Shown: one piece after another, positions 1 to 41,900 of the stretch | Numbering within the stretch: the stretch's first letter is position 1 | How the letters are laid out: each line of letters begins with the position of its first letter | From: a virus | Taxonomy: Duplodnaviria; Heunggongvirae; Uroviricota; Caudoviricetes | DNA length: 41,900 nucleotides | Virus record (IMG/VR): IMGVR_UViG_3300028960_000080 | Location: 1-41,900 of that record | Reading direction: 5' to 3' (one strand) | The notes under the pieces: generated by a model | Told to the model about the DNA's origin: nothing | Database searches by the model: none | The model's input: the letters and a program-made list of their open reading frames with translations, nothing else | Made by a program: the position numbers and the translations under genes

Positions 1-1284
1 TTACTTCTTCGCCTCTGCAACCACTTTGCTACCCACGCCGCGGTTATTGTATTCCCACATGCGGTTGTAGTTAGTGTCATTCAGATTGCGTTGTATTTCG
101 TCGTTATCATCAACGCTGCCGGTGTTACCCGCAAACGGACGATTAGAGATCACCGCATCAGCCCAGGGTTTGGCTGTGTTAAAACCTTCGTTGATGGCGC
201 TATCACGGATCACCACCTGACCGTTGGTATTGGCATCAACATCCAGCGAGCGACCCAGTTGCGCCACGCCATCACCGGAAGCATTGAAACGGCTGTTTAC
301 GGCGAGGAAACCGTAATAGATGTTAGACAGCGTAGCCGGTGCAAACACATACGCTTCTTGCTGAGTACGTGAGTTCACCACGCGGAATTCGGTGTTATCG
401 AACACCACTGCGCCGCGACCAGAAACGATATCCACATCCCCTTCAATGTAACTGTTGGTCACCAGAGTACGCGGCTGACGGTTGGTTTCCAGACGGTTTT
501 GCACACCACTGTTGGTGACAAAGAAGGTATTCTGACGACCGAGAATGTTGACGTTATTGATCTGCACTTTGTCACCATCAGTACGCAGTGCCACCGCCGG
601 ATGGTTACCCGCATCTACGCTATCGCCCAGCGTGTTTTCGATGGTCAGATTTTGCAGTTGCAGGCCATTGTTTTGTGACCAGAAGACCGCAGAGCAGAGA
701 ACACCGATACTGTCGCTGCGTTTGCTCTGGCAGCTATCGTACATATACCACGCTGGTTTACCTGGCATATATTTGCCGCGCGGGTTGACGTCGTGACGCC
801 AGTCGGCAGGGCTCATGCCCCCATCAAGGGAAAGCCCAATCTTCACATCAATCGGTTTTTCACCTGTACCGTACAGAGTAATTCCACCCGGAGCGGCAGG
901 GACATACACCGTTCCCTGATACTCACCAGGCATCACGGCAATATACTGGCGCTTGTTGGTGCGCTTGATAATTGCCGCATCTACCGCCGCCTGAATCGTG
1001 GTATGCGTTACACCTTGAGTACCCGCCGGGCCGACAACAAAGTCAGGTTGCGCAGGCAGGGTAATCGGGGAAGGATTCCACGCTGCCGCACCTGGTGTCA
1101 GGGATGCAAAATAGTGTTGAGCATCGAAATTCTGCGCTTCTTTTGCCGACAGAATCGGGCGAGAAGAGGTACCAGGCGCGGTTTGATCAGAAGGACGTTG
1201 ATCGGGCGGTGTTGAGCTACAGGCGGTCAGCGTCACGCCAAAAGCCAATGCCAGCGCCAGACGGGAAACTGAAAATGTGTTCAC
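1..1284 (-). CDS. ybhC: Host pectinesterase-family outer-membrane lipoprotein YbhC (complete, 427 aa)
   Basis: Full-length ORF with lipoprotein signal (LTACSS); recognised as the gene flanking attB-lambda in E. coli; stop codon at 1..3 on the minus strand. Confidence 0.85.
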   Translation of the reverse strand: MNTFSVSRLALALAFGVTLTACSSTPPDQRPSDQTAPGTSSRPILSAKEAQNFDAQHYFASLTPGAAAWNPSPITLPAQPDFVVGPAGTQGVTHTTIQAAVDAAIIKRTNKRQYIAVMPGEYQGTVYVPAAPGGITLYGTGEKPIDVKIGLSLDGGMSPADWRHDVNPRGKYMPGKPAWYMYDSCQSKRSDSIGVLCSAVFWSQNNGLQLQNLTIENTLGDSVDAGNHPAVALRTDGDKVQINNVNILGRQNTFFVTNSGVQNRLETNRQPRTLVTNSYIEGDVDIVSGRGAVVFDNTEFRVVNSRTQQEAYVFAPATLSNIYYGFLAVNSRFNASGDGVAQLGRSLDVDANTNGQVVIRDSAINEGFNTAKPWADAVISNRPFAGNTGSVDDNDEIQRNLNDTNYNRMWEYNNRGVGSKVVAEAKK

Positions 1285-1330
1285 AGGTTGCTCCGGGCTA
1301 TGAAATAGAAAAATGAATCCGTTGAAGCCT

Positions 1331-1345
1331 GCTTTTTTATACTAA
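1331..1345. other. attL: attL core (GCTTTTTTATACTAA), followed by lambda-like P' arm up to int
   Basis: Exact match to the lambda att core; identical copy at 41319..41333; downstream sequence (TCAGTCAAAATAAAATCATTATTTG...) matches what I recall of the lambda attP arm. Confidence 0.9.
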
Positions 1346-1418
1346 GTTGGCATTATAAAAAAGCATTGCTTATCAATTTGTTGCAACGAACAGGTCACTA
1401 TCAGTCAAAATAAAATCA

Positions 1419-2489
1419 TTATTTGATTTCAATTTTGTCCCACTCCCTGCCTCTGTCATCACGATACTGTGATGCCATGGTGTCCGACTTATGCCCGAGA
1501 AGATGTTGAGCAAACTTATCGCTTATCTGCTTCTCATAGAGTCTTGCAGACAAACTGCGCAACTCGTGAAAGGTAGGCGGATCCCCTTCGAAGGAAAGAC
1601 CTGATGCTTTTCGTGCGCGCATAAAATACCTTGATACTGTGCCGGATGAAAGCGGTTCGCGACGAGTAGATGCAATTATGGTTTCTCCGCCAAGAATCTC
1701 TTTGCATTTATCAAGTGTTTCCTTCATTGATATTCCGAGAGCATCAACATGCAATGCTGTTGGGATGGCAATTTTTACGCCTGTTTTGCTTTGCTCGACA
1801 TAAAGATATCCATCTACGATATCAGACCACTTCATTTCGCATAAATCACCAACTCGCTGCCCGGTAACAACAGCCAGTTCCATTGCAAGTCTAAGCCAAC
1901 ATGGTGATGATTCTGCTGCTTGATAAATTTTCAGGTATTCGTCAGCCGTAAGTCTTGATCTCCTTACCTCTGATTTTGCTGCGCGAGTGGCAGCGACCGG
2001 GTTTGTTGTTATATGGCCTTCAGCTATTGCCTCTCGGAATGCATCGCTCAGTGTTGATCTGATTAACTTGGCTGACGCCGCCTTGCCCTCGTCTATGTAT
2101 CCATTGAGCATTGCTGCAATTTCTTTTGTGGTGATGTCTTCAAGTGGAACATCAGGTAGCCCCCTCCTTATTGCTTTAATTTTGCTCATGTAATTTATAA
2201 GTGTCTTCTGCTTGATTCCTCTGCTGGCGAGGATTTTTTCGTAGCGATCAAGCCATGAATGTAACGTAACAGAATTATCACTGTTGATTCTCGCTGTCAG
2301 AGGCTTGTGTTTGTGTCCTGAAAATAACTCAATGTTTGCCTGTATTGCTTCAGTAATTGCTATCCTCCTGTCTCTGCCTAATCCGAACTCTTTACCCGTC
2401 CTTGGGTCCCTGTAGCAGTAATATCCATTGTTTCTTATATAAAGGTTAGGGGGTAAATCCCGGCGCTCATGACTTCGCCTTCTTCCCAT
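1419..2489 (-). CDS. int: Tyrosine integrase, lambda Int (356 aa)
   Basis: Translation recognisable as lambda Int along its whole length (same 356-aa size; starts MGRRRSHERRDLPPNLYIRNNGYYCYRDPRTGKEF); adjacent to att core. Confidence 0.97.
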   Translation of the reverse strand: MGRRRSHERRDLPPNLYIRNNGYYCYRDPRTGKEFGLGRDRRIAITEAIQANIELFSGHKHKPLTARINSDNSVTLHSWLDRYEKILASRGIKQKTLINYMSKIKAIRRGLPDVPLEDITTKEIAAMLNGYIDEGKAASAKLIRSTLSDAFREAIAEGHITTNPVAATRAAKSEVRRSRLTADEYLKIYQAAESSPCWLRLAMELAVVTGQRVGDLCEMKWSDIVDGYLYVEQSKTGVKIAIPTALHVDALGISMKETLDKCKEILGGETIIASTRREPLSSGTVSRYFMRARKASGLSFEGDPPTFHELRSLSARLYEKQISDKFAQHLLGHKSDTMASQYRDDRGREWDKIEIK

Positions 2490-2685
2490 TTCTGATCCTC
2501 TTCAAAAGGCTACCTGTTACTGGTCGATTTAAGTCAACCTTTACCGCTGATTCGTGGAACAGATACTCTCTTCCATCCTTAACCGGAGGAGGGAATATCC
2601 TGCATTCGCGCACCCATCGACGAACTGTTTCAAGGCTTCTTGGGCGTCGCTGGCGAGCGTTCCACTCCTGAAGTGTCAAGTACAT
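2467..2685 (-). CDS. xis: Excisionase Xis (72 aa)
   Basis: Internal Met of ORF 2467..2775 gives MYLTLQEWNARQRRPRSLETVRRWVRECRIFPPP..., recognisable as lambda Xis; overlaps int start as in lambda. Confidence 0.9.
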   Translation of the reverse strand: MYLTLQEWNARQRRPRSLETVRRWVRECRIFPPPVKDGREYLFHESAVKVDLNRPVTGSLLKRIRNGKKAKS

Positions 2686-2799
2686 CGCAAAGTCTCCGCA
2701 ATTACACGCAAGAAAAAGCCGCATTGATGCGGCGATGGTAGGTCTGGATATCATTGAGCAATGAACAGGCCTCATCGAGTGTGAGGCTGTATGACTCTA

Positions 2800-3105
2800 T
2801 TATTTCACCTCTTGTTGTGACATTGTTGAAAAATGGATACCAGCTCGTTGCTGCCAGATGATCCAACCGAGAGTCATATCCCATGCCATGTATTCGTTAT
2901 CGCCGTTTTTTGCTCTCCGACGATCTACTAAGTCACCGAAACGCTTTTCCATGAATAATTCATAAGCTTCGCGTTCATCTGGTTCTACTTCCAGAGATAG
3001 GAGTGCGATTTCATAAGCACGGCGCTCAATATCGTCTCGCACGTCAAGGCTGCTGATACGCTCTTTAATTTCTTTAATCAGTTCTTTGTCGGTAAAAGTG
3101 GTCAT
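2800..3105 (-). CDS. Hypothetical early-left protein (101 aa, acidic)
   Basis: Uninterrupted ORF co-oriented with the leftward operon; its start overlaps the stop of the upstream gene by 1 nt. Confidence 0.5.
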   Translation of the reverse strand: MTTFTDKELIKEIKERISSLDVRDDIERRAYEIALLSLEVEPDEREAYELFMEKRFGDLVDRRRAKNGDNEYMAWDMTLGWIIWQQRAGIHFSTMSQQEVK

Positions 3106-3467
3106 TATGCTCCAGCCTCCGGTGCTTTTGGCATTACTGCCCAGTGAGTGATATTGACGTTTTCAAGGTCCCCGACCTGAAATGTCCACTGCCATTCTCC
3201 GGTTTCTTTTTGTCCCCTGGTGTACCAGAGAGAACGCCAGCCAATTAGCCAGCCTTCTCCGTTAGCATCGAATAACAAAACACTTTCATTTGCTGGTGGC
3301 AGTTCAGTTGACACTGGTATTACTTTGTTTTCCTGTGCTGCACATTTAGCTTCAAGCGCATCGAATTTACGCACCAGGTATTCAGCATCCGTTTCATTCA
3401 CTTTCAGATCTCGCGGTACACATTTCCCGCGAAGAAACCCTTCCATTTCGAAAACATTCATGCGCAT
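3105..3467 (-). CDS. Hypothetical early-left protein (120 aa)
   Basis: ORF in the leftward operon, overlapping the stop of the HD-domain gene; Trp-rich C-terminal half. Confidence 0.55.
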   Translation of the reverse strand: MRMNVFEMEGFLRGKCVPRDLKVNETDAEYLVRKFDALEAKCAAQENKVIPVSTELPPANESVLLFDANGEGWLIGWRSLWYTRGQKETGEWQWTFQVGDLENVNITHWAVMPKAPEAGA

Positions 3468-3994
3468 TTGCGTAACTCCGATAATTCGTTAAAGCGTTCC
3501 ATAAACATCCCGTAGGCATGGCCTGGAGCTAGTGGAATCACGTTGAACATCTCTGTTGCCGGGATACCTTCCAGCACAGGCCAGAAAGAGCCATCATCAA
3601 GCCCGAGATCGCGGCGTTCGGTTGCCAGCATGATGAGATCGGCATATTTCACGGGGGTACTCATAACCGGGGGTAACCCGTATTTCTCACGGATTACGGC
3701 GTCTATTTTTTCTTCCATCCGTTTATAGTCAGGAAGAAGGCGTTTCAGTGGCGCCGGGATGTCCTGGCAATATGCTTCTGTTGCATCATGCATTAACGCT
3801 TCAAAAGCAAATTCCTGCGGTACCAGTTGGCTGCAAAGCACCGCATGTTGGGCAACGCTGTAGAAATGTGAAAGATGTCCTGCAAAGCGACAGATATTTG
3901 AAAGAGAAACCGCGATATCGTTAATAACGATGTCGTCTTTATTTATCCTGTCATAATAAAAATGCTTCCCGGAAAAAGTTTTAATAAATGACAT
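3458..3994 (-). CDS. HD-domain phosphohydrolase (YfdR-like 5'-deoxynucleotidase family)
   Basis: HD-domain metal-binding signatures (H...HD...H...D pattern, e.g. LMHDATEAY); start set at the ATG at 3994, which has a GGAGAA Shine-Dalgarno, rather than the GTG at 4021. Confidence 0.75.
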   Translation of the reverse strand: MSFIKTFSGKHFYYDRINKDDIVINDIAVSLSNICRFAGHLSHFYSVAQHAVLCSQLVPQEFAFEALMHDATEAYCQDIPAPLKRLLPDYKRMEEKIDAVIREKYGLPPVMSTPVKYADLIMLATERRDLGLDDGSFWPVLEGIPATEMFNVIPLAPGHAYGMFMERFNELSELRKCA

Positions 3995-4087
3995 TTTGTT
4001 CTCCACGTATATGCGCTGCACCGCGCTGAGTTCTGGTAAAAGGAAGCCCTCACCATCCGGCGATTATTGAGTCAATTACGTTTCCAT

Positions 4088-4109
4088 AAATGCCCCCGCA
4101 GGGGCATTT
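4088..4109 (-). terminator. Perfect 9-bp stem / 4-nt loop hairpin directly downstream of the DUF2303-like gene (intra-operon attenuator or RNA-stability element)
   Basis: AAATGCCCC-CGCA-GGGGCATTT seen in sequence; only a short U-tract follows on the minus strand, so terminator function is uncertain. Confidence 0.3.
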
Positions 4110-4121
4110 GCAGTAATGAAA

Positions 4122-4946
4122 TCAGGCGGTGAAAGTACCAATAAAGGTTTCTACTTTGCTGTCCTTGAATTTCTCAACAAGCAGATCACGAAATTCGTTA
4201 GCCATTTCTTCCTGCACTGCTTCCAGCTGAATAATGCGCAGAACCAGTACAGGACGATCGCCAGTGATAATGCTGAGGCGTAATTTAAACGGACGTTCTT
4301 TCAGGCCTTCAAACGGAACGCATTTAAATTCAAATGCCACAGGCATAATATCTTTGGTCTTCGCTTCGACAGACTCCATCAGGGAGCGTTTGCCGCTGAA
4401 GTCATTGTCTTCAAAATCAGCGGTCTGGTTTGCTTCAATCGTGATTTTACGGACTGCCGCAGCCGCTTTTGTTGCCTGAATAGCATCACCATTAGCATCA
4501 AAGCCCACAAGGTAGTCGGCCCAGTCTTCGAGCCATTCTGCCAGTGACTTCTGGTAGTTACGCTCACCGTTAACAGACAACAGGGCAGAGAACGGTGCTG
4601 TCTTTTTCAGTTTGAGAGTGGCGGTGTTATCTGCGTGACCTGGTTCATCAATAGTACCCAGGTTAAGTACACTGACGGCACGCATATTATCAGCATCGAT
4701 AAAGCAGCGGGTGCCTTCATCTGCAAGATCTTTAGAATAACGGGTAAAGTCATCGATGCTGGCAGTGGAAAGCGCACCACGGAAACGGAAGCGATTTAAA
4801 TTAAATTTTTCCAGATCATGAATGCGGAAATTCTCAGGCAATGCCACAGCATCGGCACCAATCTTACTGATAATTTCATTAACACCCTGAGCAGAAATAA
4901 GGGCATGGATTTGATTAATTGCGGTTGCGTCTAAGTTCTGAGACAT
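4122..4946 (-). CDS. YfdQ-like (DUF2303-family) phage protein, 274 aa
   Basis: ORF with GAGGA Shine-Dalgarno; resembles the YfdQ family of SfV/CPS-53-like prophages (family assignment from memory). Confidence 0.65.
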
Positions 4947-5011
4947 AATAAGTCCTCACTATATAAAGATATTCAGTGATGAGATAAATAATCAGTTAAT
5001 TAAGAACGATA

Positions 5012-5374
5012 TTAATGACCTGCTGCGCGTAATTTTCCGTCAGGCTCACCGGCAAGAGTCAGTAATTGTCCCTGGTCTTCCTGCAGAATAGTCAGGCGAC
5101 CACCGCGATTGACATACATCGGCGTTTCGGTGGTGTCTTCTTCGGAAATTTTCCCGCGGTTAGTCGGGCGAACATATGAGAGTTTGTGTTTGATTTTCAC
5201 ACGGTTCTCATCAAATGGTTCGATTTCCAGGTTGAGTGAGACCTTACCTTTGGTTTTCGTGTTCATCACACCGGAAGCGACTTCACTGAGAACTGCGCCG
5301 ATTTTGGTTTCAAATACGCCGCCGTCCAGCTCCCCGATAAATGCCTGCACATCAGTACTGCGTTCGCTAGCCAT
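5012..5374 (-). CDS. Hypothetical early protein (120 aa); start set at the internal ATG with a GAGGAG Shine-Dalgarno
   Basis: The 226-aa track ORF has a GC-rich, Arg/Cys-rich N-terminal extension with no ribosome-binding site; the ATG at 5374 is preceded by GAGGAGCAGCAAA. Confidence 0.6.
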   Translation of the reverse strand: MASERSTDVQAFIGELDGGVFETKIGAVLSEVASGVMNTKTKGKVSLNLEIEPFDENRVKIKHKLSYVRPTNRGKISEEDTTETPMYVNRGGRLTILQEDQGQLLTLAGEPDGKLRAAGH

Positions 5375-5399
5375 TTTGCTGCTCCTCATCATATCGACC

Positions 5400-5700
5400 C
5401 TGCAAGGTCGGTTGGTTTCTCCACAAAACAGAGAAGAACACCTGCGGTGGCAGCCGCCCGGATGGATTGGGTTATGAGCCCGTCGTCCGGTGATGCTCTT
5501 CTCTGTTTTGTAAAAAGGACGGTACCAGCCGGAAGCAAGGGTACAAACTGGTACCGCCAGGACTACACACAGCATAAAGTTGTGGTGCCTGGTGCCTCCC
5601 GGTGCCTGGCGAAGGTTGCACACCAGACGGGTGGGTATCCACAGAAGGTCGACTGTCAGCCTCAACCTTAACCCGCGTGCGCTGAGCCGCATTCACCACA
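5400..5700. other. GC-rich structured non-coding region (candidate cis-acting RNA or sRNA) within the leftward early operon
   Basis: Perfect 15-bp inverted repeat 5423..5437 / 5497..5511; 9-bp inverted repeat 5520..5528 / 5548..5556; three GGTGCCT copies at 5584..5607; no ORF with a credible ribosome-binding site. Confidence 0.4.
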
Positions 5701-5811
5701 ACGCCAAGGATTCTCTTTGGTTGAAAATACTTAGCTGTTATGTGCCTGTCTTTTCACCACTTCAGGCTCGGTGGTATCCTTTTAAGCCCGTATACATAAA
5801 AGGAAAATCAA

Positions 5812-6057
5812 ATGACTTTTGATGAAAAAGAACTTGATAATGCAATTAATAAAATCATCGTAACGTCGCTCTTTTCCTGTCTCAGCGACACTCAGCAGAA
5901 ACAGTTCTACGAATCGGCTTTCAACATGATCGAGAGTTGTTGTTTCTGCGATGCCGACGAGTTACCTGAAATAATCAGGAAACAGTTGGCTGATGCTCTT
6001 CGAGTGCGACTTTCTGACCAATTTTCTGAAATGTGCTCTCCGAATTTGGACAAATAG
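5812..6057 (+). CDS. Hypothetical small acidic protein (81 aa), rightward, AT-rich
   Basis: ATG preceded by AAAAGGAAAA; converges on and overlaps the 91-aa minus-strand ORF by 83 nt, so one of the two may be spurious. Confidence 0.35.
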   Translation: MTFDEKELDNAINKIIVTSLFSCLSDTQQKQFYESAFNMIESCCFCDADELPEIIRKQLADALRVRLSDQFSEMCSPNLDK

Positions 6058-6250
6058 AAAAAGGCCATTTCCATTCAGGGTCTGATGGAAATACTTCAGC
6101 CTGTTCCAAAGCACGGCGTAAAGAGAATACAACTCCAGCCATAGCCTGATGTTTCCCATTGGTCCAGCTATCGCCGCTCTGATCTACAGGAGCGGCTATG
6201 TCGTATGACCAAACGACTTCACCACTATTGTTTAAAATCTGGACTTTCAT
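5975..6250 (-). CDS. Hypothetical small protein (91 aa)
   Basis: Strong GGAGG Shine-Dalgarno 8 nt upstream of ATG; co-oriented with cI and the early-left operon. Confidence 0.5.
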   Translation of the reverse strand: MKVQILNNSGEVVWSYDIAAPVDQSGDSWTNGKHQAMAGVVFSLRRALEQAEVFPSDPEWKWPFSICPNSESTFQKIGQKVALEEHQPTVS

Positions 6251-6258
6251 TTTGTTCT

Positions 6259-6480
6259 TTAACCTCCAGATTTCCGCGCATCTAAAGGTGCATTCTCATT
6301 TGGTGTGAACTGAATAGTTGTGCTGATATTGATTAATGCTCCGACACACAAGACTACGCACTCAGAGCAGATAGCAACTTCATCTTTTCCGCCTTTGGCG
6401 ATGATTTTTTTTGCCTGCAGCTCGTTTGCGCCACAAAACGAGCATGTGAAATAACGGTTCATTTGCGCTCTCTTACACAT
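6259..6480 (-). CDS. Small ClpX-type C4 zinc-finger protein (73 aa)
   Basis: CSFCG...(19 aa)...CSEC spacing matches the ClpX N-terminal zinc-binding domain; first gene downstream of the putative pL. Confidence 0.6.
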   Translation of the reverse strand: MCKRAQMNRYFTCSFCGANELQAKKIIAKGGKDEVAICSECVVLCVGALINISTTIQFTPNENAPLDARKSGG

Positions 6481-6646
6481 AGTATTTAACGAATCATCCG
6501 GTCATCCATACGCCACCGGCGGCTACTTCGTGGGCGTCCTGCCTGTTCGTTATCTTTGACATAAAATCTAACTTAACTTAGTTATTATGGCAAGAGAAAA
6601 CACCAAACTTTTCTTAGTTCGGTGCCTTAGTTAGAGAAGAGAGGTC
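6481..6646 (-). promoter_or_regulatory. Candidate oL/pL region
   Basis: Palindrome CTAACTTAACTTAG (6567..6580) resembles the oR palindrome; minus-strand TTGCCA (6592..6587) - 16 nt - TAGATT (6570..6565) overlaps it. Confidence 0.45.
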
Positions 6647-7273
6647 TTAGAGTTCGTATTGAACTCCTTTGACTACACCAATGATAAGGCAATTACCATT
6701 GATAGGGATGTTGGGATACCGAGGATTTAATGGCACTAAAAACTTTTGAGGGCCATCGATGACTAATTTTTTTACTGTAGCTTCGTTTGTTCCATCAAGT
6801 CGAGCGATGACTATTTTTCCATGACGAGGTTCTGCATCTGGATCTACAATCACTGTTGCGCCTTCTGGTATTGTTGGGAGGCCATTAGGGTTAGTCATGG
6901 AGTCACCTTTAACCTCTAATGCAAATGAGTTATCACCAATCTTTAATGATGTATCTACCCACTTGTCCACTTCACTAAACACTTCTGCTGCCCTGCACTC
7001 AGTAAACTGCCCAGCCTGAACCCACGATATTACAGGAACTCTGCGCATGTTTGTGACGAGTTTGCCTTCAAACTCAGCACCATAAAGAATGTAATCTATT
7101 GACGTATTGAAGAACTTCGCTAATTTCGAAAGTGCCTCCCCACCAGGGGTATTGATGTCTTTCTCCCAGTACCCCACAGCAACGTCGCTTACTCCACAAA
7201 ATTTACCCAATTCTTTCTGGGACGTTCTGGTAACTCTTCTCAGAGCTTTTATACGCTGACCAACCGTTTCCAT
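6647..7273 (-). CDS. cI: CI-type repressor (N-terminal HTH, C-terminal S24 LexA-like autopeptidase)
   Basis: HTH region (QKELGKFCGVSDVAVGYWE), GDSM serine motif and downstream Lys (VKKL) typical of S24 repressors; divergent from a cro-like gene. Confidence 0.9.
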   Translation of the reverse strand: METVGQRIKALRRVTRTSQKELGKFCGVSDVAVGYWEKDINTPGGEALSKLAKFFNTSIDYILYGAEFEGKLVTNMRRVPVISWVQAGQFTECRAAEVFSEVDKWVDTSLKIGDNSFALEVKGDSMTNPNGLPTIPEGATVIVDPDAEPRHGKIVIARLDGTNEATVKKLVIDGPQKFLVPLNPRYPNIPINGNCLIIGVVKGVQYEL

Positions 7274-7370
7274 AGGAGCACCATTTCTTGAATTGCTAAG
7301 TAATCTTAGTTTTTATTGACCAAAGATAGATTTGTAATTAGCATCTAATAAAACTTAGTTTGGAGGGCGT
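7274..7370. promoter_or_regulatory. oR/pR/pRM immunity switch region
   Basis: Divergent cI/cro arrangement; palindromes CTAAGTAATCTTAG (7296..7309) and CTAATAAAACTTAG (7345..7358); TTGACC (7316..7321) as candidate pR -35; GGAGGG Shine-Dalgarno before cro. Confidence 0.6.
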
Positions 7371-7571
7371 ATGACAACTGACGATATCGAAAGCTACTTC
7401 GGCAGTATTGAGAAAGTTGCTGCTTTTTTCGGCATAACAACTGAAGCCGTTTATCAGTGGCGAAACCGTCCGGGCCAGTTAATTCCAAAAGGACGTGCAG
7501 CAGAAGCTGCATATAGAACTTGCGGACGGTTGCCATTTAAACCTGAGCTTTATGAAAAATCTAATGGATAA
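7371..7571 (+). CDS. cro: Cro-like HTH regulator (YdaS-like), 66 aa
   Basis: Small HTH protein (AAFFGITTEAVYQWRNR) divergently transcribed from cI. Confidence 0.75.
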   Translation: MTTDDIESYFGSIEKVAAFFGITTEAVYQWRNRPGQLIPKGRAAEAAYRTCGRLPFKPELYEKSNG

Positions 7572-8166
7572 ATCGATTAACAGAAACCACAGAACGATGA
7601 GGCTAACCGTGGGTAAGCATCACTGGAAAGTAGAAAAACAGCCTGAGTGGTACGTGAAAGCTGTCAGAAAAACTATCGCAAAGTTGCCGGGTGGTTACGC
7701 TGAAGCAGCTGACTGGCTGGATGTAACAGAGAACGCATTATTTAACCGCCTTCGTGCTGATGGCGATCAGATTTTCCCGCTGGGATGGGCAATGATTTTG
7801 CAACGTGCTGGTGGAACTCACTTCATTGCTGATGCTGTGGCGCAGTCTGCTAATGGCGTCTTTGTGTCTCTTCCTGACGTCGAGGATGTGGACAACGCCG
7901 ATATTAACCAGCGTCTGCTGGAAGTCATTGAACAGATCGGCAGTTATTCAAAACAGATTCGTTCAGCAATCGAAGACGGTGTAGTGGAACCGCATGAGAA
8001 GACAGCAATTAACGACGAGCTGTATCTCTCAATTTCGAAGCTGCAGGAGCATGCAGCACTTGTCTACAAAATTTTTTGCATTTCAGAAAGTAATGACGCC
8101 CGCGAGTGTGCAGCTCCGGGCGTCGTGGCGTCGATTGCTTCTGGTTGTGGAGAAACTAACGCATGA
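7495..8166 (+). CDS. YdaT-like protein occupying the cII position (start uncertain)
   Basis: ORF following cro; resembles the ydaS-ydaT pairing of Rac-like prophages; the track start is a GTG overlapping cro and alternative ATGs lack a clear ribosome-binding site. Confidence 0.55.
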
Positions 8167-8501
8167 ACAGTTTAACAACACACTACCGTCGCTCGCAACT
8201 GATTGCGCTTCCTGTACCGGGTGGAAAAGCGAAGGTGGAGTATTGCTATGCAGTAAATGTACCAGGTGACAGGGAAATTGTAACCCACAGCTTTGCAGAG
8301 TGGGCTGTGGGTGATTTCAACCGGCAGAAGGAGACAGTCCTTTGCGACAAGTTAACCGCTGGTTCAAAGATCACTACGGAGTGCCCGTCAGAGTCATTCG
8401 TTGGGAGCCGGAAACACAACGGGTTATCTACCTCCGCGAAGGCTATGAGCATGAGTGCTTCAGTCCGCTCGAACAGTTTCGTCGTAAATTCAGGGAAATA
8501 G
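8163..8501 (+). CDS. Hypothetical protein (112 aa), possibly frameshifted or partly spurious
   Basis: ATGA overlap with the upstream gene suggests coupling, but the C-terminal third is Ser-rich low complexity while an alternative frame encodes a protein-like sequence. Confidence 0.35.
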
Positions 8502-8521
8502 AGGTCGGTCATGAGCACTAA
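8342..8521 (+). CDS. Alternative-frame small ORF (59 aa, TTG start) not in the ORF track
   Basis: GAAGGAGA Shine-Dalgarno at 8327..8334, 7-nt spacer, TTG start; translation ...[42 protein letters not shown]; stop overlaps the start of the O-like gene. Confidence 0.35.
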
Positions 8522-9452
8522 ATTAACCGGCTATGTATGGGATGGTTGCGCAGCGTCAGGCATGAAATTATCCAGCGTGGCAATTATGGCCCGCCTGGCT
8601 GATTTCAGTAATGACGAAGGTGTGTGCTGGCCATCAATTGAAACCATTGCCCGCCAGATTGGCGCGGGGATGAGTACCGTCAGAACGGCTATCGCACGGC
8701 TGGAAGCAGAAGGCTGGTTAACGCGTAAGGCGCGTCGCCAGGGTAACCGCAATGCATCGAATGTTTATCAGCTTAACGTTGCGAAGCTTCAGGCAGCGGC
8801 ATTTTCTCAACTGTCAGATTCTGACACGTCAAAATCTGACGCATCAAAATCTGACCCGTCAAAATTTGATGCGTCGAAATCTGGCAAAAAAGCGGGTTTT
8901 CACCCGTCAGAATCTGGCGGGGATCCGTCAGTAAAATCAAAACATGATCCGTCAGATAAAAAAACTTCTCGTCCGGACGCTTCGCAACCGGACACGCAGA
9001 CGGATGAACAGGATTTTTTAACTCGCCATCCTGATGCGGTTGTATTCAGCCCTAAAAAGCGCCAGTGGGGGACGCAGGATGATTTGACCTGCGCACAGTG
9101 GCTCTGGAAAAAAATCATCGCCCTGTACGAGCAGGCCGCCGAATGTGACGGCGAGGTGGTTCGTCCTAAAGAACCGAACTGGACAGCCTGGGCAAACGAA
9201 ATTCGCCTGATGTGTGTGCAGGATGGTCGTACTCACAAACAAATCTGCGAGATGTACAGCCGCGTCAGCCGCGATCCGTTCTGGTGCCGTAACGTGCTCA
9301 GCCCGTCGAAGCTGCGGGAAAAATGGGATGAGCTTTCCCTGCGCTTATCGCCGTCCGTCAGCACGTACACCGAAAAACGCGAAGACCCGTACTTCAAAGC
9401 CAGTTACGACAACGTGGACTACAGCCAAATCCCGGCAGGATTCAGGGGGTGA
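8511..9452 (+). CDS. Replication initiator (lambda O-like: N-terminal winged-helix iteron binder, internal iteron-encoded linker)
   Basis: N-terminal HTH resembling phage replisome organisers; gene contains the iteron array as lambda O contains ori; sits at the O position after cro/cII-like genes. Confidence 0.75.
   Translation: MSTKLTGYVWDGCAASGMKLSSVAIMARLADFSNDEGVCWPSIETIARQIGAGMSTVRTAIARLEAEGWLTRKARRQGNRNASNVYQLNVAKLQAAAFSQLSDSDTSKSDASKSDPSKFDASKSGKKAGFHPSESGGDPSVKSKHDPSDKKTSRPDASQPDTQTDEQDFLTRHPDAVVFSPKKRQWGTQDDLTCAQWLWKKIIALYEQAAECDGEVVRPKEPNWTAWANEIRLMCVQDGRTHKQICEMYSRVSRDPFWCRNVLSPSKLREKWDELSLRLSPSVSTYTEKREDPYFKASYDNVDYSQIPAGFRG
8811..8918 (+). repeat. Origin iterons (about six ~15-bp repeats of consensus cGTCAAAATCTGAC) followed by an A-rich tract
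   Basis: Direct repeats read in sequence: CTGTCAGATTCTGAC, ACGTCAAAATCTGAC, GCATCAAAATCTGAC, CCGTCAAAATTTGAT, GCGTCGAAATCTGGC, CCGTCAGAATCTGGC. Confidence 0.7.
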
Positions 9453-9943
9453 GCATGAGTCTTTTGAATGACGTTCAGAAATTCATTGAAGCCCATCCGG
9501 GCTGTACTTCCGGAGACATTGCGGATGCTTTTGCAGGTTACTCACGGCAGCGCGTTCTGCAGTCAGCAAGCAAGTTACGTCAGAGTGGGCGTGTGGCTCA
9601 CCGTTGTGAAGGAGATACACACAGACATTTCCCGCGCCTGACTGAGAGAGCGCAGGATCCGGAACCACAACCAGTTCGTGAAACCAGACCTGTGCGCAAT
9701 TTCTATGTCGGCACTAACGACCCGCGGGTGATTTTGTGCCTGACCCGCCAGGCGGAAGAACTGGAGTCCAGGGGCTTATACCGTCGTGCTGCAACGGTGT
9801 GGATGGCGGCATTCCGTGAAAGCCACTCCCAGCCAGAACGAAACAATTTTCTGGCGCGTCGTGAACGGTGTTTACGGAAAAGCAGTAAGCGGGCTGCATC
9901 GGGTGAAGAGTGGTATCTGTCAGGGAATTACGTGGGGGCTTAA
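9449..9943 (+). CDS. PerC-family transcriptional regulator-like protein (164 aa)
   Basis: C-terminal GLYRRAATVWMAAF resembles the GLWRRAA..W motif of PerC/Pch regulators (from memory). Confidence 0.55.
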   Translation: MSMSLLNDVQKFIEAHPGCTSGDIADAFAGYSRQRVLQSASKLRQSGRVAHRCEGDTHRHFPRLTERAQDPEPQPVRETRPVRNFYVGTNDPRVILCLTRQAEELESRGLYRRAATVWMAAFRESHSQPERNNFLARRERCLRKSSKRAASGEEWYLSGNYVGA

Positions 9944-10596
9944 TGAGTAATAAATATTGCCAGGCGCTGGTGGAACTGCGGAACAAACCAGCCCATGAAC
10001 TGAAGGAAGTGGGCGATCAGTGGCGCACGCCGGACAACATTTTCTGGGGAATTAACACCCTGTTTGGCCCGTTTGTTCTGGATCTGTTCACTGATGGTGA
10101 TAACGCCAAATGTGCTGCGTATTACACGGCGGAAGACAACGCGCTGGCGCATGACTGGTCAGAACGTCTTGTGGAGCTTAAAGGTGCTGCCTTTGGTAAT
10201 CCCCCATACAGCCGCGCCAGTCAGCATGAGGGGCAATACATCACCGGCATGCGTTACATCATGAAACATGCCAGTGCCATGCGTGATAAGGGTGGGCGCT
10301 ATGTTTTCCTGATCAAAGCTGCCACCAGCGAAGTGTGGTGGCCGGAAGATGCGGACCATATTGCTTTTATTCGCGGGCGTATTGGTTTTGAACTGCCTGC
10401 CTGGTTTATCCCGAAAGATGAGAAGCAGGTGCCGACAGGCGCTTTCTTCGCTGGTGCTATTGCTGTTTTCGACAAGACCTGGAAGGGACCGGCAATCAGC
10501 TACATCGGGCGCGATGAACTTGAGGCATGTGGTGAGGCGTTTCTGGTGCAGGTTCGCCAGCAGGCGGAAAAACTGGTCAGGGAGATGGCGGCATGA
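9943..10596 (+). CDS. Phage N6-adenine DNA methyltransferase (Dam-like)
   Basis: NPPY catalytic motif (FGNPPYSR); start overlaps the upstream stop (TAATG); typical nin-region phage methylase. Confidence 0.88.
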   Translation: MSNKYCQALVELRNKPAHELKEVGDQWRTPDNIFWGINTLFGPFVLDLFTDGDNAKCAAYYTAEDNALAHDWSERLVELKGAAFGNPPYSRASQHEGQYITGMRYIMKHASAMRDKGGRYVFLIKAATSEVWWPEDADHIAFIRGRIGFELPAWFIPKDEKQVPTGAFFAGAIAVFDKTWKGPAISYIGRDELEACGEAFLVQVRQQAEKLVREMAA

Positions 10597-10919
10597 CGAC
10601 GTTAACTCAATGCCAGCAGCAGGTGCTGGATATGCTGATTTCTTACCAGCAAGAACGTGGCTTCCCGCCAACTAATCAGGAGGTGGCAACCATGCTGGGA
10701 TACCGTTCAGTGAATGCAGCGGTGGAGCATCTTCGCGCACTGGAGAAAAAAGGCGTCATCACGATAAAGCGTGGCGTGGCCCGGGGGATAACGCTTCATA
10801 CCGCGGTGAAGGACGACGACAGCGAGGCGGTCGGGATTATCCGCTCACTGCTTGCCGGTGAGGAAAACGCCAGGCAGCGTGCAGCCCACTGGTTACATGA
10901 GAGGGGCCTGAAAGTATGA
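10593..10919 (+). CDS. LexA N-terminal DNA-binding-domain-only protein (108 aa)
   Basis: Residues 1-70 align by eye with the LexA N-terminal winged helix (QQQVLDMLISYQQERGFPPTNQEVATMLGYRSVNAAVEHLRALEKKGVI); no S24 peptidase domain. Confidence 0.7.
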   Translation: MTTLTQCQQQVLDMLISYQQERGFPPTNQEVATMLGYRSVNAAVEHLRALEKKGVITIKRGVARGITLHTAVKDDDSEAVGIIRSLLAGEENARQRAAHWLHERGLKV

Positions 10920-11305
10920 AGCTGATCTTGCCTTTCCCGCCCAGCGTGAACACGTACTGGCGACACCCCAACAAAGGGGCGTTTGCAGGTAAGAGCCTGA
11001 TAAGCGCGGCGGGGCGCAAATTCCAGAGCGCGGCGTGCGCAGCAATAGTTGAGCAGTTACGTCGTCTGCCAAAACCAACGTCGGCACCTGCTTCAGTGGA
11101 GATCGTGTTGTTTCCTCCGGATAACCGGATCCGCGATCTGGACAACTATAACAAGGCGCTGTTTGACGCCCTGACCCACGCGGGTGTGTGGGAAGACGAC
11201 AGTCAGGTGAAAAGAATGCTGGTGGAGTGGGGACCGGTTATCCCGGAAGGGAAGGTCGAGATCACTATCAGTAAGTACGAGAAAACGGCGGGTGCAGCCG
11301 CCTGA
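10916..11305 (+). CDS. rusA: Holliday-junction resolvase RusA
   Basis: RusA-like motifs (PPSVNTYW, RDLDNYNKALFDALT) and size; nin-region position. Confidence 0.9.
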   Translation: MKLILPFPPSVNTYWRHPNKGAFAGKSLISAAGRKFQSAACAAIVEQLRRLPKPTSAPASVEIVLFPPDNRIRDLDNYNKALFDALTHAGVWEDDSQVKRMLVEWGPVIPEGKVEITISKYEKTAGAAA

Positions 11306-11324
11306 TTAAGAGGAGAAACGAAGT

Positions 11325-12167
11325 ATGAATAATCTGATGGTCATTGATGGTATTGAAGTTCGTCGTGATGCTTATGGACGTTATAGCCTGAACGATCTGC
11401 ATCGCGCAGCAGTAGCATCTGGTGCAAATGCCAGAACCAAGGAGCCGGGAAAGTTTCTTTCCAGCCAACAGATTACTGAGCTGGTTCAGGAATTGATCGA
11501 TACCCAAAATCTGGGTGTCGGTTCATTCAATGAAACTACCCAAAATTTGGGTAGTAAACCTGTCAGTAAAATAGAAGGGCGGAATGGCGGAACATATGTC
11601 TGTAAGGAACTGGTGTATGCCTATGCAATGTGGATCAGCCCGTCATTCCATCTGAAAGTGATCCGTACTTTCGATATGGTAACCAGCGCACCGGAAAAAT
11701 TATCCGGGCAGGCTGCTGACAAGATGCAGGCTGGAGTGATTCTGCTGGACTTTATGCGCAGGGAGTTAAACCTGTCTAACTCTTCAGTGCTTGGTGCCTG
11801 TCAGAAACTCCAGGAGGCTGTTGGCTTACCGAATCTGGCACCGCGCTATGCCATTGATGCTCCTGCTGACGCGCCTGATGGCTCAAGCCGCCCCACGCTG
11901 TCACTGAGTGCACTGCTGAAGCAGTATGGTATCCGCCTGACAGCTAATCAGGCATATCACCAGATGGTGAAGCTGGGGATCGTCGAGCAGCGCGAACGAT
12001 ACAGCCGTACCGCGATTAACAACATCAAAAAATTCTGGTCGCTAACGGCGAAAGGCTGCATGTTCGGCAAGAACATCACCAGTCCCGCAAATCCGCGCGA
12101 GACGCAGCCGCATTTCTTCGAATCCCGATTCCCTGAGCTGTTAAAGCTGCTCGATACCGTTCATTGA
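11325..12167 (+). CDS. KilA-N domain protein (antirepressor-like)
   Basis: N-terminal KilA-N-like region (GTYVCKELVYAYAMWISPSFHLKVIRTF); strong AGGAG Shine-Dalgarno. Confidence 0.7.
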   Translation: MNNLMVIDGIEVRRDAYGRYSLNDLHRAAVASGANARTKEPGKFLSSQQITELVQELIDTQNLGVGSFNETTQNLGSKPVSKIEGRNGGTYVCKELVYAYAMWISPSFHLKVIRTFDMVTSAPEKLSGQAADKMQAGVILLDFMRRELNLSNSSVLGACQKLQEAVGLPNLAPRYAIDAPADAPDGSSRPTLSLSALLKQYGIRLTANQAYHQMVKLGIVEQRERYSRTAINNIKKFWSLTAKGCMFGKNITSPANPRETQPHFFESRFPELLKLLDTVH

Positions 12168-12168
12168 G

Positions 12169-13164
12169 GTGACCGTGAGAGCACTACTGACCCCTGAAAT
12201 TGCCCCGCGTATGGGGATCGTATTGTTCAGACCAGGTTCAGAGCTGATGCCCCTGTTTATGCAGGGGCATGTCCTGCTGGAGCCTGAGCCGGAACGTTAT
12301 TCATCTTTCGCCAGTGGTGCCGTTCCGGCGGCATCACAACCGCTGGCGGATGATCCTGCCGTTCGGGCCGTGTTCCGCAATGAGGCAGTGATCCGTCGTG
12401 CTGGTGGCGTGGAATGTCTTGAAAGCTGGTTACTTCGTGAAAAAGGCTGCCAGTGGCCTCATTCCGACTGGCACAGCGAGAACATGACAACAATGCGACA
12501 CGCGCCGGGCGCAATCCGTCTGTGCTGGCACTGCGATAACCAGTTGCGCGATCAGTTCACGGAACGGCTGGAATCAATGGCAACGGATAACTGTGCCCGC
12601 TGGGTGTTGTCTGTTGTGCGTCTGGATCTCGGTTTTGATGACAGTCACGTTGTGACAATGCCGGAACTGTGCTGGTGGCTGATTCGTAATGATCTGGCGG
12701 ATGCCTTACCGGAAAGTGCAGCCCGTAAGGCACTGAGATTACCGAAGCCTGTTGTGCCGTCTGTCACCCGGGAAAGTGATCTTGTGCCTTCGGTTCCTGC
12801 CACCAGCATCATCCAGGATAAAGCGAAAAAGGTGCTGGCGCTGAAAGTGGATCCGGAGTCGCCGGAGTCTTTTATGTTACGCCCTAAACGTCGCCGCTGG
12901 GTTAACGAAAAGTACACGCGCTGGGTTAAGACGCAGCCGTGTGCATGTTGTGGAAAGCCTGCTGATGATCCCCACCACCTGATAGGTCACGGTCAGGGTG
13001 GAATGGGTACAAAAGCGCATGACCTCTTTGTGTTGCCTTTGTGCAGAAAGCATCACGACGAGCTGCATGCGGATACCGTGGCATTTGAAGAGAAGTATGG
13101 CTCCCAGCTGGAGCTGATATTTCGTTTTATCGACCGTGCGTTGGCAATTGGTGTGCTAGCCTGA
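12169..13164 (+). CDS. DUF968-like phage protein with C-terminal HNH/zinc-binding-like motif
   Basis: C-terminal CACCGKPADDPHHL...CRKHHDELH motif; lies between the KilA-N gene and Q; GTG start with adjacent GAGG. Confidence 0.55.
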   Translation: MTVRALLTPEIAPRMGIVLFRPGSELMPLFMQGHVLLEPEPERYSSFASGAVPAASQPLADDPAVRAVFRNEAVIRRAGGVECLESWLLREKGCQWPHSDWHSENMTTMRHAPGAIRLCWHCDNQLRDQFTERLESMATDNCARWVLSVVRLDLGFDDSHVVTMPELCWWLIRNDLADALPESAARKALRLPKPVVPSVTRESDLVPSVPATSIIQDKAKKVLALKVDPESPESFMLRPKRRRWVNEKYTRWVKTQPCACCGKPADDPHHLIGHGQGGMGTKAHDLFVLPLCRKHHDELHADTVAFEEKYGSQLELIFRFIDRALAIGVLA

Positions 13165-13181
13165 TTTGGTGGAGAAAGTTG

Positions 13182-13535
13182 ATGTGTGATATGTATGAAG
13201 TATTAGACCGTTGGGGAGCGTGGGCTGCGGCAGAGAACAGTGGTGTGGATTGGCAACCGGTAGCCGCTGGCTTCAAGGGGCTTTTACCTCATGGCAGAAA
13301 GTCCCGGATTCAGTGCGATGATGATGAAGGCATCATGATTGATGGCTGTGTCGCCCGCCTGCGGAAGTATAAACCAGAAGAATATGAGCTGATCATTGCT
13401 CATTTTGTGATTGGTATCTCATTACGCACCATTGCTAAGAAAAGAAAATGCTCTGATGGAGCAATTAGAAAAGAGCTTCAGGGAGCTATAGGGTTTATAT
13501 CAGGTATTCTATTATTGTTAGGCGAAGCCCTCTAG
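13182..13535 (+). CDS. Q: Late antiterminator Q (phage 82 / QuuD type)
   Basis: VLDRWGAWAA...AAGFKGL...RIQCDDD...GCVARLRK closely resembles DLP12 QuuD as I recall it; ATG at 13182 with GGAGA Shine-Dalgarno. Confidence 0.8.
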   Translation: MCDMYEVLDRWGAWAAAENSGVDWQPVAAGFKGLLPHGRKSRIQCDDDEGIMIDGCVARLRKYKPEEYELIIAHFVIGISLRTIAKKRKCSDGAIRKELQGAIGFISGILLLLGEAL

Positions 13536-13545
13536 GGCTCCGCTT
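13522..13545. terminator. Short hairpin between convergent Q and methyltransferase genes (possible bidirectional terminator)
   Basis: AGCCC-TCTA-GGGCT stem-loop followed by CCGCTTTTAAAG; weak stem. Confidence 0.3.
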
Positions 13546-14586
13546 TTAAAGTGATGCGATGATAGCCCTTCCAAGAGCTTCAGCCATCTTGGGAGGGACT
13601 GCATTCCCTATCTGTTTGGCTTTCGAGACTAAAGAGCCTGTGAAGGAATAGTCTAATGGGAAAGTCTGTAATAACGCAGCCTCTCTAACAGAAATAGCCC
13701 TATCTTGCTCTGGATGTCCGAAACGTCCATTCGAATAGCTTATACATCTAGTTGTTAATCCACTTGCTGGTTTGTCCCAAGAAAGCCGTCCATAAACATC
13801 AGTATGCCCTTTATATTTTTTATGGCATTTTAGTATAAGTTCTTCAGGCCAAGATTCTCTACCTTTTCCCTCAGGAGTCGCTTTAATACGTTTAATATTT
13901 AGATCAGATAGTTTGGCTGCTGTATGATCCATAACATCTTTATGAGTTTCACCGGCAGCAATAGGAGGTAATCCGCCGATCCAGTCTCTGACAGTTGCAT
14001 ACGGAGTTTTTAACCCATCATGAGTTTGTGATGGAAGCTTAATATTCGTGTGTTTTGACGCCAGTAAAACAAAACGTTCACGTGTTTGAGGAACCCCGAA
14101 CCACAACGCAGGAATCACACCAAAATCAACGTTGTAGTGATGATGTGCTAAAACCTCAAGAAATTTCTGGAAATTTCCATTGTTAATATCGACATTTTGG
14201 ATTCCTGGTACATTCTCTACCAGTACAAAGTCTGGCGTATAATAAGAGACAAACCGTGCAAACTCAGTAAGCAGATCTTTTCTCGGATCATCCTCGTTCC
14301 GTATTTTATTTTGTTTCGAGAATGGTTGACATGGAGCACAACCACAAAATAGGGTTAGAGCTTTGCTTTGTGTTGACGCACAAACCAGATGCTTAATTTC
14401 CTCAACGTGTGTATCTTTGATATCACCATTGATAAAATGTGCAAATGGATTATTCATTTTAAAGGTGTTAGCGGAATCTAGATCAATATCTAAACCGAAA
14501 ATAATTTCCATTCCCACCGCTTTTAGGCCTACACTGGTTCCGCCGCAGCCGGAAAAGAAATCGTAAACGTGTATCTTTTTAGCCAT
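13546..14586 (-). CDS. DNA cytosine-C5 methyltransferase (Dcm-like)
   Basis: Canonical C5-MTase motifs in order: I (DFFSGCGG), IV (GCAPCQPFS, catalytic Cys), VI (LVENV), VIII (QTRERFVLL); AT-rich by eye. Confidence 0.92.
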   Translation of the reverse strand: MAKKIHVYDFFSGCGGTSVGLKAVGMEIIFGLDIDLDSANTFKMNNPFAHFINGDIKDTHVEEIKHLVCASTQSKALTLFCGCAPCQPFSKQNKIRNEDDPRKDLLTEFARFVSYYTPDFVLVENVPGIQNVDINNGNFQKFLEVLAHHHYNVDFGVIPALWFGVPQTRERFVLLASKHTNIKLPSQTHDGLKTPYATVRDWIGGLPPIAAGETHKDVMDHTAAKLSDLNIKRIKATPEGKGRESWPEELILKCHKKYKGHTDVYGRLSWDKPASGLTTRCISYSNGRFGHPEQDRAISVREAALLQTFPLDYSFTGSLVSKAKQIGNAVPPKMAEALGRAIIASL

Positions 14587-14589
14587 TAT

Positions 14590-16380
14590 CTACCTCACTC
14601 TTGGTCTGATAGTATCATTATCTAAAAAGATTTGCAGCAACTCTCGAGTTTTTGTTAACACTTCATGATTATTTGGTATTTTATTAAGAATTCTGATTTG
14701 TGTTTCAAAGATATCGTCACTGGTAACGTTCTCCAACCCTGTGTCTAACTTACAAAGTTCTTTGGTGATTTCTTTAGCATCTTGAATGTTTTTGGGGATT
14801 TGATCTTTATATTCTTTATAATCACCATGAACATTCTCAATAAGAAATGCTTCAGGAGTATAAACAGGAAGAAAAGCAATTTTATCGTGGATGAAATCGA
14901 TAAAATTTCTTTGCATTGTGTATTTTTGATTGTTATTTGATGAGCCATTAGAACCATCACAACTAAATTTTATATCCTGATTGGTTATTTCTTTTATGAT
15001 GTTTTGAAGGTTTGTGTTTTGATTTTCTGGTATGGAATCAGAAGTTGGATAATCATCAGTTCTCGATTGGTCACCATCTAATAAGAAAATAACGTTTTTA
15101 ACATTGGCAACACATAAAGGCACAGCCAAAGTTTGAAGAATACTTCCCGCTCCTCCAGGAACATGTTTTACTTCGAAGGAGTTTAATAATGCTTCACCAC
15201 CCGCTTTAAGCGCCTTTTCTACAAACCTCTTCGCTAACCGATCTTCTACAATAACGGTTCTTTTATCAATGCGTTCACCAAGAATAAAGAAAGATTCTTC
15301 TGGACTGACATTTTGAAGAACATCAACCTTTCCTATTTTATCATTCAGACAGAATAATTTTATGGCATTTTTAGGCAAGTCTTTTACTATTGTTGATGAA
15401 TGTGTGGATATGACAATTTGATGTTTCTTTTTAAGTGCTTGTTCTGATAAAAATTCCATCAATTGACATTGAGCAGAAGGGTGAAGTGATACTTCAGGTT
15501 CATCTAGCAGAATTAAAGATGCATCAGGGCTATCCATTAGTTTATGCACTAATATAGATACAGCAAATTCCCCACTGCCTGCGAAAGCTTCAGAATATTT
15601 TAAGTTTTCTGATTGAAGAATAATTGTGGGAGCTTTGTCATTAGTGAATAAGCTATGTTCAATAAGGCGGATGCTTGTGTATTTGCGACCTAAAATCTTG
15701 CTGATTGCCTCTACCTTACTTTTTTCTAATAAAGTGTTAACAAATAGCTTGTCTTTTTTTCCTTTATGAGGTTGATATTTTTTAAGATCGTTATCTATAA
15801 TGTCTTTTAGCATCTGACTGCGTTTTCTAAGATAATCTTTCTTAGGGTATGTATGAAAATCAGAGTGATAAAAGAACTTATCAAATGCACTGATAGTTGC
15901 TCTGAAATCTAAATATATTACATTTTTGTCAATAGCTTTCCACCTGGTCCTTAGTTGATTGGTTGAGATTTTTGTACTAGGCATTGGAGCCATGTTGTCG
16001 GATTTTAATGGTCTGGATGGTTCCCAGTAATCAGGATCATTTTCTTTAGAGATTCGAGTTTTAATTACTTCAACAATTGAATCAGTAGCTTTGTCATAAT
16101 ATCCATAAATAAATCTAGAACGACCACCATCTTTAATCTCATCTACATCTGTAGAAAACCATAAGCTACCCAGAGAATAGTTGTTTGGAGAACCGAATAG
16201 GGCTCTTAAAACAGAACTTTTATTGGTTCCGTTTTGACCAACTAATGCTGTAATTGGATACTCAAAATCAATCTTGCTACCCTCTGCAAGGTTTTTAAAA
16301 AAAGGAAAACGAATATGTCTAATAAATGGCTCAATTTTAGACGATGCCATAATTTTCTTTAGTTTTAATTCTGTGCTCAT
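14590..16380 (-). CDS. ABC-type ATPase fused to a TOPRIM-like nuclease domain (OLD-family-like / fused PARIS-like), 596 aa
   Basis: Walker A (GQNGTNKSS), Walker B (LILLDEPEVSLHP), H-loop (ISTHS) in the N-terminal half; C-terminal TVIVED and FLLDGDQ fit the TOPRIM Glu and DxD motifs; 3-nt gap to the methyltransferase gene; start could instead be the ATG at 16350. Confidence 0.8.
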   Translation of the reverse strand: MSTELKLKKIMASSKIEPFIRHIRFPFFKNLAEGSKIDFEYPITALVGQNGTNKSSVLRALFGSPNNYSLGSLWFSTDVDEIKDGGRSRFIYGYYDKATDSIVEVIKTRISKENDPDYWEPSRPLKSDNMAPMPSTKISTNQLRTRWKAIDKNVIYLDFRATISAFDKFFYHSDFHTYPKKDYLRKRSQMLKDIIDNDLKKYQPHKGKKDKLFVNTLLEKSKVEAISKILGRKYTSIRLIEHSLFTNDKAPTIILQSENLKYSEAFAGSGEFAVSILVHKLMDSPDASLILLDEPEVSLHPSAQCQLMEFLSEQALKKKHQIVISTHSSTIVKDLPKNAIKLFCLNDKIGKVDVLQNVSPEESFFILGERIDKRTVIVEDRLAKRFVEKALKAGGEALLNSFEVKHVPGGAGSILQTLAVPLCVANVKNVIFLLDGDQSRTDDYPTSDSIPENQNTNLQNIIKEITNQDIKFSCDGSNGSSNNNQKYTMQRNFIDFIHDKIAFLPVYTPEAFLIENVHGDYKEYKDQIPKNIQDAKEITKELCKLDTGLENVTSDDIFETQIRILNKIPNNHEVLTKTRELLQIFLDNDTIRPRVR

Positions 16381-16411
16381 TTTTTATACTGAAATGGTTG
16401 CAAGGTAATGT

Positions 16412-16440
16412 ATTTTACGAAAATGCTAACGCGTACGCAA
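16412..16440 (-). promoter_or_regulatory. Candidate sigma-70 promoter for the Q-S cassette (TTGCGT - 17 nt - TAAAAT)
   Basis: Read on the minus strand: -35 at 16440..16435, -10 at 16417..16412, about 30 nt upstream of the ATG at 16380. Confidence 0.4.
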
Positions 16441-16485
16441 AAATCATTGTAATCTGTTAAGAGTGGTTACTTCGCCACACAGCTT

Positions 16486-16515
16486 AAACCCGCCGTCGAG
16501 CGGGTTTTGTCGTTT
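16486..16515 (+). terminator. tR'-like intrinsic terminator upstream of the lysis genes (end of a short late leader RNA)
   Basis: CCCGC-CGTCGA-GCGGG hairpin followed by TTTTGTCGTTTC on the plus strand; no upstream plus-strand gene nearby; position matches lambda pR'-6S-tR' architecture. Confidence 0.55.
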
Positions 16516-16659
16516 CTGGGGCTGGGGATTCGTTGGTCCTTGCCTATTCCGCAGTTATCCATTGGTTCGGCTTCTTTGACGTTTCCGCTTCTGATTTGCG
16601 GTACATGATGTTTCCTCAATTTGCACCTGCTGTATCAGCGAGGTGAGAGATAACTACAA

Positions 16660-16986
16660 ATGCCTCATAACCCAAATACCTGGCTGGAGTTGGTCCAGAG
16701 CTGGTGGCGTGGAGACACACCGCTGGGCGCAGTGATTATGTCGATTGTTATGGCTGGTTTACGTATCGCCTATTTTGGCGGTGGTGGCGGCTGGAAGCGA
16801 AAAACACTCGAAATTCTACTCTGTGGCGCTCTGACGCTGACTTTTGCATCCGCTCTTGAGTATGTCGGATGGCCTAAATCACTATCTGTTGCCATTGGTG
16901 GTGGGGTGGGGCTGATCGGTGTCGATGCTATTCGTGGGGCTGCAATGCGAGTAATCGGTAACAAATTTGGTGGCTCTAAGGAGTAA
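16660..16986 (+). CDS. Putative holin (108 aa)
   Basis: Small hydrophobic protein with Gly-rich membrane segments immediately upstream of the endolysin; not lambda S-like. Confidence 0.65.
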   Translation: MPHNPNTWLELVQSWWRGDTPLGAVIMSIVMAGLRIAYFGGGGGWKRKTLEILLCGALTLTFASALEYVGWPKSLSVAIGGGVGLIGVDAIRGAAMRVIGNKFGGSKE

Positions 16987-16989
16987 TTT

Positions 16990-17466
16990 ATGCAGGAACT
17001 AAATTCCCAGCGTAAAGCTTTCCTTGATATGGTGGCTTGGTCAGAAGGAACGGATAACGGACGACAACCGACACGTAACCACGGTTATGACGTTATTGTC
17101 GGTGGTGAACTCTTCACTGATTACTCCGATCACCCTCGCAAACTTGTCACGCTAAACCCGAAACTCAAGTCAACAGCCGCCGGACGTTACCAGCTTCTTT
17201 CACGCTGGTGGGATGCTTACCGTAAACAGCTTGGCCTGAAAGATTTTTCTCCAGAAAGCCAGGACGCTGTAGCTCTGCAGCAGATTAAAGAGCGTGGCGC
17301 TTTACCGATGATTGACCGTGGCAATATTCGTCAGGCAATCGACCGTTGCAGCAATATCTGGGCGTCATTACCTGGTGCAGGTTACGGTCAGTATGAACAT
17401 AAAATCGGTGACCTGATTGCACGGTTTGAAGAGGCTGGTGGGGTGATAAATGAAGTTGAGCTATAA
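16990..17466 (+). CDS. R: Endolysin, lambda R-type lytic transglycosylase
   Basis: Translation closely resembles lambda R over its length (e.g. QRKAFLDM.AWSEGTDNGRQ.TRNHGYDVIVGGELFTDYSDHPRKLVTLNPKLKST). Confidence 0.95.
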   Translation: MQELNSQRKAFLDMVAWSEGTDNGRQPTRNHGYDVIVGGELFTDYSDHPRKLVTLNPKLKSTAAGRYQLLSRWWDAYRKQLGLKDFSPESQDAVALQQIKERGALPMIDRGNIRQAIDRCSNIWASLPGAGYGQYEHKIGDLIARFEEAGGVINEVEL

Positions 17467-17842
17467 GCTGGTTATCGCTGCTTTCTTCGTTACTGTCATT
17501 GGTTCTTTCATCTGGTCAGCCAACCACTACTACAGCAAATATCAGTACGAAAAGAAACGTGCTGATGAGGCTGTACGAAATGCTGGATCAGCAACAGCCA
17601 TTACCAATAACGTCCTGCAATCACTGCAAATCGTCAATACAGTACTGGAGGCTAACCAGCATGCAAAACAGCAGATCGCACTGGAGTCACAAAGAACCCA
17701 GGAAGATATCAAAATGGCCGTTGCGGATGATGATTGTGCTTCACGTCTTGTGCCTGCTGCCGCTGCTGAGCGGTTGCGGAAGTATGCGGACAGTTTACGT
17801 GAACACTCCGACGGTACCACTGCCAGCCAGCCTGACGGCTGA
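17450..17842 (+). CDS. Spanin inner-membrane subunit (Rz-like)
   Basis: N-terminal transmembrane helix then coiled-coil-like region; overlaps the endolysin stop; contains the Rz1 start in +1 frame. Confidence 0.75.
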   Translation: MKLSYKLVIAAFFVTVIGSFIWSANHYYSKYQYEKKRADEAVRNAGSATAITNNVLQSLQIVNTVLEANQHAKQQIALESQRTQEDIKMAVADDDCASRLVPAAAAERLRKYADSLREHSDGTTASQPDG

Positions 17843-17996
17843 AACCCCTCAGCCTGATTTACCTGATCATTTTACGTGGGGCTCGAGCTTAGATCTGAAT
17901 GCCGCCTTGTTGTCTGCATTGGCGCAGTGTAATACCGATAAAGCTGACATCAGAAGGATTGAAGTTGAGCGTGGTCACATCATGCAAAAAAAATGA
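17727..17996 (+). CDS. Spanin outer-membrane lipoprotein subunit (Rz1-like), overlapped architecture
   Basis: Internal ATG of track ORF 17499..17996 gives MMIVLHVLCLLPLLSGC with lipobox LLSGC; Pro-rich mature part; starts inside Rz and extends past it. Confidence 0.7.
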   Translation: MMIVLHVLCLLPLLSGCGSMRTVYVNTPTVPLPASLTAETPQPDLPDHFTWGSSLDLNAALLSALAQCNTDKADIRRIEVERGHIMQKK

Positions 17997-18088
17997 TGTT
18001 CACTTTATTTTGTTCCTTGATTTGATATGTGATGACCCAATAGATACAAAGCACCTGATTTGGGTGATTTTTTTGAAGGACTATACAC

Positions 18089-18409
18089 ATGAAAGACGGC
18101 ATTTATTTTGTTGTGTTCAGAAGCGGTCATAATGATGTTGGCAATGGCACGGTCGTTGTGAAGGATAATGCGGTTAATGGTGGTGATTTTGGGTTTACCT
18201 ATCAGGGGCGTGTACAAGATGGGGTATTGAAACTTCATGTATCCCGCCATAACCCTTCAGCACAAAACGTTATTGCAGGCCTTAACGATTATGTGATGGA
18301 TCTCTCTGTGAGAGATATTGGGGATGGTTATTACCTTGAAGGTGGAATTGCTGGTGTTCCTGGTGCGACTCTGTCTGTACAGGCGAAATTTATCGGCAAT
18401 TTGATTTAA
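18089..18409 (+). CDS. Hypothetical protein (106 aa) between lysis and packaging modules
   Basis: ORF followed by a strong intrinsic terminator; no recognisable motif. Confidence 0.5.
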   Translation: MKDGIYFVVFRSGHNDVGNGTVVVKDNAVNGGDFGFTYQGRVQDGVLKLHVSRHNPSAQNVIAGLNDYVMDLSVRDIGDGYYLEGGIAGVPGATLSVQAKFIGNLI

Positions 18410-18427
18410 ATCGATTCTCTCCTAAAC

Positions 18428-18453
18428 CGCCCACTTTCCACGGGCGGTTTTTT
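18428..18453 (+). terminator. Rho-independent terminator
   Basis: CCGCCC-ACTTTCCAC-GGGCGG hairpin followed by TTTTTTG. Confidence 0.7.
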
Positions 18454-18505
18454 GTTGCCATTACGATGGGGTAGACCTGTAGTAATGATTGAAGGAGAAA
18501 TTTAA

Positions 18506-18856
18506 ATGCCCCCACGAACCCCAAAAGCCTGCCGTGTTCGCGGCTGCCGCCATACCACCACTGACCCGTCAGGCTACTGCGAAAGCCACAAAGGCGAAGG
18601 CTGGAAGCAATACAAGCCGGGCCAGTCCCGTCATCAGCGCGGTTATGGTTCGAAGTGGGACGGTATCCGCGAGCGCGTCCTGAAGCGTGACAAAGGTTTA
18701 TGTCAGTCATGTCTGCATGCTGGTGTGGTGCGTGAGGCGAAAACCGTTGACCACATCGTTCCTAAAGCGCATGGCGGCACTGATGCCGACAGTAATCTGC
18801 AGAGTCTGTGCTGGCCGTGTCATAAGGCGAAGACGGCCCGTGAACGGCTGAAGTAA
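18506..18856 (+). CDS. HNH endonuclease (packaging-associated)
   Basis: HNH zinc-finger signature (CxxC...H...N...CxxCH) directly upstream of the terminase genes; GAAGGAGAAA Shine-Dalgarno. Confidence 0.88.
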   Translation: MPPRTPKACRVRGCRHTTTDPSGYCESHKGEGWKQYKPGQSRHQRGYGSKWDGIRERVLKRDKGLCQSCLHAGVVREAKTVDHIVPKAHGGTDADSNLQSLCWPCHKAKTARERLK

Positions 18857-18881
18857 GAACCAGTTTCCACTGCCAGAGGGG

Positions 18882-18945
18882 AGGGGCGGGTCAAATCCCT
18901 GTGACCTGACGTCTTCCGGACTGCCCGCCCCATCGTTTTTTTATA
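18882..18945 (+). other. GC-rich hairpin plus T-tract between HNH and terS (terminator and/or cos-proximal element)
   Basis: GGGGCGGG ... CCCGCCCC inverted repeat followed by ATCGTTTTTTT; HK97-type phages place cos between the HNH gene and terS. Confidence 0.35.
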
Positions 18946-18981
18946 CCCGCGAAAAATGAAATTTAACCAGGAGTGCCGCAT

Positions 18982-19476
18982 ATGGCTGGAACGGCGGGGC
19001 GTTCCGGGCGTCGCCCCAAGCCAACGGCGCGCAAGGCGCTGGCCGGAAACCCCGGCAAGCGAGCCCTGAACAAAGATGAACCTGTTTTTACGCCCATCAA
19101 AGGTGTTGAGCCACCGGAGTGGTTCGCTGAAGAAGATCTCCCTCTCGCCACGATCATGTGGCAACTGACAACCAAAGAACTCTGCGGTCAGGGCCTGCTG
19201 TGCGTGACTGACCTCGCGGTGCTTGAGCGGTGGTGCGTGGCCTATGAGTTCTGGCGACGTGCCGTGAAAAATATTGCCAGACAGGGCAACACCATCACCG
19301 GTGCAATGGGCGGCATGGTCAAAAATCCGGAGCTGACCGCCAAAAAAGAACAGGAGTCCGAGATGAGCAGCACGGGGGCAATGCTCGGACTCGACCCCAG
19401 CAGCCGTCAGCGTCTGATTGGCCTGGCGGGGCAGAAGAAAACCACTAACCCGTTTCTGAAAATCATCGAATCATGA
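18982..19476 (+). CDS. terS: Terminase small subunit (P27 family-like)
   Basis: Immediately upstream of and overlapping the large terminase; AGGAG Shine-Dalgarno 9 nt before the ATG at 18982. Confidence 0.8.
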
Positions 19477-21206
19477 GCCGGAAATCTTACCCCAACGTAA
19501 ATGCTGCCAATCAGTATGCCCGGGATGTCGTGCGCGGAAAGATTGTGGCCTGCCAGTTTGTGATTCAGGCCTGCCAGCGCCATCTTGATGACCTGATGGA
19601 GGAAAAAAGTAAGTCGTTTCGTTACCGCTTCGACAAGGACCTGGCTGAACGGGCCGCGAAATTTATTCAGCTGTTGCCGCACACCAAGGGTGAGTGGGCA
19701 TTTAAGAGGATGCCCATCACGCTGGAGCCGTGGCAGCTCTTTGTGATCTGCTGCGCGTTTGGCTGGGTCAATAAAGGCTCCCGGCTGCGCCGCTTCCGTG
19801 AGGTGTATACCGAAATCCCCCGTAAGAACGGCAAATCGGCAATCTCTGCCGGTGTCGCCCTGTATTGTTTTGCCTGTGATAACGAGTTTGGCGCGGAAGT
19901 GTATTCCGGTGCCACGACAGAGAAACAGGCGTGGGAAGTCTTTCGCCCGGCGCGACTGATGTGTAAACGCACACCCATGCTGACGGAAGCGTTCGGGATT
20001 GAGGTTAACGCCTCAAACATGAACCGTCCGGAGGATGGCGCGCGGTTTGAACCGCTGATCGGCAACCCCGGTGATGGTTCATCACCCCACTGTGCGGTGG
20101 TGGATGAATATCACGAGCACGCCACAGATGCGCTTTACACCACGATGCTTACCGGGATGGGGGCGCGACGTCAACCACTGATGTGGGCTATCACTACCGC
20201 CGGGTACAACATTGAGGGGCCGTGCTACGACAAACGGCGGGAAGTCATCGAGATGCTCAACGGTTCGGTACCCAACGATGAACTGTTCGGGATCATCTAT
20301 ACCGTTGATGAAGGTGACGACTGGACCGACCCGCAGGTGCTGGAAAAAGCCAATCCAAATATTGGCGTGTCGGTTTATCGCGAATTTTTGTTAAGTCAGC
20401 AGCAGCGTGCGAAAAATAACGCCCGTCTGGCAAACGTCTTTAAAACAAAACACCTCAATATCTGGGTGTCGGCGCGTTCGGCGTATTTCAACCTGGTGAG
20501 CTGGCAGAGCTGCGAGGATAAATCACTGACCCTTGAGCAGTTCGAGGGGCAGCCGTGCATTCTGGCCTTTGACCTGGCGCGTAAGCTGGATATGAACAGC
20601 ATGGCGCGACTTTATACCCGCGAGATTGACGGTAAAACGCATTACTACAGTGTGGCCCCGCGTTTCTGGGTACCGTATGACACGGTGTACAGCGTCGAGA
20701 AAAATGAAGATCGCCGGACAGCCGAACGCTTTCAGAAATGGGTGGAAATGGGCGTTCTGACCGTTACCGATGGTGCGGAGGTGGATTATCGCTACATCCT
20801 CGAGGAGGCCAAAGCGGCGAACAAAATCAGCCCGGTCAGTGAGTCACCCATCGACCCCTTCGGGGCGACCGGGTTGTCACATGACCTTGCTGATGAAGAC
20901 CTGAACCCCATCACTATCATTCAGAACTACACCAACATGTCCGACCCGATGAAAGAGCTGGAAGCGGCAATTGAATCGGGGCGCTTTCATCATGATGGCA
21001 ATCCCATCATGACCTGGTGTATCGGCAACGTGGTCGGCAAAACCATTCCGGGTAACGATGATGTGGTGAAGCCCGTCAAAGAGCAGGCGGAAAACAAAAT
21101 CGATGGTGCAGTTGCGCTGATTATGGCGGTTGGCAGAGCCATGCTGTACGAGAAAGAAGACACGCTGTCTGACCACATTGAGTCCTATGGGATCCGCTCG
21201 CTTTAA
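19473..21206 (+). CDS. terL: Terminase large subunit (HK97-type)
   Basis: 577-aa ORF with an N-terminal ATPase region (P-loop-like NGKS) and C-terminal nuclease region; conserved position before the portal. Confidence 0.93.
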
Positions 21207-21217
21207 CTGAGGTAATT

Positions 21218-21400
21218 ATGATCATGCTGATTCTCGCGCCTCTGGTGGGCGTGCTGGGGGCGCTTTTGCTGGCGTATGGTGCCTGGCTGATTTATCCCCC
21301 GGCGGGGTTTGTTGTTGCCGGGGCGTTGTGCCTGTTCTGGTCGTGGCTGGTGGCGCGATATCTCGACCGTACACAGTCGTCTGTCGGCGGAGGTAAATAG
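21218..21400 (+). CDS. Small two-helix membrane protein (60 aa)
   Basis: GAGG Shine-Dalgarno; two hydrophobic helices; unusual position between terL and portal. Confidence 0.45.
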
Positions 21401-22641
21401 TGTTCTTTTCGGGATTATTTCAACGAAAAAGTGACGCACCGGTGACCACGCCAGCAGAGCTGGCGGATGCTATCGGGTTGTCCTACGACACCTATACCGG
21501 AAAGCAGATCAGCAGCCAGCGGGCCATGCGACTGACGGCGGTTTTTTCCTGTGTCAGGGTGCTGGCGGAGTCGGTCGGGATGTTGCCCTGCAACCTGTAT
21601 CACCTGAACGGCAGCCTGAAGCAGAGAGCCACTGGCGAACGTCTGCATAAGCTGATCTCCACGCATCCCAATGGCTATATGACGCCGCAGGAGTTCTGGG
21701 AGCTGGTGGTCACCTGTCTGTGCCTGCGGGGAAACTTTTACGCCTACAAAGTGAAAGCATTTGGCGAAGTGGCTGAACTGCTGCCCGTCGATCCCAGCTG
21801 TGTGGTACCGAAGCTTAACAGTAGCTGGGAGCCGGTCTATCAGGTCACATTCCCGGATGGCTCCACGGATGTACTGAGCCAGGAGGATATCTGGCATGTG
21901 CGCACGCTGACGCTGGACGGACTGGTGGGGCTGAATCCCATCGCCTATGCCCGCGAGGCAATATCGCTGGCGGCAGCGACCGAAGAGCACGGGGCCAGAC
22001 TGTTCAGCAATGGCGCGGTGACGTCGGGTGTGTTGCGTACAGAGCAGACGCTGTCAGATCAGGCTTATGAGCGCCTGAAGAAAGATTTTGAGGAGCGTCA
22101 CACCGGGCTTGGCAATGCTCACCGCCCGATGATCCTTGAGATGGGGCTGGACTGGAAGTCGATGGCGCTGAACGCCGAGGACAGCCAGTTCCTGGAAACC
22201 CGCAAGTTTCAGCTTGAAGAAATCTGTCGTCTGTTCCGGGTGCCGTTGCACATGGTGCAGAACACCGATCGCGCCACCTTCAACAATATCGAAGAGCTGG
22301 GGCTGGGATTTATCAACTATTCACTGGTGCCGTATCTGACCCGCATCGAACAGCGGATCAACACCGGACTGGTACGAAAAAGTAAGCAGGGCGTTTATTA
22401 CGCCAAATTTAACGCCGGGGCGTTACTGCGCGGGGATATGAAGTCCCGTTTTGAAGCCTACGCCACCGGGATCAACTGGGGAATTTACTCTCCCAATGAC
22501 TGCCGCGACCTGGAAGATATGAATCCGCGTCCCGGTGGTGATGTCTATCTCACACCGATGAACATGACCACGAAACCCTCCGATGGCAGTAAAGCCGGTA
22601 AGCAGAAGGATAACGCCAATGCAGACGAAACAACGTCTTGA
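21400..22641 (+). CDS. Portal protein (HK97 family)
   Basis: 413-aa ORF after terL; recognisable as HK97-type portal. Confidence 0.9.
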   Translation: MFFSGLFQRKSDAPVTTPAELADAIGLSYDTYTGKQISSQRAMRLTAVFSCVRVLAESVGMLPCNLYHLNGSLKQRATGERLHKLISTHPNGYMTPQEFWELVVTCLCLRGNFYAYKVKAFGEVAELLPVDPSCVVPKLNSSWEPVYQVTFPDGSTDVLSQEDIWHVRTLTLDGLVGLNPIAYAREAISLAAATEEHGARLFSNGAVTSGVLRTEQTLSDQAYERLKKDFEERHTGLGNAHRPMILEMGLDWKSMALNAEDSQFLETRKFQLEEICRLFRVPLHMVQNTDRATFNNIEELGLGFINYSLVPYLTRIEQRINTGLVRKSKQGVYYAKFNAGALLRGDMKSRFEAYATGINWGIYSPNDCRDLEDMNPRPGGDVYLTPMNMTTKPSDGSKAGKQKDNANADETTS

Positions 22642-23269
22642 TGTACCGCTGAGTCTGAAATCTGTCAGTGACTCCGGGGAGTTTGAAGGGTATGGCTCCG
22701 TCTTTGGTGTAAAGGACAGCCACGATGATGTGGTGATGTCCGGGGCATTTGCTGCTTCCCTGCGGGCGTGGAGTGACAGAAAAGCGTTACCTGCGCTGCT
22801 CTGGCAGCACCGCATGGATGAGCCCATCGGTGTTTACACCGAAATGAAGGAAGACGATGTCGGGCTTTACGTCAGGGGGCGGTTGCTCATTGATGATGAT
22901 CCCCTGGCAAAACGCGCACATGCACACATGAAGGCCGGTTCGTTAACCGGCCTTTCTATTGGGTATGTCCTGAAAGACTGGGAATACGACCGGAGCAAAG
23001 AAGCCTTTCTGCTGAAAGAAATCGACCTCTGGGAAGTCAGCCTGGTGACGTTCCCGTCTAACGACGAGGCGCGGATCAGCGACGTCAAGAACGCGCTGGC
23101 CCGCGGGGAAATCCCCGAACAGAAAAAAATCGAAAGAGTCCTGCGTGATGTCGGACTCTCCCGTACCCAGGCCAAAGCATTCATGGCCGGGGGCTATGGC
23201 GCACTGTCCCTGCGCGACGCTGAGGATGTGAGCTCTGCACTGAATGCACTGAAAAATCTGAACTTCTAA
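22619..23269 (+). CDS. Prohead maturation protease (HK97 family)
   Basis: ATG at 22619 with AAGGA Shine-Dalgarno; lies between portal and major capsid gene. Confidence 0.85.
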   Translation: MQTKQRLDVPLSLKSVSDSGEFEGYGSVFGVKDSHDDVVMSGAFAASLRAWSDRKALPALLWQHRMDEPIGVYTEMKEDDVGLYVRGRLLIDDDPLAKRAHAHMKAGSLTGLSIGYVLKDWEYDRSKEAFLLKEIDLWEVSLVTFPSNDEARISDVKNALARGEIPEQKKIERVLRDVGLSRTQAKAFMAGGYGALSLRDAEDVSSALNALKNLNF

Positions 23270-23283
23270 TCAGGAGAAATACG

Positions 23284-24489
23284 ATGGCGGTAGATATTAA
23301 AGATGTCGAACAGGTCGCGCAGGAGCTGCAGCAGAAGTTTGACGACTTCAAAGCAAAGAACGACAAGCGCGTGGAGGCGATTGAGCAGGAAAAAGGCAAA
23401 CTTGCCGGGCAGGTGGAAACCCTGAACGGAAAACTCAGCGAGCTGGAAAATCTCAAAAGCGACCTTGAAAAAGAGCTGCTTGAGCTGAAACGTCCGGCAG
23501 GTGGTGCGCAAAATAAACTGGCCACCGAGCATAAAGAGGCGTTTGTGGGTTTTCTGCGTAAAGGCCGTGAAGACGGTCTGCGCGATCTGGAGCGTAAGGC
23601 ATTGCAGGTGGGCACCGATGAAGACGGTGGCTACGCCGTGCCGGAAGCACTGGATCGCAACATTCTCAACCTGCTGAAAGATGAAGTGGTGATGCGTCAG
23701 GAAGCCACGGTGATCACCGTTGGCGGTTCCGACTACAAAAAACTGGTGAATCTGGGCGGTACGGCTTCCGGATGGGTGGGGGAAACGGATACGCGATCCC
23801 AGACTGCCACCTCCAGACTGGAGCTGATTGAACCTCTCATGGGGGAAATCTACGGTAACCCGCAGGCCACCCAGAAAATGCTGGACGATGCCTTTTTCAA
23901 CGTGGAGGCCTGGATCAACAGCGAGCTGGCAACCGAATTTGCCGAACAGGAAGAAATTGCCTTTACCTCCGGCGATGGCACCAAGAAGCCAAAAGGGTTC
24001 CTGGCGTATGAATCCACCGATGAAACCGATAAGGTCCGGGCGTTCGGCAAACTTCAGCATATTGTATCCGGCGAAGCGACGGCGGTGACCGCAGACGCCA
24101 TTATCAAACTGATTTACACGCTGCGTAAGGCACACCGCACTGGCGCGAAGTTCATGATGAACAACAACAGCCTGTTTGCCATCCGTCTGCTTAAAGACAG
24201 CGAGGGTAACTATCTGTGGCGTCCGGGGCTGGAACTGGGGCAGCCGTCCTCTCTGGCGGGTTACGGTATCGCTGAAAACGAACAGATGCCGGATATCGCC
24301 GCTGATGCGAAAGCCATTGCATTTGGTAACTTCAAACGGGGTTACACCATCGTTGACCGTATCGGCACCCGCATTCTGCGTGACCCGTACACCAATAAAC
24401 CGTTTGTCGGTTTTTATACCACCAAGCGCACCGGCGGGATGCTGGTCGATTCGCAGGCCATCAAACTGCTGAAGATTGCAGCGGCGTAA
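23284..24489 (+). CDS. Major capsid protein (HK97 fold)
   Basis: 401-aa ORF with an N-terminal coiled-coil-like delta region, after the protease; followed by a strong hairpin. Confidence 0.9.
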   Translation: MAVDIKDVEQVAQELQQKFDDFKAKNDKRVEAIEQEKGKLAGQVETLNGKLSELENLKSDLEKELLELKRPAGGAQNKLATEHKEAFVGFLRKGREDGLRDLERKALQVGTDEDGGYAVPEALDRNILNLLKDEVVMRQEATVITVGGSDYKKLVNLGGTASGWVGETDTRSQTATSRLELIEPLMGEIYGNPQATQKMLDDAFFNVEAWINSELATEFAEQEEIAFTSGDGTKKPKGFLAYESTDETDKVRAFGKLQHIVSGEATAVTADAIIKLIYTLRKAHRTGAKFMMNNNSLFAIRLLKDSEGNYLWRPGLELGQPSSLAGYGIAENEQMPDIAADAKAIAFGNFKRGYTIVDRIGTRILRDPYTNKPFVGFYTTKRTGGMLVDSQAIKLLKIAAA

Positions 24490-24496
24490 TCACTCA

Positions 24497-24516
24497 GGGG
24501 CGCGGAACCGCGCCCC
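24497..24516 (+). terminator. Stable 8-bp GC hairpin after the capsid gene (attenuator or terminator)
   Basis: GGGGCGCG-GAAC-CGCGCCCC followed by TGTTCT (weak U-tract). Confidence 0.45.
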
Positions 24517-24538
24517 CTGTTCTGACGGGTGAAGAATC

Positions 24539-24739
24539 ATGATCCTGAAACAAGATCTGAAATGGTCACCGGACGGTATGCGTGTTGAGGTCATTCGGGC
24601 CGGTGAGTATGACGACGGGGCGCTTCCTGCCCGGGTGCAGGAGATTGCACTTCAGGCCGGGTTAGCAGAGCGCGGAACCAGTGCAAAAAGCAGTAAAGCG
24701 ACAAAAGAGAAAAAAGCCACGACCAGTAAAGAGGGCTGA
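24539..24739 (+). CDS. Hypothetical small head-module protein (66 aa)
   Basis: ORF between the capsid and connector genes; Lys-rich C-terminus. Confidence 0.45.
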   Translation: MILKQDLKWSPDGMRVEVIRAGEYDDGALPARVQEIALQAGLAERGTSAKSSKATKEKKATTSKEG

Positions 24740-24741
24740 GT

Positions 24742-25065
24742 ATGCTTCTGACAATGGAAGAGATTAAAGCCCAACTCCGGCTGGATGAGGATTTCGATGC
24801 TGATGACCGCCATCTGCAACTGCTGGCCTGTGCGGCGCAAAAGCGGACGGAAACGTATCTGAACCGGAAGCTCTATGCACCGGATGAAACCATTCCGGAC
24901 AGCGATCCGGACGGACTACACCTGCCGGATGATATTCGTCTGGGGATGCTGATGCTTATCAGCCATTTTTACGAAAACCGCTCGTCGGTTACGGAAGTGG
25001 AGAAACTCGACATGCCGCAGAGTTTTGGCTGGCTTGTCAGCCCGTACAGGTACTTTCCGCAATGA
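24742..25065 (+). CDS. Head-tail connector protein (gp6-like)
   Basis: Size, position and general resemblance to phage head-tail connector proteins. Confidence 0.65.
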   Translation: MLLTMEEIKAQLRLDEDFDADDRHLQLLACAAQKRTETYLNRKLYAPDETIPDSDPDGLHLPDDIRLGMLMLISHFYENRSSVTEVEKLDMPQSFGWLVSPYRYFPQ

Positions 25066-25472
25066 AAATTCGTCAGGCGCAGACCAGCGCAACCTACATC
25101 CTGCCGGACCCCGGCGAACTGAATAAACGCGTCCTGATCCGCCAGCGGGTGGATATGCCCGCGGATAACTTTGGCGTGGAGCCTCAATACCCGGTTACGT
25201 TCCGGACATGGGCGAAGGTTATCCAGACCAGTGCCACCACCTGGCAGGAAACCGCGCAGACCGGGGACGCCATCACCCATTACATCACCATTCGTTACCG
25301 CCGGGGGATCACCGCTGATTATGAGGTGGTCTGCGGTGACAGTGTGTACCGGGTGAAACGTCAGCGCGATCTGAACGGGGTGCGGCGCTTTCTGCTGCTG
25401 GAGTGTACGGAGCTGGGCGAATGTAGGCAGAGTCACGGAGGCAACAATGACGACTTCCTTTTTGCACGTTGA
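25062..25472 (+). CDS. Head closure / head-tail adaptor protein
   Basis: Position after the connector; overlapping stop/start with neighbours. Confidence 0.55.
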   Translation: MKIRQAQTSATYILPDPGELNKRVLIRQRVDMPADNFGVEPQYPVTFRTWAKVIQTSATTWQETAQTGDAITHYITIRYRRGITADYEVVCGDSVYRVKRQRDLNGVRRFLLLECTELGECRQSHGGNNDDFLFAR

Positions 25473-25953
25473 TTTTCAGCAGCCCGCGGAGATGCGCTTT
25501 AACCGCGCCCGTGTCAGGCGGGCGTTTGTCACGATTGGTCAGCGTCATATGCGTGATGCCCGTCGGCTGGTGATGCGCCGTGCACGGTCGGCACCGGGTG
25601 AAAACCCCGGTTATCAGACCGGACGCCTGGCTCGTTCGATTGGTTACATGGTACCCAGAGCCAGTAAACATCGCCCTGGTTTTATGGCACGTATAGCCCC
25701 TAACCAGCGTAATGGAGAGGGAAACCGCCGTATCAACGGTGATTTTTATCCGGCTTTTTTGTTCTATGGCGTGAGGCGAGGGGCAAAGCGTCGTCGCAGC
25801 CATCATCGTGGTGCATCCGGTGGCAGCGGCTGGCGACTGGCTCCACGTAATAACTTTATGGTGGAAACGCTTGAAAAGAACCGCAGCTGGACACGCTATT
25901 TTCTGGCGCGGGAATTGCGTAAATCACTGAAGCCGGAGCGACGACACAGATGA
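25447..25953 (+). CDS. HK97 gp10-family neck protein
   Basis: Arg-rich protein with a GENPGYQTGRLARSI-type motif typical of the HK97 gp10 family (from memory). Confidence 0.6.
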   Translation: MTTSFLHVDFQQPAEMRFNRARVRRAFVTIGQRHMRDARRLVMRRARSAPGENPGYQTGRLARSIGYMVPRASKHRPGFMARIAPNQRNGEGNRRINGDFYPAFLFYGVRRGAKRRRSHHRGASGGSGWRLAPRNNFMVETLEKNRSWTRYFLARELRKSLKPERRHR

Positions 25954-26510
25954 AACTGACGCCTGTTATTGCTGCGCTGCGTGCCCGCTGCCCGTATTTT
26001 GAAAACCGGGTGGCAGGCGCGGCACAGTTCAAAAATCTGCCGGAGGTCGGAAAGCTGAGACTCCCGGCGGCGTATGTGGTACCGGGTGATGACTCTCCGG
26101 GAGAAAACAAAAGCCAGACCGACTACTGGCAGGAGCTGAAAGAGGGCTTCTCCGTGGTTGTCATACTGAGTAACGGGCGTGATGAGCGCGGTCAGTTTGC
26201 CTCGTATGATGTGGTGGACGATGTCCGGCAGATGCTCTTTAAGGCTCTGCTGGGCTGGAACCCGGAAGCGTGCGGTAACCCGATTACCTATGACGGCGGC
26301 ACGCTGCTGGATCTGAATCGTCATGAGCTGATTTATCAGTTCGATTTTTCGGTCATCAGCGAGCTGACCGAAGACGATACCCGCCAGCAGGATGACCTGA
26401 ACAGTCTGGATGAACTGCGAACGCTGGCGATTGATGTTGATTATCTCGATCCCGGTAACGGGCCTGACGGCGATATCGAACATCACACCGAAATAACCCT
26501 TCCTTCCTGA
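25950..26510 (+). CDS. Tail completion / tail terminator protein (putative)
   Basis: Position between the neck genes and the sheath gene. Confidence 0.45.
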   Translation: MKLTPVIAALRARCPYFENRVAGAAQFKNLPEVGKLRLPAAYVVPGDDSPGENKSQTDYWQELKEGFSVVVILSNGRDERGQFASYDVVDDVRQMLFKALLGWNPEACGNPITYDGGTLLDLNRHELIYQFDFSVISELTEDDTRQQDDLNSLDELRTLAIDVDYLDPGNGPDGDIEHHTEITLPS

Positions 26511-26518
26511 GGATCCTC

Positions 26519-26689
26519 ATGTTTGTGAAACCTGTTAAAGGGCGGTCAGTGCCTGACCCTGCCCGCGGCGACCTTTTGCCCGCCGAAGGGCGAAATGTTG
26601 ACGAGAACAACTACTGGCTGCGCCGTGAAGCAGCGGGTGATATCCGGCGCGTGAATAAAAAGGTGAATACCGATGACGATAAGCTTTAA
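26519..26689 (+). CDS. Small conserved tail-module protein (56 aa) not in the ORF track
   Basis: ATG at 26519 gives MFVKPVKGRSVPDPARGDLLPAEGRNVDENNYWLRREAAGDIRRVNKKVNTDDDKL; overlaps the sheath start; resembles a small protein preceding the sheath in Mu-like modules (from memory). Confidence 0.45.
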   Translation: MFVKPVKGRSVPDPARGDLLPAEGRNVDENNYWLRREAAGDIRRVNKKVNTDDDKL

Positions 26690-28169
26690 CACCATTCCGT
26701 CGAATACGCTGGTTCCGTTGTTTTATGCGGAAATGGATAACCAGGCGGCGAATACTGCACAGGACAGCGGAGCATCGTTGCTGATTGGTCACGCCAATAA
26801 CGGTGCAGAGATTGTTGCCAACAGTCTGGTGCTGATGCCGTCGGCAGACTATGCACGCCAGATTTGTGGTGCGGGAAGTCAGCTGGCGCGTATGGTCGAG
26901 GCTTATCGCCAGACCGACCCGTTTGGCGAGCTGTATGTGATTGCCGTTCCGGAAGCCACAGGCGCGGCGGCAACGGTTACTCTGACGGTGACCGGGGCGG
27001 CAACCGAAACCGGCACGGTGAATGTGTATGTGGGACGTACCCGCGTGCAGGCACCGGTGACCAACGGCGATAACGTCGCGACCATTGCCAGCAGTATCCA
27101 GGATGCTATCAATGCCGTTCCGGCCCTGCCGTTTACGGCCTCATTTTCGGCTGGCGTGGTCACACTGACCGCGCGTCATAAGGGACTTTGCGGGAATGAA
27201 ATTCCTGTCAGCCTCAATTACTACGGCTTTGGTGGGGGCGAAGTGCTGCCAGCGGGTGTACAGATTGCTGTGGCGACGGGTACCGCCGGAACGGGCGCTC
27301 CTGTTCTCACCGGTGCGGTGGCTGCAATGGCGGATGAGCCGTTTGATTATATCGGTCTGCCGTTCAACGACACGGCTTCCGTTAACACGCTGGTGACCGA
27401 GATGAACGATACCAGCGGTCGCTGGAGCTATGCGCGTCAGCTGTATGGTCATGTGTATACGTCAAAGACCGGTACGCTGTCAGAACTGGTGACCGCAGGT
27501 GACCAGTTTAACCAGCAGCACATTACCCTGGCGGGGTACGAAAAAGAAACCCAGACACCTGCCGACGAGCTGGCGGCAAGCCGTACCGCCCGCGCAGCGG
27601 TGTTTATCCGCAACGATCCGGCACGTCCCACGCAGACCGGTGAGCTGGTGGGTATGCTGCCTGCGCCGAAGGGGAAACGGTTCACGATGACCGAGCAGCA
27701 GACCCTGCTGTCTCATGGCGTGGCAACGGCGTATGTCGAAAGCGGGGTACTGCGCATTCAGCGTGATGTCACCACGTACAGGAAAAATGCTTACGGGGTT
27801 GCGGATAACAGCTACCTCGACAGCGAGACGCTGCATACCAGCGCGTATGTGCTGCGCAAACTGAAATCCGTCATTACCAGTAAGTACGGGCGTCACAAGC
27901 TTGCCAGTGACGGTACCCGCTTTGGTCCCGGTCAGGCGATTGTCACCCCGGCGGTGATCAAAGGGGAACTGCTGGCAACCTACCGTCAGCTTGAGCGTGC
28001 GGGGATCGTGGAAAACTACGAACTGTTTAAGCAGTACCTGGTTGTGGAGCGTGATGCCAGCGATCCGAACCGCCTGAACACGCTGTTCCCGCCTGACTAT
28101 GTTAACCAGTTGCGTGTCTTTGCCGTGGTTAACCAGTTCCGTCTTCAGTATTCAGAGGAGTCCGCATAA
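26673..28169 (+). CDS. Contractile tail sheath protein (Mu gpL-like)
   Basis: 498-aa ORF followed by tube, chaperone and tape-measure genes; AAGGTG Shine-Dalgarno. Confidence 0.8.
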   Translation: MTISFNTIPSNTLVPLFYAEMDNQAANTAQDSGASLLIGHANNGAEIVANSLVLMPSADYARQICGAGSQLARMVEAYRQTDPFGELYVIAVPEATGAAATVTLTVTGAATETGTVNVYVGRTRVQAPVTNGDNVATIASSIQDAINAVPALPFTASFSAGVVTLTARHKGLCGNEIPVSLNYYGFGGGEVLPAGVQIAVATGTAGTGAPVLTGAVAAMADEPFDYIGLPFNDTASVNTLVTEMNDTSGRWSYARQLYGHVYTSKTGTLSELVTAGDQFNQQHITLAGYEKETQTPADELAASRTARAAVFIRNDPARPTQTGELVGMLPAPKGKRFTMTEQQTLLSHGVATAYVESGVLRIQRDVTTYRKNAYGVADNSYLDSETLHTSAYVLRKLKSVITSKYGRHKLASDGTRFGPGQAIVTPAVIKGELLATYRQLERAGIVENYELFKQYLVVERDASDPNRLNTLFPPDYVNQLRVFAVVNQFRLQYSEESA

Positions 28170-28525
28170 TGGCCCGTATCGGGGGAACCTGTTATTTCAA
28201 AATTGACGGTCAGCAGCTATCGCTGACCGGCGGCATTGAGGTGCCCATGAACAGGACGGTCAATGATGACATCATCGGCCTGGACGGTTCAGTGGACCGC
28301 AAGGAAACTCACCGTGCGCCTTATGTCAAAGGGACCTTCAAGGTGCCGAAGAATTTTCCGGTGAGCAAAATCACCTCGTCTGATGAGATGACCATCACTG
28401 CCGAGCTGGCGAACGGTCAGGTCTATGTACTGTCGTCTGCCTGGCTGCACGGCGAAGCGAACCATAATGCCGAAGAAGGCACGGTCGATCTTGAGTTCCA
28501 CGGTGAAGAAGGGGATTACCAGTAA
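28169..28525 (+). CDS. Tail tube protein
   Basis: 118-aa ORF directly after the sheath gene, conserved order. Confidence 0.7.
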   Translation: MARIGGTCYFKIDGQQLSLTGGIEVPMNRTVNDDIIGLDGSVDRKETHRAPYVKGTFKVPKNFPVSKITSSDEMTITAELANGQVYVLSSAWLHGEANHNAEEGTVDLEFHGEEGDYQ

Positions 28526-28794
28526 TGAAAGAGCTTGAGTTAAAGAAACCGATTACCGCTCATGGCGAGACACTCTCCGTACTGGAGTTTGATGAGCCCA
28601 CCGGGAAAGATGTCCGCGAGCTGGGGTATCCCTACCAGATGAATCAGGATGAGTCCGTCAGACTTCTGGCGCATGTGGTGTCGAAATACATTGTGCGGCT
28701 GGCGAAAGTGCCGCAAAGCTCTGTCGACCAGATGTCTCCGGCAGACCTGAATGCAGCGGCGTGGCTTGTGGCTGGTTTTTTCCTCCAGGCCTGA
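28525..28794 (+). CDS. Tail assembly chaperone (short, in-frame product)
   Basis: Position before the tape-measure gene; contains a slippery heptamer near its 3' end. Confidence 0.7.
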   Translation: MKELELKKPITAHGETLSVLEFDEPTGKDVRELGYPYQMNQDESVRLLAHVVSKYIVRLAKVPQSSVDQMSPADLNAAAWLVAGFFLQA

Positions 28795-28943
28795 CGGCTG
28801 AATACCTCACTGATCGCTTCTTTGACTGCGCCAGCTACTGGCGCATTAATCCCTTCGAATTGCTGAATATGCCGATCAGTGAAATTCCCTTGCTGGTCAG
28901 TCAGGCAAACAGGATAGAGCAGGAGAAACGCACACATGGCTGA
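28761..28943 (+). CDS. -1 frame extension of the tail assembly chaperone (fusion product 28525..28782 + 28782..28943)
   Basis: Open -1 frame from the slippery site to a stop overlapping the tape-measure start; canonical G/GT-type arrangement. Confidence 0.6.
   Translation: MACGWFFPPGLTAEYLTDRFFDCASYWRINPFELLNMPISEIPLLVSQANRIEQEKRTHG
28776..28782 (+). other. Programmed -1 ribosomal frameshift slippery site (T TTT TTC)
   Basis: X XXY YYZ heptamer in the chaperone frame; the -1 frame continues as PPGLTAEYLTDRFFD... to 28943. Confidence 0.6.
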
Positions 28944-30777
28944 ATTTGAGCTTAAGGCGTTGATCACCGGTGTCGACAGGCTTTCTCCCGCGCTGTCGAA
29001 AATGCAAAAGAAAATCCGGGGATTTAAACGCCAGGCGGAAGAAGCGTCACAGGGTGGGCTGGCGCTTGGTGGCGGACTGGCTGCGGGTCTGACGCTTTCC
29101 CTGAAATCTTATGCCGATCAGGAAAACGCCGCCACCGGGCTGAAAGTCGCCATGATGGATGCGAACGGCGAGGTTGGAAAGCGCTTTCAGGACATCAATA
29201 AACTGGCTATTGGTCTGGGTAACCAGCTACCCGGTACAACGGCTGATTTCCAGAACATGATGCAGATGCTGGTGCGTCAGGGGATCCCGGCAGAAAACAT
29301 TCTGGGTGGTGTGGGTAAAGCGACAGCTTATCTTGCGGTACAACTGAAAAAAACACCGGAAGCGGCTGCTGAGTTTGCTGCAAAGATGCAGGATGCTACC
29401 GGAACGGCGTCAGAAGACATGATGGGGCTGTTCGACACTATCCAGAAGGCGTTTTATCTGGGCGTTGACGATACCAACATGTTGTCCTTCTTCACTAAAA
29501 CCAGTTCTGTTCTGAAGATGGTGAACAAGGACGGTCTTCAGGCTGCACAGAGCCTTGCCCCCATCAGCGTCATGATGGATCAGATGGGGATGAACGGGGA
29601 GTCGGCAGGTAATGCCCTGCGAAAAGTTATCCAGTCCGGATTAAGCGTTAAGAAAATCAGGGACGTCAATAAAGTCATGGCCCGCCAGAAACTCGGGGTA
29701 CAGCTCGATTTTACTGACGGCAAAGGAAGTTTTGGCGGTCTTGATAACATGTTCAGGCAACTGGCAAAGCTGCGAAAACTGACCGACGTTAAGCGAACAG
29801 GTGTACTTAAGGCAATATTTGGTGATGATGCCGAAACCCTTCAGGTGGTCAATGCACTAATCGATAAAGGAAAGGATGGCTACGATCAGATCCAGCAGAA
29901 GATGAATAAACAGGCCAGCCTGAATAAACGTGTTCAGGCCCAGCTTGGTACGCTGTCCAACCTGTGGGAGGCAATGACGGGGACCGCAACTAACGGCCTT
30001 GCGGCTATTGGCGGCGCATTTTCTGGTGACGCCAAAAATATCACGCAATGGCTGGGGGAGTTAGGGGAAAAATTCACGAAGTTTGCGGATGAAAATCCCC
30101 GGGTTATTCGCGGCGTCGTCGGGCTTGCTGCCGGTCTTGCGATTCTGAAACTGGGATTGATGGGCGTTGGCGGGGCCATCAGTATTGTCAGCAGGATCAT
30201 GTCGATGACGCCGATTGGAATGATTGCGACGGCGATAGCCCTGGCTGCGGGATTAATTATCACTAACTGGGATGTTGTCGGACCTTATTTCAAGAAGCTC
30301 TGGGAAACCATTGGTCCTTATTTTGAGGCTGGCTGGGAACTTCTGAAGAAGGTTTTTGCCTGGTCGCCGCTGGGGATGGTAATCAATAACTGGGGACCGG
30401 TTGTTAAGTGGTTTCAGGATATGTGGGACAAGCTGAAGCCAATTATTGAGTGGTTTACCGACAGTTCCGGTGACACGGTCGATGCCATTAACTCTGCGCA
30501 GTGGGGCGCGGGTGCTTATGATGCTTATGGGACGGGATTCCCGGCGCGGGGATACACACCTTATCCGGCCATGGATCCGGCTCAGGCAAACAACGCCTCC
30601 GATGCCACAGGCCCGAATCCCTTCATGATTAACAAAGCTTCTGCGCCAAAAGTTGACGGTGAGATCAAGATCTCTTTTGTGAATTCGCCTCCGGGTATGC
30701 GGGTTATGGAAACGCGATCCAGCGGTATCGACGTGAATCACGACGTTGGCTACACCCGATTTGGTATGGGGGGCTGA
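28936..30777 (+). CDS. Tail tape measure protein
   Basis: 613-aa ORF, helical with Gly/Ala-rich hydrophobic segments; follows the frameshifted chaperone. Confidence 0.9.
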   Translation: MAEFELKALITGVDRLSPALSKMQKKIRGFKRQAEEASQGGLALGGGLAAGLTLSLKSYADQENAATGLKVAMMDANGEVGKRFQDINKLAIGLGNQLPGTTADFQNMMQMLVRQGIPAENILGGVGKATAYLAVQLKKTPEAAAEFAAKMQDATGTASEDMMGLFDTIQKAFYLGVDDTNMLSFFTKTSSVLKMVNKDGLQAAQSLAPISVMMDQMGMNGESAGNALRKVIQSGLSVKKIRDVNKVMARQKLGVQLDFTDGKGSFGGLDNMFRQLAKLRKLTDVKRTGVLKAIFGDDAETLQVVNALIDKGKDGYDQIQQKMNKQASLNKRVQAQLGTLSNLWEAMTGTATNGLAAIGGAFSGDAKNITQWLGELGEKFTKFADENPRVIRGVVGLAAGLAILKLGLMGVGGAISIVSRIMSMTPIGMIATAIALAAGLIITNWDVVGPYFKKLWETIGPYFEAGWELLKKVFAWSPLGMVINNWGPVVKWFQDMWDKLKPIIEWFTDSSGDTVDAINSAQWGAGAYDAYGTGFPARGYTPYPAMDPAQANNASDATGPNPFMINKASAPKVDGEIKISFVNSPPGMRVMETRSSGIDVNHDVGYTRFGMGG

Positions 30778-30858
30778 TACCCCGCTTAAACACGGGTTTT
30801 GTCGTTTAGCAGGTTCTTGGTAGGATTAGTCCGATACTTTAATGATGGGAATAGGGAT

Positions 30859-31536
30859 ATGAAAGTCTTAACAATTTATTCAGTTGTCGGCATGGCTCTT
30901 TTACTCGGGGGATGTACCTCTCCGAAGTACAATTATTTACCAAAAACAGAAAATTATAGTGAACCTCCTGTAGGAAGCATTAATACAGCTTATGTCGGTG
31001 ATTCAATGATTAAGCAGGGGGTGTCACAGAGGTTTGAAGGTCTGAAGGTTAATGCTCCTGCGAGAATTTCCTGGGCGTATACGATCACTCCGGGGATGCT
31101 GAAAAAGGTTGGTGAGGATAACAAGGCTGATTATTACTTTCTCACAAACGGTGCTGATTCAGCCAATGTGGAAAAGGCAGCCCTTGCCGATATGTGGCAG
31201 GGCATCATGGTAGAAAAGAAAAAGAATGCCTTATGTGTAATAACAGTTTTCGGTGTTACCAACTGTGAAACTAACATGCCTATCGAAAAGGTTACTCTGA
31301 ATATCAGTGGTGATTCATCTTTCCAGCAAGCTCTGCTTTACAACGGAAGGGTCGGAAACAAAATCAACATTGGATATCGTGAATTTTCATCGAATACAGC
31401 ACGCCCGGCCTTCAACAACGATGTTGAGTATGATCTCGCGGAGTCTAAAACAATTGGCTATAAAGGGGCTAAATTCGAAGTACTTGATGCGAGTAACCAA
31501 AGCATAAGGTATCGGGTAATAAGTAACTTTAGATAA
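30859..31536 (+). CDS. Moron lipoprotein (about 225 aa) inside the tail module
   Basis: ATG at 30859 gives MKVLTIYSVVGMALLLGGCTSPK with lipobox LLGGC; AT-rich by eye; followed by its own intrinsic terminator. Confidence 0.65.
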   Translation: MKVLTIYSVVGMALLLGGCTSPKYNYLPKTENYSEPPVGSINTAYVGDSMIKQGVSQRFEGLKVNAPARISWAYTITPGMLKKVGEDNKADYYFLTNGADSANVEKAALADMWQGIMVEKKKNALCVITVFGVTNCETNMPIEKVTLNISGDSSFQQALLYNGRVGNKINIGYREFSSNTARPAFNNDVEYDLAESKTIGYKGAKFEVLDASNQSIRYRVISNFR

Positions 31537-31550
31537 GCGATAATTTAATG

Positions 31551-31576
31551 AAACCCGCTTCGGCGGGTTTTTTTAT
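31551..31576 (+). terminator. Rho-independent terminator after the lipoprotein moron
   Basis: AAACCCGC-TTCG-GCGGGTTT hairpin followed by TTTTTA. Confidence 0.8.
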
Positions 31577-31589
31577 ATCCGGAGTTTAT

Positions 31590-32918
31590 ATGACGTGGAA
31601 AGACAGACTTCAGGACGCGTCATTTCGCGGCGTGCCGTTTAAGGTTGAAGAAGAAAGTGCGGGAACCGGTCGTCGTGTGGAAACGCACGAATACCCGAAC
31701 CGCGACAAACCCTATACCGAAGACCTGGGGAAAATCACTTTCCGCCCGTCCATCACGGCTTATGTGGTGGGAGATGACTGCTTTGACCAGCGCGATCGCC
31801 TGATTGACGCGCTGAATAAACCCGGTCCCGGCACGCTTGTCCATCCGACTTACGGTGAGCTGAAAGTCTGTGTTGACGGAGAGGTTCGGGTCAGCACATC
31901 GAAGAGTGAAGGGCGTATTGTCCGCTTTGACCTGAAGTTTGTCGAAGCAGGAGAACTCTCTTACCCCACATCAGGTGCGGCGACGGCGCAGACGCTGATG
32001 TCATCCTGTTCTGCACTGGATGACTGCATCAGTGACAGCTTCAGCGGTTTCAGTATCGATGGTGTGGCGGATTTCGTGCAGAACGACGTTATCGGTAATG
32101 CCAGCATAATGCTGGGGTATGTTTCTGATGCGATGAAAGTGGTGGATTCTGCCGTATCGGATGCCGCCAGGCTGTTGCAGGGGGATATCTCGGTACTTCT
32201 GCCGCCGCCATCGTCAGGCAAAAATTTCGTTGAGCAGGTGCAGAAAATGTGGCGTACCGGGAAACGCCTTTATGGTAACGCCAGCGACCTGGTCACCATG
32301 ATCAAAACGCTTTCCGGTGTCAGCCTCGGCAGCGATCTGCAACCGCGCGGCGTCTGGAAAACGGACAGTAAAACTACCGCTACGGCGACGCAGCAGCGTA
32401 ACGTGGTTGCCAGCACCCTTCGTACGACCGCAATCAGCGAAGCGGCGTATGCCGTCACACGATTGCCTGCGCCAACAACTTCCGCGGTGATGCAGAATGC
32501 CGCAATGGGGCAGGCAACAACACCTGCGCAGAGCACTGGCTGGCCTTCCGTCACGCATCCGGCACTGAACAATGCACCGGCGGTGAAAAGCACGGTTGAC
32601 CTGCCGACGTGGGAAGAACTGACTGACATTCGCGACACACTGAATACGACAATTGATAAGGAGTTGTCCCGTACAACCAGTGATGCGCTGTTTCTGGCGC
32701 TGCGCCGGGTGAAAGCAGATCTGAATGCGGATATCAACATGCGCCTTGAACAGTCTGCGCGGATCATTCAGCGCACACCGGATGAGGTTTTACCCGCGCT
32801 GGTGCTGGCGGCGACCTGGTTTGATAACGCGGCGCGTGACGCGGACATTATCCGGCGTAATGCCATTACGCATCCCGGCTTTGTGCCGGTGATCCCTCTG
32901 AAGGTGCCAGTGCAATGA
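31590..32918 (+). CDS. DNA circulation protein (Mu gpN-like)
   Basis: ATG at 31590 with GGAG Shine-Dalgarno; N-terminal region typical of Mu-like DNA circulation proteins; after the tape-measure gene. Confidence 0.75.
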   Translation: MTWKDRLQDASFRGVPFKVEEESAGTGRRVETHEYPNRDKPYTEDLGKITFRPSITAYVVGDDCFDQRDRLIDALNKPGPGTLVHPTYGELKVCVDGEVRVSTSKSEGRIVRFDLKFVEAGELSYPTSGAATAQTLMSSCSALDDCISDSFSGFSIDGVADFVQNDVIGNASIMLGYVSDAMKVVDSAVSDAARLLQGDISVLLPPPSSGKNFVEQVQKMWRTGKRLYGNASDLVTMIKTLSGVSLGSDLQPRGVWKTDSKTTATATQQRNVVASTLRTTAISEAAYAVTRLPAPTTSAVMQNAAMGQATTPAQSTGWPSVTHPALNNAPAVKSTVDLPTWEELTDIRDTLNTTIDKELSRTTSDALFLALRRVKADLNADINMRLEQSARIIQRTPDEVLPALVLAATWFDNAARDADIIRRNAITHPGFVPVIPLKVPVQ

Positions 32919-33994
32919 ACGACAATGTCACGCTACGGATAAATGGCCGGGAGTGGAATGGCTGGACATCGGTGCGCATCGGTGCCGGTATTGAACGGCT
33001 GGCGCGGGATTTCAGTGTGGAGATCACCCGCCAGTGGCCGGGTGATGAGGGTATCACCACGCTTCAGCCGCGCATTAAAAACGGTTCAAAAGTGGAGGTG
33101 CTGATTGGTGATGAGCTGGTGATCACCGGCTGGGTGGAGGCGACGCCCGTTCGTTACGATGCCCGTTCGGTCAGCACCGGTATTGCCGGACGTAGTCTGA
33201 CGGCTGACCTGATTGACTGTGCAGCCGAACCGACACAGTTTAACGGACGCTCGCTGGTGCAGATTGCGCAGGCGCTTGCTGCGCCTTTCGGCATTGAGGT
33301 GGTGAACAGCGGTGCGCCGTCGGGTGTTATTCCTGATGTTCAGCCTGATCACGGTGAAACGGTGATTGAGGTAATCAACAAAATACTCGGTCAGCAGCAG
33401 GCGCTGGCTTATGACGACCCGCACGGCAGGCTGGTGATTGGTGGTATTGGCTCAACGCGGGCACATACCGCGCTGGTACTCGGGGAAAACATCCTTTCCT
33501 GCGATACGGAGAAGAGTATCCGGGAGCGGTTTTCTGTTTACCAGGTGGCGGGGCAGCGTGCCGGAAACGACGATGATTTCGGTGAGGCCACCACCACCGC
33601 GCTGCGGGCCCGCACAGAGGACGCATTTATTGCCCGTTACCGTCCGATGTATATCAGGCAGACAGGACAGGCTACGGGGGCTGGCTGTATTGCCCGTGCG
33701 GACTTTGAAGCCCGACAACGGGCGGCGCGGACGGATGAAACCACCTATGTGGTGCAGGGCTGGCGACAGGGTAACGGTACGCTGTGGCAGCCCAACCAGC
33801 GGGTGATTGTCTTTGATCCGGTCTGTGGTTTCGACAACACCGAACTGCTTGTTTCGGAAGTCACGTTTACTCAGGACCAGAACGGCACCCTGACGGAAAT
33901 CCGTGTCGGCCCACCAGATGCTTATCTGCCTGAACCCGAAGCCCCCGGCGCGCGGAAAAAGAAAAAAGCCAGAGTACAGGAGGACCCGTTCTGA
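32915..33994 (+). CDS. Baseplate hub / tail protein (Mu gpP-like)
   Basis: Conserved position in the Mu-type baseplate module; Lys-rich C-terminus. Confidence 0.7.
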   Translation: MNDNVTLRINGREWNGWTSVRIGAGIERLARDFSVEITRQWPGDEGITTLQPRIKNGSKVEVLIGDELVITGWVEATPVRYDARSVSTGIAGRSLTADLIDCAAEPTQFNGRSLVQIAQALAAPFGIEVVNSGAPSGVIPDVQPDHGETVIEVINKILGQQQALAYDDPHGRLVIGGIGSTRAHTALVLGENILSCDTEKSIRERFSVYQVAGQRAGNDDDFGEATTTALRARTEDAFIARYRPMYIRQTGQATGAGCIARADFEARQRAARTDETTYVVQGWRQGNGTLWQPNQRVIVFDPVCGFDNTELLVSEVTFTQDQNGTLTEIRVGPPDAYLPEPEAPGARKKKKARVQEDPF

Positions 33995-34542
33995 TGAGGA
34001 CGATTGAAGCCATGCAGCGACAACTCCTCGGCCTGATTGGGCGGGCCGTGGTGAAAAGCATCAGTGCCGCCACGAAATGTCAGACCGTGGATGTGTCCCT
34101 GATTGCCGGTGAACCCAAAGCCGGGGTTGAACATCTTGAACCCTACGGTTTTACTGCAAGGGCAAACAGTGGTGCGGAAGCGGTGGTGTTGTTTCCGGAT
34201 GGCGACCGTTCTCATGCGGTGGTTGTTACGGTGTCGGACCGTCGCTACCGCCTGAAAGGGCTGCAGACGGGGGAGGTGGCTGTCTATGACGATCAGGGGC
34301 AGTCCGTGACGCTGACCCGGGAGGGGATTGTGGTGGACGGTGCAGGTAAAACGATCACGTTTCGCAATGCACCTGAAGCACGTTTTGAAATGGACCTGGA
34401 AGTGACAGGACAGGTGAAAGACCTGTGCGACTCCGGCGGCACCACCATGTCAGCGATGCGGCTTGCCTATAACGGGCATCGTCACAGAGAGAACGGTCAG
34501 GGCAGTAACACCGACAAACCTGATAAATCGATGGAGGCATGA
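33994..34542 (+). CDS. Baseplate assembly protein V (spike)
   Basis: Size and position within the baseplate module. Confidence 0.7.
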   Translation: MRTIEAMQRQLLGLIGRAVVKSISAATKCQTVDVSLIAGEPKAGVEHLEPYGFTARANSGAEAVVLFPDGDRSHAVVVTVSDRRYRLKGLQTGEVAVYDDQGQSVTLTREGIVVDGAGKTITFRNAPEARFEMDLEVTGQVKDLCDSGGTTMSAMRLAYNGHRHRENGQGSNTDKPDKSMEA

Positions 34543-34967
34543 TGGAACTGTGGCTGACGGTGAACGGTAAACGCACCTGCGCCAGCGCACCGCTGGATCC
34601 GCTGACCCGCGCCGTGGTGATTTCCCTGTTTACCTGGCGGCGGGCGGAGCCTGATGACAATGCCGACGTCCCGATGGGATGGTGGGGGGATACCTGGCCT
34701 GAGGTACAGAATGACCGTTACGGCTCCCGACTGTGGCTGCTTCAGCGCAGCAAACTGACCAATCAACTGGTGCAGACGGTAAGGGGGTATATCCGCGAAT
34801 GCCTGCAATGGATGATTGATGACGGCGTGGTGTCCCGTATTGATCTGGATATCCGCCGCACCGGGATTAATGAACTGGGTAACAGTATCACTCTCTGGCG
34901 TCGTGACGGACCGGTAATGATTTCTTTTGATGATCTGTGGAGTGCGATAACGCATGGCGGACAGTGA
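34539..34967 (+). CDS. Baseplate protein (Mu gp46 / gpW-like)
   Basis: 142-aa ORF before the baseplate J-like gene. Confidence 0.65.
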   Translation: MMELWLTVNGKRTCASAPLDPLTRAVVISLFTWRRAEPDDNADVPMGWWGDTWPEVQNDRYGSRLWLLQRSKLTNQLVQTVRGYIRECLQWMIDDGVVSRIDLDIRRTGINELGNSITLWRRDGPVMISFDDLWSAITHGGQ

Positions 34968-36012
34968 ATTTCAGCGCCCGACGCTGGCAGAAAATATCAG
35001 TATGCTCCGTAACGATTTATTCGCCAGGCTGGACGTCAGCGACACGCTCCGGCGCATGGATGAAGACGTGCGGGCAAAGGTGTATGCGGCGGCGCTGCAT
35101 ACGGTTTACGGGTACATCGATTATCTGGCAATGAACATGCTGCCTGACCTGTGCGATGAGTCCTGGCTGGCGCAACATGCTGCGATGAAACGGTGTCCGC
35201 GCAAGGGGGCCACGGCTGCCAGCGGGTATATGCGCTGGGAAGGTGTCAGCGATGGCCTGAAGGTGACCGCCGGAAGTGTTATTCAGCGCGATGACCTGGT
35301 TCAGTACACGGCAACTGCCGATGCAACCAGCACCGGTGGTGTCCTGCGCGTGCCGATCGCCTGCTCAAGTGCAGGCGCGGTCGGTAACGCTGACGACGGT
35401 ACGTCATTAATCCTGGTCACGCCGGTTAATGGTCTGCCGTCTTCCGGCGAGGCAGATACCCTGACAGGTGGATTTGATACTGAAGAGCTGGAAACGTGGC
35501 GCGCCCGCGTCATTGAGCGGTATTACTGGACGCCTCAGGGCGGGGCTGACGGGGACTATGTCGTCTGGGCTAAAGAAGTGCCCGGCATTACCCGCGCATG
35601 GACATACCGACACTGGATGGGAACGGGGACTGTCGGTGTGATGATTGCCAGCAGTGACCTGATTAACCCCATTCCGGAAGAATCAACGGAAACGGCGGCA
35701 AGACAACATATCGAGCCACTGGCCCCGGTGGCAGGCTCTGATTTGTATGTATTCAGGCCGGTGGCGCACAAAGTGGATTTTCATATCCGCGTGACGCCGG
35801 ACACACCGGAAATACGGGCTGCCATCACCGCGGAGTTGCGTTCATTCCTGCTGCGTGATGGTTATCCGCAGGGAGAGCTTAAGGTATCGCGTATCAGTGA
35901 AGCGATTTCCGGTGCGAACGGGGAATACAGCCATCAGTTGCTTGCTCCGGCGGACAATATCTCCATTGCAAAAAATGAACTGGCGGTTCTGGGGACGATT
36001 TCATGGACGTGA
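34954..36012 (+). CDS. Baseplate J-like protein
   Basis: 352-aa ORF in the conserved baseplate position. Confidence 0.8.
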
Positions 36013-36587
36013 CAAACGATGATTACATCCGTCTGTTGTCGGCACTGTTGCCCCCTGGTCCGGCGTGGTCAGCCAGCGATCCGGCGATTGCCGGTGCGGC
36101 ACAGTCATTAACCCGTGCTCATCAGCGTGCGGATGCCCTGATGCGGGAGCTGGATCCGCGCACCACCACCGAACTGATAAACCGCTGGGAGCGTCTGTGC
36201 GGCCTGCCGGATGAATGTATTCCGGCAGGGACGCAGACCCTTCGCCAGCGTCAGCAACGGCTGGATGCGAAGGTTAACCTGGCGGGTGGCATCAATGAGG
36301 ATTTTTACCTTGCGCAGCTTGCTGCCCTGGGCAGACCAGATGCCACCATCACGCGATACGACAAAAGCACGTTCACCTGCTCATCGGCCTGTACTGACGC
36401 GGTGAATGCGCCGGAATGGCGGTATTACTGGCAGGTCAATATGCCAGCTGCCACCAACACCACCTGGATGACATGTGGCGATCCCTGTGATTCCGCACTG
36501 CGTATCTGGGGGGACACCGTTGTCGAGTGCGTGCTTAACAAACTCTGCCCGTCGCATACCTACGTAATTTTTAAATATCCGGAGTAA
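36003..36587 (+). CDS. Tail protein, YmfQ / Mu gp48-like (DUF2313-like)
   Basis: 194 aa; directly precedes the tail fibre gene as in e14/Mu-like modules. Confidence 0.7.
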
Positions 36588-36590
36588 TTC

Positions 36591-37523
36591 ATGCATCGTA
36601 TAGACACGAAAACCGCGCAGAAGGATAAGTTCGGCGCGGGTAAGAACGGTTTTACCCGTGGTAACCCCCAGACCGGCACGCCTGCCACCGATCTGGATGA
36701 TGACTACTTTGACATGTTGCAGGAGGAGCTTTGCAGCGTGGTGGAGGCATCCGGTGCCAGCCTGGAGAAGGGGCGGCATGACCAGTTGCTTACAGCGCTT
36801 CGTGAGCTGCTGTTAAGCCGCAAGAATCCGTTTGGCGATATCAAATCGGATGGCACGGTGAAAACGGCTCTCGAAAACCTTGGTTTGGGAGATGGCTCGG
36901 GGCGTTACAGCAAAACTGTCGTTTTTTCATCGTCGGGTTCATATACGTGGCCAGCTGACGTAAAACGAATTGACGTTATTCTGACTGCGGCGGGCGGCGG
37001 TGGCGGTGGATGTAACGCGGAGAACGCAAATCAGACATTTTCAGGGGCTGGCGGAGGAGCCGGAGGTACTGTTTTTGCCACTATTTATGCGACAGACAAC
37101 GATGCCGGGCCAGGGACCTATACAGTGACAATTGGTAGCGGTGGTAGTGGTGCCAATGGGCCAGGGTCTGGAAATAATGGCGGTCATAGTTCGTTCATGA
37201 CATTAACTGCGCTCGGCGGCCAGGGTGGGCAATGGGGCGGCGCTACAAATACCGCTGGCGGGCTCGGTGGTTCAGGCTCTGGCGGTTATAAAACTGAACA
37301 AGGCGGAGACGGTTCAGACGGACAGGCGGGCCAGGCGCTATTAGTAGGCAATGGGGCATCGAGCTATTGGGGTGGCGGCGGCCGCGCTGGGCAACTGAGC
37401 GGTAATTCTGGAGTTTGCTCTGGCTCCGGCGGCGGGGGTGCATACGATAATAGCTATTCACACACGTCAGGACGTGGCGGGCACGGAGCTAATGGCGTGC
37501 TGGTAATTCGGGAGTACATGTAA
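36591..37523 (+). CDS. Tail fibre protein with Gly-rich C-terminal region
   Basis: N-terminus [22 protein letters not shown] typical of side tail fibre N-termini; long Gly-rich repeats ([23 protein letters not shown]). Confidence 0.7.
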
Positions 37524-37928
37524 ATGAATGATGTTTATGCAGTTGTTGATAATAACGTTGTTATTAATGTCATTATCTGGGACGGAATTTCTGAATGGAA
37601 ACCAGAGGCTGGTAATTTAGTTCCGTTAAACGGCGATGCTGGCATCGGTTGGTCATATTCAGACGGAGTATTTACCGCGCCACCTCCCCCAGAACGCTCT
37701 CACAACGCGTTAGTTGCGGAGGCTGAGCTGCAGAAATCAGCACTACTGACCGTAGCAAATAACGCAATAGCACCGCTGCAGGATGCCGTTGATTTGGAAA
37801 TGGCGACAGACGATGAACAGACGTTACTGCTGGCGTGGAAAAAATACAGGGTACTGCTGAACCGTGTTGATACCTCAGCGGCACCCGAAATAGAGTGGCC
37901 TACGCAACCGGGGGAGCGGGCCAGTTGA
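37524..37928 (+). CDS. Tail fibre assembly protein (Tfa)
   Basis: N-terminus MNDVYA... and C-terminus ...[22 protein letters not shown] characteristic of Tfa chaperones. Confidence 0.8.
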
Positions 37929-38035
37929 TATCAGGCGCAGGGGCAGCATCAACTGCTGTCACTGCGTCGATGTAGTCGAGTACCGCATTCATCCGCCTTT
38001 TTTCATCATCAGTCAGTTTGCGTCCTACACCTCTC
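37898..38035 (-). pseudogene. Inverted remnant of an alternative tail-fibre-assembly gene C-terminus (relic of an invertible host-range segment)
   Basis: Minus-strand reading gives ...[32 protein letters not shown], paralleling the Tfa C-terminal motif (V.D..AP.I.WP..P); only about 45 codons and no invertase gene. Confidence 0.35.
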
Positions 38036-38226
38036 CGTTAACATCTTTGTTATATGGTACAACTGCGCAGAGGCCTGTCTCTCCAATTGTGCCAGTTGAA
38101 TACTACGATACAACGCTAGGTCTTCCTATTTGGTGGAACATAACCACATCCACATGGAAAAGAGCTGATGGTGCAGATGTATAATTCTGGTGCCGCGCAT
38201 GCGGCACCAATAAAAAACATATTAAA

Positions 38227-39702
38227 CTAAAGTGAATCTATTCCATTTTTCCAAATAAGAACTTTTTTGTCTTGTATTTTATGAGTGCTATCAGGCTGCC
38301 CAAACTGTTTTATGGCCTTTTCCTCTTGCTCTACATCATCAGCAATTAAAAAATTAGCTCCTTTTTGGTACCATTCTTTTTTTGATAACCAATTATATGG
38401 TGTGAATCTATCACCATACGACTCAAATGGAGCTACGTTGATATCACTAAATCCAGCAACAGATGATGCAAACCAAAATGATGCATAACCTCTTTGTAGT
38501 TTATTTTTTATTAAGAAATCTCTTAATTCTATTGTAATATCATTTTTATTAACAATGTTTTTTGTTGTTGCCATCGTTGGCAACGATAACGCAATAACGA
38601 TTAATGATATTAGTAAATTTGTCTTCACTGGTAAGGAGAAAGAATTTCTAGCAATCACAATTGACATGAAAATAAACGTTGGGACTATGTATCTAATTGA
38701 GAAAAGATTTGTTGGCCTGTCACTTGAAATATAGGCAATCAACATGACTAATGATGATACAATAAGAACCTGGTCAATAAAATCAATTTCTTTAAATTTA
38801 AGAATATTTTTATAAGATAAAAATAAGAATACGAAAATGAAAAACACCTTTATCATGGTGAATAATGAGTTAAAGCTACCTATCTCCATTCCAAACGCGT
38901 ACCCACCAAAAAATTTGAATACGCCCATGATAACAAGAGATATGTTGCTTGTTATTTGTTGAAACTCTACTATGTGAGGTTTGGTTATGCCTGGCAGGTT
39001 AAATCCACCAAGCTTAATGAATATAAATGATATGAGCTCAGCAATAAATATAGATGATATAGTGAAAACCAACAATAACAAATCATTAGTATTCAACGAA
39101 TCTCTTTTCATTAGAGAAGCATACATTCTATATATGCAAACAAAAACTATAGGTATTATAAAGGCATATTTAGATATATCATCACTAAAAACAAGCAACG
39201 ATAACATAAATACATATGGAAAAAGTAATTTTAAATCATTTTTCTTTCTGTATCTATCTATTATTAGTATGATCGCCAGCATGTAAATGTACGCACCAAT
39301 ATGTATACATGCTATAAGCATTATACTTGATGAGAAAACCGTTGGAATTCCAAATACAGAAAGAACAGGCCATAACGATGCCCTACTTTTAGTATGAGAG
39401 ATATATAGCGATAGTGTTACTAATATAGACATGAAAACTCCAGGCACAATATAGTACAGATTTTCATTAAATCCTATTATTTTTATCGCTATAGCATATG
39501 GTATTATTTCTGTGAAATAGAATGATACAGTTGATAAATCCCACCCACTGAGAAAAATATTTCCTTCAGTAATATCCCTTGCCTCTCTGAATGAAGACAT
39601 GACATCTGAGTTTGGAATTATGTTTTTAGCAATCATTGAGTAAATTATTGATAATACAATAAATGTTGCCAGCCAATATAAAAGCTCAAGCTTCTTGCTC
39701 AT
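38227..39702 (-). CDS. Serotype-specific O-antigen glucosyltransferase (GtrC-type polytopic membrane protein)
   Basis: 491-aa multi-pass membrane protein immediately downstream of gtrB; very AT-rich. Confidence 0.8.
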
Positions 39703-40616
39703 TTTTTACCCTTAAGTACATACTTTGGACGCTGCTTAACTTCAATGTAAATTCTACCAATATACTCACCGAGCACTCCAATCCCAATTAACTGGATGCC
39801 GCCAAGAAATAATATTGATACAAGAATTGAAGGGTATCCAGGTACATTATTACCAAAAATTAATTTATCAATTATCATCCATGAACCGTATGTAAATGAT
39901 ATACATGCAATAAATAACCCAATATAGGTCCACATGCGAAGCGGGAATGTTGAGAAGCTAGTGATCCCTTCCAGCGCCAAGTTCCATAGCTTCCATCCAT
40001 TGAACTTTGTGCTTCCTGCAACGCGTTCTGCTCGCGCATATTCTACGACATCGGTTCGACCACCAACCCAGCTCAGCACACCCTTCATAAACAGGTTTCG
40101 TTCTGGCATGAGCTTAATGTTTTCTACTACTTCGCGAGACATGAGCCGGAAGTCGCCAACATTCTCTTCTATCTGAGGGTTGCTGATTTTGTTATGAAGT
40201 TTATAGAACCACTCAGCAGATTTACGCTTCAGCCTGCTGTCAGTGGAGCGGTCAGAGCGTTTAGCCAGAACCATATCTGCACCGGCCTGCCATTTCTCTA
40301 TCAAGTGAGGAATAACTTCGATAGGGTCTTGCAGATCAACGTCAATCGGGATAATTGCCTCCCCGGTAGCATGGTCCAGACCTGCGAACAGGGCGGGTTC
40401 TTTGCCGAAGTTACGTGTGAACGACAGCGAAACCACAAGCGGGTCGGCAACAGCAAGCTCGTTGATAATTGATTCTGTAGCGTCTTTGCTGCCATCGTTT
40501 ATGAAGACTATCTCGACTTCATGCTGCTGAAGCCCTTCAAATTCGCGCACGGTTTTATAAAAAATAGGTATCGTGGCCTCTTCGTTAAAGACCGGAACGA
40601 CTAAAGAAATTTTCAT
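39699..40616 (-). CDS. gtrB: Bactoprenol glucosyltransferase GtrB
   Basis: GT2-family glycosyltransferase signatures ([22 protein letters not shown]) and two C-terminal transmembrane helices. Confidence 0.92.
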
Positions 40617-40975
40617 TTCGCATCCCTAAAGACAATGTATTTTGAATAAATGAACCCGCATATCAGGCTGATGGCGGAGAAGGTGACAAGAGTTATCATC
40701 GGGGGAAGTGCGCATCTATCAGCAGCCCATCCAACAGTAGCACTGAGTGTTCCCATGAACCCGACATATAACATGTAGCGCATCGTTGTAGTTGATGATT
40801 TGAATGTGAATTTTGCATTCGCGAAGAAGCTAAAACTCACAGCCACAACGAAACCTGCGAAGTTTGCCAGAGCCTGATTGGTATGCGCGGCATAGATACA
40901 TACACTAAAAACCACCCAGTGTATAAGTGTGTTCAGCACACCAATCGAGGTGTACCTTGCAAATATATTTAACAT
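40613..40975 (-). CDS. gtrA: GtrA flippase-like small membrane protein
   Basis: 120-aa four-helix membrane protein upstream of gtrB; the three genes overlap by 4 nt each. Confidence 0.85.
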
Positions 40976-41318
40976 TTATTTAATCAATGAGTTCTGAAAG
41001 GTATGAAGTCTATCATCCAAGTCTCAATCGATCGATACTTGCGGTAGTTGATGAGGAAAACTCTGGTACACAAAGCTTTGCACTGGACTGCAAGGTGTTG
41101 TGCTTCTCTGGAGTGCGATATGTTTGATGACAAAAAATTAGCGCAAGAGGACAAAAAATCACCTTGCGCTAATGCTCTGTTACAGGTCACTAATACTATC
41201 TAAGTAGTTGATTCATAGTGACTGGATATGTTGTGTTTTGCAGTATTATACAGTCTATTTTTTAAGCCAAATGTATTGTAATGGATTGATATTAATGATT
41301 TTTGCTGTTTCTGGTTCA

Positions 41319-41333
41319 GCTTTTTTATACTAA
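41319..41333. other. attR: attR core (GCTTTTTTATACTAA) preceded by a diverged lambda-like P arm
   Basis: Exact direct repeat of the attL core; followed by CTTGAGCGAAACGGGAAGG, which matches what I recall of the bio-side attB flank. Confidence 0.9.
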
Positions 41334-41423
41334 CTTGAGCGAAACGGGAAGGTAAAAAGACAAAAAGTTGTTTTTAATACCTTTAAGTGATACCAGATGG
41401 CATAGCGCCATCTGGCAGAGTGA

Positions 41424-41900
41424 TTAACTAAACATCGCAGTAATCGAGGCGCTTGCCAGAGAATGGAAATGGACGTTAAACCCGACCATCGCGCCGCTGG
41501 CACCTTCATCGACATCAATACGTTCTACATCCAGCGCGTGAACGGTAAAAATGTAGCGATGGGTTTCGCCTTTCGGCGGCGCTGCACCATCGTACCCGGT
41601 TTTACCAAAGTCGGTACGCGTCTGCAAAACGCCGTCTGGCATTGCTACCAGACCAGAGCCAAACCCTTGCGGTAATACGCGGGTATCAGCGGGTAAATTA
41701 ACAACTACCCAGTGCCACCAGCCGGAGCCGGTTGGCGCATCCGGGTCGTAGCAGGTGACAACAAAACTTTTCGTTCCCGCAGGAACATCATCCCACGCCA
41801 GATGCGGTGAAACATTATCGCCATCGTAACCCATGCCGTTAAAGACATGACGATGTGGCAACTTATCGCCATCGCGCAGATCATTACTGATGAGTTTCAT
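41424..41900 (-). CDS. ybhB: Host PEBP-family protein YbhB (complete, 158 aa)
   Basis: Full ORF; recognised as the gene flanking attB-lambda on the bio side; start codon at the window edge. Confidence 0.85.
   Translation of the reverse strand: MKLISNDLRDGDKLPHRHVFNGMGYDGDNVSPHLAWDDVPAGTKSFVVTCYDPDAPTGSGWWHWVVVNLPADTRVLPQGFGSGLVAMPDGVLQTRTDFGKTGYDGAAPPKGETHRYIFTVHALDVERIDVDEGASGAMVGFNVHFHSLASASITAMFS

What the first reader, a model, noticed from the sequence alone, without database searches (positions are those of the whole stretch)
1331..41333. Mosaic prophage: lambda-type att/int/xis and R endolysin combined with HK97-type head and Mu-type contractile tail
Int, Xis, the att core and arm sequence and the R endolysin are recognisably lambda's, yet the immunity region, replication genes, lysis partners, HK97-like packaging/head genes and the sheath/tube/baseplate tail are not lambda-like. 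No recombination module (exo/bet/gam or recET-like) and no N-like gene were recognised. This gives a myovirus-tailed phage using the lambda attachment site and illustrates modular exchange at module boundaries.
Basis: partly seen in the sequence, partly recalled or inferred. Interest (0 to 1): 0.4.

Follow-up and report, generated by a model that had tools for sequence, protein, structure and literature searches.

The report
SfV-type prophage at lambda's site
This is an apparently intact 40-kb prophage of the well-known SfV family (lambda-style gene order, HK97-type head, Mu-type contractile tail, O-antigen-modifying gtr genes) that has swapped its usual integration genes for a 1.7-kb lambda/HK97 integrase cassette, so it sits at lambda's chromosomal site; it is real but an ordinary example of phage mosaicism.

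Summary
Exact copies of lambda's 15-bp att core lie at 1331-1345 and 41319-41333, between ybhC and ybhB. Int is 99.2% and Xis 98.6% identical to lambda's (99.7% and 100% to HK97's).

The head genes are distant HK97 homologues (26-36% aa). The tail genes are Mu homologues (27-43% aa).

The framing needs correcting. Outside a ~1.7-kb lambda/HK97 integration cassette, the element is an SfV/SfII-family "lambdoid myovirus". In total, 31 of 57 proteins are at least 90% identical to SfV's. The lambda-like R endolysin (95.6% to SfV R), the missing N gene and the missing recombination module are traits of that family, not separate lambda imports.

The cassette is bounded by a 50-bp patch shared by HK97 and SfV (2738-2787) and by a clean breakpoint at about 41062/41064. 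The same architecture was published for prophage 042p1 of E. coli 042. The exact left junction occurs in 6 of 5,426 complete E. coli genomes, and the gtr-attR junction in 92.

Verdict: a new member of a known kind, of low interest.

Worth a separate look: the cargo between Q and the holin is an OLD-family nuclease plus a DNMT1-like C5 methyltransferase. That pairing is conserved across many phyla.

The parts
1331..1345 (+). attL core (B-O-P'), identical to lambda's 15-bp core; the P' arm with Int arm sites continues to about 1461
   Evidence: Exact match. The P' arm is 100% identical to lambda and HK97.
1419..2489 (-). int, a lambda-type tyrosine integrase (356 aa)
   Evidence: 99.2% aa to lambda Int and 99.7% to HK97 Int; catalytic RKHRHY residues retained.
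2467..2685 (-). xis, excisionase (72 aa; the 102-aa ORF in the list starts upstream of the true start)
   Evidence: 98.6% to lambda Xis and 100% to HK97 Xis.
2738..2787 (.). Left junction of the integration cassette: a 50-bp patch shared by HK97 and SfV/SfII
   Evidence: HK97 identity runs to 2787 and SfV/SfII identity starts at 2738.
2800..6480 (-). SfV-type early-left operon: YfdT-like, DUF551, HD 5'-deoxynucleotidase YfdR-like, YfdQ/DUF2303, YfdP-like, two small ORFs and a ClpX-type zinc-finger protein. No N, exo/bet/gam or recET.
   Evidence: 96.7-100% aa to SfV orf28-33 where SfV has a counterpart; the ClpX zinc-finger ORF has no SfV match. Pfam and PHROGs hits.
6647..7571 (.). Immunity switch: cI (6647-7273, minus strand; HTH plus S24 LexA-like autopeptidase with GDSM and KK motifs) and cro (7371-7571, plus strand)
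   Evidence: Pfam Peptidase_S24, HTH_3 and P22_Cro. Only 34% aa to lambda CI. This allele is shared with E. coli C4 and phage 689R6.
7609..13535 (+). Early-right operon: CII-like YmfL, an O-like replication protein (8511-9452) with iterons at 8820-8883, PerC/YfdN, Dam, a LexA DNA-binding-domain protein, RusA, KilA-N, DUF968/HNH, and Q antiterminator (13179-13535)
   Evidence: Pfam, tandem repeats, and mostly 95-99% aa to SfV.
13546..16380 (-). Cargo in the Q-holin slot: C5 cytosine methyltransferase (13546-14586) and OLD-family ABC-ATPase/TOPRIM nuclease (14590-16380); GC 0.35
   Evidence: Pfam, PADLOC and NCBIfam hits; structural model and Foldseek search; composition.
16486..17842 (+). Terminator upstream of the lysis genes (16486-16507), lambda-S-family holin (16660-16986), R transglycosylase (16990-17466), and Rz (17450-17842)
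   Evidence: Terminator scan and Pfam. R is 95.6% to SfV, 88.6% to HK97 and 87% to lambda.
18506..26510 (+). Packaging and head module: HNH, cos (about 18914/18915), TerS, TerL, YmfR, portal, S78 protease, HK97-fold capsid, connector, head closure and tail terminator
   Evidence: The SfV genome ends map to 18914/18915. Pfam. 26-36% aa to HK97 gp2-5. The portal-protease-capsid alleles are of the SfII/042p1 type.
26519..37928 (+). Mu-type contractile tail: gp38-like, sheath, tube, chaperone, tape measure, DNA-circulation protein, baseplate P/45/46/47/48 homologues, glycine-rich fibre (36591-37523) and tail fibre assembly protein. A lipoprotein-like moron is inserted at 30859-31536.
   Evidence: 27-43% aa to Mu and 96-100% aa to SfV, except the fibre tip and tail fibre assembly protein, which differ from SfV. 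Pfam.
38227..40975 (-). gtr operon for O-antigen glucosylation: gtrA (40613-40975), gtrB (39699-40616), and a type-specific gtrC-like membrane protein (38227-39702; GC 0.33)
   Evidence: GtrA 82.5% and GtrB 86.6% aa to SfV. The GtrC-like protein has no Pfam hit and belongs to a small enterobacterial family. 99% nt to 042p1, whose gtr genes are described in PMC2808357.
41064..41333 (+). attR: lambda-type P arm (sib hairpin, P1, P2, Xis sites, IHF H2) plus the 15-bp core. The SfV-like sequence stops at 41062.
   Evidence: 89% nt to lambda 27470-27742. P1 and P2 are as in HK97, and the H2 consensus positions are invariant across the four sequences aligned.

Best explanation
The window holds one complete temperate phage genome of 39,988 bp, integrated at E. 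coli attB-lambda between ybhC and ybhB. It is a member of the SfV-like group of lambdoid myoviruses.

Genome layout (shown by sequence comparison):
- Lambda-style gene order.
- A LexA-like cI repressor, probably SOS-cleavable, and a cro gene.
- An O-like initiator with iterons inside its own gene.
- A Q antiterminator driving the late operon.
- A holin, R transglycosylase and Rz for lysis.
- cos packaging with an HNH protein plus TerS/TerL.
- An HK97-fold capsid with an S78 prohead protease.
- A Mu-type sheath, tube and baseplate tail.

Its ancestral thrW-specific int/xis/attP has been replaced by a ~1.7-kb lambda/HK97 cassette carrying the P arm, core, P' arm, int and xis.

Inferred steps:
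- Integration and excision should run by the lambda pathway: Int plus IHF for integration, and Int, Xis, IHF and Fis for excision.
- The replacement most likely arose by recombination between co-resident or co-infecting lambdoid phages. On the xis side the exchange point is a 50-bp shared patch; on the gtrA side the breakpoint is sharp.
- As a lysogen it should glucosylate the host O antigen through gtrABC. It also carries an OLD-nuclease/C5-methyltransferase cargo.
For: - Att cores and flanks.
- Int/Xis near-identity and catalytic residues.
- SfV and SfII nucleotide coverage and 31 proteins at least 90% identical to SfV.
- Pfam assignments for every module.
- Junction alignments.
- Iterons.
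- Terminator before the holin.
- No gene is truncated relative to the characterised phages SfV and SfII.
- The same architecture, with intact genes, occurs at the same site in E. coli MZ1211 and 042. Prophage 042p1 was judged likely functional in PMC2808357.
- The left junction occurs in 6 complete E. coli genomes and the right junction in 92.
- The SfV-like group is defined in PMC3603311. Its family traits (HK97-family head, no N/cII/cIII) are described in PMC3851460.
Against: - No experimental data on induction, excision or virions exist for this element.
- The P arm is only 89% identical to lambda. The presumed X2/Fis region carries 3 changes relative to lambda, so excision efficiency is unknown.
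- No helicase or helicase-loader gene was recognised next to the O-like gene.
- No sequenced phage isolate in the 50,697-record phage collection carries the int-to-SfV junction. This combination is therefore known only as a prophage.
Confidence: 0.9

Rival explanations
1. The element has the identity described above but is a defective (cryptic) prophage. It can no longer excise or form infectious particles.
For: - There is no functional evidence either way.
- The P arm has diverged (89% to lambda), with changes in the Xis/Fis region.
- The tail fibre is short and glycine-rich. PGAP annotates the same fibre region as two pieces in the 042, MZ1211 and C4 relatives.
- A relic fragment of an inverted tail-fibre-assembly gene is annotated just after tfa in relatives.
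Against: - Every morphogenesis, lysis, regulatory and integration gene is full length compared with SfV/SfII.
- Both att cores are perfect, and the arm-type sites equal those of functional HK97.
- The fibre is a single uninterrupted 310-aa ORF here.
- No IS elements or frameshifts were seen.
- The 40-kb size is within the SfV-SfII range of 37.1-41.5 kb.
Confidence: 0.2
2. The region is two juxtaposed elements: a lambda-like remnant contributing int/xis/att, next to an independent SfV-like prophage with its own lost or hidden attachment sites.
For: Two very different sequence ancestries meet within a few bases at 2738-2787 and at about 41062/41064.
Against: - Only two att cores exist in the window, and they bracket the whole element.
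- No thrW-type integrase, tRNA gene or second att is present.
- The lambda-derived DNA is just the minimal functional cassette and sits exactly where SfV's own int/xis/attP lie.
- The same junctions recur in independent genomes.
Confidence: 0.03
3. The mosaic is an assembly chimera that joins reads from a lambda-like and an SfV-like prophage.
For: Prophage repeats are a common source of misassembly, and the provenance of the window is unknown.
Against: The identical left junction is present in 6 independently finished E. coli genomes and the right junction in 92. Whole-length colinear relatives exist in MZ1211 and 042.
Confidence: 0.01

Closest known systems
Shigella flexneri serotype-converting phages SfV (U82619) and SfII (KC736978); the 'SfV-like' lambdoid myoviruses
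   Same: - Gene order throughout.
- 31 of 57 proteins at least 90% identical to SfV.
- 24.6 kb (SfV) and about 27.6 kb (SfII) of nucleotide match at 80-98%.
- HK97-family head, Mu-type tail, R/Rz lysis genes, cos position, and gtrA/gtrB next to the attachment site.
- No N or recombination module.
(PMC3851460.)
   Different: - The integration module is lambda/HK97-type, targeting attB-lambda rather than tRNA-thrW.
- Different cI/cro allele and a different Q.
- Different cargo between Q and the holin.
- Different fibre tip and a different type-specific gtrC.
- The portal-protease-capsid alleles are of the SfII type, not the SfV type.
Prophage 042p1 (ROD15) of enteroaggregative E. coli 042 (NC_017626 877116-917926; PMC2808357)
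   Same: - Same site (ybhC/ybhB) with a 15-bp direct repeat.
- Same lambda-type int/xis (98.4% nt).
- Same late region from HNH to attR at 97.7-99.1% nt, including the fibre, gtrABC and the P arm.

   Different: 042p1 has a P22/HK97-like early half with RecT, kil, N, cII, a P22-type replication module and nin genes. The window keeps the SfV-type early region instead, and it carries different morons.
Lambda and HK97 integration module (attP, int, xis)
   Same: - Identical core and identical P' arm.
- Int and Xis at 98.6-100% aa.
- P1/P2 arm sites and the sib hairpin conserved.
- Same chromosomal target.

   Different: - The P arm is 89% identical.
- Nothing else of lambda or HK97 is present at nucleotide level except the R gene, at 85-86% nt.
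- There are no lambda head, siphovirus tail, N, red or P genes.
Phage Mu tail module and HK97 head module
   Same: Homologous proteins in the same order: Mu gp38, L, N, P and 45-48 (the tube gene M only by position and Pfam Tail_tube), and HK97 gp2-5.
   Different: - Only 26-43% aa identity and no nucleotide similarity.
- No Mu transposase and no Mu-type head.
- No HK97 non-contractile tail.

Membership tests
Lambda-type site-specific integration module | 15-bp core GCTTTTTTATACTAA duplicated at both prophage ends, at attB between ybhC (gal side) and ybhB (bio side) | tested here: met
   flanking genes.
Lambda-type site-specific integration module | Lambda Int orthologue with the catalytic residues R212, K235, H308, R311, H333 and Y342, plus lambda Xis | tested here: met
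   Int 99.2% and Xis 98.6% aa to lambda; all six residues retained. Residue numbering is from established knowledge of lambda Int.
Lambda-type site-specific integration module | Arm-type Int sites (P1, P2, P'1-3) and accessory sites (IHF, Xis, Fis) in the P and P' arms | tested here: inconclusive
   The P' arm is identical to lambda. P1 and P2 are as in HK97. The H2 consensus positions are invariant. The presumed X2/Fis region has 3 changes against lambda. Site positions are partly recalled from memory and partly taken from the J02459 annotation.
Lambda-type site-specific integration module | Int/Xis-dependent excision and integration demonstrated | not testable with these tools
   Needs induction and junction PCR.
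SfV-like lambdoid myoviruses | Lambdoid gene order and regulation: cI/cro, Q antiterminator, lysis cassette ahead of the terminase | tested here: met
SfV-like lambdoid myoviruses | HK97-family packaging and head genes combined with a Mu-type contractile tail | tested here: met
SfV-like lambdoid myoviruses | High sequence identity to SfV/SfII across early and late regions | tested here: met
   24.6 kb matches SfV and about 27.6 kb matches SfII; 31 proteins are at least 90% identical.
SfV-like lambdoid myoviruses | gtrA-gtrB-gtr(type) operon between the tail genes and the attachment site | tested here: met
SfV-like lambdoid myoviruses | Integration into tRNA-thrW by the SfV-type integrase (a feature of the Shigella phages SfI/II/IV/V, not of the wider group) | tested here: not met
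   No tRNA gene and no SfV Int/Xis homologue. PMC3603311 reports 5 integration sites for SfV-like prophages in E. coli, so this feature does not define the group.
SfV-like lambdoid myoviruses | Contractile-tailed virion seen by electron microscopy | not testable with these tools
   Needs induction and EM.
Lambdavirus (phage lambda proper) | Lambda head (Nu1-FII) and siphovirus tail (Z-J) genes, N, red, and the O/P replication pair | tested here: not met
   Only int, xis, R and partial cI, O and tfa similarities were found.
Muvirus | Transposase A/B and transpositional replication | tested here: not met
   No Mu similarity outside the tail and Rz.
OLD-family nucleases (side finding, 14590-16380) | N-terminal ABC ATPase plus C-terminal TOPRIM domain with conserved acidic metal ligands | tested here: met
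   - PADLOC hits HEC-04 at 2e-36 and ATPase-Toprim_I-B at 1e-24.
- Invariant Walker A, D293/E294, E379/D380 and D435-G-D437 in the alignment.
- The model (pLDDT 87) matches Thermus OLD 6p74 and GajA over its full length.

The most novel reading that the evidence does not exclude
The least ordinary item is not the mosaic itself but its cargo at 13546-16380: an OLD-family ABC-ATPase/TOPRIM nuclease directly followed by a DNMT1-like C5 cytosine methyltransferase.

- In 80 species from many phyla, a homologous methyltransferase sits directly adjacent on the same strand in 57 loci, and within 4 kb in 14 more.
- The pair could therefore be a methylation-guarded, restriction-modification-like defence, in which an OLD nuclease acts as the restriction component.
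- Here it would be carried in the Q-holin cargo slot of temperate phages.
- I found no description of a methyltransferase-linked OLD class in the papers I could search. REBASE could not be checked.

A weaker second reading concerns attB-lambda. It may act as an exchange point where unrelated phages swap att-proximal blocks. The fibre-tip/gtr/attR block of this window is 99.8% identical to that of a morphologically unrelated lambdoid prophage in strain FDAARGOS_1288.
Probability: 0.3. Interest if true: 0.55.

Novelty: new member of a known kind. Interest (0 to 1): 0.2.

Why it matters
As a mosaic, this is a clean textbook case. A minimal integration cassette of about 1.7 kb has been exchanged precisely at module boundaries, which re-targets an SfV-type serotype-converting phage from a tRNA gene to lambda's site.

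It adds one more documented integration site for the SfV-like group. It also shows that O-antigen-modifying gtr operons sit at attR-lambda in about 1.7% of complete E. coli genomes, which is relevant to serotyping and phage-receptor variation.

It does not change any concept. The family, the architecture and even a sibling prophage at the same site (042p1) are already published.

The cargo deserves its own follow-up as a possible undescribed restriction-modification-like use of OLD nucleases.

Tried and rejected
- tRNA scan of the window: none found, so a tRNA-targeting integration module is ruled out.
- Nucleotide comparison with Mu: no similarity. The Mu relation exists only at protein level.
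- Search for a sequenced phage isolate with the lambda-int/SfV junction in 50,697 phage records: none covers at least 80% of 1250-3200.
- Search for a complete E. coli genome identical over the whole window: none. Different segments have different best relatives, namely MZ1211, C4, 042 and FDAARGOS_1288.
- Idea that R was imported from lambda: rejected, because R is closer to SfV R.
- Idea that the two segments unmatched by my reference set (17954-18494 and 30767-31544) are unique: rejected. Both occur in other E. coli prophages.
- Papers I could not read: Allison et al. 2002 on the SfV genome, the supplement of PMC3603311 listing integration sites, and Krishnan et al. 2020 on ABC ATPases.
- Literature searches for a methyltransferase-linked OLD class found nothing.
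- Not attempted: Rfam and covariance-model searches, cI operator mapping, and dedicated Rz1 prediction.

Full report
**1. What is there**

The window runs from ybhC (1-1284, minus strand) to ybhB (41424-41900, minus strand). These are the genes that flank attB-lambda in E. coli.

Lambda's 15-bp core GCTTTTTTATACTAA occurs exactly twice, at 1331-1345 and 41319-41333.
- Left of the first core the sequence is bacterial (B arm); right of it is lambda's P' arm, 100% identical.
- The second core is preceded by a lambda-type P arm and followed by the B' arm.
- The predicted excised circle is 39,988 bp.
- No tRNA gene is present.

**2. The lambda part**

Window 1331-2733 equals lambda 27724-29126 at 97.9% nt. 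HK97 matches further, to 2787, at 99.2%.
- Int (1419-2489, minus strand) differs from lambda Int at 3 of 356 residues and from HK97 Int at 1. It keeps R212, K235, H308, R311, H333 and Y342.
- Xis is the 72-aa protein at 2467-2685. It has one change against lambda and is identical to HK97's.
- The P arm (41064-41318) is 89% identical to lambda. The sib hairpin and arm sites P1 and P2 are conserved as in HK97. The consensus positions of the IHF H2 site are invariant among the window, lambda, HK97 and E. coli 042, while the positions between them vary. The presumed X2/Fis region carries three changes.

**3. Everything else is SfV-family**

blastn finds 24.6 kb of the window in SfV, and megablast about 27.6 kb in SfII, at 80-98% identity.
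- At protein level, 31 of 57 products are at least 90% identical to SfV proteins. These cover the early-left operon, Dam, RusA, DUF968, holin, R, the terminase and the whole tail.
- The portal-protease-capsid block (about 21145-24741) is not SfV-like at nucleotide level. It is the SfII/042/689R6 allele, in line with PMC3851460, which reports two divergent HK97-family head alleles in this group.
- The head proteins are 26-36% identical to HK97 gp2-5 and hit Phage_portal, Peptidase_S78 and Phage_capsid.
- The tail proteins are 27-43% identical to Mu gp38, L, N, P, 45-48 and U. They hit the sheath, tube, Mu_Gp45, GP46, Baseplate_J and Mu_Gp48 families.
- There is no nucleotide similarity to Mu.

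PMC3603311 treats "SfV-like" phages as a distinct group of lambdoid myoviruses with 5 integration sites in E. coli. PMC3851460 states that SfII, SfIV and SfV lack N, cII and cIII.

**4.

- The R endolysin is 87% identical to lambda R but 95.6% to SfV R, so it belongs to the backbone.
- The holin is a member of the lambda S Pfam family.
- The replication initiator shares 36% identity with the C-terminal half of lambda O. It also carries four 15-bp iterons inside its own gene, as lambda O does.
- The absence of a recombination module and of N is confirmed as far as Pfam and PHROGs can show. RusA is present.
- cI is an HTH plus S24 autopeptidase repressor, with GDSM and KK motifs visible in the sequence. 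SOS induction is the expected trigger; this is an inference.

**5. The junctions**

On the xis side, HK97 identity ends at 2787 and SfV/SfII identity begins at 2738. A 50-bp patch is thus common to both parents.

On the gtrA side, SfV/SfII identity ends at 41062 and lambda identity starts at 41064. Beyond that point only a weak resemblance (about 73%) remains between SfV and lambda.

The lambda/HK97 DNA therefore amounts to about 1.7 kb. It occupies exactly the position of SfV's own attP-int-xis. I infer a cassette replacement by recombination between lambdoid genomes, homologous at least on the left side.

**6. How common, and already known?**

- E. coli 042 carries a prophage at the same site with the same int/xis and a 97.7-99.1% identical late region, including the fibre, gtrABC and attR. 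Its early half is P22/HK97-like, with RecT and N.
- That prophage is 042p1. PMC2808357 describes it as half lambda/P22-like and half SfV-like, with gtr cargo, flanked by a 15-bp repeat and probably functional.
- E. coli MZ1211 has the SfV-type early region as well.
- The exact left junction (2300-3300) occurs in 6 of 5,426 complete E. coli genomes.
- ybhC-int-xis followed by SfV-type early genes occurs in 35 genomes.
- The gtrA/P-arm/attR junction occurs in 92 genomes.
- No record in the phage collection contains the int-to-SfV junction.
- No single genome matches the whole window. Each segment has a different best relative, as expected for a recombining prophage population.

**7. Integrity**

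Every structural, lysis, regulatory and integration gene is full length relative to SfV/SfII. There are no IS elements. The size lies within the family's range. Function cannot be proved from sequence.

**8. Cargo noticed**

(a) The gtrA, gtrB and 491-aa gtrC-like genes (38227-40975, GC about 0.33) are 99% identical to those of 042p1. The gtrC-like protein has no Pfam domain and belongs to a small enterobacterial family.

(b) Between Q and the late terminator/holin lie two reverse-strand genes of GC 0.35.
- One is a C5 methyltransferase. The other is a 596-aa OLD-family nuclease.
- PADLOC matches the nuclease to HEC-04 at 2e-36, and the ATPase and TOPRIM motifs are invariant in the alignment. 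The AlphaFold model (pLDDT 87) matches Thermus OLD and GajA.
- HEC-04/IbfA-type proteins are experimentally supported single-gene defences (bioRxiv 10.1101/2024.01.29.577857; PMC12111858).
- In 80 loci from 80 species, a homologous C5 methyltransferase is directly adjacent on the same strand in 57, and within 4 kb in 14 more.
- The methyltransferase's best matches among solved structures are DNMT1 catalytic domains.
- A Yersinia homologue pair occupies the same Q-holin slot in another prophage.
- Relatives of this prophage carry other genes in that slot.

(c) A lipoprotein-like ORF (30859-31536) lies between the tape-measure and DNA-circulation genes. A GrlR-family ORF (18089-18409) lies after Rz. 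Both sit in slots that differ between relatives.

(d) Strain FDAARGOS_1288 has a morphologically unrelated lambdoid prophage at the same site. It carries lambda-type int/xis and a 99.8% identical fibre-tip/tfa/gtr/attR block. This suggests exchange of att-proximal blocks among phages that share attB-lambda.

**9. Verdict**

The element is a new member of the known SfV-like group that carries the lambda/HK97 integration cassette, and a sibling prophage has already been published. Interest is low. The OLD-nuclease/methyltransferase cargo is the one item that merits independent follow-up.

Noticed in passing
window 13546-16380 (minus strand): A C5 cytosine methyltransferase sits directly downstream of a 596-aa OLD-family ABC-ATPase/TOPRIM nuclease (HEC-04/IbfA-like). 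The genes are 3 bp apart and have GC 0.35. They lie in the slot between Q and the late terminator/holin. A homologous methyltransferase is directly adjacent to the nuclease homologue in 57 of 80 species across many phyla. I found no description of a methyltransferase-linked OLD class.
   Followed up: partly
window 13546-14586 (minus strand): The methyltransferase's best sequence matches among solved structures are eukaryotic DNMT1 catalytic domains (E 2e-34). The bacterial enzymes M.HaeIII and M.HhaI match less well (about 1e-19 and 1e-13).
   Followed up: no
window 38227-40975 (minus strand): A gtrA-gtrB-gtrC-like O-antigen glucosylation operon lies next to attR (GC about 0.33). The 491-aa type-specific protein has no Pfam domain and only about 18 related clusters, all enterobacterial where a source names the organism. 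The gtrA/attR-lambda junction is present in 92 of 5,426 complete E. coli genomes.
   Followed up: partly
window 30859-31536 (plus strand): A lipoprotein-like ORF (signal sequence LLGGC; phrog_1353, function unknown) is inserted between the tape-measure and DNA-circulation genes. SfV has only a short gap here, and 042/MZ1211 carry an OB-fold gene on the other strand. The segment is found in 54 complete E. coli genomes.
   Followed up: partly
window 18089-18409 (plus strand): A GrlR-family ORF (NCBIfam hit at 1e-9, below the curated cut-off) lies between Rz and the HNH/terminase genes. This segment is absent from my reference phages but present in 14 complete E. coli genomes at 99% identity or more.
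   Followed up: partly
window 8820-8883: Four and a third copies of a 15-bp repeat (TCTGACACGTCAAAA) lie inside the O-like replication gene. They resemble lambda's ori iterons inside O. No helicase or loader gene was recognised downstream.
   Followed up: no
L001 19878-24901 and L095 (E. coli FDAARGOS_1288): A lambdoid prophage with entirely different head and tail genes occupies the same ybhC/ybhB site. It has lambda-type int/xis and shares the fibre-tip/tfa/gtrCBA/attR block with the window at 99.8% identity. Att-proximal blocks seem to move between unrelated phages that use attB-lambda.
   Followed up: partly
window 2738-2787: A 50-bp stretch just beyond xis is shared by HK97 and by SfV/SfII. 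It marks the crossover point of the integration-cassette swap.
   Followed up: yes
window about 37900-38025: In the 99%-identical regions of 042, MZ1211 and FDAARGOS_1288, PGAP annotates a reverse-strand fragment of a tail-fibre-assembly gene just after tfa. It is possibly a relic of an invertible fibre segment. No invertase is present here, whereas phage 689R6 has one.
   Followed up: no
window 14590-16380 versus lambda 25660-26406 (L004): The OLD-like ATPase shows weak similarity (25% over 299 aa, E 9e-9) to the lambda b-region ORF at 25396-26973. I recall this ORF as ea59; the J02459 record does not label it correctly.
   Followed up: no

What the first reader, a model, noticed from the sequence alone, without database searches (positions are those of the whole stretch)
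5400..5700. GC-rich, repeat-structured non-coding region in the early-left operon where no N-like antiterminator gene is found
About 300 bp between the leftward early genes and the small genes next to cI has no ORF with a ribosome-binding site and is visibly more GC-rich than its neighbours. It contains a perfect 15-bp inverted repeat (ACAAAACAGAGAAGA at 5423..5437, partner at 5497..5511, 59-nt spacer), a 9-bp inverted repeat (CGGTACCAG 5520..5528 / CTGGTACCG 5548..5556) and three GGTGCCT copies (5584..5607). I could not identify a lambda N-like protein anywhere in the window although Q is present. One hypothesis is a cis-acting structured RNA acting in protein-independent antitermination (as HK022 put RNAs do) or a processed sRNA; a remnant of a deleted gene or foreign insert is equally possible.
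Basis: partly seen in the sequence, partly recalled or inferred. Interest (0 to 1): 0.6.

Follow-up and report, generated by a model that had tools for sequence, protein, structure and literature searches.

The report
Prophage small-RNA cassette, not antiterminator
The GC-rich gap in this prophage's early-left operon is a three-part non-coding RNA cassette, related to the known prophage small RNAs STnc100 and DicF and carrying a 14-base copy of the host RprA seed; it is widespread in E. coli, including K-12, where it is unannotated or miscalled as a protein.

Summary
The repeats, the GC rise, the absence of an N-like gene and the presence of Q are all confirmed.

On the minus strand, 5703-5420 holds three RNA modules:
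- **Core (5703-5578).** A 126-nt multi-helix core with two near-invariant arms (GGUGAAUGCGGCUNAGCGCACGCGG ... CACCGGGAGGCACCNGGCACC). Its helices covary. It is a relative of Rfam STnc100/PasD that scores below Rfam's threshold (30 bits against 47).
- **Seed and terminator (5574-5512).** A single-stranded 14-mer identical to the seed of processed RprA, followed by a DicF-homologous intrinsic terminator.
- **Long hairpin (5514-5420).** A 95-nt Y-shaped hairpin with a 23-bp stem of the RNase III substrate type. Its tip copies the initiator-tRNA anticodon arm.

The same core lies between dicF and dicB in K-12 Qin, where the published RNase III cut falls inside its closing helix. It also lies under the 'ymfH' ORF of e14, and in ST64B, SfV and P1.

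A covariance model of HK022 put RNAs recovers putR controls but finds nothing in the window. No reading frame is conserved.

The most likely function is a DicF-type cassette that yields an Hfq-type sRNA from the pL transcript. What the invariant core does is unknown. I rate this a new variant of a known kind.

The parts
5578..5703 (-). Class II 'GGUGAAU...GGCACC' core, 126 nt. Closing helix P1 pairs 5702-5694 with 5587-5579. Hairpin P2 is 5691-5678 (UGCG-GCUCAG-CGCA). P3 opens at 5675-5672; variable inner hairpins follow. Hairpin P5 is 5602-5588 (CCGGG-AGGCA-CCAGG), with one pair broken by a window-specific A at 5590.
   Evidence: Rfam STnc100 RF02076 matches 5724-5509 at 30.3 bits (gathering score 47), E = 2.6e-4, across the full model. 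My class II model R1 scores 105.5 bits; the window sequence was in the training set. Alignment of 31 distinct relatives: 97.8% of cells paired against 91.5% in shuffles (0/500), and 48 cells changed on both sides against 15.7.
5561..5574 (-). Single-stranded seed-like 14-mer UGCUGUGUGUAGUC, identical to RprA nt 61-75, which is the 5' part of the 47-nt processed RprA.
   Evidence: Exact match to K-12 rprA, 0 of 500 shuffles reach the score. The processed form is described in PMC9262595. The 14-mer is conserved in e14, SfV and phiES15, with one base changed in ST64B. An 8-nt part of this seed (TGCTGTGT) lies within 200 nt of 25 of 35 class II cores but only 1 of 71 class I cores.
5512..5558 (-). 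Intrinsic terminator. Stem GGCGGUACCAG (5558-5548) pairs with CUGGUACCGUC (5528-5518); U-tract at 5516-5512. It is homologous to the DicF terminator hairpin.
   Evidence: Fold gives a 13-bp stem at -23.8 kcal/mol, z = -3.8. A 50-nt alignment to DicF is reached by 0 of 500 shuffles. Rfam DicF gives 15.7 bits here and 28.5 bits for the e14 copy.
5420..5514 (-). It starts inside the terminator U-tract. I take it to be an RNase III processing site that separates the sRNA from the downstream mRNA.
   Evidence: -48.3 kcal/mol, z = -7.3. It is conserved, with some base changes kept paired, in e14, ST64B and sal3; similar hairpins precede cores in P1 and L029. RNase III cleavage here is an inference by analogy with Qin, not shown.
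5469..5485 (-). Tip of M3: CGACGGGCUCAUAACCC, which matches 16 of 17 bases of the anticodon arm of initiator tRNA-fMet (three G-C pairs plus the loop CUCAUAA).
   Evidence: Alignment to K-12 metZ, 0 of 500 shuffles (the comparison was made after I noticed the resemblance). It is predicted as a 3-bp stem with a 7-nt loop. The loop's UCAU is kept in ST64B, sal3, P1 and L029 but not in e14.
5704..5811 (-). Leader upstream of the core. It contains a small hairpin (5719-5704) and a weak promoter-like pair: AAGACA at 5752-5747, a 17-nt spacer, TATTTT at 5729-5724.
   Evidence: Read directly from the sequence. The pair matches 8 of 12 positions, below the scan tool's threshold, and was not reported. 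Speculative.
5012..5410 (-). Downstream unit: small hairpin 5410-5395, Shine-Dalgarno GAGGAG 5387-5382, and a YfdP-like gene at 5374-5012 (120 aa).
   Evidence: phrog_204, E = 1e-49. It corresponds to SfV orf32 and ST64B sb37.
6565..6593 (-). Candidate pL promoter (TTGCCA, 17-nt spacer, TAGATT) just left of cI (6647-7273). It would drive leftward transcription through the cassette.
   Evidence: Consensus scan only. Position relative to the repressor gene.

Best explanation
The region is a non-coding RNA cassette read leftward on the minus strand as part of the repressor-controlled early-left operon. It is the SfV/e14-type counterpart of the dicF locus of prophage Qin.

Proposed sequence of events:
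1. RNA polymerase coming from pL first transcribes a 126-nt multi-helix core, a below-threshold relative of the STnc100/PasD prophage sRNAs.
2. It then transcribes about 20 unpaired bases carrying the same 14-base seed as processed RprA.
3. It then reaches a DicF-type intrinsic terminator.
4. Termination there gives an RNA with a hairpin and U-tail, the usual Hfq-binding 3' end. For transcripts that read through, RNase III cleavage in the 23-bp hairpin immediately downstream would give a similar 3' end.
5. Cleavage in the AU-rich linker after the core (ACUUUAU) would release a roughly 65-nt sRNA. That sRNA would act in trans on host mRNAs through the RprA-like seed.
6. The same RNase III cut would create the 5' end of the yfdP-yfdQ-yfdR...xis-int message.

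Shown here: the structure and its covariation, the homologies, the consistent genomic context, and the absence of coding signal.

Inferred: expression, Hfq dependence, the processing sites and the targets.

Unknown: what the near-invariant core does. My guess is a folding, processing or stability scaffold that travels with DicF-family sRNAs.
For: **Structure.** P1, P3 and P5 covary across 31 distinct class II relatives.

**Family size.** Of 138 hits to the 3' arm in viral contigs, 126 have GGTGAAT 73-111 nt upstream. That gives 96 distinct cores in two classes.

**Kinship with STnc100.** Full-length matches of 29-41 bits, E from 1e-5 to 1e-2, for the copies in the window, e14, Qin, P1, ST64B and phiES15. 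STnc100/EcOnc27/PasD are reported as Hfq-bound; the Pas sRNAs were validated by northern blot.

**Context.** The element always lies in a repressor-controlled early operon:
- ST64B: between cI and sb37, with no ORF.
- e14: upstream of xisE.
- phiES15: upstream of kil.
- Qin and PPompW: between dicF and dicB.
- P1: in the ban operon upstream of tciA.

**Seed and terminator.** Identity to RprA and homology to DicF. Processed RprA is a functional isoform. In Qin-like contigs the same seed-plus-terminator module sits in DicF's position.

**Seed swapping.** mEp460 keeps the terminator, the long hairpin and yfdP but has a different seed and a diverged core. This is how sRNA families diversify.

**RNase III.** The published 72-nt DicF isoform ends 19 nt past the 53-nt 3' end (PMC5069750). 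That position falls inside the 16-bp closing helix of the Qin core. In the window the 23-bp hairpin occupies the equivalent place, right after the terminator.

**Non-coding.**
Against: - No expression data for this locus were found. K-12 annotates no ncRNA at the e14 copy or between dicF and dicB.
- In Qin and P1 the core has no terminator after it and sits 20-30 nt before a ribosome-binding site. The core therefore has a role that does not depend on being the 5' part of a terminated sRNA.
- About 50 near-invariant bases in loops and junctions is more than a passive scaffold would need. It suggests that something specific binds there.
- The core alone is not unusually stable (z = -0.95).
- The window copy carries a broken P5 pair.
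- No seed target was found in the phage itself above chance. Host targets were not searched.
Confidence: 0.6

Rival explanations
1. The core is a cis-acting antiterminator. The nascent RNA modifies RNA polymerase, as put does in function though not by ancestry, so that pL transcripts pass the terminator at 5558-5512 and reach yfdP...xis-int. This would replace N in N-less lambdoid phages.
For: - No N-like gene and no boxA.
- A real intrinsic terminator lies between pL and the excision genes, directly after the core.
- Every class II context I examined lacks an annotated N.
- The near-invariant arms across otherwise unrelated flanks would fit contact with a conserved host machine.
Against: - The put model finds nothing.
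- In Qin-type loci the core lies AFTER the sRNA terminator and directly before dicB. In P1 it lies directly before tciA with no terminator downstream.
- Class I relatives sit in Q-controlled late operons, where antitermination is already provided.
- The relatives accumulate as Hfq-bound sRNAs.
Confidence: 0.12
2. The core is a sensing leader, of riboswitch or protein-binding type. Its folded state would set either termination (window, e14, phiES15) or translation initiation (Qin dicB, P1 tciA) of the gene that follows.
For: - The same conserved multi-helix junction is found before either a terminator or a ribosome-binding site, as is typical of riboswitch classes.
- Invariant junction and loop bases are combined with variable peripheral hairpins.
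- A 7-nt complement exists between CGCCAGG (5611-5605) and CCUGGCG at the terminator base (5561-5555) (pair I9).
Against: - That alternative pairing is not kept in ST64B or phiES15 (my reading of the sequences).
- No ligand or binding factor suggests itself.
- The core matches no Rfam riboswitch.
- Up to three copies occur within 1 kb of one operon, which is unusual for a leader.
Confidence: 0.1
3. The region is, or was, protein-coding. Either it is a YmfH-like small protein (K-12 annotates 'ymfH' over the e14 copy and many records call a 'hypothetical protein' here), or it is the remnant of a deleted gene.
For: - ORFs of 74-80 aa overlap the region.
- RefSeq and GenBank records annotate hypothetical proteins or YmfH over it.
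- PHROG families exist for such ORFs.
Against: - No Pfam match.
- Core lengths mod 3 are spread 12/11/8 (class II) and 18/25/17 (class I), and no frame is open in more than about 55% of members.
- Conservation follows base-pairing, not codons.
- The two arms are near-invariant at the nucleotide level while the insert between them is replaced by unrelated sequence.
- The PHROG families have no known function and may be built from miscalled ORFs.
Confidence: 0.03

Closest known systems
STnc100 (Rfam RF02076) / PasD / EcOnc27: prophage-encoded, Hfq-associated sRNAs of Salmonella and pathogenic E. coli
   Same: - Same overall plan: a GGUGAAU 5' arm, a CACCGGGAGGCACCNGGCACC 3' arm closing a multi-hairpin core, then a linker and an intrinsic terminator.
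- The Rfam model aligns over its full length.
- Both are carried by lambdoid prophages.
   Different: - The score is below Rfam's gathering threshold (30.3 bits against 47).
- The second hairpin differs: UGCG-GCUNAG-CGCA, then CGCGG, in place of CCCC-CUGUGCGGN-GGGG.
- It lies in the early-left operon next to DicF-type modules. The known members lie in the late region near Q, stx and the lysis genes.
- It is linked to an RprA-like seed in 25 of 35 contexts, against 1 of 71 for the canonical class.
The dicF locus of cryptic prophage Qin (ydfABC-dicF-dicB operon)
   Same: - Same kind of operon: repressor-controlled and early-left in type.
- Homologous terminator hairpin.
- The same class II core is present in Qin itself.
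- A long duplex lies immediately after the sRNA terminator. In Qin it is known to be cut by RNase III, giving the 72-nt DicF.
   Different: - Module order is permuted. The window has core, then sRNA terminator, then long hairpin. Qin has sRNA terminator, then core with a long closing helix, then dicB.
- The DicF 5' seed (UUUCUGGUGACGU) is absent and replaced by the RprA-like 14-mer.
- The downstream genes are yfdP, yfdQ and yfdR, not dicB.
RprA, in particular its 47-nt processed form
   Same: 14 consecutive identical bases (UGCUGUGUGUAGUC), placed as in processed RprA: single-stranded, directly 5' of a terminator hairpin with a U-tail.
   Different: - There is no other similarity. No Rfam RprA match appears in the window even at E up to 10.
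- The terminator is different.
- The locus is a prophage, not the ydiK-ydiL spacer, and the rpoS-pairing 5' part of RprA is absent.
HK022 put RNAs (putL, putR)
   Same: A structured RNA in an early operon of a lambdoid phage that lacks N, located upstream of a terminator.
   Different: - No match to a put covariance model that does find putR controls.
- 126 nt with five helices, against about 70 nt with two stems.
- Not promoter-proximal.
- The only local resemblance, AGCGC(A)CGCGGGUUAAGGUUGA against put nt 35-56, is weak (8 of 500 shuffles reach it). Part of it lies in a stretch that varies among class II cores.
RNase III hairpins of the lambda pL operon (the N-leader site and sib)
   Same: A long, nearly perfect hairpin inside the leftward early transcript, placed between regulatory RNA and coding sequence. 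The comparison with lambda rests on my own knowledge.
   Different: There is no sequence similarity, and cleavage has not been shown here. The tip carries an initiator-tRNA anticodon-arm look-alike, which the lambda sites do not have.

Membership tests
Rfam STnc100 (RF02076) | Score at or above the curated gathering threshold (47 bits) | tested here: not met
   30.3 bits, E = 2.6e-4, full-length alignment. No match at the gathering threshold anywhere in the window. Other class II copies score 29-41 bits.
Rfam STnc100 (RF02076) | Two conserved arms (GGUGAAU ... CACCGGGAGGCACCNGGCACC) closing a multi-hairpin core | tested here: met
   Present at 5703-5578. Both arms co-occur in 126 of 138 viral-contig hits. 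The helices covary.
Rfam STnc100 (RF02076) | Intrinsic terminator after the core | tested here: met
   13-bp stem plus U5 at 5558-5512.
Rfam STnc100 (RF02076) | Typical location in the late region, near Q, stx, the esterase gene and the lysis genes | tested here: not met
   The element lies between cI and yfdP in the early-left operon. Q is 7.5 kb away on the other strand.
Rfam STnc100 (RF02076) | Accumulates as an Hfq-associated sRNA | not testable with these tools
   Reported for relatives only.
HK022 put antiterminator RNA | Sequence and structure match to the put family | tested here: not met
   Model R2 from six putL sequences finds putR in HK022, phiEt88 and UPF_BP1 (36-37 bits). The only window hit is 12.5 bits at 37210. 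The best score in 5000-8500 with filters off is 4.6 bits.
HK022 put antiterminator RNA | About 70 nt with two stem-loops, shortly downstream of pL (or about 270 nt from pR) | tested here: not met
   126 nt with five helices. It begins about 860 nt downstream of the pL candidate, after two ORFs.
HK022 put antiterminator RNA | Promotes terminator read-through without protein factors, through the zinc-binding domain of the beta-prime subunit | not testable with these tools
   Requires in vitro transcription or reporter assays.
DicF (RF00039) | Score at or above the gathering threshold (48 bits) | tested here: not met
   15.7 bits, E = 3.2 at 5571-5517. The e14 copy scores 28.5 bits.
DicF (RF00039) | Homologous terminator hairpin within the early-left operon of a lambdoid prophage | tested here: met
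   50-nt alignment, 0 of 500 shuffles. The operon context is shared with Qin and PPompW.
DicF (RF00039) | DicF 5' seed (nt 1-13), used for xylR and pykA | tested here: not met
   The alignment starts at DicF nt 14. The preceding bases are the RprA-like 14-mer. The seed's roles are taken from PMC5069750.
RprA (RF00034) | Rfam match, and the chromosomal ydiK-ydiL locus | tested here: not met
   No RprA hit in the window at E up to 10. The locus is a prophage. The phiES15 homologue reaches 41 bits against a threshold of 70.
RprA (RF00034) | Seed of the processed form | tested here: met
   14 of 14 identity at 5574-5561. Processed RprA is the last 47 nt of the sRNA.
Lambda-type N/nut antitermination | An arginine-rich N protein as the first pL gene, and boxA/boxB sites | tested here: not met
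   The first pL genes are a ClpX-zinc-finger protein and a member of phrog_3195. boxA-like matches equal the chance expectation and none lies on the minus strand in 5000-6600. boxB was not searched.

The most novel reading that the evidence does not exclude
The near-invariant two-armed core is not merely part of an sRNA. It would be a cis-acting regulatory RNA that binds a conserved host component: RNA polymerase, the ribosome or a metabolite. In N-less enterobacterial prophages, including Qin and e14 of K-12, it would gate read-through or translation of the genes behind it (dicB, kil, tciA, yfdP...xis-int). The adjacent hairpin tip that copies the initiator-tRNA anticodon arm might act as a decoy or docking site, for example for the 30S P site with IF3, or for a nuclease that cuts the initiator tRNA.
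Probability: 0.15. Interest if true: 0.8.

Novelty: new variant of a known kind. Interest (0 to 1): 0.55.

Why it matters
- **Prevalence.** The cassette matches 2785 of 5426 complete E. coli genomes and is present in SfV, ST64B and P1.
- **Annotation.** Two copies of the core sit unannotated in E. coli K-12. One underlies the 'ymfH' ORF of e14. The other fills the dicF-dicB spacer, where it accounts for the long-known RNase III cut that makes the 72-nt DicF.
- **Family reach.** It extends the STnc100/PasD family from late to early phage operons and ties it physically to DicF-type sRNAs.
- **A testable link.** A prophage sRNA module carries the seed of processed RprA, a host envelope-stress sRNA, which points to phage mimicry of a host regulator.
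- **Open question.** How N-less lambdoid prophages pass the terminator between pL and their excision genes can now be tested with a defined RNA element.

Tried and rejected
- **Rfam at curated thresholds.** Nothing in the whole window.
- **tRNA or tmRNA genes.** None.
- **put family.** Rejected by a covariance model with positive controls. The 18-of-22 local resemblance to putL is weak (8 of 500 shuffles).
- **Protein coding.** Rejected.
- **Further copies in the window.** None.
- **Phage-internal target for the seed.** Not above chance.
- **boxA.** Not above chance.
- **svsR of the NC-SV prophage and co293.** These lie at a different locus, the 3' end of cI, so they are not this element.
- **HnrS / EcOnc10-12.** A 66-nt sRNA, but encoded among late genes, so not this element.
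- **Terminator-competing pairing** between 5611-5605 and 5561-5555. It is present in the window and e14 but not conserved in ST64B or phiES15, so I dropped it as evidence.
- **Hits outside Enterobacterales.** The 5' arm pattern hit Comamonadaceae, Acidobacteriota and others, but those sites lack the 3' arm and lie in GC-rich coding sequence, so I treat them as chance.
- **Faubladier and Bouche 1994** on dicF-like prophage sequences could not be read.
- **Literature searches** for 'ymfH', 'RprA-like' and 'DicF-like' found no description of this cassette.

Full report
**Setting**

The window is a lambdoid, SfV-like prophage. The 436-bp gap 5376-5811 is 98.9% identical to phage SfV.

- The repressor gene cI is at 6647-7273 on the minus strand, and cro at 7371-7571 on the plus strand.
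- A pL-like promoter lies at 6593-6565 on the minus strand.
- Leftward from it come a 73-aa protein that is only a ClpX-type zinc finger (6480-6259) and a 91-aa protein of unknown function (6250-5975).
- A convergent 81-aa ORF lies on the other strand (5812-6057).
- Then comes the 436-bp gap, followed by homologues of yfdP, yfdQ and yfdR.
- Q is at 13179-13535.
- No N-like protein and no boxA-like site were found.

**Observation**

All the features make sense only on the minus strand, the strand transcribed from pL.

- The gap folds far better than shuffled sequence (z = -5.2).
- The 9-bp repeat is the stem of an intrinsic terminator, 11-13 bp followed by U5.
- The 15-bp repeat is the base of a 95-nt Y-shaped hairpin (-48.3 kcal/mol, z = -7.3).
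- The GGTGCC copies are the 3' arm of a conserved RNA core.

**The core (5703-5578)**

A permissive Rfam scan gave one notable hit. STnc100 (RF02076) aligned over its whole length at 30.3 bits, below the 47-bit threshold, with E = 2.6e-4.

Aligning the window with e14, ST64B, 118970_sal3, phiES15, P1, JL22 and a PPompW prophage showed two near-invariant arms in otherwise unrelated sequence:
- 5' arm: UUG(U/C)GGUGAAUGCGGCUNAGCGCACGCGG
- 3' arm: CACCGGGAGGCACCNGGCACC(A/G)CAA

In 126 of 138 hits, GGTGAAT lies 73-111 nt upstream. The 96 distinct cores fall into two classes:
- Class I is the canonical STnc100 type, GGUGAAU-CCCCCUGUGCGGAGGGG.
- Class II is the window type, GGUGAAU-GCGGCUNAGCGCACGCGG.

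Evidence for structure in 31 distinct class II sequences:
- The closing helix P1 swaps U-A with A-U (13 against 13) and U-A with C-G (12 against 12).
- Hairpin P5 swaps G-C with U-A (16 against 14).
- 97.8% of cells are paired, against 91.5% in shuffles (0 of 500). Slid controls reach at most 47%.

The window copy is the only one with a broken P5 pair, G5600 opposite A5590.

Core lengths are spread evenly over the three residues mod 3, and no reading frame is conserved. The conservation is therefore RNA-level, not protein-level.

A scan of one genome per species found true two-armed class II elements only in Enterobacterales: Escherichia, Shigella, Citrobacter, Enterobacter, Pantoea and Mixta. 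Some copies have slightly divergent 3' arms. Hits elsewhere lack the 3' arm.

**Context**

Class II cores always lie in repressor-controlled early operons:

| Phage or prophage | Position of the core |
|---|---|
| ST64B | between cI and the yfdP homologue, no ORF |
| e14 (K-12) | under the annotated 'ymfH' ORF, upstream of xisE |
| phiES15 | upstream of kil |
| P1 | in the ban operon, about 30 nt before tciA |
| Qin (K-12) | between dicF and dicB |

All these copies score 29-41 bits on STnc100, below threshold. None is annotated as RNA.

Canonical class I copies lie in the late region, for example 75 nt downstream of stx2B. They are reported as Hfq-bound sRNAs (EcOnc27, sRNA103, PasD) whose function is still unknown.

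**Seed and terminator (5574-5512)**

After the core comes an unpaired stretch containing UGCUGUGUGUAGUC. It is identical to 14 bases of RprA. Those bases form the 5' single-stranded part of the 47-nt processed RprA, a functional isoform.

The terminator hairpin that follows aligns with DicF over 50 nt. The e14 version scores 28.5 bits on the DicF model.

An 8-nt part of this seed (TGCTGTGT) lies within 200 nt of 25 of 35 class II contexts, 16 downstream and 9 upstream, but only 1 of 71 class I contexts.

In several Qin-like viral contigs the same seed-plus-terminator module sits exactly where DicF sits in Qin, just upstream of the core.

mEp460, and by BLAST many Stx2 and cdtI phages, share the terminator, the long hairpin and yfdP. 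mEp460 itself has a different seed (AGCCACUGCUUU) and a diverged core that my class II model still detects at 25.3 bits, E = 3e-4. The architecture of core, variable seed, DicF-type terminator and long hairpin is thus kept while the seed changes.

**Long hairpin (5514-5420)**

It begins inside the U-tract of the terminator and has a 23-bp basal stem.

In Qin the equivalent place is taken by the core's own closing helix, there extended to 16 bp. The published RNase III-dependent 72-nt DicF ends 19 nt beyond the 53-nt form, which is inside that helix. By analogy I take the window hairpin to be an RNase III site. It would trim read-through transcripts to an sRNA and free the 5' end of the yfdP message. 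This step is inferred, not shown.

The hairpin tip, CGACGGGCUCAUAACCC, matches 16 of 17 bases of the initiator tRNA anticodon arm, including its three G-C pairs and the CUCAUAA loop. The loop's UCAU is kept in four other lineages (ST64B, sal3, P1, L029) but not in e14. I noticed the match first and tested it afterwards, so it remains a lead.

- **put.** A model built from six putL sequences found three putR sites it had not seen. It found nothing in the window's early region or in the homologous loci. The element also lacks put's size, shape and position.
- **Degraded gene.** Rejected.
- **Processed sRNA.** This is the reading the evidence favours.

**What remains open**

About 50 near-invariant bases, the presence of the core directly before ribosome-binding sites in Qin and P1, and up to three copies in one operon do not fit a passive sRNA 5' domain. 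A cis-acting role remains possible: antitermination by a mechanism other than put, or a sensing leader. I give the two together about 0.2.

No expression data for this locus were found in the searchable literature. Two recently described prophage sRNAs, svsR and HnrS, lie at other loci.

**Verdict**

This is a real, conserved, structured non-coding RNA cassette. It is a new class and context variant of the STnc100/PasD family, fused to a DicF-type sRNA module that carries an RprA seed. It is not a put RNA and not a gene remnant.

Noticed in passing
window 5469-5485 (minus strand): The tip of the long hairpin reads CGACGGGCUCAUAACCC, matching 16 of 17 bases of the E. coli initiator tRNA-fMet anticodon arm (three G-C pairs plus the loop CUCAUAA). 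The loop's UCAU is kept in ST64B, sal3, P1 and L029 but not in e14. It could be a mimic or decoy, or it could be chance.
   Followed up: partly
L131 3070-3381 (K-12 e14, gene ymfH b1142): The annotated 'putative protein YmfH' ORF lies exactly over the e14 copy of the cassette (core at L131 3261-3385, then seed, terminator and long hairpin). It is probably not a protein gene.
   Followed up: partly
L130 2454-2583 (K-12 Qin, between dicF and dicB): A class II core (128.5 bits on my model) fills the dicF-dicB spacer and is not annotated. Its 16-bp closing helix contains the position of the published RNase III-generated 3' end of the 72-nt DicF.
   Followed up: partly
window 5590: A window-specific base (T on the plus strand, A in the RNA) breaks one pair of hairpin P5. 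It is the only broken cell at that pair among the 31 class II cores aligned, and SfV has the pairing base there. It may mark slight decay of this copy.
   Followed up: yes
L185 2695-2831 (phage mEp460): A more diverged core (P2 GCGCA-GGCUGA-UGCGC; 3' arm CCGGAGAUCAGCACCGGUCACC) precedes a different seed but the same terminator, long hairpin and yfdP. This suggests a third class and seed swapping. The recombination joint maps just after window 5559.
   Followed up: partly
L020 2324-3352; also L087, L029, L108, L031: Some viral contigs carry two or three class I cores within about 1 kb of one operon. I did not examine what lies between the copies.
   Followed up: no
window 5812-6057 (+) and 5975-6250 (-): Two small ORFs with strong PHROG matches (phrog_3311 and phrog_3195) converge and overlap by 83 bp, as ymfI and ymfJ do in e14. 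The pL transcript must run antisense through the plus-strand gene before it reaches the cassette.
   Followed up: no
window 6259-6480 (-): The first gene after the pL candidate encodes a 73-aa protein consisting only of a ClpX-type C4 zinc finger (PF06689, E = 1.4e-10). It could interfere with ClpX substrate or adaptor binding.
   Followed up: no
L004 5565-5753 (ST64B): ST64B carries adjacent isrK (64 bits) and C4 antisense RNA (80 bits) matches on the early-right side. This is a second non-coding RNA cluster in the same phage.
   Followed up: no
L002 about 2377-2407 (phage P1, upstream of tciA): Directly after the P1 core, AACCUUAUU can pair with AAUGAGGUU, which contains the tciA Shine-Dalgarno sequence. 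This is a possible translational hairpin next to the core.
   Followed up: no
L142, L145, L150, L160, L178 and others (Comamonadaceae and other non-enteric genomes): The 22-nt class II 5' arm pattern also hits several Polaromonas and Comamonadaceae genomes, inside GC-rich coding sequence and without the 3' arm. These are unrelated to the element.
   Followed up: yes

What the first reader, a model, noticed from the sequence alone, without database searches (positions are those of the whole stretch)
5812..6480. Small AT-rich genes beside cI, including a ClpX zinc-binding-domain-like protein and a convergent overlapping ORF pair
Directly left of the candidate pL/oL lie a 73-aa protein with the C-x2-C...C-x2-C spacing of the ClpX N-terminal zinc-binding domain (6259..6480), a 91-aa ORF with a strong GGAGG Shine-Dalgarno (5975..6250) and a convergent 81-aa ORF (5812..6057) overlapping it by 83 nt. 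This is the rexAB/N-equivalent position where lambdoid phages often carry immunity-linked or exclusion genes. A free ClpX-ZBD-like protein could modulate ClpXP-dependent proteolysis (lambda O is a ClpXP substrate) or act as a small regulator. The convergent pair could instead be a gene plus antisense arrangement.
Basis: partly seen in the sequence, partly recalled or inferred. Interest (0 to 1): 0.5.

Follow-up and report, generated by a model that had tools for sequence, protein, structure and literature searches.

The report
Swappable small-gene cassette beside phage repressor
The three small ORFs next to the prophage repressor are real genes: an optional free-standing copy of the ClpX protease's zinc-binding domain, and a head-on, end-overlapping gene pair that is one of at least ten interchangeable pairs found between the same two conserved DNA signals in many enterobacterial prophages, including e14 of E. 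coli K-12.

Summary
ORFs lie at 5812-6057 (+), 5975-6250 (-) and 6259-6480 (-), left of a real pL/oL. One correction: the zinc-finger gene starts at Met7 (6462) and encodes 67 aa.

The zinc-finger protein is a true ClpX zinc-binding-domain (ZBD) homologue. It passes Pfam PF06689 (41 bits, cut-off 27) and matches solved ZBD structures. It is under purifying selection. RefSeq already names it. It is an optional first gene of the pL operon, present in 22 of 86 sampled cassettes of this type.

Both overlapping ORFs encode proteins. They always occur together, span exactly 439 nt without gaps in lineages only about 67% identical, and each shows pN/pS of about 0.3 in its unique part.

The main new result concerns where the pair sits. 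It lies between two conserved non-coding elements: a pL leader with a covarying stem, and a 35-nt promoter-like dyad element placed 31-36 nt before the plus-strand ATG. At least ten unrelated convergent, 3'-overlapping gene pairs occupy this slot, including ymfJ/ymfI of K-12 e14.

Protein functions remain unknown. The best-supported mechanism is reciprocal antisense control between lysogeny and induction, plus a ClpX N-domain mimic that modulates ClpXP. Both are inferences.

The parts
6259..6462 (-). Gene for a free-standing 67-aa ClpX-ZBD-like zinc-ribbon protein. It is the optional first gene of the pL operon.
   Evidence: Pfam PF06689: E 1.4e-10, 41.3 bits against a cut-off of 27. The family profile hits solved ClpX ZBD 2ds5/1ovx with the Cys ligands aligned. 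Foldseek top hits are 2ds5/2ds6, TM 0.71. pN/pS 0.18. PGAP product WP_001083098.1, 'ClpX C4-type zinc finger protein'. All homologues start at Met7.
5975..6250 (-). Gene 'A' (91 aa; SfV orf33 family; PHROG 3195). It is the pL-strand member ('X') of the convergent cassette.
   Evidence: Homologues of 58-67% identity sit in the same position in Salmonella and Rac-like prophages. pN/pS is 0.33 in the non-overlapping 192 nt and 0.88 in the overlap. Intact in 48 of 48 distinct pair sequences.
5812..6057 (+). Gene 'B' (81 aa; PHROG 3311; invariant CCxC motif). It is the opposite-strand member ('Y') of the cassette.
   Evidence: Homologues of 58-63% identity are found opposite every diverged A homologue. 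pN/pS is 0.29 in the unique part and 0.54 in the overlap. Always co-occurs with A.
5975..6057 (.). 83-nt 3'-end overlap of the convergent genes A and B.
   Evidence: The overlap is 74-176 nt in other lineages. The pair spans exactly 439 nt without gaps in all lineages. No conserved intrinsic terminator lies in the overlap.
5744..5780 (+). Conserved 35-38-nt element upstream of B. It reads as a promoter: -35 TTTTCA (5751-5756), 18-nt spacer, TGgTATCCT (-10 at 5775-5780). The spacer holds the dyad ACCAC-N10-GTGGT (5756-5775).
   Evidence: Conserved in all lineages, with both halves of the dyad changed together in L009. Followed at 31-36 nt by the ATG of at least 10 unrelated ORF families. The -10-like hexamer varies almost only at positions 4-5. 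Also present upstream of ymfI in K-12 e14. Promoter activity is not shown.
6490..6547 (-). Conserved pL leader. It has a nearly invariant core, AACAGGCAGGACGCCCACGAAGTAGCC, and a covarying 5-bp stem (6515-6519 with 6498-6502).
   Evidence: Shared by SfV, ST64B, e14 and Rac-like loci and by 53 phage records. One pair is CG:6, GC:5, UA:5. 96% of cells are paired, and 0 of 500 shuffles reach the observed score.
6565..6593 (-). pL promoter (TTGCCA-17-TAGATT) with operator oL (CTAACTTAACTTAG, 6568-6581) in its spacer.
6597..6628 (-). Terminator hairpin after cI. It separates the repressor transcript from the pL operon.
   Evidence: 13-bp stem, -15.1 kcal/mol, z -2.6, followed by a U-rich run. Equivalent strong terminators occur in the other lineages.
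6647..7273 (-). cI-type repressor (HTH plus S24 peptidase). This is context, and it controls pL.
   Evidence: Pfam Peptidase_S24 at 9e-28 and HTH_3. PGAP product 'LexA family protein'.

Best explanation
The region is the promoter-proximal accessory part of the early-left (pL) operon of an SfV/e14/CPS-53-like prophage. It holds two independent modules.

(1) The zinc-finger gene, 6259-6462. It encodes a ClpX N-terminal zinc-binding domain with no ATPase. It is transcribed first from pL once cI is inactivated. I infer that it forms a ZBD-like dimer. That dimer would either compete with ClpX's own N-domains for ZBD-dependent clients and adaptors (lambda-O-type replication proteins, SspB, RssB) or pair with those N-domains. 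Either way, ClpXP proteolysis would shift early in lytic growth.

(2) The A/B pair. A (5975-6250, pL strand) and B (5812-6057, opposite strand) are both protein-coding. They form one of many interchangeable convergent, 3'-overlapping cassettes between two conserved expression signals: the pL leader and a promoter-like dyad element 31-36 nt before the Y-gene ATG. I infer an excludon-type switch:
- In the lysogen, B is made from its own promoter while pL is repressed.
- On induction, pL transcription makes A and runs antisense through B, silencing it.
- B is probably a lysogen-phase accessory or exclusion factor, and A its early-lytic counterpart or antidote.

Shown here: domain identity; that all three ORFs code for protein; the bookend architecture; cassette diversity; covariation in the leader.
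Inferred: promoter activity; reciprocal expression; all protein functions.
For: Zinc-finger gene:
- Domain and fold.
- Widespread free-standing ZBD-like proteins: 206 representatives, 14 of them close.
- Purifying selection.
- Position right after pL and its leader.
- Optional and combined with different cI types and two cassette types.

Pair:
- Co-occurrence and a fixed 439-nt span.
- pN/pS; intact ORFs.
- Same position downstream of the repressor in diverged prophages.

Slot:
- At least 10 unrelated Y families at a fixed distance from the element.
- Convergent partners overlapping by 23-176 nt.
- e14 ymfJ/ymfI flanked by the same two elements.

Expression, by analogy in K-12:
- ymfJ mRNA rises by log2 4-4.8 and YmfJ protein appears late in the SOS response; ymfI rises only by log2 1-2 (PMC11002266).
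- ymfI-ymfJ is listed among convergent excludons detected from RNA-seq coverage (PMC12288877).

Precedent: the Tha/Ith defence-inhibitor pair of phage 80alpha, arranged antisense (PMC11087260).
Against: - No expression data exist for this prophage.
- The promoter-like element scores only 8 of 12 against the sigma-70 consensus, and the scanner did not call it. In L009 the change that keeps the dyad destroys the TG of the extended -10. The dyad or hairpin may therefore be the selected feature, not the promoter.
- A and B match no known family: Pfam, NCBIfam, PADLOC and PDB are all negative.
- The structure model of A is poor, pLDDT 47.5.
- Genes that physically overlap are inherited together regardless, so co-occurrence does not prove that the proteins work together.
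- The zinc-finger gene is absent from most cassettes and frameshifted in some strains, so it is dispensable. Nothing here shows that it binds ClpX, its adaptors or its substrates.
- Its structure model has low confidence, pLDDT 51.8.
Confidence: 0.5

Rival explanations
1. Only one of the two overlapping ORFs is a gene. The other is a chance antisense ORF, or the arrangement is a gene plus a non-coding antisense RNA.
For: PGAP annotates only one of the two in any genome, and not always the same one. In the overlap the A frame is weakly constrained, pN/pS 0.88. The word-index search for B returned only near-identical proteins or frameshift variants.
Against: Both ORFs stay open in lineages about 67% identical in DNA and about 60% in protein. 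Each has the lowest pN/pS of the six frames in its unique part, 0.33 and 0.29. Both are intact in 47 of 48 distinct sequences.
Confidence: 0.08
2. The zinc-finger protein has nothing to do with ClpXP. It is a small nucleic-acid-binding or protein-binding regulator that only shares the zinc-ribbon scaffold, for example an anti-repressor, a transcription factor, or a factor acting on the structured pL leader.
For: It sits right after the conserved structured leader, in the lambda N position. There is a weak secondary match to the Elf1 zinc ribbon. Free-standing and tandem ZBD-like proteins are widespread and uncharacterised. No literature on any phage ZBD protein was found.
Against: Similarity to ClpX goes beyond the cysteines: CSFCG..K.IA....IC.ECV.LC, 36-38% identity to the solved ZBD, and no other fold comes close. 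It is absent from most loci that carry the same leader, including ST64B, which has the same stem variant. It therefore cannot be the general partner of the leader.
Confidence: 0.25
3. A and B (and the other X/Y pairs) are functionally unrelated accessory genes. They overlap only because the slot is compact and lacks terminators. There is no antidote relationship and no regulatory purpose.
For: All the cargo proteins are orphans, apart from one BssS-family Y. Overlap alone explains co-inheritance. No conserved terminator or RNA structure lies in the overlap.
Against: A 3'-overlapping convergent geometry recurs in at least 9 unrelated cassette types. In the A/B type the 439-nt span is invariant. 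Transcription of the K-12 analogue is reported to overlap.
Confidence: 0.3
4. The 35-nt element is not a promoter. It is an RNA hairpin or protein-binding dyad, for example a processing site, an insulator, or the terminator annotated on the minus strand in SfV. In that case B would be transcribed from elsewhere.
For: SfV's authors annotated a rho-independent terminator there. The scan finds a weak plus-strand terminator-like hairpin at 5756-5775. Both halves of the dyad changed together in L009.
Against: No U-run follows the hairpin on the minus strand (sequence). Sequence upstream of the element is not conserved between lineages, so no other shared promoter is visible. The distance to unrelated start codons is fixed, and variation in the TATNNT hexamer is confined almost entirely to positions 4-5.
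Confidence: 0.3

Closest known systems
N-terminal zinc-binding domain of E. coli ClpX (Pfam PF06689; PDB 1OVX, 2DS5-2DS8)
   Same: Four Cys ligands in CxxC...CxxC. Shared motif CSFCG..K.IA....IC.ECV.LC. 36-38% identity and TM 0.71 to the solved domain. F16 of the client-binding patch is conserved.
   Different: No AAA+ module. There is a 3-residue insertion in the loop before the second CxxC, and a short, variable, probably disordered tail. It is encoded by a prophage as an early pL gene. Zinc binding, dimerisation and partners are untested.
ymfJ/ymfI of the e14 prophage, E. coli K-12
   Same: Same slot. The same pL leader and the same 35-nt element flank a convergent pair with a 63-nt 3' overlap, directly left of the cI-like repressor ymfK/cohE. 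ymfJ is SOS-induced, and ymfI-ymfJ is listed as an excludon.
   Different: No detectable sequence similarity between YmfJ and A or between YmfI and B. e14 has no zinc-finger gene.
Tha/Ith 'noncontiguous operon' of Staphylococcus phage 80alpha (PMC11087260)
   Same: Two small accessory genes sit antisense to each other next to the repressor. Antisense transcription couples their balance to the lysogeny-lysis switch. One is a defence protein and the other its inhibitor, which prevents autoimmunity.
   Different: The polarity is reversed: there the defence gene is on the cI transcript and the inhibitor has its own promoter. There is no homology and no HEPN domain. No defence phenotype is known for B.
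Rac prophage sieB-ydaF; lambda OOP RNA antisense to cII; P22 sieB/esc with sas antisense RNA
   Same: These are early-region phage genes with convergent 3' overlap or antisense control. sieB-ydaF is convergent in K-12 and listed as an excludon. The OOP/cII and sieB/esc/sas cases are from my own knowledge and were not checked here.
   Different: B has no membrane segments and no similarity to SieB. OOP and sas are non-coding RNAs, whereas here both strands encode proteins.
Lambda nutL / HK022 putL (cis-acting RNA elements in the pL leader)
   Same: The conserved leader begins a few bases after the predicted pL start and contains a covarying stem-loop. No N-like arginine-rich protein was seen among the three ORFs.
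   Different: No boxA or boxB sequence. A fuzzy search found no match in the HK022 region that contains nun, pL and cI. No Rfam family matches. Function was not tested.

Membership tests
ClpX zinc-binding domain (Pfam PF06689, zf-C4_ClpX) | Profile score above the curated gathering threshold | tested here: met
   41.3 bits against a cut-off of 27, E 1.4e-10. 12 of the 15 homologues found carry a precomputed PF06689 hit.
ClpX zinc-binding domain (Pfam PF06689, zf-C4_ClpX) | Four cysteine zinc ligands, CxxC ... CxxC, aligned with ClpX C14/C17/C36/C39 | tested here: met
   C13/C16/C38/C41 of the 73-aa ORF align with the ClpX ligands. C13, C38 and C41 are invariant, and C16 is kept in at least 90% of the aligned homologues. 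The loop is 3 residues longer.
ClpX zinc-binding domain (Pfam PF06689, zf-C4_ClpX) | ZBD fold (beta-hairpin, strand, C-terminal helix) | tested here: inconclusive
   The AF2 model is low confidence, pLDDT 51.8. Even so, its only meaningful Foldseek matches are ClpX and its ZBD: a ClpX-ClpP integrative model, then 2ds5/2ds6 with TM 0.69-0.71, rmsd 1.8-2.2 A and probability 0.99.
ClpX zinc-binding domain (Pfam PF06689, zf-C4_ClpX) | Zinc binding, dimerisation, and binding of ZBD clients (SspB tail, lambda O, RssB) | not testable with these tools
   Needs biochemistry. Only conservation of the residue equivalent to F16 was seen.
ClpX unfoldase proper | AAA+ ATPase module after the ZBD | tested here: not met
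   The protein is 67 aa. It matches only positions 6-43 of the 418-position ClpX equivalog model, at 25.8 bits against a cut-off of 359.
Lambda rexAB-type immunity-operon genes | Co-transcription with cI from pRM, located between cI and pL | tested here: not met
   A terminator hairpin and pL/oL lie between cI and the three genes.
Excludon / noncontiguous operon | Neighbouring genes on opposite strands whose transcription units overlap | tested here: inconclusive
   The coding regions overlap by 83 nt and no conserved terminator lies between them. Transcripts were not measured here. The e14 analogue is listed as a convergent excludon.
Excludon / noncontiguous operon | Mutually exclusive expression of the two genes | not testable with these tools
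   The only indirect evidence is that ymfJ is strongly SOS-induced and ymfI weakly.
Type II toxin-antitoxin module | Two co-directional, co-transcribed genes, with recognisable toxin or antitoxin domains | tested here: not met
   The genes are convergent. There are no Pfam, NCBIfam or PADLOC hits.
Known anti-phage defence systems (PADLOC) | Significant match to a defence-protein model | tested here: not met
   The only hit is B against PDC-M01A at E 0.0063 and 13.6 bits, which is not credible. A and the zinc-finger protein have none.

The most novel reading that the evidence does not exclude
Lambdoid prophages of Enterobacterales carry, between a structured pL leader and a conserved outward-facing promoter, an exchangeable two-gene slot. 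Each cassette would pair a lysogen-expressed effector Y (exclusion, defence or host modulation) with a cognate early-lytic antidote X, wired head-on so that induction switches Y off and X on. This would be a general self-immunity platform built from at least ten families of uncharacterised small proteins. The optional ZBD protein would be the first phage-encoded decoy of the ClpX N-domain.
Probability: 0.2. Interest if true: 0.8.

Novelty: new variant of a known kind. Interest (0 to 1): 0.55.

Why it matters
The A/B pair is in about 10% of complete E. coli genomes (551 of 5426). In any one genome annotation only one of its two genes is called. The same slot exists in E. coli K-12 as e14 ymfJ/ymfI, so the proposed lysogeny/lysis antisense switch, and any X-Y functional pairing, can be tested directly with standard genetics.

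If the slot is a hotspot of paired effector and antidote genes, it would give access to many new families of small proteins and add a Gram-negative counterpart to the Tha/Ith paradigm. A phage-made free ClpX zinc-binding domain would be a simple natural tool for, and a new mode of, viral interference with regulated proteolysis.

The conserved pL leader, with clear covariation, is an undescribed candidate cis-regulatory RNA. It is shared by at least 53 sequenced phages of Escherichia, Salmonella, Shigella, Yersinia, Klebsiella, Pectobacterium, Providencia and Aeromonas.

Tried and rejected
- Family and structure searches for A and B gave nothing credible: Pfam, NCBIfam, PADLOC, and PDB sequence profiles.
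- AF2 of A gave pLDDT 47.5 and meaningless fold hits.
- e14 YmfJ and YmfI as sequence homologues of A and B: rejected, no BLASTP similarity. They turned out to occupy the same slot.
- An intrinsic terminator inside the A/B overlap: the window has a hairpin plus T-run at about 6066-6094 on the minus strand, but it is not conserved in other lineages.
- The pL leader as HK022 putL: no similarity. No Rfam family matches the leader or the 35-nt element. The leader's overall fold energy is unremarkable, z 0.17; only the short stem covaries.
- A genome-contig scan for A found nothing. Viral-contig scans with P0027 and P0029 found nothing.
- Literature searches for phage-encoded free ClpX ZBD proteins found nothing relevant.
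- The e14 genome paper and the K-12 dRNA-seq TSS paper were not held. The ExcludonFinder supplement was not held.
- I first read the ORF beside cI in vB_EcoS-569R4 as the zinc-finger gene. It is a different X gene.
Full report
**Context.** The window is a complete SfV/e14/CPS-53-like prophage of E. coli. It has an integrase at 1419-2489, the yfdR, yfdQ and yfdP genes, a cI-type S24 repressor at 6647-7273 (-), cro at 7371-7571 (+), a cII/YmfL-like gene, replication genes, structural genes, and a gtr O-antigen-modification cluster. Near-identical DNA occurs in many E. coli chromosomes and in phages SfV, SKA5 and vB_EcoM-720R4.

**Observation.**
- ORFs of 81 aa (5812-6057, +), 91 aa (5975-6250, -) and 73 aa (6259-6480, -) are present, and the first two overlap by 83 nt.
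- The region has GC 0.429 against 0.501 for the window.
- The pL/oL assignment holds.
  - A sigma-70-type promoter, TTGCCA-17-TAGATT, lies at 6593-6565 on the minus strand.
  - Its spacer contains CTAACTTAACTTAG. This is one of only three sites in the window that match CTAANNNNNCTTAG. The other two lie between cI and cro, and 0.22 matches are expected by chance.
  - A -15.1 kcal/mol hairpin with a U-rich tail separates cI from pL.
- The three ORFs therefore lie downstream of pL, in the lambda N position. They are not inside the cI transcript as rexAB is.

**The zinc-finger gene.**
- The 73-aa ORF passes Pfam PF06689 (ClpX C4 zinc finger) at 41.3 bits against a cut-off of 27.
- A profile of its homologues hits the solved ClpX zinc-binding domain (2ds5, 1ovx), with the cysteines and the motif CSFCG..K.IA....IC.ECV.LC aligned.
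- The AlphaFold model is weak, pLDDT 51.8. Its only meaningful structural matches are ClpX and its ZBD, with TM 0.71, rmsd about 2 A and 36-38% identity to 2ds5/2ds6.
- All homologues begin at Met7, as does the RefSeq product 'ClpX C4-type zinc finger protein', so the gene is 6259-6462 and encodes 67 aa.
- Against the 76%-identical homologue of Salmonella phage 118970_sal3, pN is 0.16 and pS 0.87.
- An exhaustive profile search found 206 cluster representatives. Fourteen are close (the enterobacterial prophage subfamily), and many are free-standing or tandem ZBD-like proteins of 50-130 aa.
- The gene is optional. It follows the pL leader directly, and its last codons supply the GGAGG for the next gene.
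  - It occurs with at least three repressor types.
  - It is absent from SfV and from loci with an identical cI.
  - It is frameshifted in some strains.
  - It occurs in 22 of 86 A/B cassettes and in 4 of 4 cassettes of an unrelated 74-aa type.
- I found no literature on any phage-encoded free ZBD.
- Published work shows that the ClpX ZBD is required for lambda O degradation. It also shows that SspB, RssB and trigger factor dock on a hydrophobic patch that includes F16 and I46 (PMC7804408). F16 is conserved here.
- The ClpXP-modulator idea is therefore plausible but untested.

**The overlapping pair.**
- Word-index searches gave true diverged homologues of the 91-aa protein A, at 58-67% identity, in Salmonella and in Rac-like prophages.
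- In every such locus A lies just downstream of a repressor gene.
- A homologue of the 81-aa protein B, at 58-63% identity, lies on the opposite strand in each case.
- Across all 88 loci that carry A, B is also present at fixed geometry.
- The pair spans exactly 439 nt, without gaps, in lineages only 66-70% identical in DNA.
- Nei-Gojobori counts give these pN/pS values:
  - 0.33 for the A frame in its unique 192 nt;
  - 0.29 for the B frame in its unique 162 nt;
  - 0.88 (A) and 0.54 (B) in the overlap;
  - more than 1.5 where either frame is read beyond its stop.
- Both ORFs are open in 47 of 48 distinct pair sequences.
- Both are therefore genes. The C-terminal tail of A is weakly constrained.
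- PGAP annotates only one of the two, inconsistently.
- The pair is in 551 of 5426 complete E. coli genomes.

**The slot.**
- Upstream of B, all lineages share GCCTGTCTTTTCACCACTTCAGGCTCGGTGGTATCCTT (window 5744-5780 plus one base), while the sequence further upstream is unrelated.
- A scan of viral contigs for this element showed that it is followed, 31-36 nt later, by the ATG of at least ten unrelated ORF families. B is the commonest (86 of 108 loci). One family belongs to Pfam BssS. The rest have no Pfam match.
- On the other side, the start of the pL transcript is a conserved leader (window 6547-6490, minus strand), shared by SfV, ST64B, e14, Rac-like loci and 53 phage records.
- The leader's short stem covaries. 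One pair is CG:6, GC:5, UA:5. 96% of cells are paired against 83% in shuffles, and 0 of 500 shuffles reach the observed score.
- Between the two elements lie 420-750 bp. In at least nine cassette types this holds a pL-strand gene X and an opposite-strand gene Y whose 3' ends overlap by 23-176 nt.
- E. coli K-12 e14 has both elements flanking ymfJ (X) and ymfI (Y), which overlap by 63 nt. They show no sequence similarity to A or B.
- Tandem cassettes also occur.

**Mechanism.**
- The element reads as a promoter: -35 TTTTCA, an 18-nt spacer, and an extended -10, TGgTATCCT. The dyad ACCAC-N10-GTGGT sits in the spacer.
- Among variants the hexamer changes almost only at positions 4-5 (TATCTT, TATTCT, TATGCT). 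One locus carries a position-1 change, GATCCT.
- In L009, however, both halves of the dyad change together in a way that removes the TG. The element was also not called by the scanner. Promoter activity therefore remains an inference.
- No conserved terminator separates A from B.
- In K-12, ymfJ mRNA and protein are induced late in the SOS response, along with other genes under e14 repressor control, while ymfI changes little (PMC11002266). ymfI-ymfJ is listed among convergent excludons detected from RNA-seq coverage (PMC12288877).
- The closest functional precedent is Tha/Ith of phage 80alpha, a defence protein and its inhibitor arranged antisense next to cI. Antisense transcription there couples immunity to the life cycle (PMC11087260).
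- I therefore propose that B is made in the lysogen and A on induction, and that pL transcription silences B. A and B may be an effector-antidote pair, and that last step has the least support.

**Limits.**
- The functions of all three proteins are unknown.
- Overlap alone explains why A and B are inherited together.
- No expression data exist for this element.

**Verdict.** The finding is ordinary in that these are small accessory genes in the early region of a prophage. It is unexpectedly structured in that they sit on a conserved, modular expression platform that includes a K-12 locus.

Noticed in passing
window 6490-6547 (- strand); also e14 (L010), ST64B (L098), SfV (L002): A conserved pL leader starts a few bases after the predicted pL start. 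It has a nearly invariant 27-nt core and a 5-bp stem with clear compensatory changes. It occurs in 53 phage records across at least eight genera, is unannotated, has no Rfam match, and is not similar to HK022 putL. It is a candidate nut/put-like or translational control element.
   Followed up: partly
window 5509-5724 (- strand): Sub-threshold match to the Rfam sRNA STnc100 (30.3 bits against a gathering score of 47, E 3.8e-4). It ends in a hairpin plus U-run. It lies where PGAP calls a 'frameshifted hypothetical protein' and where K-12 e14 has ymfH. It may be an sRNA, or a processed piece of the pL transcript, mis-annotated as a pseudogene.
   Followed up: no
window 13546-16380 (- strand), GC 0.33-0.38: Low-GC island inside the prophage. 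It encodes a C-5 cytosine DNA methylase (346 aa) next to a 596-aa AAA_15/AAA_21 (AbiEii/OLD-like) ATPase. This is a possible defence or restriction-related cargo module.
   Followed up: no
window 38227-40975 (- strand), GC 0.29-0.35: gtrA-like (120 aa) and gtrB-like (305 aa, GT2) genes plus a 491-aa orphan protein. This is a serotype-converting O-antigen glucosylation cluster at the prophage end, as in SfV.
   Followed up: no
window 2-1284 (- strand) and 1419-2489 (- strand): A pectinesterase-like host gene sits next to a lambda-type integrase with an Arm-DNA-binding domain. This marks the left prophage boundary. From memory, the host gene resembles ybhC beside the lambda attachment site, which was not checked.
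   Followed up: no
L168, L029, L031, L038 (IMG/VR loci): Some prophages carry two cassettes in tandem, each with its own copy of the 35-nt element. The distance from the element to the leader is then 904-1379 nt instead of 420-750 nt.
   Followed up: partly
P0013, P0012, P0070 and locus L181: In Salmonella, the zinc-finger gene is fused in frame to the next small X gene. In L181 the finger is truncated and fused. The junction between the two genes is therefore unstable.
   Followed up: no
P0069: A 2505-aa protein with 37 separate matches to the ZBD-like profile (E 5e-80). It is a giant tandem array of ClpX-type zinc fingers of unknown origin.
   Followed up: no
L166, L196 (IMG/VR loci): One alternative Y cargo (83 aa) belongs to the BssS biofilm-regulator family (Pfam PF13991, E 2e-15). 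It is the only cargo in the slot with any family assignment.
   Followed up: no

What the first reader, a model, noticed from the sequence alone, without database searches (positions are those of the whole stretch)
8163..8521. Frame conflict upstream of the replication initiator: Ser-rich tail in one frame versus a protein-like ORF with a strong Shine-Dalgarno in another
The track ORF 8163..8501 ends in a low-complexity Ser-rich tail ([24 protein letters not shown]), while the overlapping alternative frame encodes ...[42 protein letters not shown], preceded by GAAGGAGA and a TTG start at 8342, with a stop overlapping the start of the O-like gene. Either a small TTG-initiated gene is missed by ATG-based calling, or an ancestral larger gene was frameshifted.
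Basis: seen in the sequence. Interest (0 to 1): 0.35.

Follow-up and report, generated by a model that had tools for sequence, protein, structure and literature searches.

The report
Two overlapping genes, both real
The 'frame conflict' is two real prophage genes written over each other in different reading frames: the cell-division-inhibitor gene ymfM and a small conserved DUF4222 gene nested in its 3' half, so published ymfM experiments cannot say which protein blocks division.

Summary
The window is an e14/SfII-like lambdoid prophage of E. coli. ORF 8163..8501 is ymfM, annotated in K-12 as 'cell division inhibitor YmfM' (SfiC). The TTG ORF 8342..8521 is a complete DUF4222 domain protein (Pfam E 8.6e-19), and NCBI's pipeline annotates it at exactly these coordinates, without calling ymfM.

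Neither annotation is wrong. Across about 160 distinct sequences (20 clusters, about 10 lineages with saturated silent sites) the nested layout is conserved. Three results support both genes:
- The DUF4222 frame is under purifying selection (pN/pS 0.05-0.36).
- The first ~60 codons of ymfM are conserved in frame 0 and occur elsewhere as a 65-80 aa protein.
- The ymfM frame never acquires a stop inside DUF4222. Chance gives 0.02-0.18 per lineage, and stand-alone DUF4222 genes have 1-4 stops in that frame.

The Ser-rich tail is a by-product of overprinting. It shows no amino-acid-level constraint and is predicted disordered.

A frameshifted ancestral gene and programmed frameshifting are not supported. 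The small gene is already annotated. What appears new is the evidence for selected dual coding, and that SfiC activity cannot yet be assigned to either product.

The parts
8163..8501 (+). ymfM ORF (112 aa). This is the K-12 e14 gene b1148, 'cell division inhibitor YmfM' / SfiC.
   Evidence: ORF list. It has 3 aa differences from K-12 YmfM. It matches phrog_1170 at 1-112/112, E 2.5e-70. Its ATG overlaps the ymfL stop as ATGA (8163-8166).
8163..8366 (+). Conserved N-terminal module of YmfM (about residues 1-68), the part under frame-0 protein-level constraint.
   Evidence: It is conserved at 43-65% identity in diverged relatives, with in-frame indels. pN/pS is 0-0.75. It occurs alone as a 65-80 aa protein in L011-L015. 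AlphaFold pLDDT is 75-83 for residues ~10-66.
8367..8498 (+). Overprinted Ser-rich C-terminal tail of YmfM, read in the +1 frame of the DUF4222 gene.
   Evidence: pN/pS is 1-12 in this frame. pLDDT is below 50 for residues 69-112. Eight of the 12 Ser codons are TCN triplets made from DUF4222 F/V/I/L codons ending in C. The frame is nevertheless stop-free in 164/164 nested sequences.
8327..8334 (+). Shine-Dalgarno (GAAGGAGA) for the DUF4222 gene, embedded in ymfM codons.
   Evidence: Read from the sequence. A GGAG/GAGG/AAGG motif lies 4-12 nt before the DUF4222 start in 19 of 20 clusters.
8342..8521 (+). DUF4222 gene (59 aa, TTG start), nested in the -1 frame inside ymfM.
   Evidence: Pfam PF13973, E 8.6e-19. 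PGAP CDS WP_001250269.1 sits at the same coordinates. pN/pS is 0.05-0.36. The start is ATG or GTG in other lineages. AlphaFold pLDDT is 83, a small beta-barrel.
8499..8513 (+). Junction: the ymfM stop TAG (8499-8501) sits inside the O-gene Shine-Dalgarno (TAGAGG), 9 nt before the O-like ATG (8511).
   Evidence: Read from the sequence. The same geometry (stop, 3-9 nt, ATG) is found in 16 of 20 clusters, including clusters whose downstream gene is different.
8511..9452 (+). O-like replication initiator (HTH_36). Its first codons overlap the DUF4222 stop.
   Evidence: Pfam HTH_36, E 4.2e-11. Annotated as replication protein O or primosomal protein in phage records.
7609..8166 (+). ymfL (CII/CP76-like regulator), the upstream gene, translationally coupled to ymfM.
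   Evidence: NCBIfam phage_reg_YmfL, E 2.5e-49. Pfam Phage_CP76. PGAP coordinates.

Best explanation
Positions 8163-8521 hold two genuine protein-coding genes of the prophage early-right operon, overlapping out of frame.

Gene 1 is ymfM (8163..8501).
- Its first ~60-68 codons encode a conserved small folded module.
- The ORF then runs on, in the +1 frame of gene 2, as a 45-50 residue disordered Ser/Thr/Ala/Gly-rich tail.
- The tail's sequence is dictated by the codons of gene 2.

Gene 2 is a 59-aa DUF4222 protein (8342..8521).
- It is translated independently from its own Shine-Dalgarno and a TTG start.
- It is predicted to fold as an SH3/KOW-like beta-barrel.

What is shown:
- Selection acts on the DUF4222 amino-acid sequence.
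- Selection acts on the YmfM N-terminal module.
- Selection acts against stop codons in the ymfM frame. It does so by restricting DUF4222 Val/Leu/Ile codons that precede A or G to C/T endings, which in turn produces the Ser-rich tail.

What is inferred:
- The frame is most likely kept open so that ribosomes translating ymfM terminate at the stop embedded in the Shine-Dalgarno of the next gene, 3-9 nt before its ATG. That would couple replication-gene translation to ymfL-ymfM translation.
- A composition-level role of the disordered tail, for example as a protease entry site for a toxic division inhibitor, is the alternative.
- Which of the two products is the SfiC division inhibitor is unresolved.
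For: Identity of the two ORFs:
- Searches identify the locus as e14-like. K-12 annotates only ymfM and PGAP annotates only the DUF4222 gene.
- DUF4222: Pfam E 8.6e-19; 139 database relatives, nearly all named DUF4222 proteins of 59-70 aa; pLDDT 83.

Comparative set:
- 282 nested loci give 164 unique sequences, 20 clusters and about 10 groups whose DUF4222 4-fold sites are saturated at 25-50% identity.
- In all of them the DUF4222 start lies 170-179 nt after the ymfM ATG (137 nt in one sequence), in the -1 frame. The start codon is TTG, ATG or GTG, and ymfM is 110-117 aa.
- pN/pS in the overlap is 0.05-0.36 in the DUF4222 frame and 1-12 in the ymfM frame. In the N-module it is 0-0.75 in frame 0.
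- Window versus K-12: both differences upstream of 8342 are silent in ymfM. All three differences in the overlap are silent in DUF4222 and change YmfM.

Stop avoidance in the ymfM frame:
- Synonymous-codon shuffles give P(open) of 0.017-0.18 per cluster, and all 20 clusters are open. The product over 10 groups, using the largest P in each, is about 1e-11.
- Val followed by A is GTC/GTT in 47 of 47 cases, against 46% GTA/GTG in control ORFs. Leu followed by A is CTC/CTT in 9 of 9 cases.
- On a tree, stop-prone 4-fold columns show 6 changes that are all C<->T. Safe columns show 7 pyrimidine-only changes against 34 involving a purine (Fisher p 1.6e-4).
- All 13 stand-alone DUF4222 genes have 1-4 stops in that frame.

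Modularity and expression signals:
- The N-module occurs alone or separated from DUF4222 in L011-L015.
- The ymfM stop lies 3-9 nt before the next gene's ATG in 16 of 20 clusters, usually within its Shine-Dalgarno, including clusters with a different next gene. In three others it falls just inside that gene.
- The tail is predicted disordered.
Against: - No direct expression data exist for either product. A multi-omics SOS study lists the ymfM transcript but no YmfM protein (PMC11002266), and no ribosome-profiling paper mentions ymfM.
- N-module constraint is only moderate, with pN/pS around 0.5 in distant pairs.
- The AlphaFold model of YmfM is of modest confidence and has no structural match.
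- The reason the frame is kept open is inference. DUF4222 translation also ends at the O start, so coupling through ymfM is not obviously required.
- The loci came largely from IMG/VR prophage contigs of Enterobacteriaceae, so lineages are related and recombining. Independence is approximated, not proven.
Confidence: 0.85

Rival explanations
1. Only the DUF4222 gene is real, and the 112-aa ymfM ORF is a spurious long ORF. This is the view implicit in PGAP annotation, which leaves 8167-8341 intergenic.
For: PGAP genomes annotate only the DUF4222 CDS here. YmfM has no Pfam or NCBIfam family. The tail shows no amino-acid-level constraint and is predicted disordered.
Against: - The first ~60 codons are conserved in frame 0, with a 3-nt indel and silent changes.
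- They exist as stand-alone 65-80 aa ORFs immediately after ymfL in genomes lacking a nested DUF4222.
- The start has an ATGA overlap with ymfL and its own GGAG.
- The frame is kept stop-free against expectation.
Confidence: 0.04
2. Only ymfM is real, and the TTG ORF is a chance alternative-frame ORF. This is the view implicit in the K-12/EcoCyc annotation.
For: K-12 annotates only ymfM. The start codon is the weak TTG. Six unique relatives carry premature stops in the DUF4222 frame while ymfM stays intact.
Against: - Pfam E 8.6e-19 over the full domain.
- pN/pS is 0.05-0.36 in that frame, and its silent sites are saturated between lineages.
- ATG or GTG starts and a conserved Shine-Dalgarno in other lineages.
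- Stand-alone homologues exist.
- A confident beta-barrel model.
- A studied family member, RgdR (PMC3378721).
Confidence: 0.02
3. The two frames are halves of one gene. Either it is a frameshifted pseudogene of an ancestral N-module-DUF4222 fusion, or a programmed -1 ribosomal frameshift makes such a fusion.
For: The DUF4222 frame is -1 relative to ymfM. A few database proteins are in-frame fusions of 102-119 aa carrying PF13973 (P0031, P0053, P0059, P0065).
Against: - The fusions have 1-14 members and arise from indels at different places.
- No X_XXY_YYZ slippery heptamer is present in 19 of 20 clusters.
- A -1-frame stop (8312-8314) lies 27 nt before the TTG.
- DUF4222 has its own conserved Shine-Dalgarno and start.
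- The two modules are separate genes, about 700 nt apart or unlinked, in L011-L015.
- The modules recombine independently: window versus L217 has N-module pS 0.025 against DUF4222 pS 0.37.
Confidence: 0.03
4. Both N-module and DUF4222 are real, but the ymfM read-through across DUF4222 is an unselected accident. The tail is junk and the open frame persists by inheritance.
For: The tail sequence is not conserved, and DUF4222 silent-site divergence is not reduced relative to the N-module. Relatives share ancestry, so open frames are not fully independent observations.
Against: - P(open) is 0.017-0.18 per cluster, with silent sites saturated between about 10 groups.
- Stop-making codons are avoided in a context-specific way, while C<->T changes continue at the same sites.
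- 13 of 13 stand-alone DUF4222 genes have stops in this frame.
- The modules reassort by recombination, yet every recombinant is open.
- None of 164 unique sequences has ymfM truncated in the overlap, whereas 6 have DUF4222 truncated.
Confidence: 0.08

Closest known systems
YmfM / SfiC of the E. coli K-12 e14 prophage (b1148; Ansari et al., bioRxiv 10.1101/2020.11.19.390815)
   Same: The frame-0 ORF is this gene. It is 112 aa, differs from K-12 YmfM at 3 residues, and sits in the same synteny (cI-like, cro, ymfL, ymfM, O-like).
   Different: The published work treats ymfM as a single gene. The cloned ORF and the deletion both include the DUF4222 Shine-Dalgarno, TTG and whole Pfam domain (codons 1-53), so the phenotype is not assigned to a frame.
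DUF4222 (PF13973) small prophage proteins. The studied member is RgdR/ECs1581 of EHEC O157:H7 (PMC3378721).
   Same: The nested ORF is a full-length DUF4222 domain. Like RgdR it is a small prophage-borne protein that one annotation of the same DNA omits.
   Different: RgdR is 99 aa, has an RGD motif, lies in the CP-933C cryptic prophage (subset of ORFs of P4 ancestry), and regulates LEE and motility. The window protein is 59 aa, has no RGD motif and lies in a lambdoid replication region. Shared function is untested.
Out-of-frame nested or overprinted phage genes (lambda Rz/Rz1, phiX174 overlaps; from general knowledge)
   Same: A complete small gene lies in a different frame inside a longer gene, with both frames maintained. 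One frame carries the amino-acid constraint and the other is compositionally biased.
   Different: Here the overprinted part of the longer gene shows no sequence constraint, only stop avoidance. The two modules also occur un-nested in relatives, so the overlap is a facultative arrangement.
Translationally coupled operon junctions (ATGA overlaps, or a stop inside the next gene's Shine-Dalgarno; from general knowledge)
   Same: ymfL-ymfM share ATGA. The ymfM stop lies in the O-gene Shine-Dalgarno 9 nt before its ATG, and the DUF4222 stop overlaps O codons 3-4.
   Different: Coupling has not been measured here. Two overlapping upstream ORFs both end at the same downstream start.

Membership tests
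Pfam DUF4222 (PF13973) | Profile-HMM score above the gathering cut-off over most of the 53-position model | tested here: met
   67.3 bits against a cut-off of 27, E 8.6e-19, profile positions 3-52 of 53.
Pfam DUF4222 (PF13973) | Small stand-alone protein of about 58-78 aa in enterobacterial prophages | tested here: met
   59 aa. Relatives named DUF4222 are mostly 59-70 aa. Stand-alone copies occur in L013-L015 and L379-L393.
RgdR regulators (ECs1581-like) | About 99 aa with an RGD motif at residues 20-22, in a CP-933C/OI-51-type cryptic prophage | tested here: not met
   The window protein is 59 aa, has no RGD in its sequence, and sits in a lambdoid context. Only the domain is shared.
YmfM (e14 b1148; phrog_1170) | Full-length similarity to K-12 YmfM, and position between ymfL and the replication gene | tested here: met
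   109 of 112 residues are identical to K-12 YmfM. phrog_1170 matches 1-112/112, E 2.5e-70. Synteny.
YmfM (e14 b1148; phrog_1170) | Inhibits FtsZ-ring formation and causes filamentation when expressed | not testable with these tools
   Known only from expression or deletion of the whole ORF in K-12, which also carries DUF4222.
Overlapping (dual-coding) gene pair | Independent evidence of selection on both reading frames within the overlap | tested here: met
   The DUF4222 frame has pN/pS 0.05-0.36. The ymfM frame shows stop avoidance: shuffle P 0.017-0.18 in each of 20 clusters, 47 of 47 Val|A codons ending C/T, Fisher p 1.6e-4, and stand-alone controls with stops in 13 of 13. For ymfM the selection is on openness only, not on tail sequence.
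Programmed -1 ribosomal frameshift | Conserved slippery heptamer X_XXY_YYZ in the zero frame, within an open -1-frame window | tested here: not met
   No heptamer in 19 of 20 clusters. The -1 frame has a stop 27 nt upstream of the TTG.
Frameshifted pseudogene of a single ancestral gene | Relatives carry one uninterrupted ORF covering both halves | tested here: not met
   The two-ORF layout is present in all 20 clusters. Fusions are rare and heterogeneous. The modules are separate genes in L011-L015.

The most novel reading that the evidence does not exclude
The SOS-inducible division block attributed to the 112-aa YmfM (SfiC) is caused wholly or partly by the nested 59-aa DUF4222 protein, or needs both overlapping products. 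Every published construct and deletion carries both. This would give the DUF4222 family, an SH3/KOW-like barrel that includes the virulence regulator RgdR, its first cell-biological activity. It would also mean the K-12 gene name is attached to the wrong reading frame.
Probability: 0.3. Interest if true: 0.65.

Novelty: new member of a known kind. Interest (0 to 1): 0.45.

Why it matters
- Annotation. The two main annotation traditions for E. coli disagree here: K-12/EcoCyc calls ymfM, and PGAP calls the DUF4222 gene. The comparative evidence says both genes exist, so each annotation is missing one gene in thousands of genomes. Some Klebsiella phage records instead annotate a trivial antisense ORF.
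- Function. ymfM is the gene assigned to the 40-year-old SfiC phenotype and is used as a tool to make filamentous E. coli. Those experiments do not separate the two products. Single-nucleotide mutants that are silent in one frame and nonsense in the other make the question directly testable.
- Evolution. This is a clean, statistically supported example of overprinting in which only the openness of one frame is selected. It explains mechanistically how a low-complexity Ser-rich tail arises.

Tried and rejected
- Frameshifted pseudogene or ancestral fusion. Rejected because of modularity and the rarity of fusions.
- Programmed -1 frameshift. Rejected because there is no slippery site and a stop lies in the -1 frame upstream.
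- RNA structure sequestering the DUF4222 Shine-Dalgarno and TTG. The minimum-energy fold pairs GAAGGA with UCCUUU, but the z-score is -0.64 and the sequence is not conserved in other lineages, so this was not pursued.
- The antisense ORF 8246..8518 (90 aa), annotated as a CDS in some Klebsiella phage records. It is stop-free in 162 of 164 sequences, but it is in phase with DUF4222 codons and only requires the absence of TTA/CTA/TCA codons. It was treated as a trivial by-product.
- Sequence search of solved structures with both families found no hits.
- A fold search with the YmfM model gave only meaningless matches.
- Viral-contig scans with alignments returned only near-identical loci because of the best-80 cap. 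Diversity came from scans with diverged single proteins.
- Short YmfM-like database proteins (61-100 aa) were checked as possible natural truncations. They are junction chimeras, IS or adapter read-throughs (P0045 ends LSLIHI), or N-module frameshift mutants (P0063, P0066). None is a truncation inside the overlap.
- Literature searches for DUF4222, for ymfM with ribosome profiling, and for sfiC found no paper that notes the nested gene.

Full report
**1. Observation**

- An ATG ORF at 8163..8501 (112 aa) ends in the tail ...[24 protein letters not shown].
- A TTG ORF at 8342..8521 (59 aa) lies in the -1 frame. It is preceded by GAAGGAGA (8327-8334), and its TAA overlaps the ATG (8511) of an O-like HTH_36 replication gene.
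- The ymfM ATG overlaps the stop of the upstream gene as ATGA.

**2. What the locus is**

The 501 bases around the finding are 95-100% identical to more than 2,000 E. coli chromosomes and to phages SfII, SfIV and others. The context is the immunity/replication region of an e14-like lambdoid prophage: a cI-like repressor, cro, ymfL (NCBIfam phage_reg_YmfL, E 2.5e-49), the finding, then the O-like gene.

In K-12 the frame-0 ORF is ymfM (b1148, 'cell division inhibitor YmfM'), and nothing is annotated in the other frame. In PGAP-annotated genomes the reverse holds. A 'DUF4222 domain-containing protein' (WP_001250269.1) is annotated at exactly 8342..8521, and 8167-8341 is left empty.

**3. The TTG ORF is a real gene**

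- It matches Pfam DUF4222 end to end (E 8.6e-19) and phrog_1343.
- It has 139 database relatives, nearly all named DUF4222 proteins of 59-70 aa.
- A Klebsiella phage with 75% nucleotide identity encodes an 88%-identical protein that starts with ATG.
- Across 20 sequence clusters the start is TTG, ATG or GTG at the homologous codon, behind a GGAG-type motif.
- pN/pS in this frame is 0.05-0.36.
- AlphaFold gives pLDDT 83 and a five-strand small barrel. Its nearest matches are KOW, Tudor, SH3 and KorB-C domains, but none is significant (E >= 0.025).
- The only studied family member I found is RgdR of EHEC (PMC3378721).

**4. Frame 0 is also a real gene**

The first ~60 codons are conserved as protein (43-65% identity in distant relatives). 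They show an in-frame 3-nt indel and invariant motifs such as [12 protein letters not shown].

In genomes where DUF4222 is absent or lies elsewhere, this module is a 65-80 aa ORF placed directly after ymfL:
- Entomohabitans: 78 aa, then the O gene.
- Atlantibacter: 75 aa.
- Erwinia, Klebsiella spallanzanii and Mixta: 65 aa, then an antirepressor-like gene, then a stand-alone 59-aa DUF4222 about 700 nt downstream.

The N-module and DUF4222 are thus separable genes, not halves of one gene. AlphaFold gives the N-module moderate confidence (pLDDT 75-83, residues ~10-66) and leaves residues 69-112 unstructured (pLDDT below 50).

**5. Selection switches frame at about 8342**

- Between the window and K-12, the two differences upstream of 8342 are silent in ymfM. 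The three differences in the overlap are all silent in DUF4222 and all change YmfM.
- In distant pairs the overlap has pN/pS of 1-12 in the ymfM frame, so the tail sequence is not constrained.
- The silent-site divergence of DUF4222 is not lower than that of the N-module.
- Eight of the 12 Ser codons in the tail are TCN triplets created by DUF4222 Phe/Val/Ile/Leu codons ending in C. The low-complexity tail is therefore a by-product of overprinting on a beta-strand-rich protein.

**6. The ymfM frame is nevertheless kept open**

The data are 282 nested loci, giving 164 unique sequences and 20 clusters at 93% identity. These fall into about 10 groups whose DUF4222 4-fold sites are only 25-50% identical.
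- ymfM is always 110-117 aa and has no stop inside the DUF4222 body.
- With the DUF4222 protein held fixed and synonymous codons drawn from local codon usage, the ymfM frame stays open in only 1.7-18% of shuffles per cluster. The product over 10 groups, using the largest value in each, is about 1e-11.
- The signal is context-specific. Val codons followed by A are GTC/GTT in 47 of 47 cases, against 46% GTA/GTG in control ORFs. Leu followed by A is CTC/CTT in 9 of 9 cases. The same amino acids followed by C or T use G/A-ending codons freely.
- On a neighbour-joining tree, stop-prone 4-fold columns show 6 changes, all C<->T. Safe columns show 7 pyrimidine-only changes and 34 involving a purine (Fisher p 1.6e-4).
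- All 13 unique stand-alone DUF4222 genes have 1-4 stops in this frame.
- A set of 79 loci retrieved through DUF4222 alone all have the 112-aa ymfM.
- Six unique sequences carry premature stops in DUF4222 with ymfM intact. None shows the reverse.
- The N-module and DUF4222 reassort by recombination. For example, window versus L217 has N-module pS 0.025 against DUF4222 pS 0.37, yet all recombinants are open.

**7. Alternatives rejected**

- There is no slippery heptamer in 19 of 20 clusters.
- A -1-frame stop lies at 8312-8314.
- In-frame fusions of N-module and DUF4222 exist only as rare, heterogeneous variants.
- Short YmfM-like database proteins are chimeras, adapter read-throughs or N-module frameshift mutants.
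- The antisense ORF annotated in some Klebsiella phages is open only because it is in phase with DUF4222 codons.

**8. Mechanism (inferred)**

The operon is tightly packed.
- ymfL and ymfM share ATGA.
- In 16 of 20 clusters the ymfM stop lies 3-9 nt before the ATG of the next gene, usually inside a GAGG/AAGG Shine-Dalgarno (TAGAGG...ATG in the window). This holds in clusters where the next gene is a different protein.
- In the window the DUF4222 stop overlaps the first codons of the O gene; elsewhere it ends 26-92 nt further in.

I consider termination-coupled translation of the replication gene the most likely reason the ymfM frame must stay open. A composition-level function of the disordered tail is second. 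Neither has been tested.

**9. Consequence for the literature**

The SfiC assignment rests on three things: expression of the whole ymfM ORF from pBAD24, deletion of ymfM, and library clones that contain the entire region. All of these include the DUF4222 Shine-Dalgarno, TTG and codons 1-53, which is the whole Pfam domain. I found no paper that mentions the nested gene. Which product inhibits FtsZ-ring formation is therefore open, and it can be tested with the single-base mutants listed under next steps.

**10. Verdict**

- The small gene itself is already annotated by PGAP, and ymfM is already known.
- The added finding is that both are real, and that the overlap is maintained by selection.
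- This is a new, well-supported example of a known kind (overprinted phage genes), with a concrete experimental implication. Interest is moderate.

Noticed in passing
window 8805-8960: Inside the O-like gene there are 4-5 direct repeats with 15-nt spacing (TCTGAC.C.TCAAAATCTGAC), which encode the repeated peptide SKSD(A/P). They resemble the iteron array (replication origin) that lambda carries inside its O gene.
   Followed up: partly
L009, L171, L200, L201, L202, L204 (DUF4222 frame, about 1680-1860 in locus coordinates): Six unique relatives have a premature stop in the DUF4222 frame while the overlapping ymfM frame stays intact. Two are at the conserved Trp7 (TGG>TGA). Four different positions are hit within one lineage (L200-L204). 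This could be repeated loss of DUF4222, or some read-through; it remains unexplained.
   Followed up: partly
window 8246-8518 (- strand); L003 and L004 1691-1978 (-): A 90-115 aa antisense ORF is open across the DUF4222 gene and is annotated as a hypothetical protein in Klebsiella and E. coli phage records. It is in phase with DUF4222 codons and needs only the absence of TTA/CTA/TCA codons, so it is probably a mis-annotation.
   Followed up: yes
window 7495-7609: The start of ymfL is ambiguous. The longest ORF starts at GTG 7495 and overlaps cro (7371..7571). PGAP starts it at the position equivalent to 7609, and K-12 starts it 12 nt further upstream, at MRLIVGKHHW.
   Followed up: no
window 8325-8345: In the minimum-energy RNA fold the DUF4222 Shine-Dalgarno (GAAGGA) pairs with UCCUUU, which includes the first two bases of the UUG start (UCCUUUG). 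This would make DUF4222 initiation depend on ribosomes translating ymfM. The fold is no better than shuffled sequence (z -0.64), and the sequence differs in other lineages.
   Followed up: partly
L217 vs window; L191 vs L201; L148 vs L214: Silent-site divergence differs several-fold to more than 10-fold between the N-module and the DUF4222 part of the same pair of loci. This points to a recombination breakpoint near the start of the overlap, so the two modules reassort.
   Followed up: partly
proteins P0045, P0063, P0066; phrog_20047: Some short 'YmfM-like' database proteins are artefacts or mutants. P0045 (40 members) ends in LSLIHI, which reads like the translation of a Nextera sequencing adapter (recognised from memory, not checked with a tool). 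P0063 and P0066 (63 aa) are +1 frameshift variants near Trp48. The 63-aa phrog_20047 may be built from such variants.
   Followed up: partly
L001 (E. coli G4/9) 2912-3466: In the 100%-identical chromosomal copy, the O-like gene is truncated after about 80 codons and joined to tail-fibre genes (stfP). This is the K-12 e14-type deletion that fuses early and late regions. The window, in contrast, carries the full 313-aa O-like gene.
   Followed up: no

What the first reader, a model, noticed from the sequence alone, without database searches (positions are those of the whole stretch)
8811..8918. Replication origin iterons embedded in the initiator gene and translated as a Ser/Asp/Lys-rich linker
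About six ~15-bp direct repeats (consensus cGTCAAAATCTGAC) followed by an A-rich tract lie inside the O-like gene, mirroring ori-lambda inside gene O. Because of the repeat period, the same DNA encodes a repetitive SDxSKSDASKSD peptide linker, so origin sequence and protein linker are coupled.
Basis: partly seen in the sequence, partly recalled or inferred. Interest (0 to 1): 0.35.

Follow-up and report, generated by a model that had tools for sequence, protein, structure and literature searches.

The report
Phage replication origin inside initiator gene
A run of short repeated DNA sites inside a prophage's replication-initiator gene is almost certainly the phage's replication origin, built like the classic lambda origin, so it is a new example of a well-known arrangement and not a new kind of system.

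Summary
Window 8812-8918 holds five head-to-tail 15-bp repeats plus a sixth 33 bp later, consensus cGTCAAAATCTGAC, each with dyad symmetry. They lie inside a 313-aa O-like initiator gene (8511-9452) of an SfIV/SfII-type lambdoid prophage and are read as SDSDTSKSDASKSDPSKFDASKSG.

The constraint is on the DNA, not the peptide. Third-codon positions are invariant at 67% of sites here against 17% in the neighbouring DNA-binding domain. Serine and lysine codons are almost fixed. One relative reads the same motif in a second frame.

The array occupies the same place in about 71 species with 3-9 copies. More distant initiators carry different dyad repeats at that spot.

The repeats align with the lambda iterons in an O-protein alignment, fall in a predicted disordered linker (aa 102-161), and are followed by the least stable duplex of the gene.

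The origin is larger than reported, about 8811-8995.

Origin function is inferred, not shown. This is a new member of a known kind (lambda, phi80, P22, L).

Two side points: no P-like loader gene is present, and the initiator ends in the last nine residues of host DnaT.

The parts
8511..9452 (+). Initiator gene (313 aa, O-like); 99% nucleotide identity to Shigella phage SfIV gp41
   Evidence: ORF. Pfam HTH_36 at aa 23-70. PHROG 391 'replication initiation O-like', E 2e-135. megablast to SfIV/SfII.
8511..8810 (+). Coding region of the N-terminal winged-helix DNA-binding domain (aa 1-100)
   Evidence: AlphaFold2 model: helices, a two-strand wing and a further helix, pLDDT about 76-88. Foldseek hits to MarR/ArsR winged-helix proteins, best E 3e-3. 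Pfam HTH_36.
8812..8885 (.). Five head-to-tail 15-bp iterons: 8812-8825, 8827-8840, 8842-8855, 8857-8870, 8872-8885
   Evidence: Same array with 3-9 units at the same gene position in 71 non-redundant loci.
8886..8904 (.). Spacer AAAAAAGCGGGTTTTCACC (A6 ... T4) between the tandem array and the sixth iteron
   Evidence: Sequence. The T4 and the following ACCCG are conserved across species.
8905..8918 (.). Sixth (distal) iteron CGTCAGAATCTGGC, 33 bp after the fifth
   Evidence: CAGAATCTGG reaches the 80% level in the consensus of 71 loci. Relatives L165, L171 and L173 have arrays made only of this type at 30-33 bp spacing.
8919..8936 (.). Box 1, GGGGATCCGTCAGTAAAA: iteron half-site with a GATC
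   Evidence: Direct repeat D12. Nearly invariant in four phages and at the 80% level in the 71-locus consensus. GATC at 8922.
8943..8964 (.). Box 2, CATGATCCGTCAGATAAAAAAA: second half-site with a GATC, 24 bp after box 1
8930..8969 (.). AT-rich tract, A-rich on the + strand; candidate unwinding element
   Evidence: Lowest-GC 40-nt stretch of the gene, 27.5%. The least stable 30-mer of the gene is 8932-8961, -34.1 kcal/mol against a window mean of -41.2, sd 4.0.
8965..8995 (.). Right border block CTTCTCGTCCGGACGCTTCGCAACCGGACAC, holding the 10-bp palindrome CGTCCGGACG (8970-8979). Similarity between initiators with different C-terminal domains ends just after it.
   Evidence: The same block occurs in the Rac-like subtype. 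Lambda and phi80 carry a palindrome at the same relative place.
8814..8993 (+). Coding region of the predicted disordered linker (aa 102-161)
   Evidence: pLDDT below 50 for residues 102-161. Length varies by 5-residue units among homologues.
8994..9350 (+). Coding region of the C-terminal domain (aa 162-280), homologous to the C-terminal domains of lambda O and phi80 gp15
   Evidence: BLASTP to lambda O, E 6e-26, and to phi80 gp15, E 3e-25. pLDDT 85-96.
9423..9449 (+). C-terminal tail SQIPAGFRG, 8 of 9 residues identical to the last nine residues of E. coli DnaT
   Evidence: A GF[RK] tail is present in 46 of 74 related initiators.

Best explanation
Window 8811-8995 is the replication origin of an SfIV/SfII-type lambdoid prophage. 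It lies inside the gene of its own initiator, as ori-lambda lies inside gene O.

Shown by sequence analysis:
- The origin holds five contiguous 15-bp dyad sites and a sixth 33 bp further on. Two half-site boxes follow at 21 and 24 bp, embedded in the least stable duplex of the gene, and a conserved palindromic border block closes the region.
- The whole region codes for the disordered linker between a winged-helix N-terminal domain and a lambda-O-like C-terminal domain.
- The DNA itself, not the peptide, is under selection.

Inferred by analogy with lambda:
- Dimers of the N-terminal domain occupy the sites and build a multimeric complex.
- That complex strains the adjacent AT-rich tract open.
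- Transcription from the early rightward promoter runs through the origin.

Inferred more weakly: the C-terminal domain and tail bring in the host helicase DnaB with DnaC directly, because the phage has no P-like loader gene.

The peptide repeat (S-K-S-D-x) arises simply because the site spacing, 15 bp, is a multiple of three.
For: 1. Repeats are real and non-random.

2. The gene is an O-like initiator: PHROG 391, E 2e-135. Its C-terminal domain is 30-36% identical to those of lambda O and phi80 gp15.

3. Positional match. In the lambda O alignment, query residues 70-277 pair with lambda residues 78-270. The GenBank-annotated lambda iterons code residues about 117-145, opposite the window's repeat-coded residues 101-136.

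4. Selection on DNA.
- Among the window and three phages, third-codon positions are invariant at 37 of 55 sites in the origin against 16 of 95 in the N-terminal domain (Fisher p 1e-9).
- In 74 genes, linker Ser codons are TCA or TCT in 84% of cases against 26% elsewhere, and Lys is AAA in 96% against 61%.
- Where the amino acid changes, the third base is often kept.
- Phage Stx2_KH16-043 reads the same motif once as PSDSG and once as LQNLT.

5. Conservation. 71 non-redundant loci from Enterobacterales carry the array at the same gene position with 3-9 units, followed by a conserved right half.

6. Co-variation with the N-terminal domain. Initiators with other N-terminal domains carry other dyad repeats at the same spot:
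- mEp460_4F5 has GGTCAAAGTGACC although nt 446-942 of its gene are 97% identical to the window's.
- Other repeats are found in GF-2, a Stx2a 933W-type phage, Klebsiella RothC, Vibrio D67 and Aggregatibacter S1249.
- Protein P0036 has a C-terminal domain nearly identical to the window's, but a different N-terminal domain and linker.

7. The repeats fall exactly in the segment with pLDDT below 50, residues 102-161.

8. The AT-rich tract lies just downstream of the repeats.

9. SfIV, an isolated viable phage, has no other annotated replication gene, and this is the only tandem array in the window scoring above 50.
Against: - No experiment: binding of the initiator to these sites and origin activity are not shown here, and I found no paper reporting them.
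- The AT-rich tract is only about 1.8 sd less stable than the window average and ranks in the top 5% of 30-mers, not the top.
- There is no P-like or DnaC-like gene, so the helicase-loading step has no identified partner.
- The binding register is ambiguous: the site may be GTCARA-W-TCTGAC or TCTGAC-NN-GTCARA.
- A 15-bp spacing puts neighbouring sites about 154 degrees apart on the helix, unlike the roughly two-turn spacing of lambda and most relatives. The complex may therefore differ from the lambda one.
- Codon statistics treat related sequences as independent, so the p-values are inflated.
Confidence: 0.8

Rival explanations
1. The repeat is only a protein feature. A low-complexity Ser/Lys/Asp linker expanded by slippage, and the DNA repeats have no role of their own.
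For: The period is exactly 5 codons. The segment is predicted to be disordered. Copy number varies by whole units, as in many linker repeats.
Against: - Synonymous positions are far more conserved in the repeats than in the folded domain.
- Ser and Lys codon choice is almost fixed, and bases are kept where residues change.
- Each unit is a dyad.
- The motif also occurs in a second reading frame in a relative.
- Non-repetitive flanking DNA (boxes and border block) is also conserved at third positions.
Confidence: 0.03
2. The sites bind the initiator, but mainly for control: autoregulation, a transcription roadblock, or copy-number control by pairing of arrays. Initiation happens elsewhere in the phage.
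For: Iteron arrays serve control functions in plasmids (general knowledge). Copy number varies from 3 to 9, which a titration role would tolerate.
Against: - No second array or other candidate origin exists in the window, and no DnaA box lies nearby.
- The array is coupled to a conserved AT-rich tract and border block.
- Its position equals that of the lambda and phi80 origins.
Confidence: 0.08
3. The conserved DNA is a recombination joint between exchangeable gene modules. It is kept because it allows shuffling of N- and C-terminal domains, not because it is an origin.
For: Similarity between initiators with different C-terminal domains ends just after 8990. The border block is shared by two N-terminal domain subtypes.
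Against: This could account for the border block only. It does not explain a dyad array that tracks the N-terminal domain, or the AT-rich tract. It is also compatible with the origin reading rather than opposed to it.
Confidence: 0.05

Closest known systems
ori-lambda inside gene O of phage lambda
   Same: - Direct repeats with internal dyad symmetry lie in the middle of the initiator gene.
- They code the segment between the DNA-binding N-terminal domain and the C-terminal domain.
- An AT-rich tract follows on the promoter-distal side, then a palindrome.
- The C-terminal domains are homologous (E 6e-26) and the repeats align in the protein alignment.
   Different: - Lambda has four 18-bp sites spaced 20, 24 and 23 bp, read in different frames. 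This element has 5 contiguous sites at 15 bp, plus one site and two half-sites, and most are read in one frame.
- The N-terminal domain matches Pfam HTH_36; no Phage_rep_O match was reported.
- No P gene follows.
- The protein ends in a DnaT-like tail.
phi80 gene 15 / ori-phi80
   Same: The C-terminal domain is 36% identical. The GenBank record annotates four gp15 binding sites inside gene 15, followed by an AT-rich stretch and a palindrome.
   Different: The N-terminal domain is unrelated. The repeats are spaced 21 bp. Gene 14, which is P-like, follows.
P22 gene 18 and phage L gene 18 origins
   Same: Initiator genes that hold their own, type-specific repeats. Phage L has six imprecise repeats of an 11-bp sequence, read as its likely origin (bioRxiv 10.1101/2020.10.05.325894, read).
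   Different: The repeat sequences differ, and a DnaB-type helicase gene (gene 12) follows. I did not compare these sequences directly.
Other HTH_36-type O-like initiators (Stx2a 933W-type, Klebsiella RothC, Vibrio D67, Aggregatibacter S1249)
   Same: The N-terminal domain is related (35-45% identity over aa 25-94). A dyad repeat array starts right after that domain.
   Different: Spacing is 21-24 bp and the site sequences are different. RothC and S1249 have a P-like gene next, and Stx2a_F403 has a large gene annotated 'replication protein'.
Iteron plasmid origins (pSC101, F, R6K, P1; general knowledge)
   Same: A winged-helix initiator and multiple direct repeats sit next to an AT-rich region with GATC sites.
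   Different: Plasmid iterons lie outside the rep gene, are spaced about two helical turns apart, and usually sit beside DnaA boxes. No DnaA box lies near this array.

Membership tests
Lambdoid origin inside the initiator gene (ori-lambda type) | Three or more direct repeats with internal dyad symmetry inside the initiator ORF | tested here: met
   Six copies, each a dyad.
Lambdoid origin inside the initiator gene (ori-lambda type) | Repeats code the segment between the N-terminal DNA-binding domain and the C-terminal domain | tested here: met
   Repeat-coded residues 101-136 lie in the low-confidence linker 102-161. They align with the iteron-coded part of lambda O.
Lambdoid origin inside the initiator gene (ori-lambda type) | AT-rich tract directly downstream of the repeats | tested here: met
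   8930-8969 is 27.5% GC. The least stable 30-mer of the gene is 8932-8961. The signal is moderate in strength.
Lambdoid origin inside the initiator gene (ori-lambda type) | Repeat sequence follows the type of N-terminal domain while the C-terminal domain is exchangeable | tested here: met
Lambdoid origin inside the initiator gene (ori-lambda type) | C-terminal domain homologous to that of lambda O | tested here: met
   BLASTP E 6e-26 to lambda O and 3e-25 to phi80 gp15.
Lambdoid origin inside the initiator gene (ori-lambda type) | N-terminal domain of the Phage_rep_O family | tested here: not met
   The Pfam scan reports HTH_36 and other winged-helix families; no Phage_rep_O match at E up to 0.01.
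Lambdoid origin inside the initiator gene (ori-lambda type) | P-like helicase loader gene next to the initiator gene | tested here: not met
   The next genes are a PerC-family gene and a Dam methylase gene. SfIV has no loader or helicase annotated anywhere.
Lambdoid origin inside the initiator gene (ori-lambda type) | Initiator binds the repeats, and the fragment supports initiator-dependent replication | not testable with these tools
   Needs footprinting and a plasmid replication assay.
DnaT / primosomal protein I (the name given to this gene in several phage records) | Homology to DnaT over its domains | tested here: not met
   BLASTP matches only the last 9 residues. hhalign of the C-terminal domain profile against DnaT gives probability 3%. 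No DnaT appears among PDB sequence matches (E up to 1) or the 50 best Foldseek matches shown.
Iteron plasmid replicons | Iterons outside the rep gene with adjacent DnaA boxes | tested here: not met
   The array is inside the gene. The only two DnaA-box matches are at 497 and 31167.

The most novel reading that the evidence does not exclude
This may be a one-protein lambda-type replicon with two unusual properties.

1. Initiator dimers would bind contiguous sites every 15 bp (about 1.4 helical turns) and spiral around the DNA, instead of wrapping it as in the lambda complex.

2. The helicase would be loaded without any phage loader. The initiator carries the extreme C-terminal peptide of host DnaT (SQIPAGFRG against SQIPPGFRG) and could use it to capture whatever host partner that peptide binds, perhaps DnaC-DnaB or PriA/PriB. 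That would link origin firing to the host replication-restart machinery.
Probability: 0.15. Interest if true: 0.55.

Novelty: new member of a known kind. Interest (0 to 1): 0.3.

Why it matters
It locates the probable origin of a very common family of E. coli, Shigella and other enterobacterial prophages. The first 100 residues matched more than 600 stretches in IMG/VR, and related arrays occur in about 70 species. No origin is annotated in the SfIV record or described in the SfIV genome paper.

The region is a clean natural example of one DNA stretch serving both as protein-binding sites and as coding sequence, with a measurable codon-level signature. That signature could be used to find origins in other phage initiator genes.

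The absent loader gene and the DnaT-like tail give a testable lead on how lambdoid phages without a P gene recruit the host helicase.

Tried and rejected
- IMG/VR scan with the N-terminal domain returned only 100%-identical copies, so it was useless for diversity. It did show +1 or +2 repeat units in 4 of 80 loci.
- Literature searches for the SfIV/SfV origin and for the repeat sequences found nothing relevant.
- DnaA boxes: none near the array.
- GATC: not enriched in the window (146 found, 162 expected), so the two origin GATCs are notable only for their conservation.
- GC skew: the minimum at about 7-8 kb coincides with the switch in gene orientation between the divergent repressor and cro genes, so it says nothing about the origin.
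- C-terminal domain as a DnaT homologue: hhalign probability 3%. The 50 best Foldseek matches shown have descriptions typical of winged-helix regulators like the N-terminal domain, and no DnaT is among them.
- oriJ of the Rac prophage as experimental support: K-12 YdaU is a DUF1376 protein, a different initiator type, so that literature does not apply.
- E. coli loci L149 and L172 lack the array, but they are deletion remnants: the first 78 residues are fused to a terminase fragment. They are not functional homologues.
- An apparent specificity change, GTCA..TGAC to TTCA..TGAA in Stx2_KH16-043, was dropped. The outer bases vary among copies within single arrays.
- 'Plasmid' hits of 37-41 kb: the one inspected (NZ_CP081716.1) is a circular phage genome, not a plasmid replicon.

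Full report
**What the window is**

The region around the finding is the early-right operon of a lambdoid prophage. In order it holds:
- a CI-like repressor gene (6647-7273, minus strand);
- a Cro-like gene (7371-7571);
- a CII/CP76-like gene (7495-8166);
- a small gene of unknown function (8163-8501);
- a 313-aa gene (8511-9452);
- a PerC-family gene (9449-9943);
- a Dam methylase gene (9910-10596).

The 313-aa gene is 98-99% identical in DNA to gp41 of Shigella phages SfIV and SfII and to many E. coli phages. Those records call it 'replication protein O', 'primosomal protein' or 'helix-turn-helix protein'. It matches PHROG 391, 'replication initiation O-like', at E 2e-135. Its N-terminal part matches Pfam HTH_36.

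**Checking the observation**

The 14-mer CGTCAAAATCTGAC, with at most three mismatches, occurs on the + strand at 8812, 8827, 8842, 8857, 8872 and 8905. Counting both strands, 10 of the window's 16 matches lie in 8812-8919, against 4.0 +/- 1.8 matches expected in shuffles.

Tandem Repeats Finder reports a 15-bp period at 8820-8883. It is the only array in the window that scores above 50. Spacings are 15, 15, 15, 15 and 33 bp. Every unit is an imperfect dyad (GTCARA-W-TCTGAC), so the array is a string of half-sites of alternating orientation.

Two corrections apply. The A-rich tract that matters is 8930-8969 (27.5% GC, A-rich on the + strand), outside the reported interval. Conserved DNA continues to about 8995.

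**Is the constraint on DNA or on protein?**

This is the key question, because a 15-bp period is also a 5-codon period. I aligned the gene with three phage homologues: Klebsiella phage 1 LV-2017, Citrobacter phiNP and Yersinia YeP3.

- Third-codon positions are invariant at 16 of 95 sites in the N-terminal domain but at 37 of 55 sites in 8811-8975. In the part holding the sixth repeat and the two boxes the figure is 19 of 24 (Fisher p 1e-9).
- In 74 non-redundant genes from a one-genome-per-species collection, Ser codons in the linker are TCA or TCT in 84% of cases against 26% in the rest of the gene. Lys is AAA in 96% against 61%.
- Within the repeat units, codons that change the amino acid (TTT, CCT, ACT in place of TCT) keep the third base.
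- In phage Stx2_KH16-043 the motif GACCCTTCAGAWTCTG is read once as D-P-S-D-S and, 32 bp later, as T-L-Q-N-L.

The p-values are inflated because the sequences are related. The contrast with the neighbouring, near-saturated synonymous sites is nevertheless large.

**Comparative anatomy**

A scan of 185,579 species genomes with an N-terminal domain alignment gave 80 loci with 52-100% identity.

Seventy-one non-redundant loci carry the in-frame 15-bp array at nt about 296-380 of the gene, with 3-9 tandem units. After the array comes a conserved right half. Its consensus reads TTTT.ACCCGtCAGAATCTGG.GGgGATCCGTCAGTAA..TCAA.....GATCCAT.A..., then an A-rich stretch, then ..TTGTC.G..T.C...G.A..C.GA..

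In near-identical E. coli copies the few polymorphisms fall mostly on the two-base spacer, and 4 of 80 copies have one or two extra units.

More distant relatives have related or different arrays at the same place:

| Element | Repeat | Spacing |
|---|---|---|
| L165, L171, L173 | CCTCCAGAATCTGGAGG | 30-33 bp |
| Rac-like subtype L177 | TTGAC-CC-GTCAA | 15 bp |
| mEp460_4F5 | GGTCAAAGTGACC | 23-24 bp |
| Edwardsiella GF-2 | TCCCAAAATTGGGA | 24 bp |
| Stx2a 933W-type (Stx2a_F403) | GGGGCAGGAGCTGCCC | 21, 24 bp |
| Klebsiella RothC | TATGCCATCTGATGGCA | 22-24 bp |
| Vibrio D67 | CCTAGTGACAAAATGTCACC | 21, 24 bp |
| Aggregatibacter S1249 | GGTATGCCAGCAGATAGCAC | 21, 24 bp |

The Rac-like subtype shares almost the same right half as the window.

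C-terminal domains are swapped independently of the N-terminal domain and repeats:
- Citrobacter phiNP and Yersinia YeP3 keep the N-terminal domain and origin but have an unrelated C-terminal domain. Similarity ends just after 8990.
- mEp460_4F5 shares only nt 446-942 of the gene.
- Protein P0036 has a C-terminal domain nearly identical to the window's, behind a different N-terminal domain and linker.

So the repeats travel with the DNA-binding domain. That is the classic signature of an initiator and its cognate origin.

**Apparent exceptions**

E. coli loci L149 and L172 lack the array, but there the gene is cut after residue 78 and fused to a terminase fragment, a deletion remnant. Salmonella phage SF6 has a short HTH_36 protein without repeats, next to a primase/helicase gene. 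That is a different architecture.

**Relation to lambda**

BLASTP aligns residues 70-277 with lambda O residues 78-270 (E 6e-26). The GenBank-annotated lambda iterons (39034-39118) code O residues about 117-145. These lie opposite the window's repeat-coded residues 101-136. The AT-rich tracts that follow also correspond.

phi80 gp15 shares the C-terminal domain (36% identity), and its record annotates four gp15 sites inside the gene. A published genome analysis of phage L states the general rule for lambda, P22 and L (bioRxiv 10.1101/2020.10.05.325894, read).

**Protein structure**

An AlphaFold2 model built on 32 homologues shows:
- a folded winged-helix N-terminal domain (1-100);
- a segment with pLDDT below 50 at 102-161;
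- a confident helical C-terminal domain (162-280, pLDDT 85-96);
- a floppy tail.

The low-confidence segment corresponds to nt 8814-8993, that is, to the origin. Foldseek matches the N-terminal domain to MarR/ArsR-type winged-helix proteins.

**Mechanism**

The DNA anatomy, the DNA-level selection, the linkage to the N-terminal domain and the positional match with lambda are shown. What follows is inferred.

N-terminal domain dimers probably bind the dyad sites and form a multimeric complex. This would open the adjacent AT-rich tract (least stable 30-mer of the gene at 8932-8961), helped by transcription through the operon as in lambda.

The binding register is not settled.
- The alternative (TCTGAC-NN-GTCARA) places them about 9 bp apart, with the four least conserved positions in the middle. 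This alternative is what the Rac-like subtype and the two boxes conserve, and it fits MarR-like dimers better. I lean slightly towards it.

In either register a 15-bp spacing turns neighbouring sites by about 154 degrees. The last three spacings (33, 21 and 24 bp) are close to whole helical turns.

**Helicase loading**

This is the weakest step. No P-like, DnaC-like or helicase gene follows the initiator, and viable phage SfIV has none annotated anywhere. The host DnaB with DnaC must therefore be recruited some other way.

**Side observations**

- The last nine residues, SQIPAGFRG, match the extreme C-terminus of E. coli DnaT, SQIPPGFRG, at 8 of 9 positions.
- A GF[RK] tail ends 46 of 74 related initiators, including ones with unrelated C-terminal domains. 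Only 2 of those 46 are followed by a loader gene of their own, against 6 of 28 without the tail.
- Beyond the tail, homology to DnaT is not supported. I found nothing on the function of the DnaT tail in a 2026 structural paper on the preprimosome (PMC13377028).
- The two GATC sites in the AT-rich tract are conserved across species, and a Dam methylase gene lies close downstream in many of these phages. GATC is not enriched in the window overall.

**Verdict**

The element is a new, uncharacterised member of a well-known kind: a lambdoid origin inside the initiator gene. The in-frame peptide repeat is a by-product of a site spacing that is a multiple of three. Interest is modest. The missing loader gene and the DnaT-like tail are the most promising leads.

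Noticed in passing
window 9423-9449: The initiator ends in SQIPAGFRG, 8 of 9 residues identical to the extreme C-terminus of E. coli K-12 DnaT (SQIPPGFRG). A GF[RK] tail ends 46 of 74 related initiators, including ones with unrelated C-terminal domains. The rest of DnaT is not detectably homologous.
   Followed up: partly
window 9449-10596; SfIV NC_022749 whole genome (L179): No lambda-P-like, DnaC-like or helicase gene follows the initiator. The next genes are a PerC-family gene and a Dam methylase gene. Viable phage SfIV has no other annotated replication gene.
   Followed up: partly
window 8922-8925 and 8946-8949; Dam gene 9910-10596: Two GATC sites 24 bp apart sit in the AT-rich part of the origin and are conserved across species. 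A Dam methylase gene lies directly or closely downstream of the initiator gene in the window and in the Klebsiella, Citrobacter, Yersinia and mEp460 relatives. GATC is not enriched in the window as a whole.
   Followed up: partly
window 8970-8979; lambda L088 660-685; phi80 L176 6778-6800: A perfect 10-bp palindrome, CGTCCGGACG, follows the AT-rich tract. Lambda (CGTCAGAGAATTCTGGCG) and phi80 (CGTCCGAGAATTCTGACG) have a longer palindrome with the same ends at the same relative place. The lambda version also resembles the window's sixth iteron, CGTCAGAATCTGGCG.
   Followed up: no
L149 and L172 (E. coli chromosomes), 1501-2868: A 455-aa ORF joins the first 78 residues of this initiator to a terminase large-subunit fragment. 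This is a prophage remnant that has lost the origin and everything up to the packaging genes. From memory it resembles ymfN of prophage e14; I did not check that.
   Followed up: partly
L177 1842-2015 (Rac-like prophage region with ydaS/ydaT-like genes): A second N-terminal domain subtype has a 15-bp array that conserves TTGAC-CC-GTCAA rather than the AAAATC centre. It has nearly the same right half of the origin and is followed by a DnaC-like gene. K-12 Rac itself has a different initiator, the DUF1376 protein YdaU.
   Followed up: partly
plasmid records NZ_CP081716.1 (L175), CP085522.1: Circular records of 37-41 kb filed as E. coli plasmids carry this initiator and origin. The one inspected (NZ_CP081716.1) is a complete phage genome of this type with no typed plasmid replicon.
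   Followed up: partly
window about 13000-17000 and 38000-41000: Two low-GC stretches (33-40% GC against about 55% in neighbouring phage genes) look like foreign cargo or the prophage ends.
   Followed up: no

What the first reader, a model, noticed from the sequence alone, without database searches (positions are those of the whole stretch)
9449..9943. PerC-family regulator-like gene in the replication region
The C-terminal half carries a GLYRRAATVWMAAF motif resembling PerC/Pch-type activators, prophage-encoded homologues of which regulate host virulence loci in pathogenic E. coli. Where a helicase loader (P or DnaC-like) would be expected after the initiator, this phage has this regulator instead, so it may act on phage or host transcription.
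Basis: partly seen in the sequence, partly recalled or inferred. Interest (0 to 1): 0.35.

Follow-up and report, generated by a model that had tools for sequence, protein, structure and literature searches.

The report
Prophage gene yfdN, PerC-family regulator
The gene is real and is the already-annotated prophage gene yfdN, a small two-domain protein (a DNA-binding winged helix plus the core of the PerC/Pch virulence-regulator fold) that always sits directly after the phage replication initiator; it is not a helicase loader and its function has never been tested.

Summary
The ORF at 9449/9455-9943 (+) exists and carries GLYRRAATVWMAAF. It passes Pfam PerC (36.1 bits against a cut-off of 22.6) and is 40% identical over 45 residues to a group-1 Pch-like protein. 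It is 99.6% identical to E. coli K-12 yfdN, which RefSeq already names "PerC family transcriptional regulator". The gene occurs in 2674 of 5426 complete E. coli genomes and in SfII/SfV/ST64B/mEp460/Stx2 phages.

- Only the first half of the PerC model is present, and residues 3-60 form a confidently predicted winged helix.
- In 226 of 230 loci, a YfdN-like gene directly follows an initiator ending in IPxGFRG.
- Initiators with that tail are instead followed by a DnaC-like AAA+ loader in 20 of 108 cases, or directly by Dam in 8 of 108. The Dam cases include the environmental isolates Eeyore and LLS.

So the "loader slot" remark is correct as a statement of position. YfdN itself has no loader features and can be dispensed with. 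The window encodes no loader, so the phage presumably uses host DnaB-DnaC.

The most likely role is an early, initiator-coupled DNA-binding regulator of the PerC (anti-H-NS) type. This role is untested.

The parts
9455..9943 (+). yfdN-type CDS (162 aa from ATG 9455; the alternative GTG 9449 gives 164 aa as annotated in K-12); stop TAA 9941-9943 overlaps the ATG of the Dam gene (TAATG)
   Evidence: 99.6% nt identity to K-12 yfdN; PHROG 1324 'transcriptional activator' at 2.9e-78 over the full length
9461..9634 (+). N-terminal winged-helix domain (residues 3-60: three helices plus a beta-hairpin wing)
   Evidence: AF2 model pLDDT 94-98; Foldseek hits to ArsR/MarR/BlaI/DsrD-type wHTH with TM (target-normalised) 0.5-0.8 and rmsd 1.6-2.5 A over about 60 residues; profile hit to BlaI at E 1.8e-4; PHROG 1687 MarR-like at 5.8e-5
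9635..9721 (+). Poorly conserved linker of variable length (residues 61-89)
   Evidence: pLDDT 57-59; gapped and variable in alignment A1
9722..9883 (+). PerC-core domain: three helices (residues 90-106, 109-122, 126-143) containing GLYRRAATVWMAAF (nt 9773-9814)
   Evidence: Pfam PF06069 residues 98-149 = model positions 5-56 of 90, 36.1 bits; pLDDT 96-98; invariant L103, R111, A112 in 32 homologues; 40% identity to a Pch-like protein
9884..9940 (+). C-terminal tail with the family-conserved motif W-Y-L-S-G-N-Y-V-G (consensus [LM]-[ASP]-G-x-[YF]-x-G); absent from PchABC-type proteins
   Evidence: Alignment A1 (G157 near-invariant); low pLDDT of 54-73; Pch-like sequence for comparison
9444..9449 (+). 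Shine-Dalgarno AGGGGG for yfdN, lying inside the last codons of the initiator gene; the initiator stop TGA is at 9450-9452. This arrangement indicates translational coupling.
   Evidence: the gap from initiator stop to YfdN start is -4 or +2 nt in 221 of 226 loci
8511..9452 (+). Replication initiator (O-like, 313 aa): N-terminal HTH_36 wHTH, iteron-coding linker, and a lambda-O-type C-domain
   Evidence: BLASTP against lambda O at 6e-26 over the C-terminal half
9378..9449 (+). Conserved C-terminal tail of the initiator, REDPYFKASYDNVDYSQIPAGFRG. The core IPxGFRG is found on initiators with at least 6 N-terminal and 3 C-domain types.
8799..8921 (+). Iteron-like 15-nt direct repeats (TCAAAATCTGACNCG, 5-6 copies) inside the initiator gene; probable origin
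   Evidence: analogous to the ori-lambda iterons annotated inside lambda O
9943..10596 (+). Phage N6-adenine methyltransferase (Dam), the next gene in the operon
   Evidence: Pfam PF05869 at 9.8e-46; TIGR01712 at 255 bits

Best explanation
The feature is the lambdoid-prophage gene yfdN. It is a delayed-early gene of the rightward (pR) operon, translationally coupled to the replication initiator gene in front of it. It encodes a 162-aa protein with two folded modules. The first is an N-terminal winged helix of the ArsR/MarR/BlaI type, the likely DNA-targeting module. The second is a three-helix C-terminal module that is the conserved core of the PerC/Pch family. A flexible linker joins them, and a conserved C-terminal peptide follows.

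The most likely mechanism, by inference from the family, is as follows. After induction it is made together with the initiator. It binds DNA through the winged helix and modulates transcription through the PerC core. For Pch, that core acts by displacing or remodelling H-NS silencing complexes.

It is not a helicase loader. The phage encodes none, and its O-like initiator presumably recruits the host DnaB-DnaC complex.

Shown here: gene identity, domain architecture, family membership of the core, operon position, and strict synteny with the initiator. Inferred: DNA binding, anti-silencing activity and targets.
For: - Identity and annotation: 99.6% identical to K-12 yfdN, annotated 'PerC family transcriptional regulator', and found in 2674 of 5426 E. 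coli genomes. It is also present in SfII, SfV, SfIV, ST64B, mEp460 and Stx2a/2c phages.
- PerC core: above the Pfam gathering score and 40% identical to a Pch-like protein over the motif helices. Distant two-domain relatives also pass PF06069.
- Winged helix: predicted with high confidence, with only regulator-type structural neighbours.
- Conservation: the two-domain family holds together down to 25% identity across Escherichia, Salmonella, Citrobacter, Cronobacter, Atlantibacter and Franconibacter.
- Operon position: no promoter-like or terminator-like site separates it from the initiator, and the genes overlap or abut.
- Pch mechanism: H-NS anti-silencing, PMC4764244.
- Not a loader: no AAA+, lambda P or DnaB signal. 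The plaque-isolated phages Eeyore and LLS carry the same initiator family with neither a YfdN-like nor a loader gene.
- Transcript data: yfdN rises together with neighbouring prophage genes under stress in CFT073, PMC5320621.
Against: - No experiment has tested YfdN. PMC5931665 only deleted it as a precaution.
- YfdN lacks the C-terminal half of the PerC model (positions 57-90), so the activity of PerC/Pch may not transfer.
- The divergent family members PchD and PchE do not behave like PchABC.
- No candidate operator (inverted repeat) was found nearby.
- A YfdN-like gene follows an initiator in 226 of 230 loci across 16 sequence clusters. That adjacency is stricter than expected for a free-standing regulator and hints at a link to replication.
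- A winged helix can also be a protein-binding module.
Confidence: 0.55

Rival explanations
1. YfdN-like proteins are accessory factors of the replication initiator. Possible roles include modulating origin firing, relieving H-NS or nucleoid occlusion at the AT-rich iteron origin, or bridging the initiator to host replication proteins. On this reading they are not general transcription regulators.
For: In 226 of 230 loci covering 16 YfdN clusters (at 60% identity), the gene lies directly (-4 or +2 nt) after an initiator ending in IPxGFRG. The initiators themselves are mosaic, with at least 6 N-terminal and 3 C-domain types. The mosaic junction in Stx2c, SfV and ST64B phages lies inside the 3' end of the initiator gene, so the tail and yfdN travel together. 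YfdN-like and DnaC-like genes are essentially mutually exclusive across 350 loci. The same initiator type (HTH_36 plus lambda-O C-domain) is followed by YfdN in the window and by a DnaC-like gene in L252. The YfdN C-terminal peptide (LSGNYVG) loosely resembles the initiator tail (IPAGFRG).
Against: The IPxGFRG tail is not specific to YfdN. It also occurs on initiators followed by DnaC-like genes (20 of 108), directly by Dam (8 of 108) or by other genes. Near-identical YfdN proteins pair with initiators of different DNA-binding domains, so there is no co-variation with origin specificity. Phages Eeyore and LLS lack the gene. Natural yfdN deletions also exist downstream of a window-type initiator (L299, L306, L321). 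In DnaC-type phages the gene after the loader carries YfdN-like winged helices, which suggests that slot is simply 'first gene after the replication genes'.
Confidence: 0.2
2. YfdN is a non-canonical helicase loader that replaces lambda P or DnaC.
For: Position only. It occupies the slot held by a DnaC-like AAA+ gene in related phages, and no DnaC-like gene was found in the window.
Against: There is no Walker or AAA+ domain, no similarity to lambda P, and no loader-like fold in PDB or BFVD. Its folded parts are a wHTH and a PerC helical core. Related viable phages have neither YfdN nor a loader, so the initiator family works with host functions.
Confidence: 0.03
3. YfdN is a host-virulence or lifestyle regulator of the Pch type. 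On this reading it is a lysogenic-conversion function acting on host loci such as LEE, curli or flagella.
For: It belongs to the PerC family. PchABC activate ler, PchE represses csgD and activates flagella, and all are prophage-encoded. ASKA overexpression of yfdN gave a glycogen phenotype.
Against: The gene sits inside the repressed early lytic operon rather than in a moron position. It is widespread in LEE-negative K-12, commensal E. coli, Shigella and Salmonella phages. It lacks the C-terminal half of PerC/Pch, and the divergent PchD and PchE give little or no ler activation.
Confidence: 0.07

Closest known systems
E. coli K-12 YfdN (b2357, CPS-53/KpLE1 cryptic prophage) and its phage orthologues (SfV orf40, SfII 'PerC transcriptional activator family protein', ST64B Sb43, mEp460 gp44)
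   Same: Same gene: 99.6% nucleotide identity to K-12 yfdN; 94-100% protein identity of the C-terminal 85 aa to the E. coli and Shigella phage copies and 75% to ST64B Sb43. The position between the initiator and Dam is also the same.
   Different: In K-12 both neighbours (yfdO, yfdM) are truncated pseudogenes. Here the whole replication module is intact.
PerC (EPEC EAF plasmid) and PchA/B/C (EHEC prophages), Pfam PF06069
   Same: Shares the helix-turn-helix hairpin with ...LE.KGLYRRAA..W... followed by the R..CL helix. It scores above the Pfam gathering cut-off and is 40% identical over 45 aa. Both are prophage or mobile-element encoded.
   Different: PerC/Pch are single-domain proteins of about 90-104 aa that match the whole model (136 bits, positions 1-89). 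YfdN matches only positions 5-56, adds an N-terminal winged helix and a different conserved C-terminal peptide, and sits in the replication module. Activation of ler and H-NS anti-silencing are shown for Pch and untested for YfdN.
PchD / PchE (groups 2 and 3 of the EHEC PerC homologues)
   Same: Divergent PerC-family members whose function is not LEE activation.
   Different: Their sequences were not retrieved here, so the relationship to YfdN was not tested.
ANR family (AraC negative regulators such as Aar; NCBIfam NF033650)
   Same: Weak match of the same helices: 23.5 bits, residues 96-142. One single-domain relative found here is annotated ANR by NCBI yet scores 72 bits on Pfam PerC, so the two families overlap.
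   Different: The match is below the NCBIfam cut-off of 32, and ANR proteins are single-domain proteins of about 60-80 aa.
Phage helicase loaders: lambda P and DnaC/IstB-like AAA+ loaders
   Same: Same genomic slot, directly after the initiator. Related phages with the same initiator tail carry an IstB_IS21/DnaA-type AAA+ gene there.
   Different: There is no sequence or fold similarity.

Membership tests
PerC family (Pfam PF06069) | Sequence scores above the curated gathering threshold of the family model | tested here: met
   36.1 bits against a cut-off of 22.6, E 7.9e-9. Distant two-domain relatives score 28-34 bits, also above the cut-off.
PerC family (Pfam PF06069) | Conserved core motif LE.KGLYRRAA..W and the following R..C(L/I) helix | tested here: met
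   Residues 103-140. L103, R111 and A112 are invariant, and A100, A113, R136 and C139 are at least 90% conserved in 32 homologues. The region aligns to Pch-like residues 6-50 at 40% identity.
PerC family (Pfam PF06069) | Full-length, single-domain architecture of about 90-104 aa covering the whole model | tested here: not met
   Only model positions 5-56 of 90 are matched, whereas the Pch-like control matches 1-89. YfdN has an added N-terminal wHTH and a distinct tail.
PerC family (Pfam PF06069) | Activates LEE1/ler by relieving H-NS silencing | not testable with these tools
   Shown for Pch (PMC4764244; PMC5931665). No experiment on YfdN was found in 16 papers that mention it.
Winged-helix (ArsR/MarR/BlaI-like) DNA-binding domain | Three-helix bundle plus a beta-hairpin wing | tested here: met
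   AF2 gives H3-13, H19-25, H31-44, E47-52 and E55-60 with pLDDT 94-98. Foldseek target-normalised TM is up to 0.8 at rmsd 1.6 A.
Winged-helix (ArsR/MarR/BlaI-like) DNA-binding domain | Significant sequence match to a curated wHTH family | tested here: inconclusive
   Pfam finds nothing for the window protein. Sub-threshold or weak hits are PHROG 1687 at 5.8e-5, BlaI by PDB profile at 1.8e-4, and HTH_24/MarR_2 below cut-off in relatives.
ANR family (NCBIfam NF033650) | Score above the NCBIfam cut-off | tested here: not met
   23.5 bits against a cut-off of 32.
DnaC/IstB-type AAA+ helicase loader | AAA+ ATPase domain (PF01695/PF00308) with Walker motifs | tested here: not met
   No hit in Pfam, PHROGs or NCBIfam. 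The positive control from related phages scores 68 bits on IstB_IS21. phmmer with that loader finds nothing in the six-frame window.
Lambda P-type helicase loader | Sequence similarity to lambda P | tested here: not met
   BLASTP against lambda P gives a best E of 0.2 over 8 residues. No Phage_lambda_P hit was found.

The most novel reading that the evidence does not exclude
YfdN-like proteins are a dedicated, initiator-coupled replication module component of lambdoid and SfV-like phages. On this reading a wHTH plus PerC-core protein works with IPxGFRG-tailed initiators, for example by clearing H-NS from the origin or by docking on the same host partner as the initiator tail. It would be the functional alternative to carrying a DnaC-like loader. 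The virulence regulators PerC/Pch would then be exapted, truncated descendants of a phage replication accessory protein.
Probability: 0.12. Interest if true: 0.6.

Novelty: already known. Interest (0 to 1): 0.22.

Why it matters
As found, this is an ordinary gene that public databases already annotate correctly, so the annotation itself adds little. Its value lies in context. yfdN is present in about half of complete E. coli genomes, and it stays intact in K-12 while both neighbours have decayed, yet nobody has tested what it does.

The comparative pattern recorded here gives a concrete, cheap set of experiments. The pattern has two parts: a strict position after initiators that share a conserved IPxGFRG C-terminal peptide, and a slot that is alternatively filled by a DnaC-like loader or left empty. 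The experiments could show how loader-less lambdoid phages recruit the host helicase, and whether the PerC/Pch virulence regulators derive from a phage early-operon protein.

Tried and rejected
- The search for homologous proteins with the C-terminal 85 aa returned only close relatives and did not reach PerC/Pch. A Pch-like control was obtained instead by tblastn on plasmids.
Three sub-alignments were used instead.
- Porter et al. 2005 (PMC543544), which classifies the PerC homologues, is not held.
- Fold searches (PDB, BFVD) and a PDB sequence-profile search gave only generic winged helices and no solved PerC/ANR structure.
- The hypothesis 'the initiator tail is a YfdN docking peptide' was weakened by the reverse search. 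The tail also occurs with DnaC-like, Dam or other downstream genes.
- Single-linkage clustering of the upstream initiators chained mosaic proteins into one cluster. It was replaced by separate N-terminal and C-domain clustering.
- No inverted repeat was found near the gene, and promoter-like sites were at chance level (5 found against 5.3 expected). No operator could therefore be proposed.
- PADLOC gave no defence-system hit for YfdN.
- Natural fusion proteins in the database (P0001 and others) were inspected as possible stand-ins for a tail-YfdN complex prediction. They are frameshift artefacts that destroy the GFRG tail. No multimer prediction was possible.
Full report
OBSERVATION.
The ORF is real. 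It runs on the + strand from GTG 9449 or ATG 9455 to TAA 9941-9943, giving 164 or 162 aa. The quoted motif GLYRRAATVWMAAF is residues 107-120 of the 162-aa form. The start is more probably ATG 9455. Every homologue begins MSL..., and the AGGGGG Shine-Dalgarno at 9444-9449 lies 5 nt upstream of that ATG. The initiator's stop (TGA 9450-9452) and the Dam start (TAATG at 9941-9945) abut or overlap the gene, so it is embedded in a tightly packed operon.

FORMAL FAMILY TESTS.
- Pfam PF06069 (PerC) matches residues 98-149 at 36.1 bits against a gathering score of 22.6, E 7.9e-9. The match covers only model positions 5-56 of 90.
- PHROG 1324 ('transcriptional activator') matches the full length at 2.9e-78. 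The N-terminal half alone belongs to a PHROG of unknown function and weakly resembles a MarR-type PHROG.
- NCBIfam ANR_neg_reg matches the same helices below its cut-off, 23.5 against 32.
- A 104-aa, 315-bp PerC-family gene on an O55:H7 plasmid next to an NleG effector served as a genuine Pch-type control, since 315 bp is the size given for group-1 pch genes in PMC5931665. It matches the whole Pfam model at 136 bits. It aligns to YfdN residues 99-143 at 40% identity, E 5e-8.
- The PerC resemblance is therefore statistically real but partial.

IDENTITY.
The DNA is 99.6% identical to yfdN of the E. coli K-12 CPS-53 (KpLE1) cryptic prophage, which RefSeq annotates as 'PerC family transcriptional regulator'. 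Matches occur in 2674 of 5426 complete E. coli genomes. The same gene is present in phages SfII (annotated 'PerC transcriptional activator family protein'), SfV (orf40), SfIV, ST64B (sb43), mEp460, Ayreon and several Stx2a/Stx2c phages.

PMC5931665 calls yfdN 'the K12 unique PerC homologue' and deleted it from a ler::lacZ reporter strain as a precaution. No paper among the 16 that mention the gene tests its function. The other mentions are incidental. ASKA overexpression gave a glycogen phenotype, the transcript rises with neighbouring prophage genes under nitric-oxide stress in CFT073, and an interactome preprint places it in a 'negative regulation of transcription' sub-network.

ANATOMY.
An exhaustive HMMER search of 1.84 billion representatives found 99 relatives. 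About 35 of them are full-length two-domain proteins of 138-165 aa, down to 25% identity. NCBI names these proteins PerC family in Citrobacter, Atlantibacter, Cronobacter, Franconibacter, Kluyvera, Salmonella and Escherichia.

Alignment A1 of 32 sequences shows:
- a conserved N-terminus (MSL..V..FI..NPG.T..EIA);
- a variable linker;
- the PerC core, with L103, R111 and A112 invariant and A100, A113, R136 and C139 at least 90% conserved;
- a conserved C-terminal peptide ([LM]-[ASP]-G-x-[YF]-x-G, here LSGNYVG) that Pch-type proteins lack.

AlphaFold2 on this alignment gave a mean pLDDT of 86. It predicts:
- a winged helix at residues 3-60 (pLDDT 94-98);
- a disordered linker at residues 61-89;
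- three helices at 90-143 (pLDDT 96-98);
- a low-confidence tail.

Foldseek against PDB and BFVD, and a PDB sequence-profile search, find only ArsR/MarR/BlaI/DsrD-type winged helices for the N-domain. They find nothing for the PerC core, and no AAA+, lambda P or other loader fold.

CONTEXT IN THE WINDOW.
The window is a prophage lying between ybhC (Pectinesterase family, 1-1284) and a ybhB-like PEBP gene (41424-41900). From my own knowledge this is the att-lambda site; that was not checked here.

The gene order is: int, xis, YfdR-like nucleotidase, DUF2303/YfdQ (left operon); an S24 cI repressor; a P22-type Cro; a CII/YmfL-like gene; a small ORF; the O-like initiator (8511-9452); YfdN; Dam; a LexA DNA-binding-domain-only protein; RusA; a KilA-N protein; DUF968/HNH; and Q.

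The initiator has an HTH_36 N-domain and 15-nt iteron-like repeats inside its own gene at 8799-8921. Its C-domain is homologous to the C-terminal half of lambda O, the half that contacts P in lambda (my own knowledge), at 6e-26. Yet no P-, DnaC- or DnaB-like gene turned up. The ORFs scanned against family libraries (early operons, 7495-13164 and 13546-16380) gave no such hit, and a six-frame search of the whole window with a DnaC-like query was negative. The late-region ORFs were not scanned against family libraries. No promoter-like or + strand terminator-like site separates the initiator from yfdN.

COMPARATIVE GENOMICS, FORWARD DIRECTION.
I collected 230 loci carrying a YfdN-like gene. They came from IMG/VR scans with three sub-alignments plus phage records, and fall into 16 clusters at 60% identity.
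- In 226 of the 230 loci, the gene immediately upstream ends in ...IPxGFRG or a close variant.
- The gap between its stop and the YfdN start is -4 or +2 nt in 221 of those 226.
- The upstream proteins are mosaic initiators. At least 6 N-terminal DNA-binding types combine with 3 C-domain types: Phg_2220_C (PF09524), the lambda-O C-domain, and an SfV-type domain. All share the same tail.
- In Stx2c, SfV and ST64B phages the initiator body differs from the window's, but the last 24 residues and yfdN are shared. The mosaic junction therefore lies inside the 3' end of the initiator gene.
- The tail is conserved at the protein level through codon changes, for example AGG GGG against AGA GGA in F1055.

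COMPARATIVE GENOMICS, REVERSE DIRECTION.
I scanned IMG/VR for DNA encoding IPxGFRG followed by TGA. The downstream gene in these 108 loci was classified as follows:
- 70 are followed by a YfdN-like gene;
- 20 by a 250-aa IstB_IS21/DnaA-type AAA+ protein, that is a DnaC-like loader;
- 8 directly by Dam;
- 10 by something else.

The window's own initiator type (HTH_36 plus lambda-O C-domain) occurs with a DnaC-like gene in L252. Across 350 loci, YfdN-like and DnaC-like genes co-occur only twice. In both cases the 'YfdN' hit is a weak (23-25 bits) winged-helix-only match, and it lies in the 256-aa gene just after the loader.

Phages Eeyore (river water) and LLS (lake water, host K-12) carry an initiator 99-100% identical to the 'Dam-direct' type. 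Their order is cI, cro, cII-like, small ORF, initiator, Dam, with neither YfdN nor a loader.

WHAT THIS MEANS.
The slot after IPxGFRG-tailed initiators is filled by a YfdN-like gene, by a DnaC-like loader, or by nothing. Four points argue against YfdN being the loader's functional substitute.
1. It has no loader features.
2. The tail is not specific to YfdN, so it more probably contacts something common to all these phages. A host replication protein is my guess, and it is untested.
3. Environmental phage isolates replicate with the same initiator family and neither gene. One caveat is that the K-12 host of LLS itself carries an intact yfdN.
4. DnaC-type phages carry a YfdN-like winged-helix gene after the loader, which makes the loader look like an optional inserted cassette.

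Near-identical YfdN proteins also pair with initiators that have different DNA-binding domains, so YfdN does not co-vary with origin specificity. Against this, the adjacency to the initiator is invariant across deep divergence. That is more than expected for an independent regulator, and it keeps a replication-linked role alive at about 0.2.

MECHANISM PROPOSED.
YfdN is made from the pR operon together with the initiator. It binds DNA through the winged helix, and through the PerC core it modulates transcription. For Pch, the core acts by reducing H-NS binding and remodelling the silencing complex at LEE1 (PMC4764244).

What is shown here is the architecture, the family membership of the core, the operon position and the synteny. 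DNA binding, H-NS antagonism and the targets are inferred. The phage presumably uses host DnaB-DnaC, recruited by the O-like initiator; this too is an inference.

COMPARISON AND NOVELTY.
The gene is a member of the PerC family by the curated threshold, but it is a variant architecture (wHTH plus PerC core plus tail) and not a PchABC-type protein. It is not an ANR-family member by the curated cut-off, and it is not a helicase loader.

The gene and its annotation are already public, so the finding itself is 'already known'. I did not find two things described in the searchable literature. One is the IPxGFRG initiator tail. The other is the three-state slot after such initiators. They are recorded as side observations.

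Noticed in passing
window 9378-9449 (and L001-L005, L007-L350): Replication initiators with at least 6 different N-terminal DNA-binding domains and 3 unrelated C-domains (Phg_2220_C, lambda-O C-domain, SfV type) all end in a conserved peptide ...(D/Q)x(S/T)xIPxGFRG-COOH. The peptide is conserved at the protein level through codon changes. It occurs whether the next gene is YfdN-like, DnaC-like or Dam. Its binding partner is unknown.
   Followed up: partly
window 8511-9452: The O-like initiator has a C-domain homologous to the lambda O C-terminal half (E 6e-26), which in lambda binds P. Yet no P-like or DnaC-like gene was found in the window.
   Followed up: partly
window 8799-8921: Five to six 15-nt direct repeats (TCAAAATCTGACNCG) lie inside the initiator gene and encode its SKSD-rich linker. 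They are probably origin iterons, as in ori-lambda.
   Followed up: no
window 9884-9940: The conserved C-terminal peptide of YfdN-like proteins ([LM]-[AS]-G-x-[YF]-x-G, here LSGNYVG) loosely resembles the initiator tail (IPAGFRG). This could be mimicry of the same docking site, or it could be coincidence.
   Followed up: no
L248 898 onward, L332 3181 onward, and the 256-aa ORF 773-1543 nt downstream of the initiator stop in L252 (minus strand): In phages with a DnaC-like loader after the initiator, the next gene encodes a protein of about 256 aa. It has two copies of a winged helix resembling the YfdN N-domain (14-19 bits per domain) and no PerC part.
   Followed up: partly
window 10593-10919: A 108-aa protein consists of the LexA DNA-binding domain only (PF01726, 69 bits) and lacks the S24 autocleavage domain. 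It could be a non-cleavable LexA-box binder encoded in the early operon.
   Followed up: no
window 13546-16380 (- strand): A two-gene cassette lies between Q and the lysis genes, the position where Stx phages carry stx. It comprises a C-5 cytosine DNA methyltransferase (PF00145, 201 bits) and a 596-aa AAA_15/AAA_21 ATPase. The ATPase's best PADLOC hits are HEC-04 (124 bits) and ATPase-Toprim I-B, which are OLD/Gabija-like. This is a candidate defence or RM-like cassette.
   Followed up: partly
window 1-1284, 38227-40975, 41424-41900: The prophage is flanked by ybhC-like (Pectinesterase) and ybhB-like (PEBP) host genes, which I take to be the att-lambda region. At its right end it carries a gtrA / gtrB / 491-aa cassette of the O-antigen glucosylation, serotype-conversion kind. 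The 491-aa protein has no Pfam hit.
   Followed up: partly
L353 (E. coli K-12 MG1655 1409789-1411253): In K-12 the initiator (yfdO) and Dam (yfdM) genes flanking yfdN are truncated pseudogenes, while yfdN itself is intact.
   Followed up: no
L299, L306, L321: These IMG/VR contigs carry a window-type initiator followed after 50-95 nt by Dam. They look like natural deletions of yfdN. Whether these elements are viable phages is unknown.
   Followed up: no
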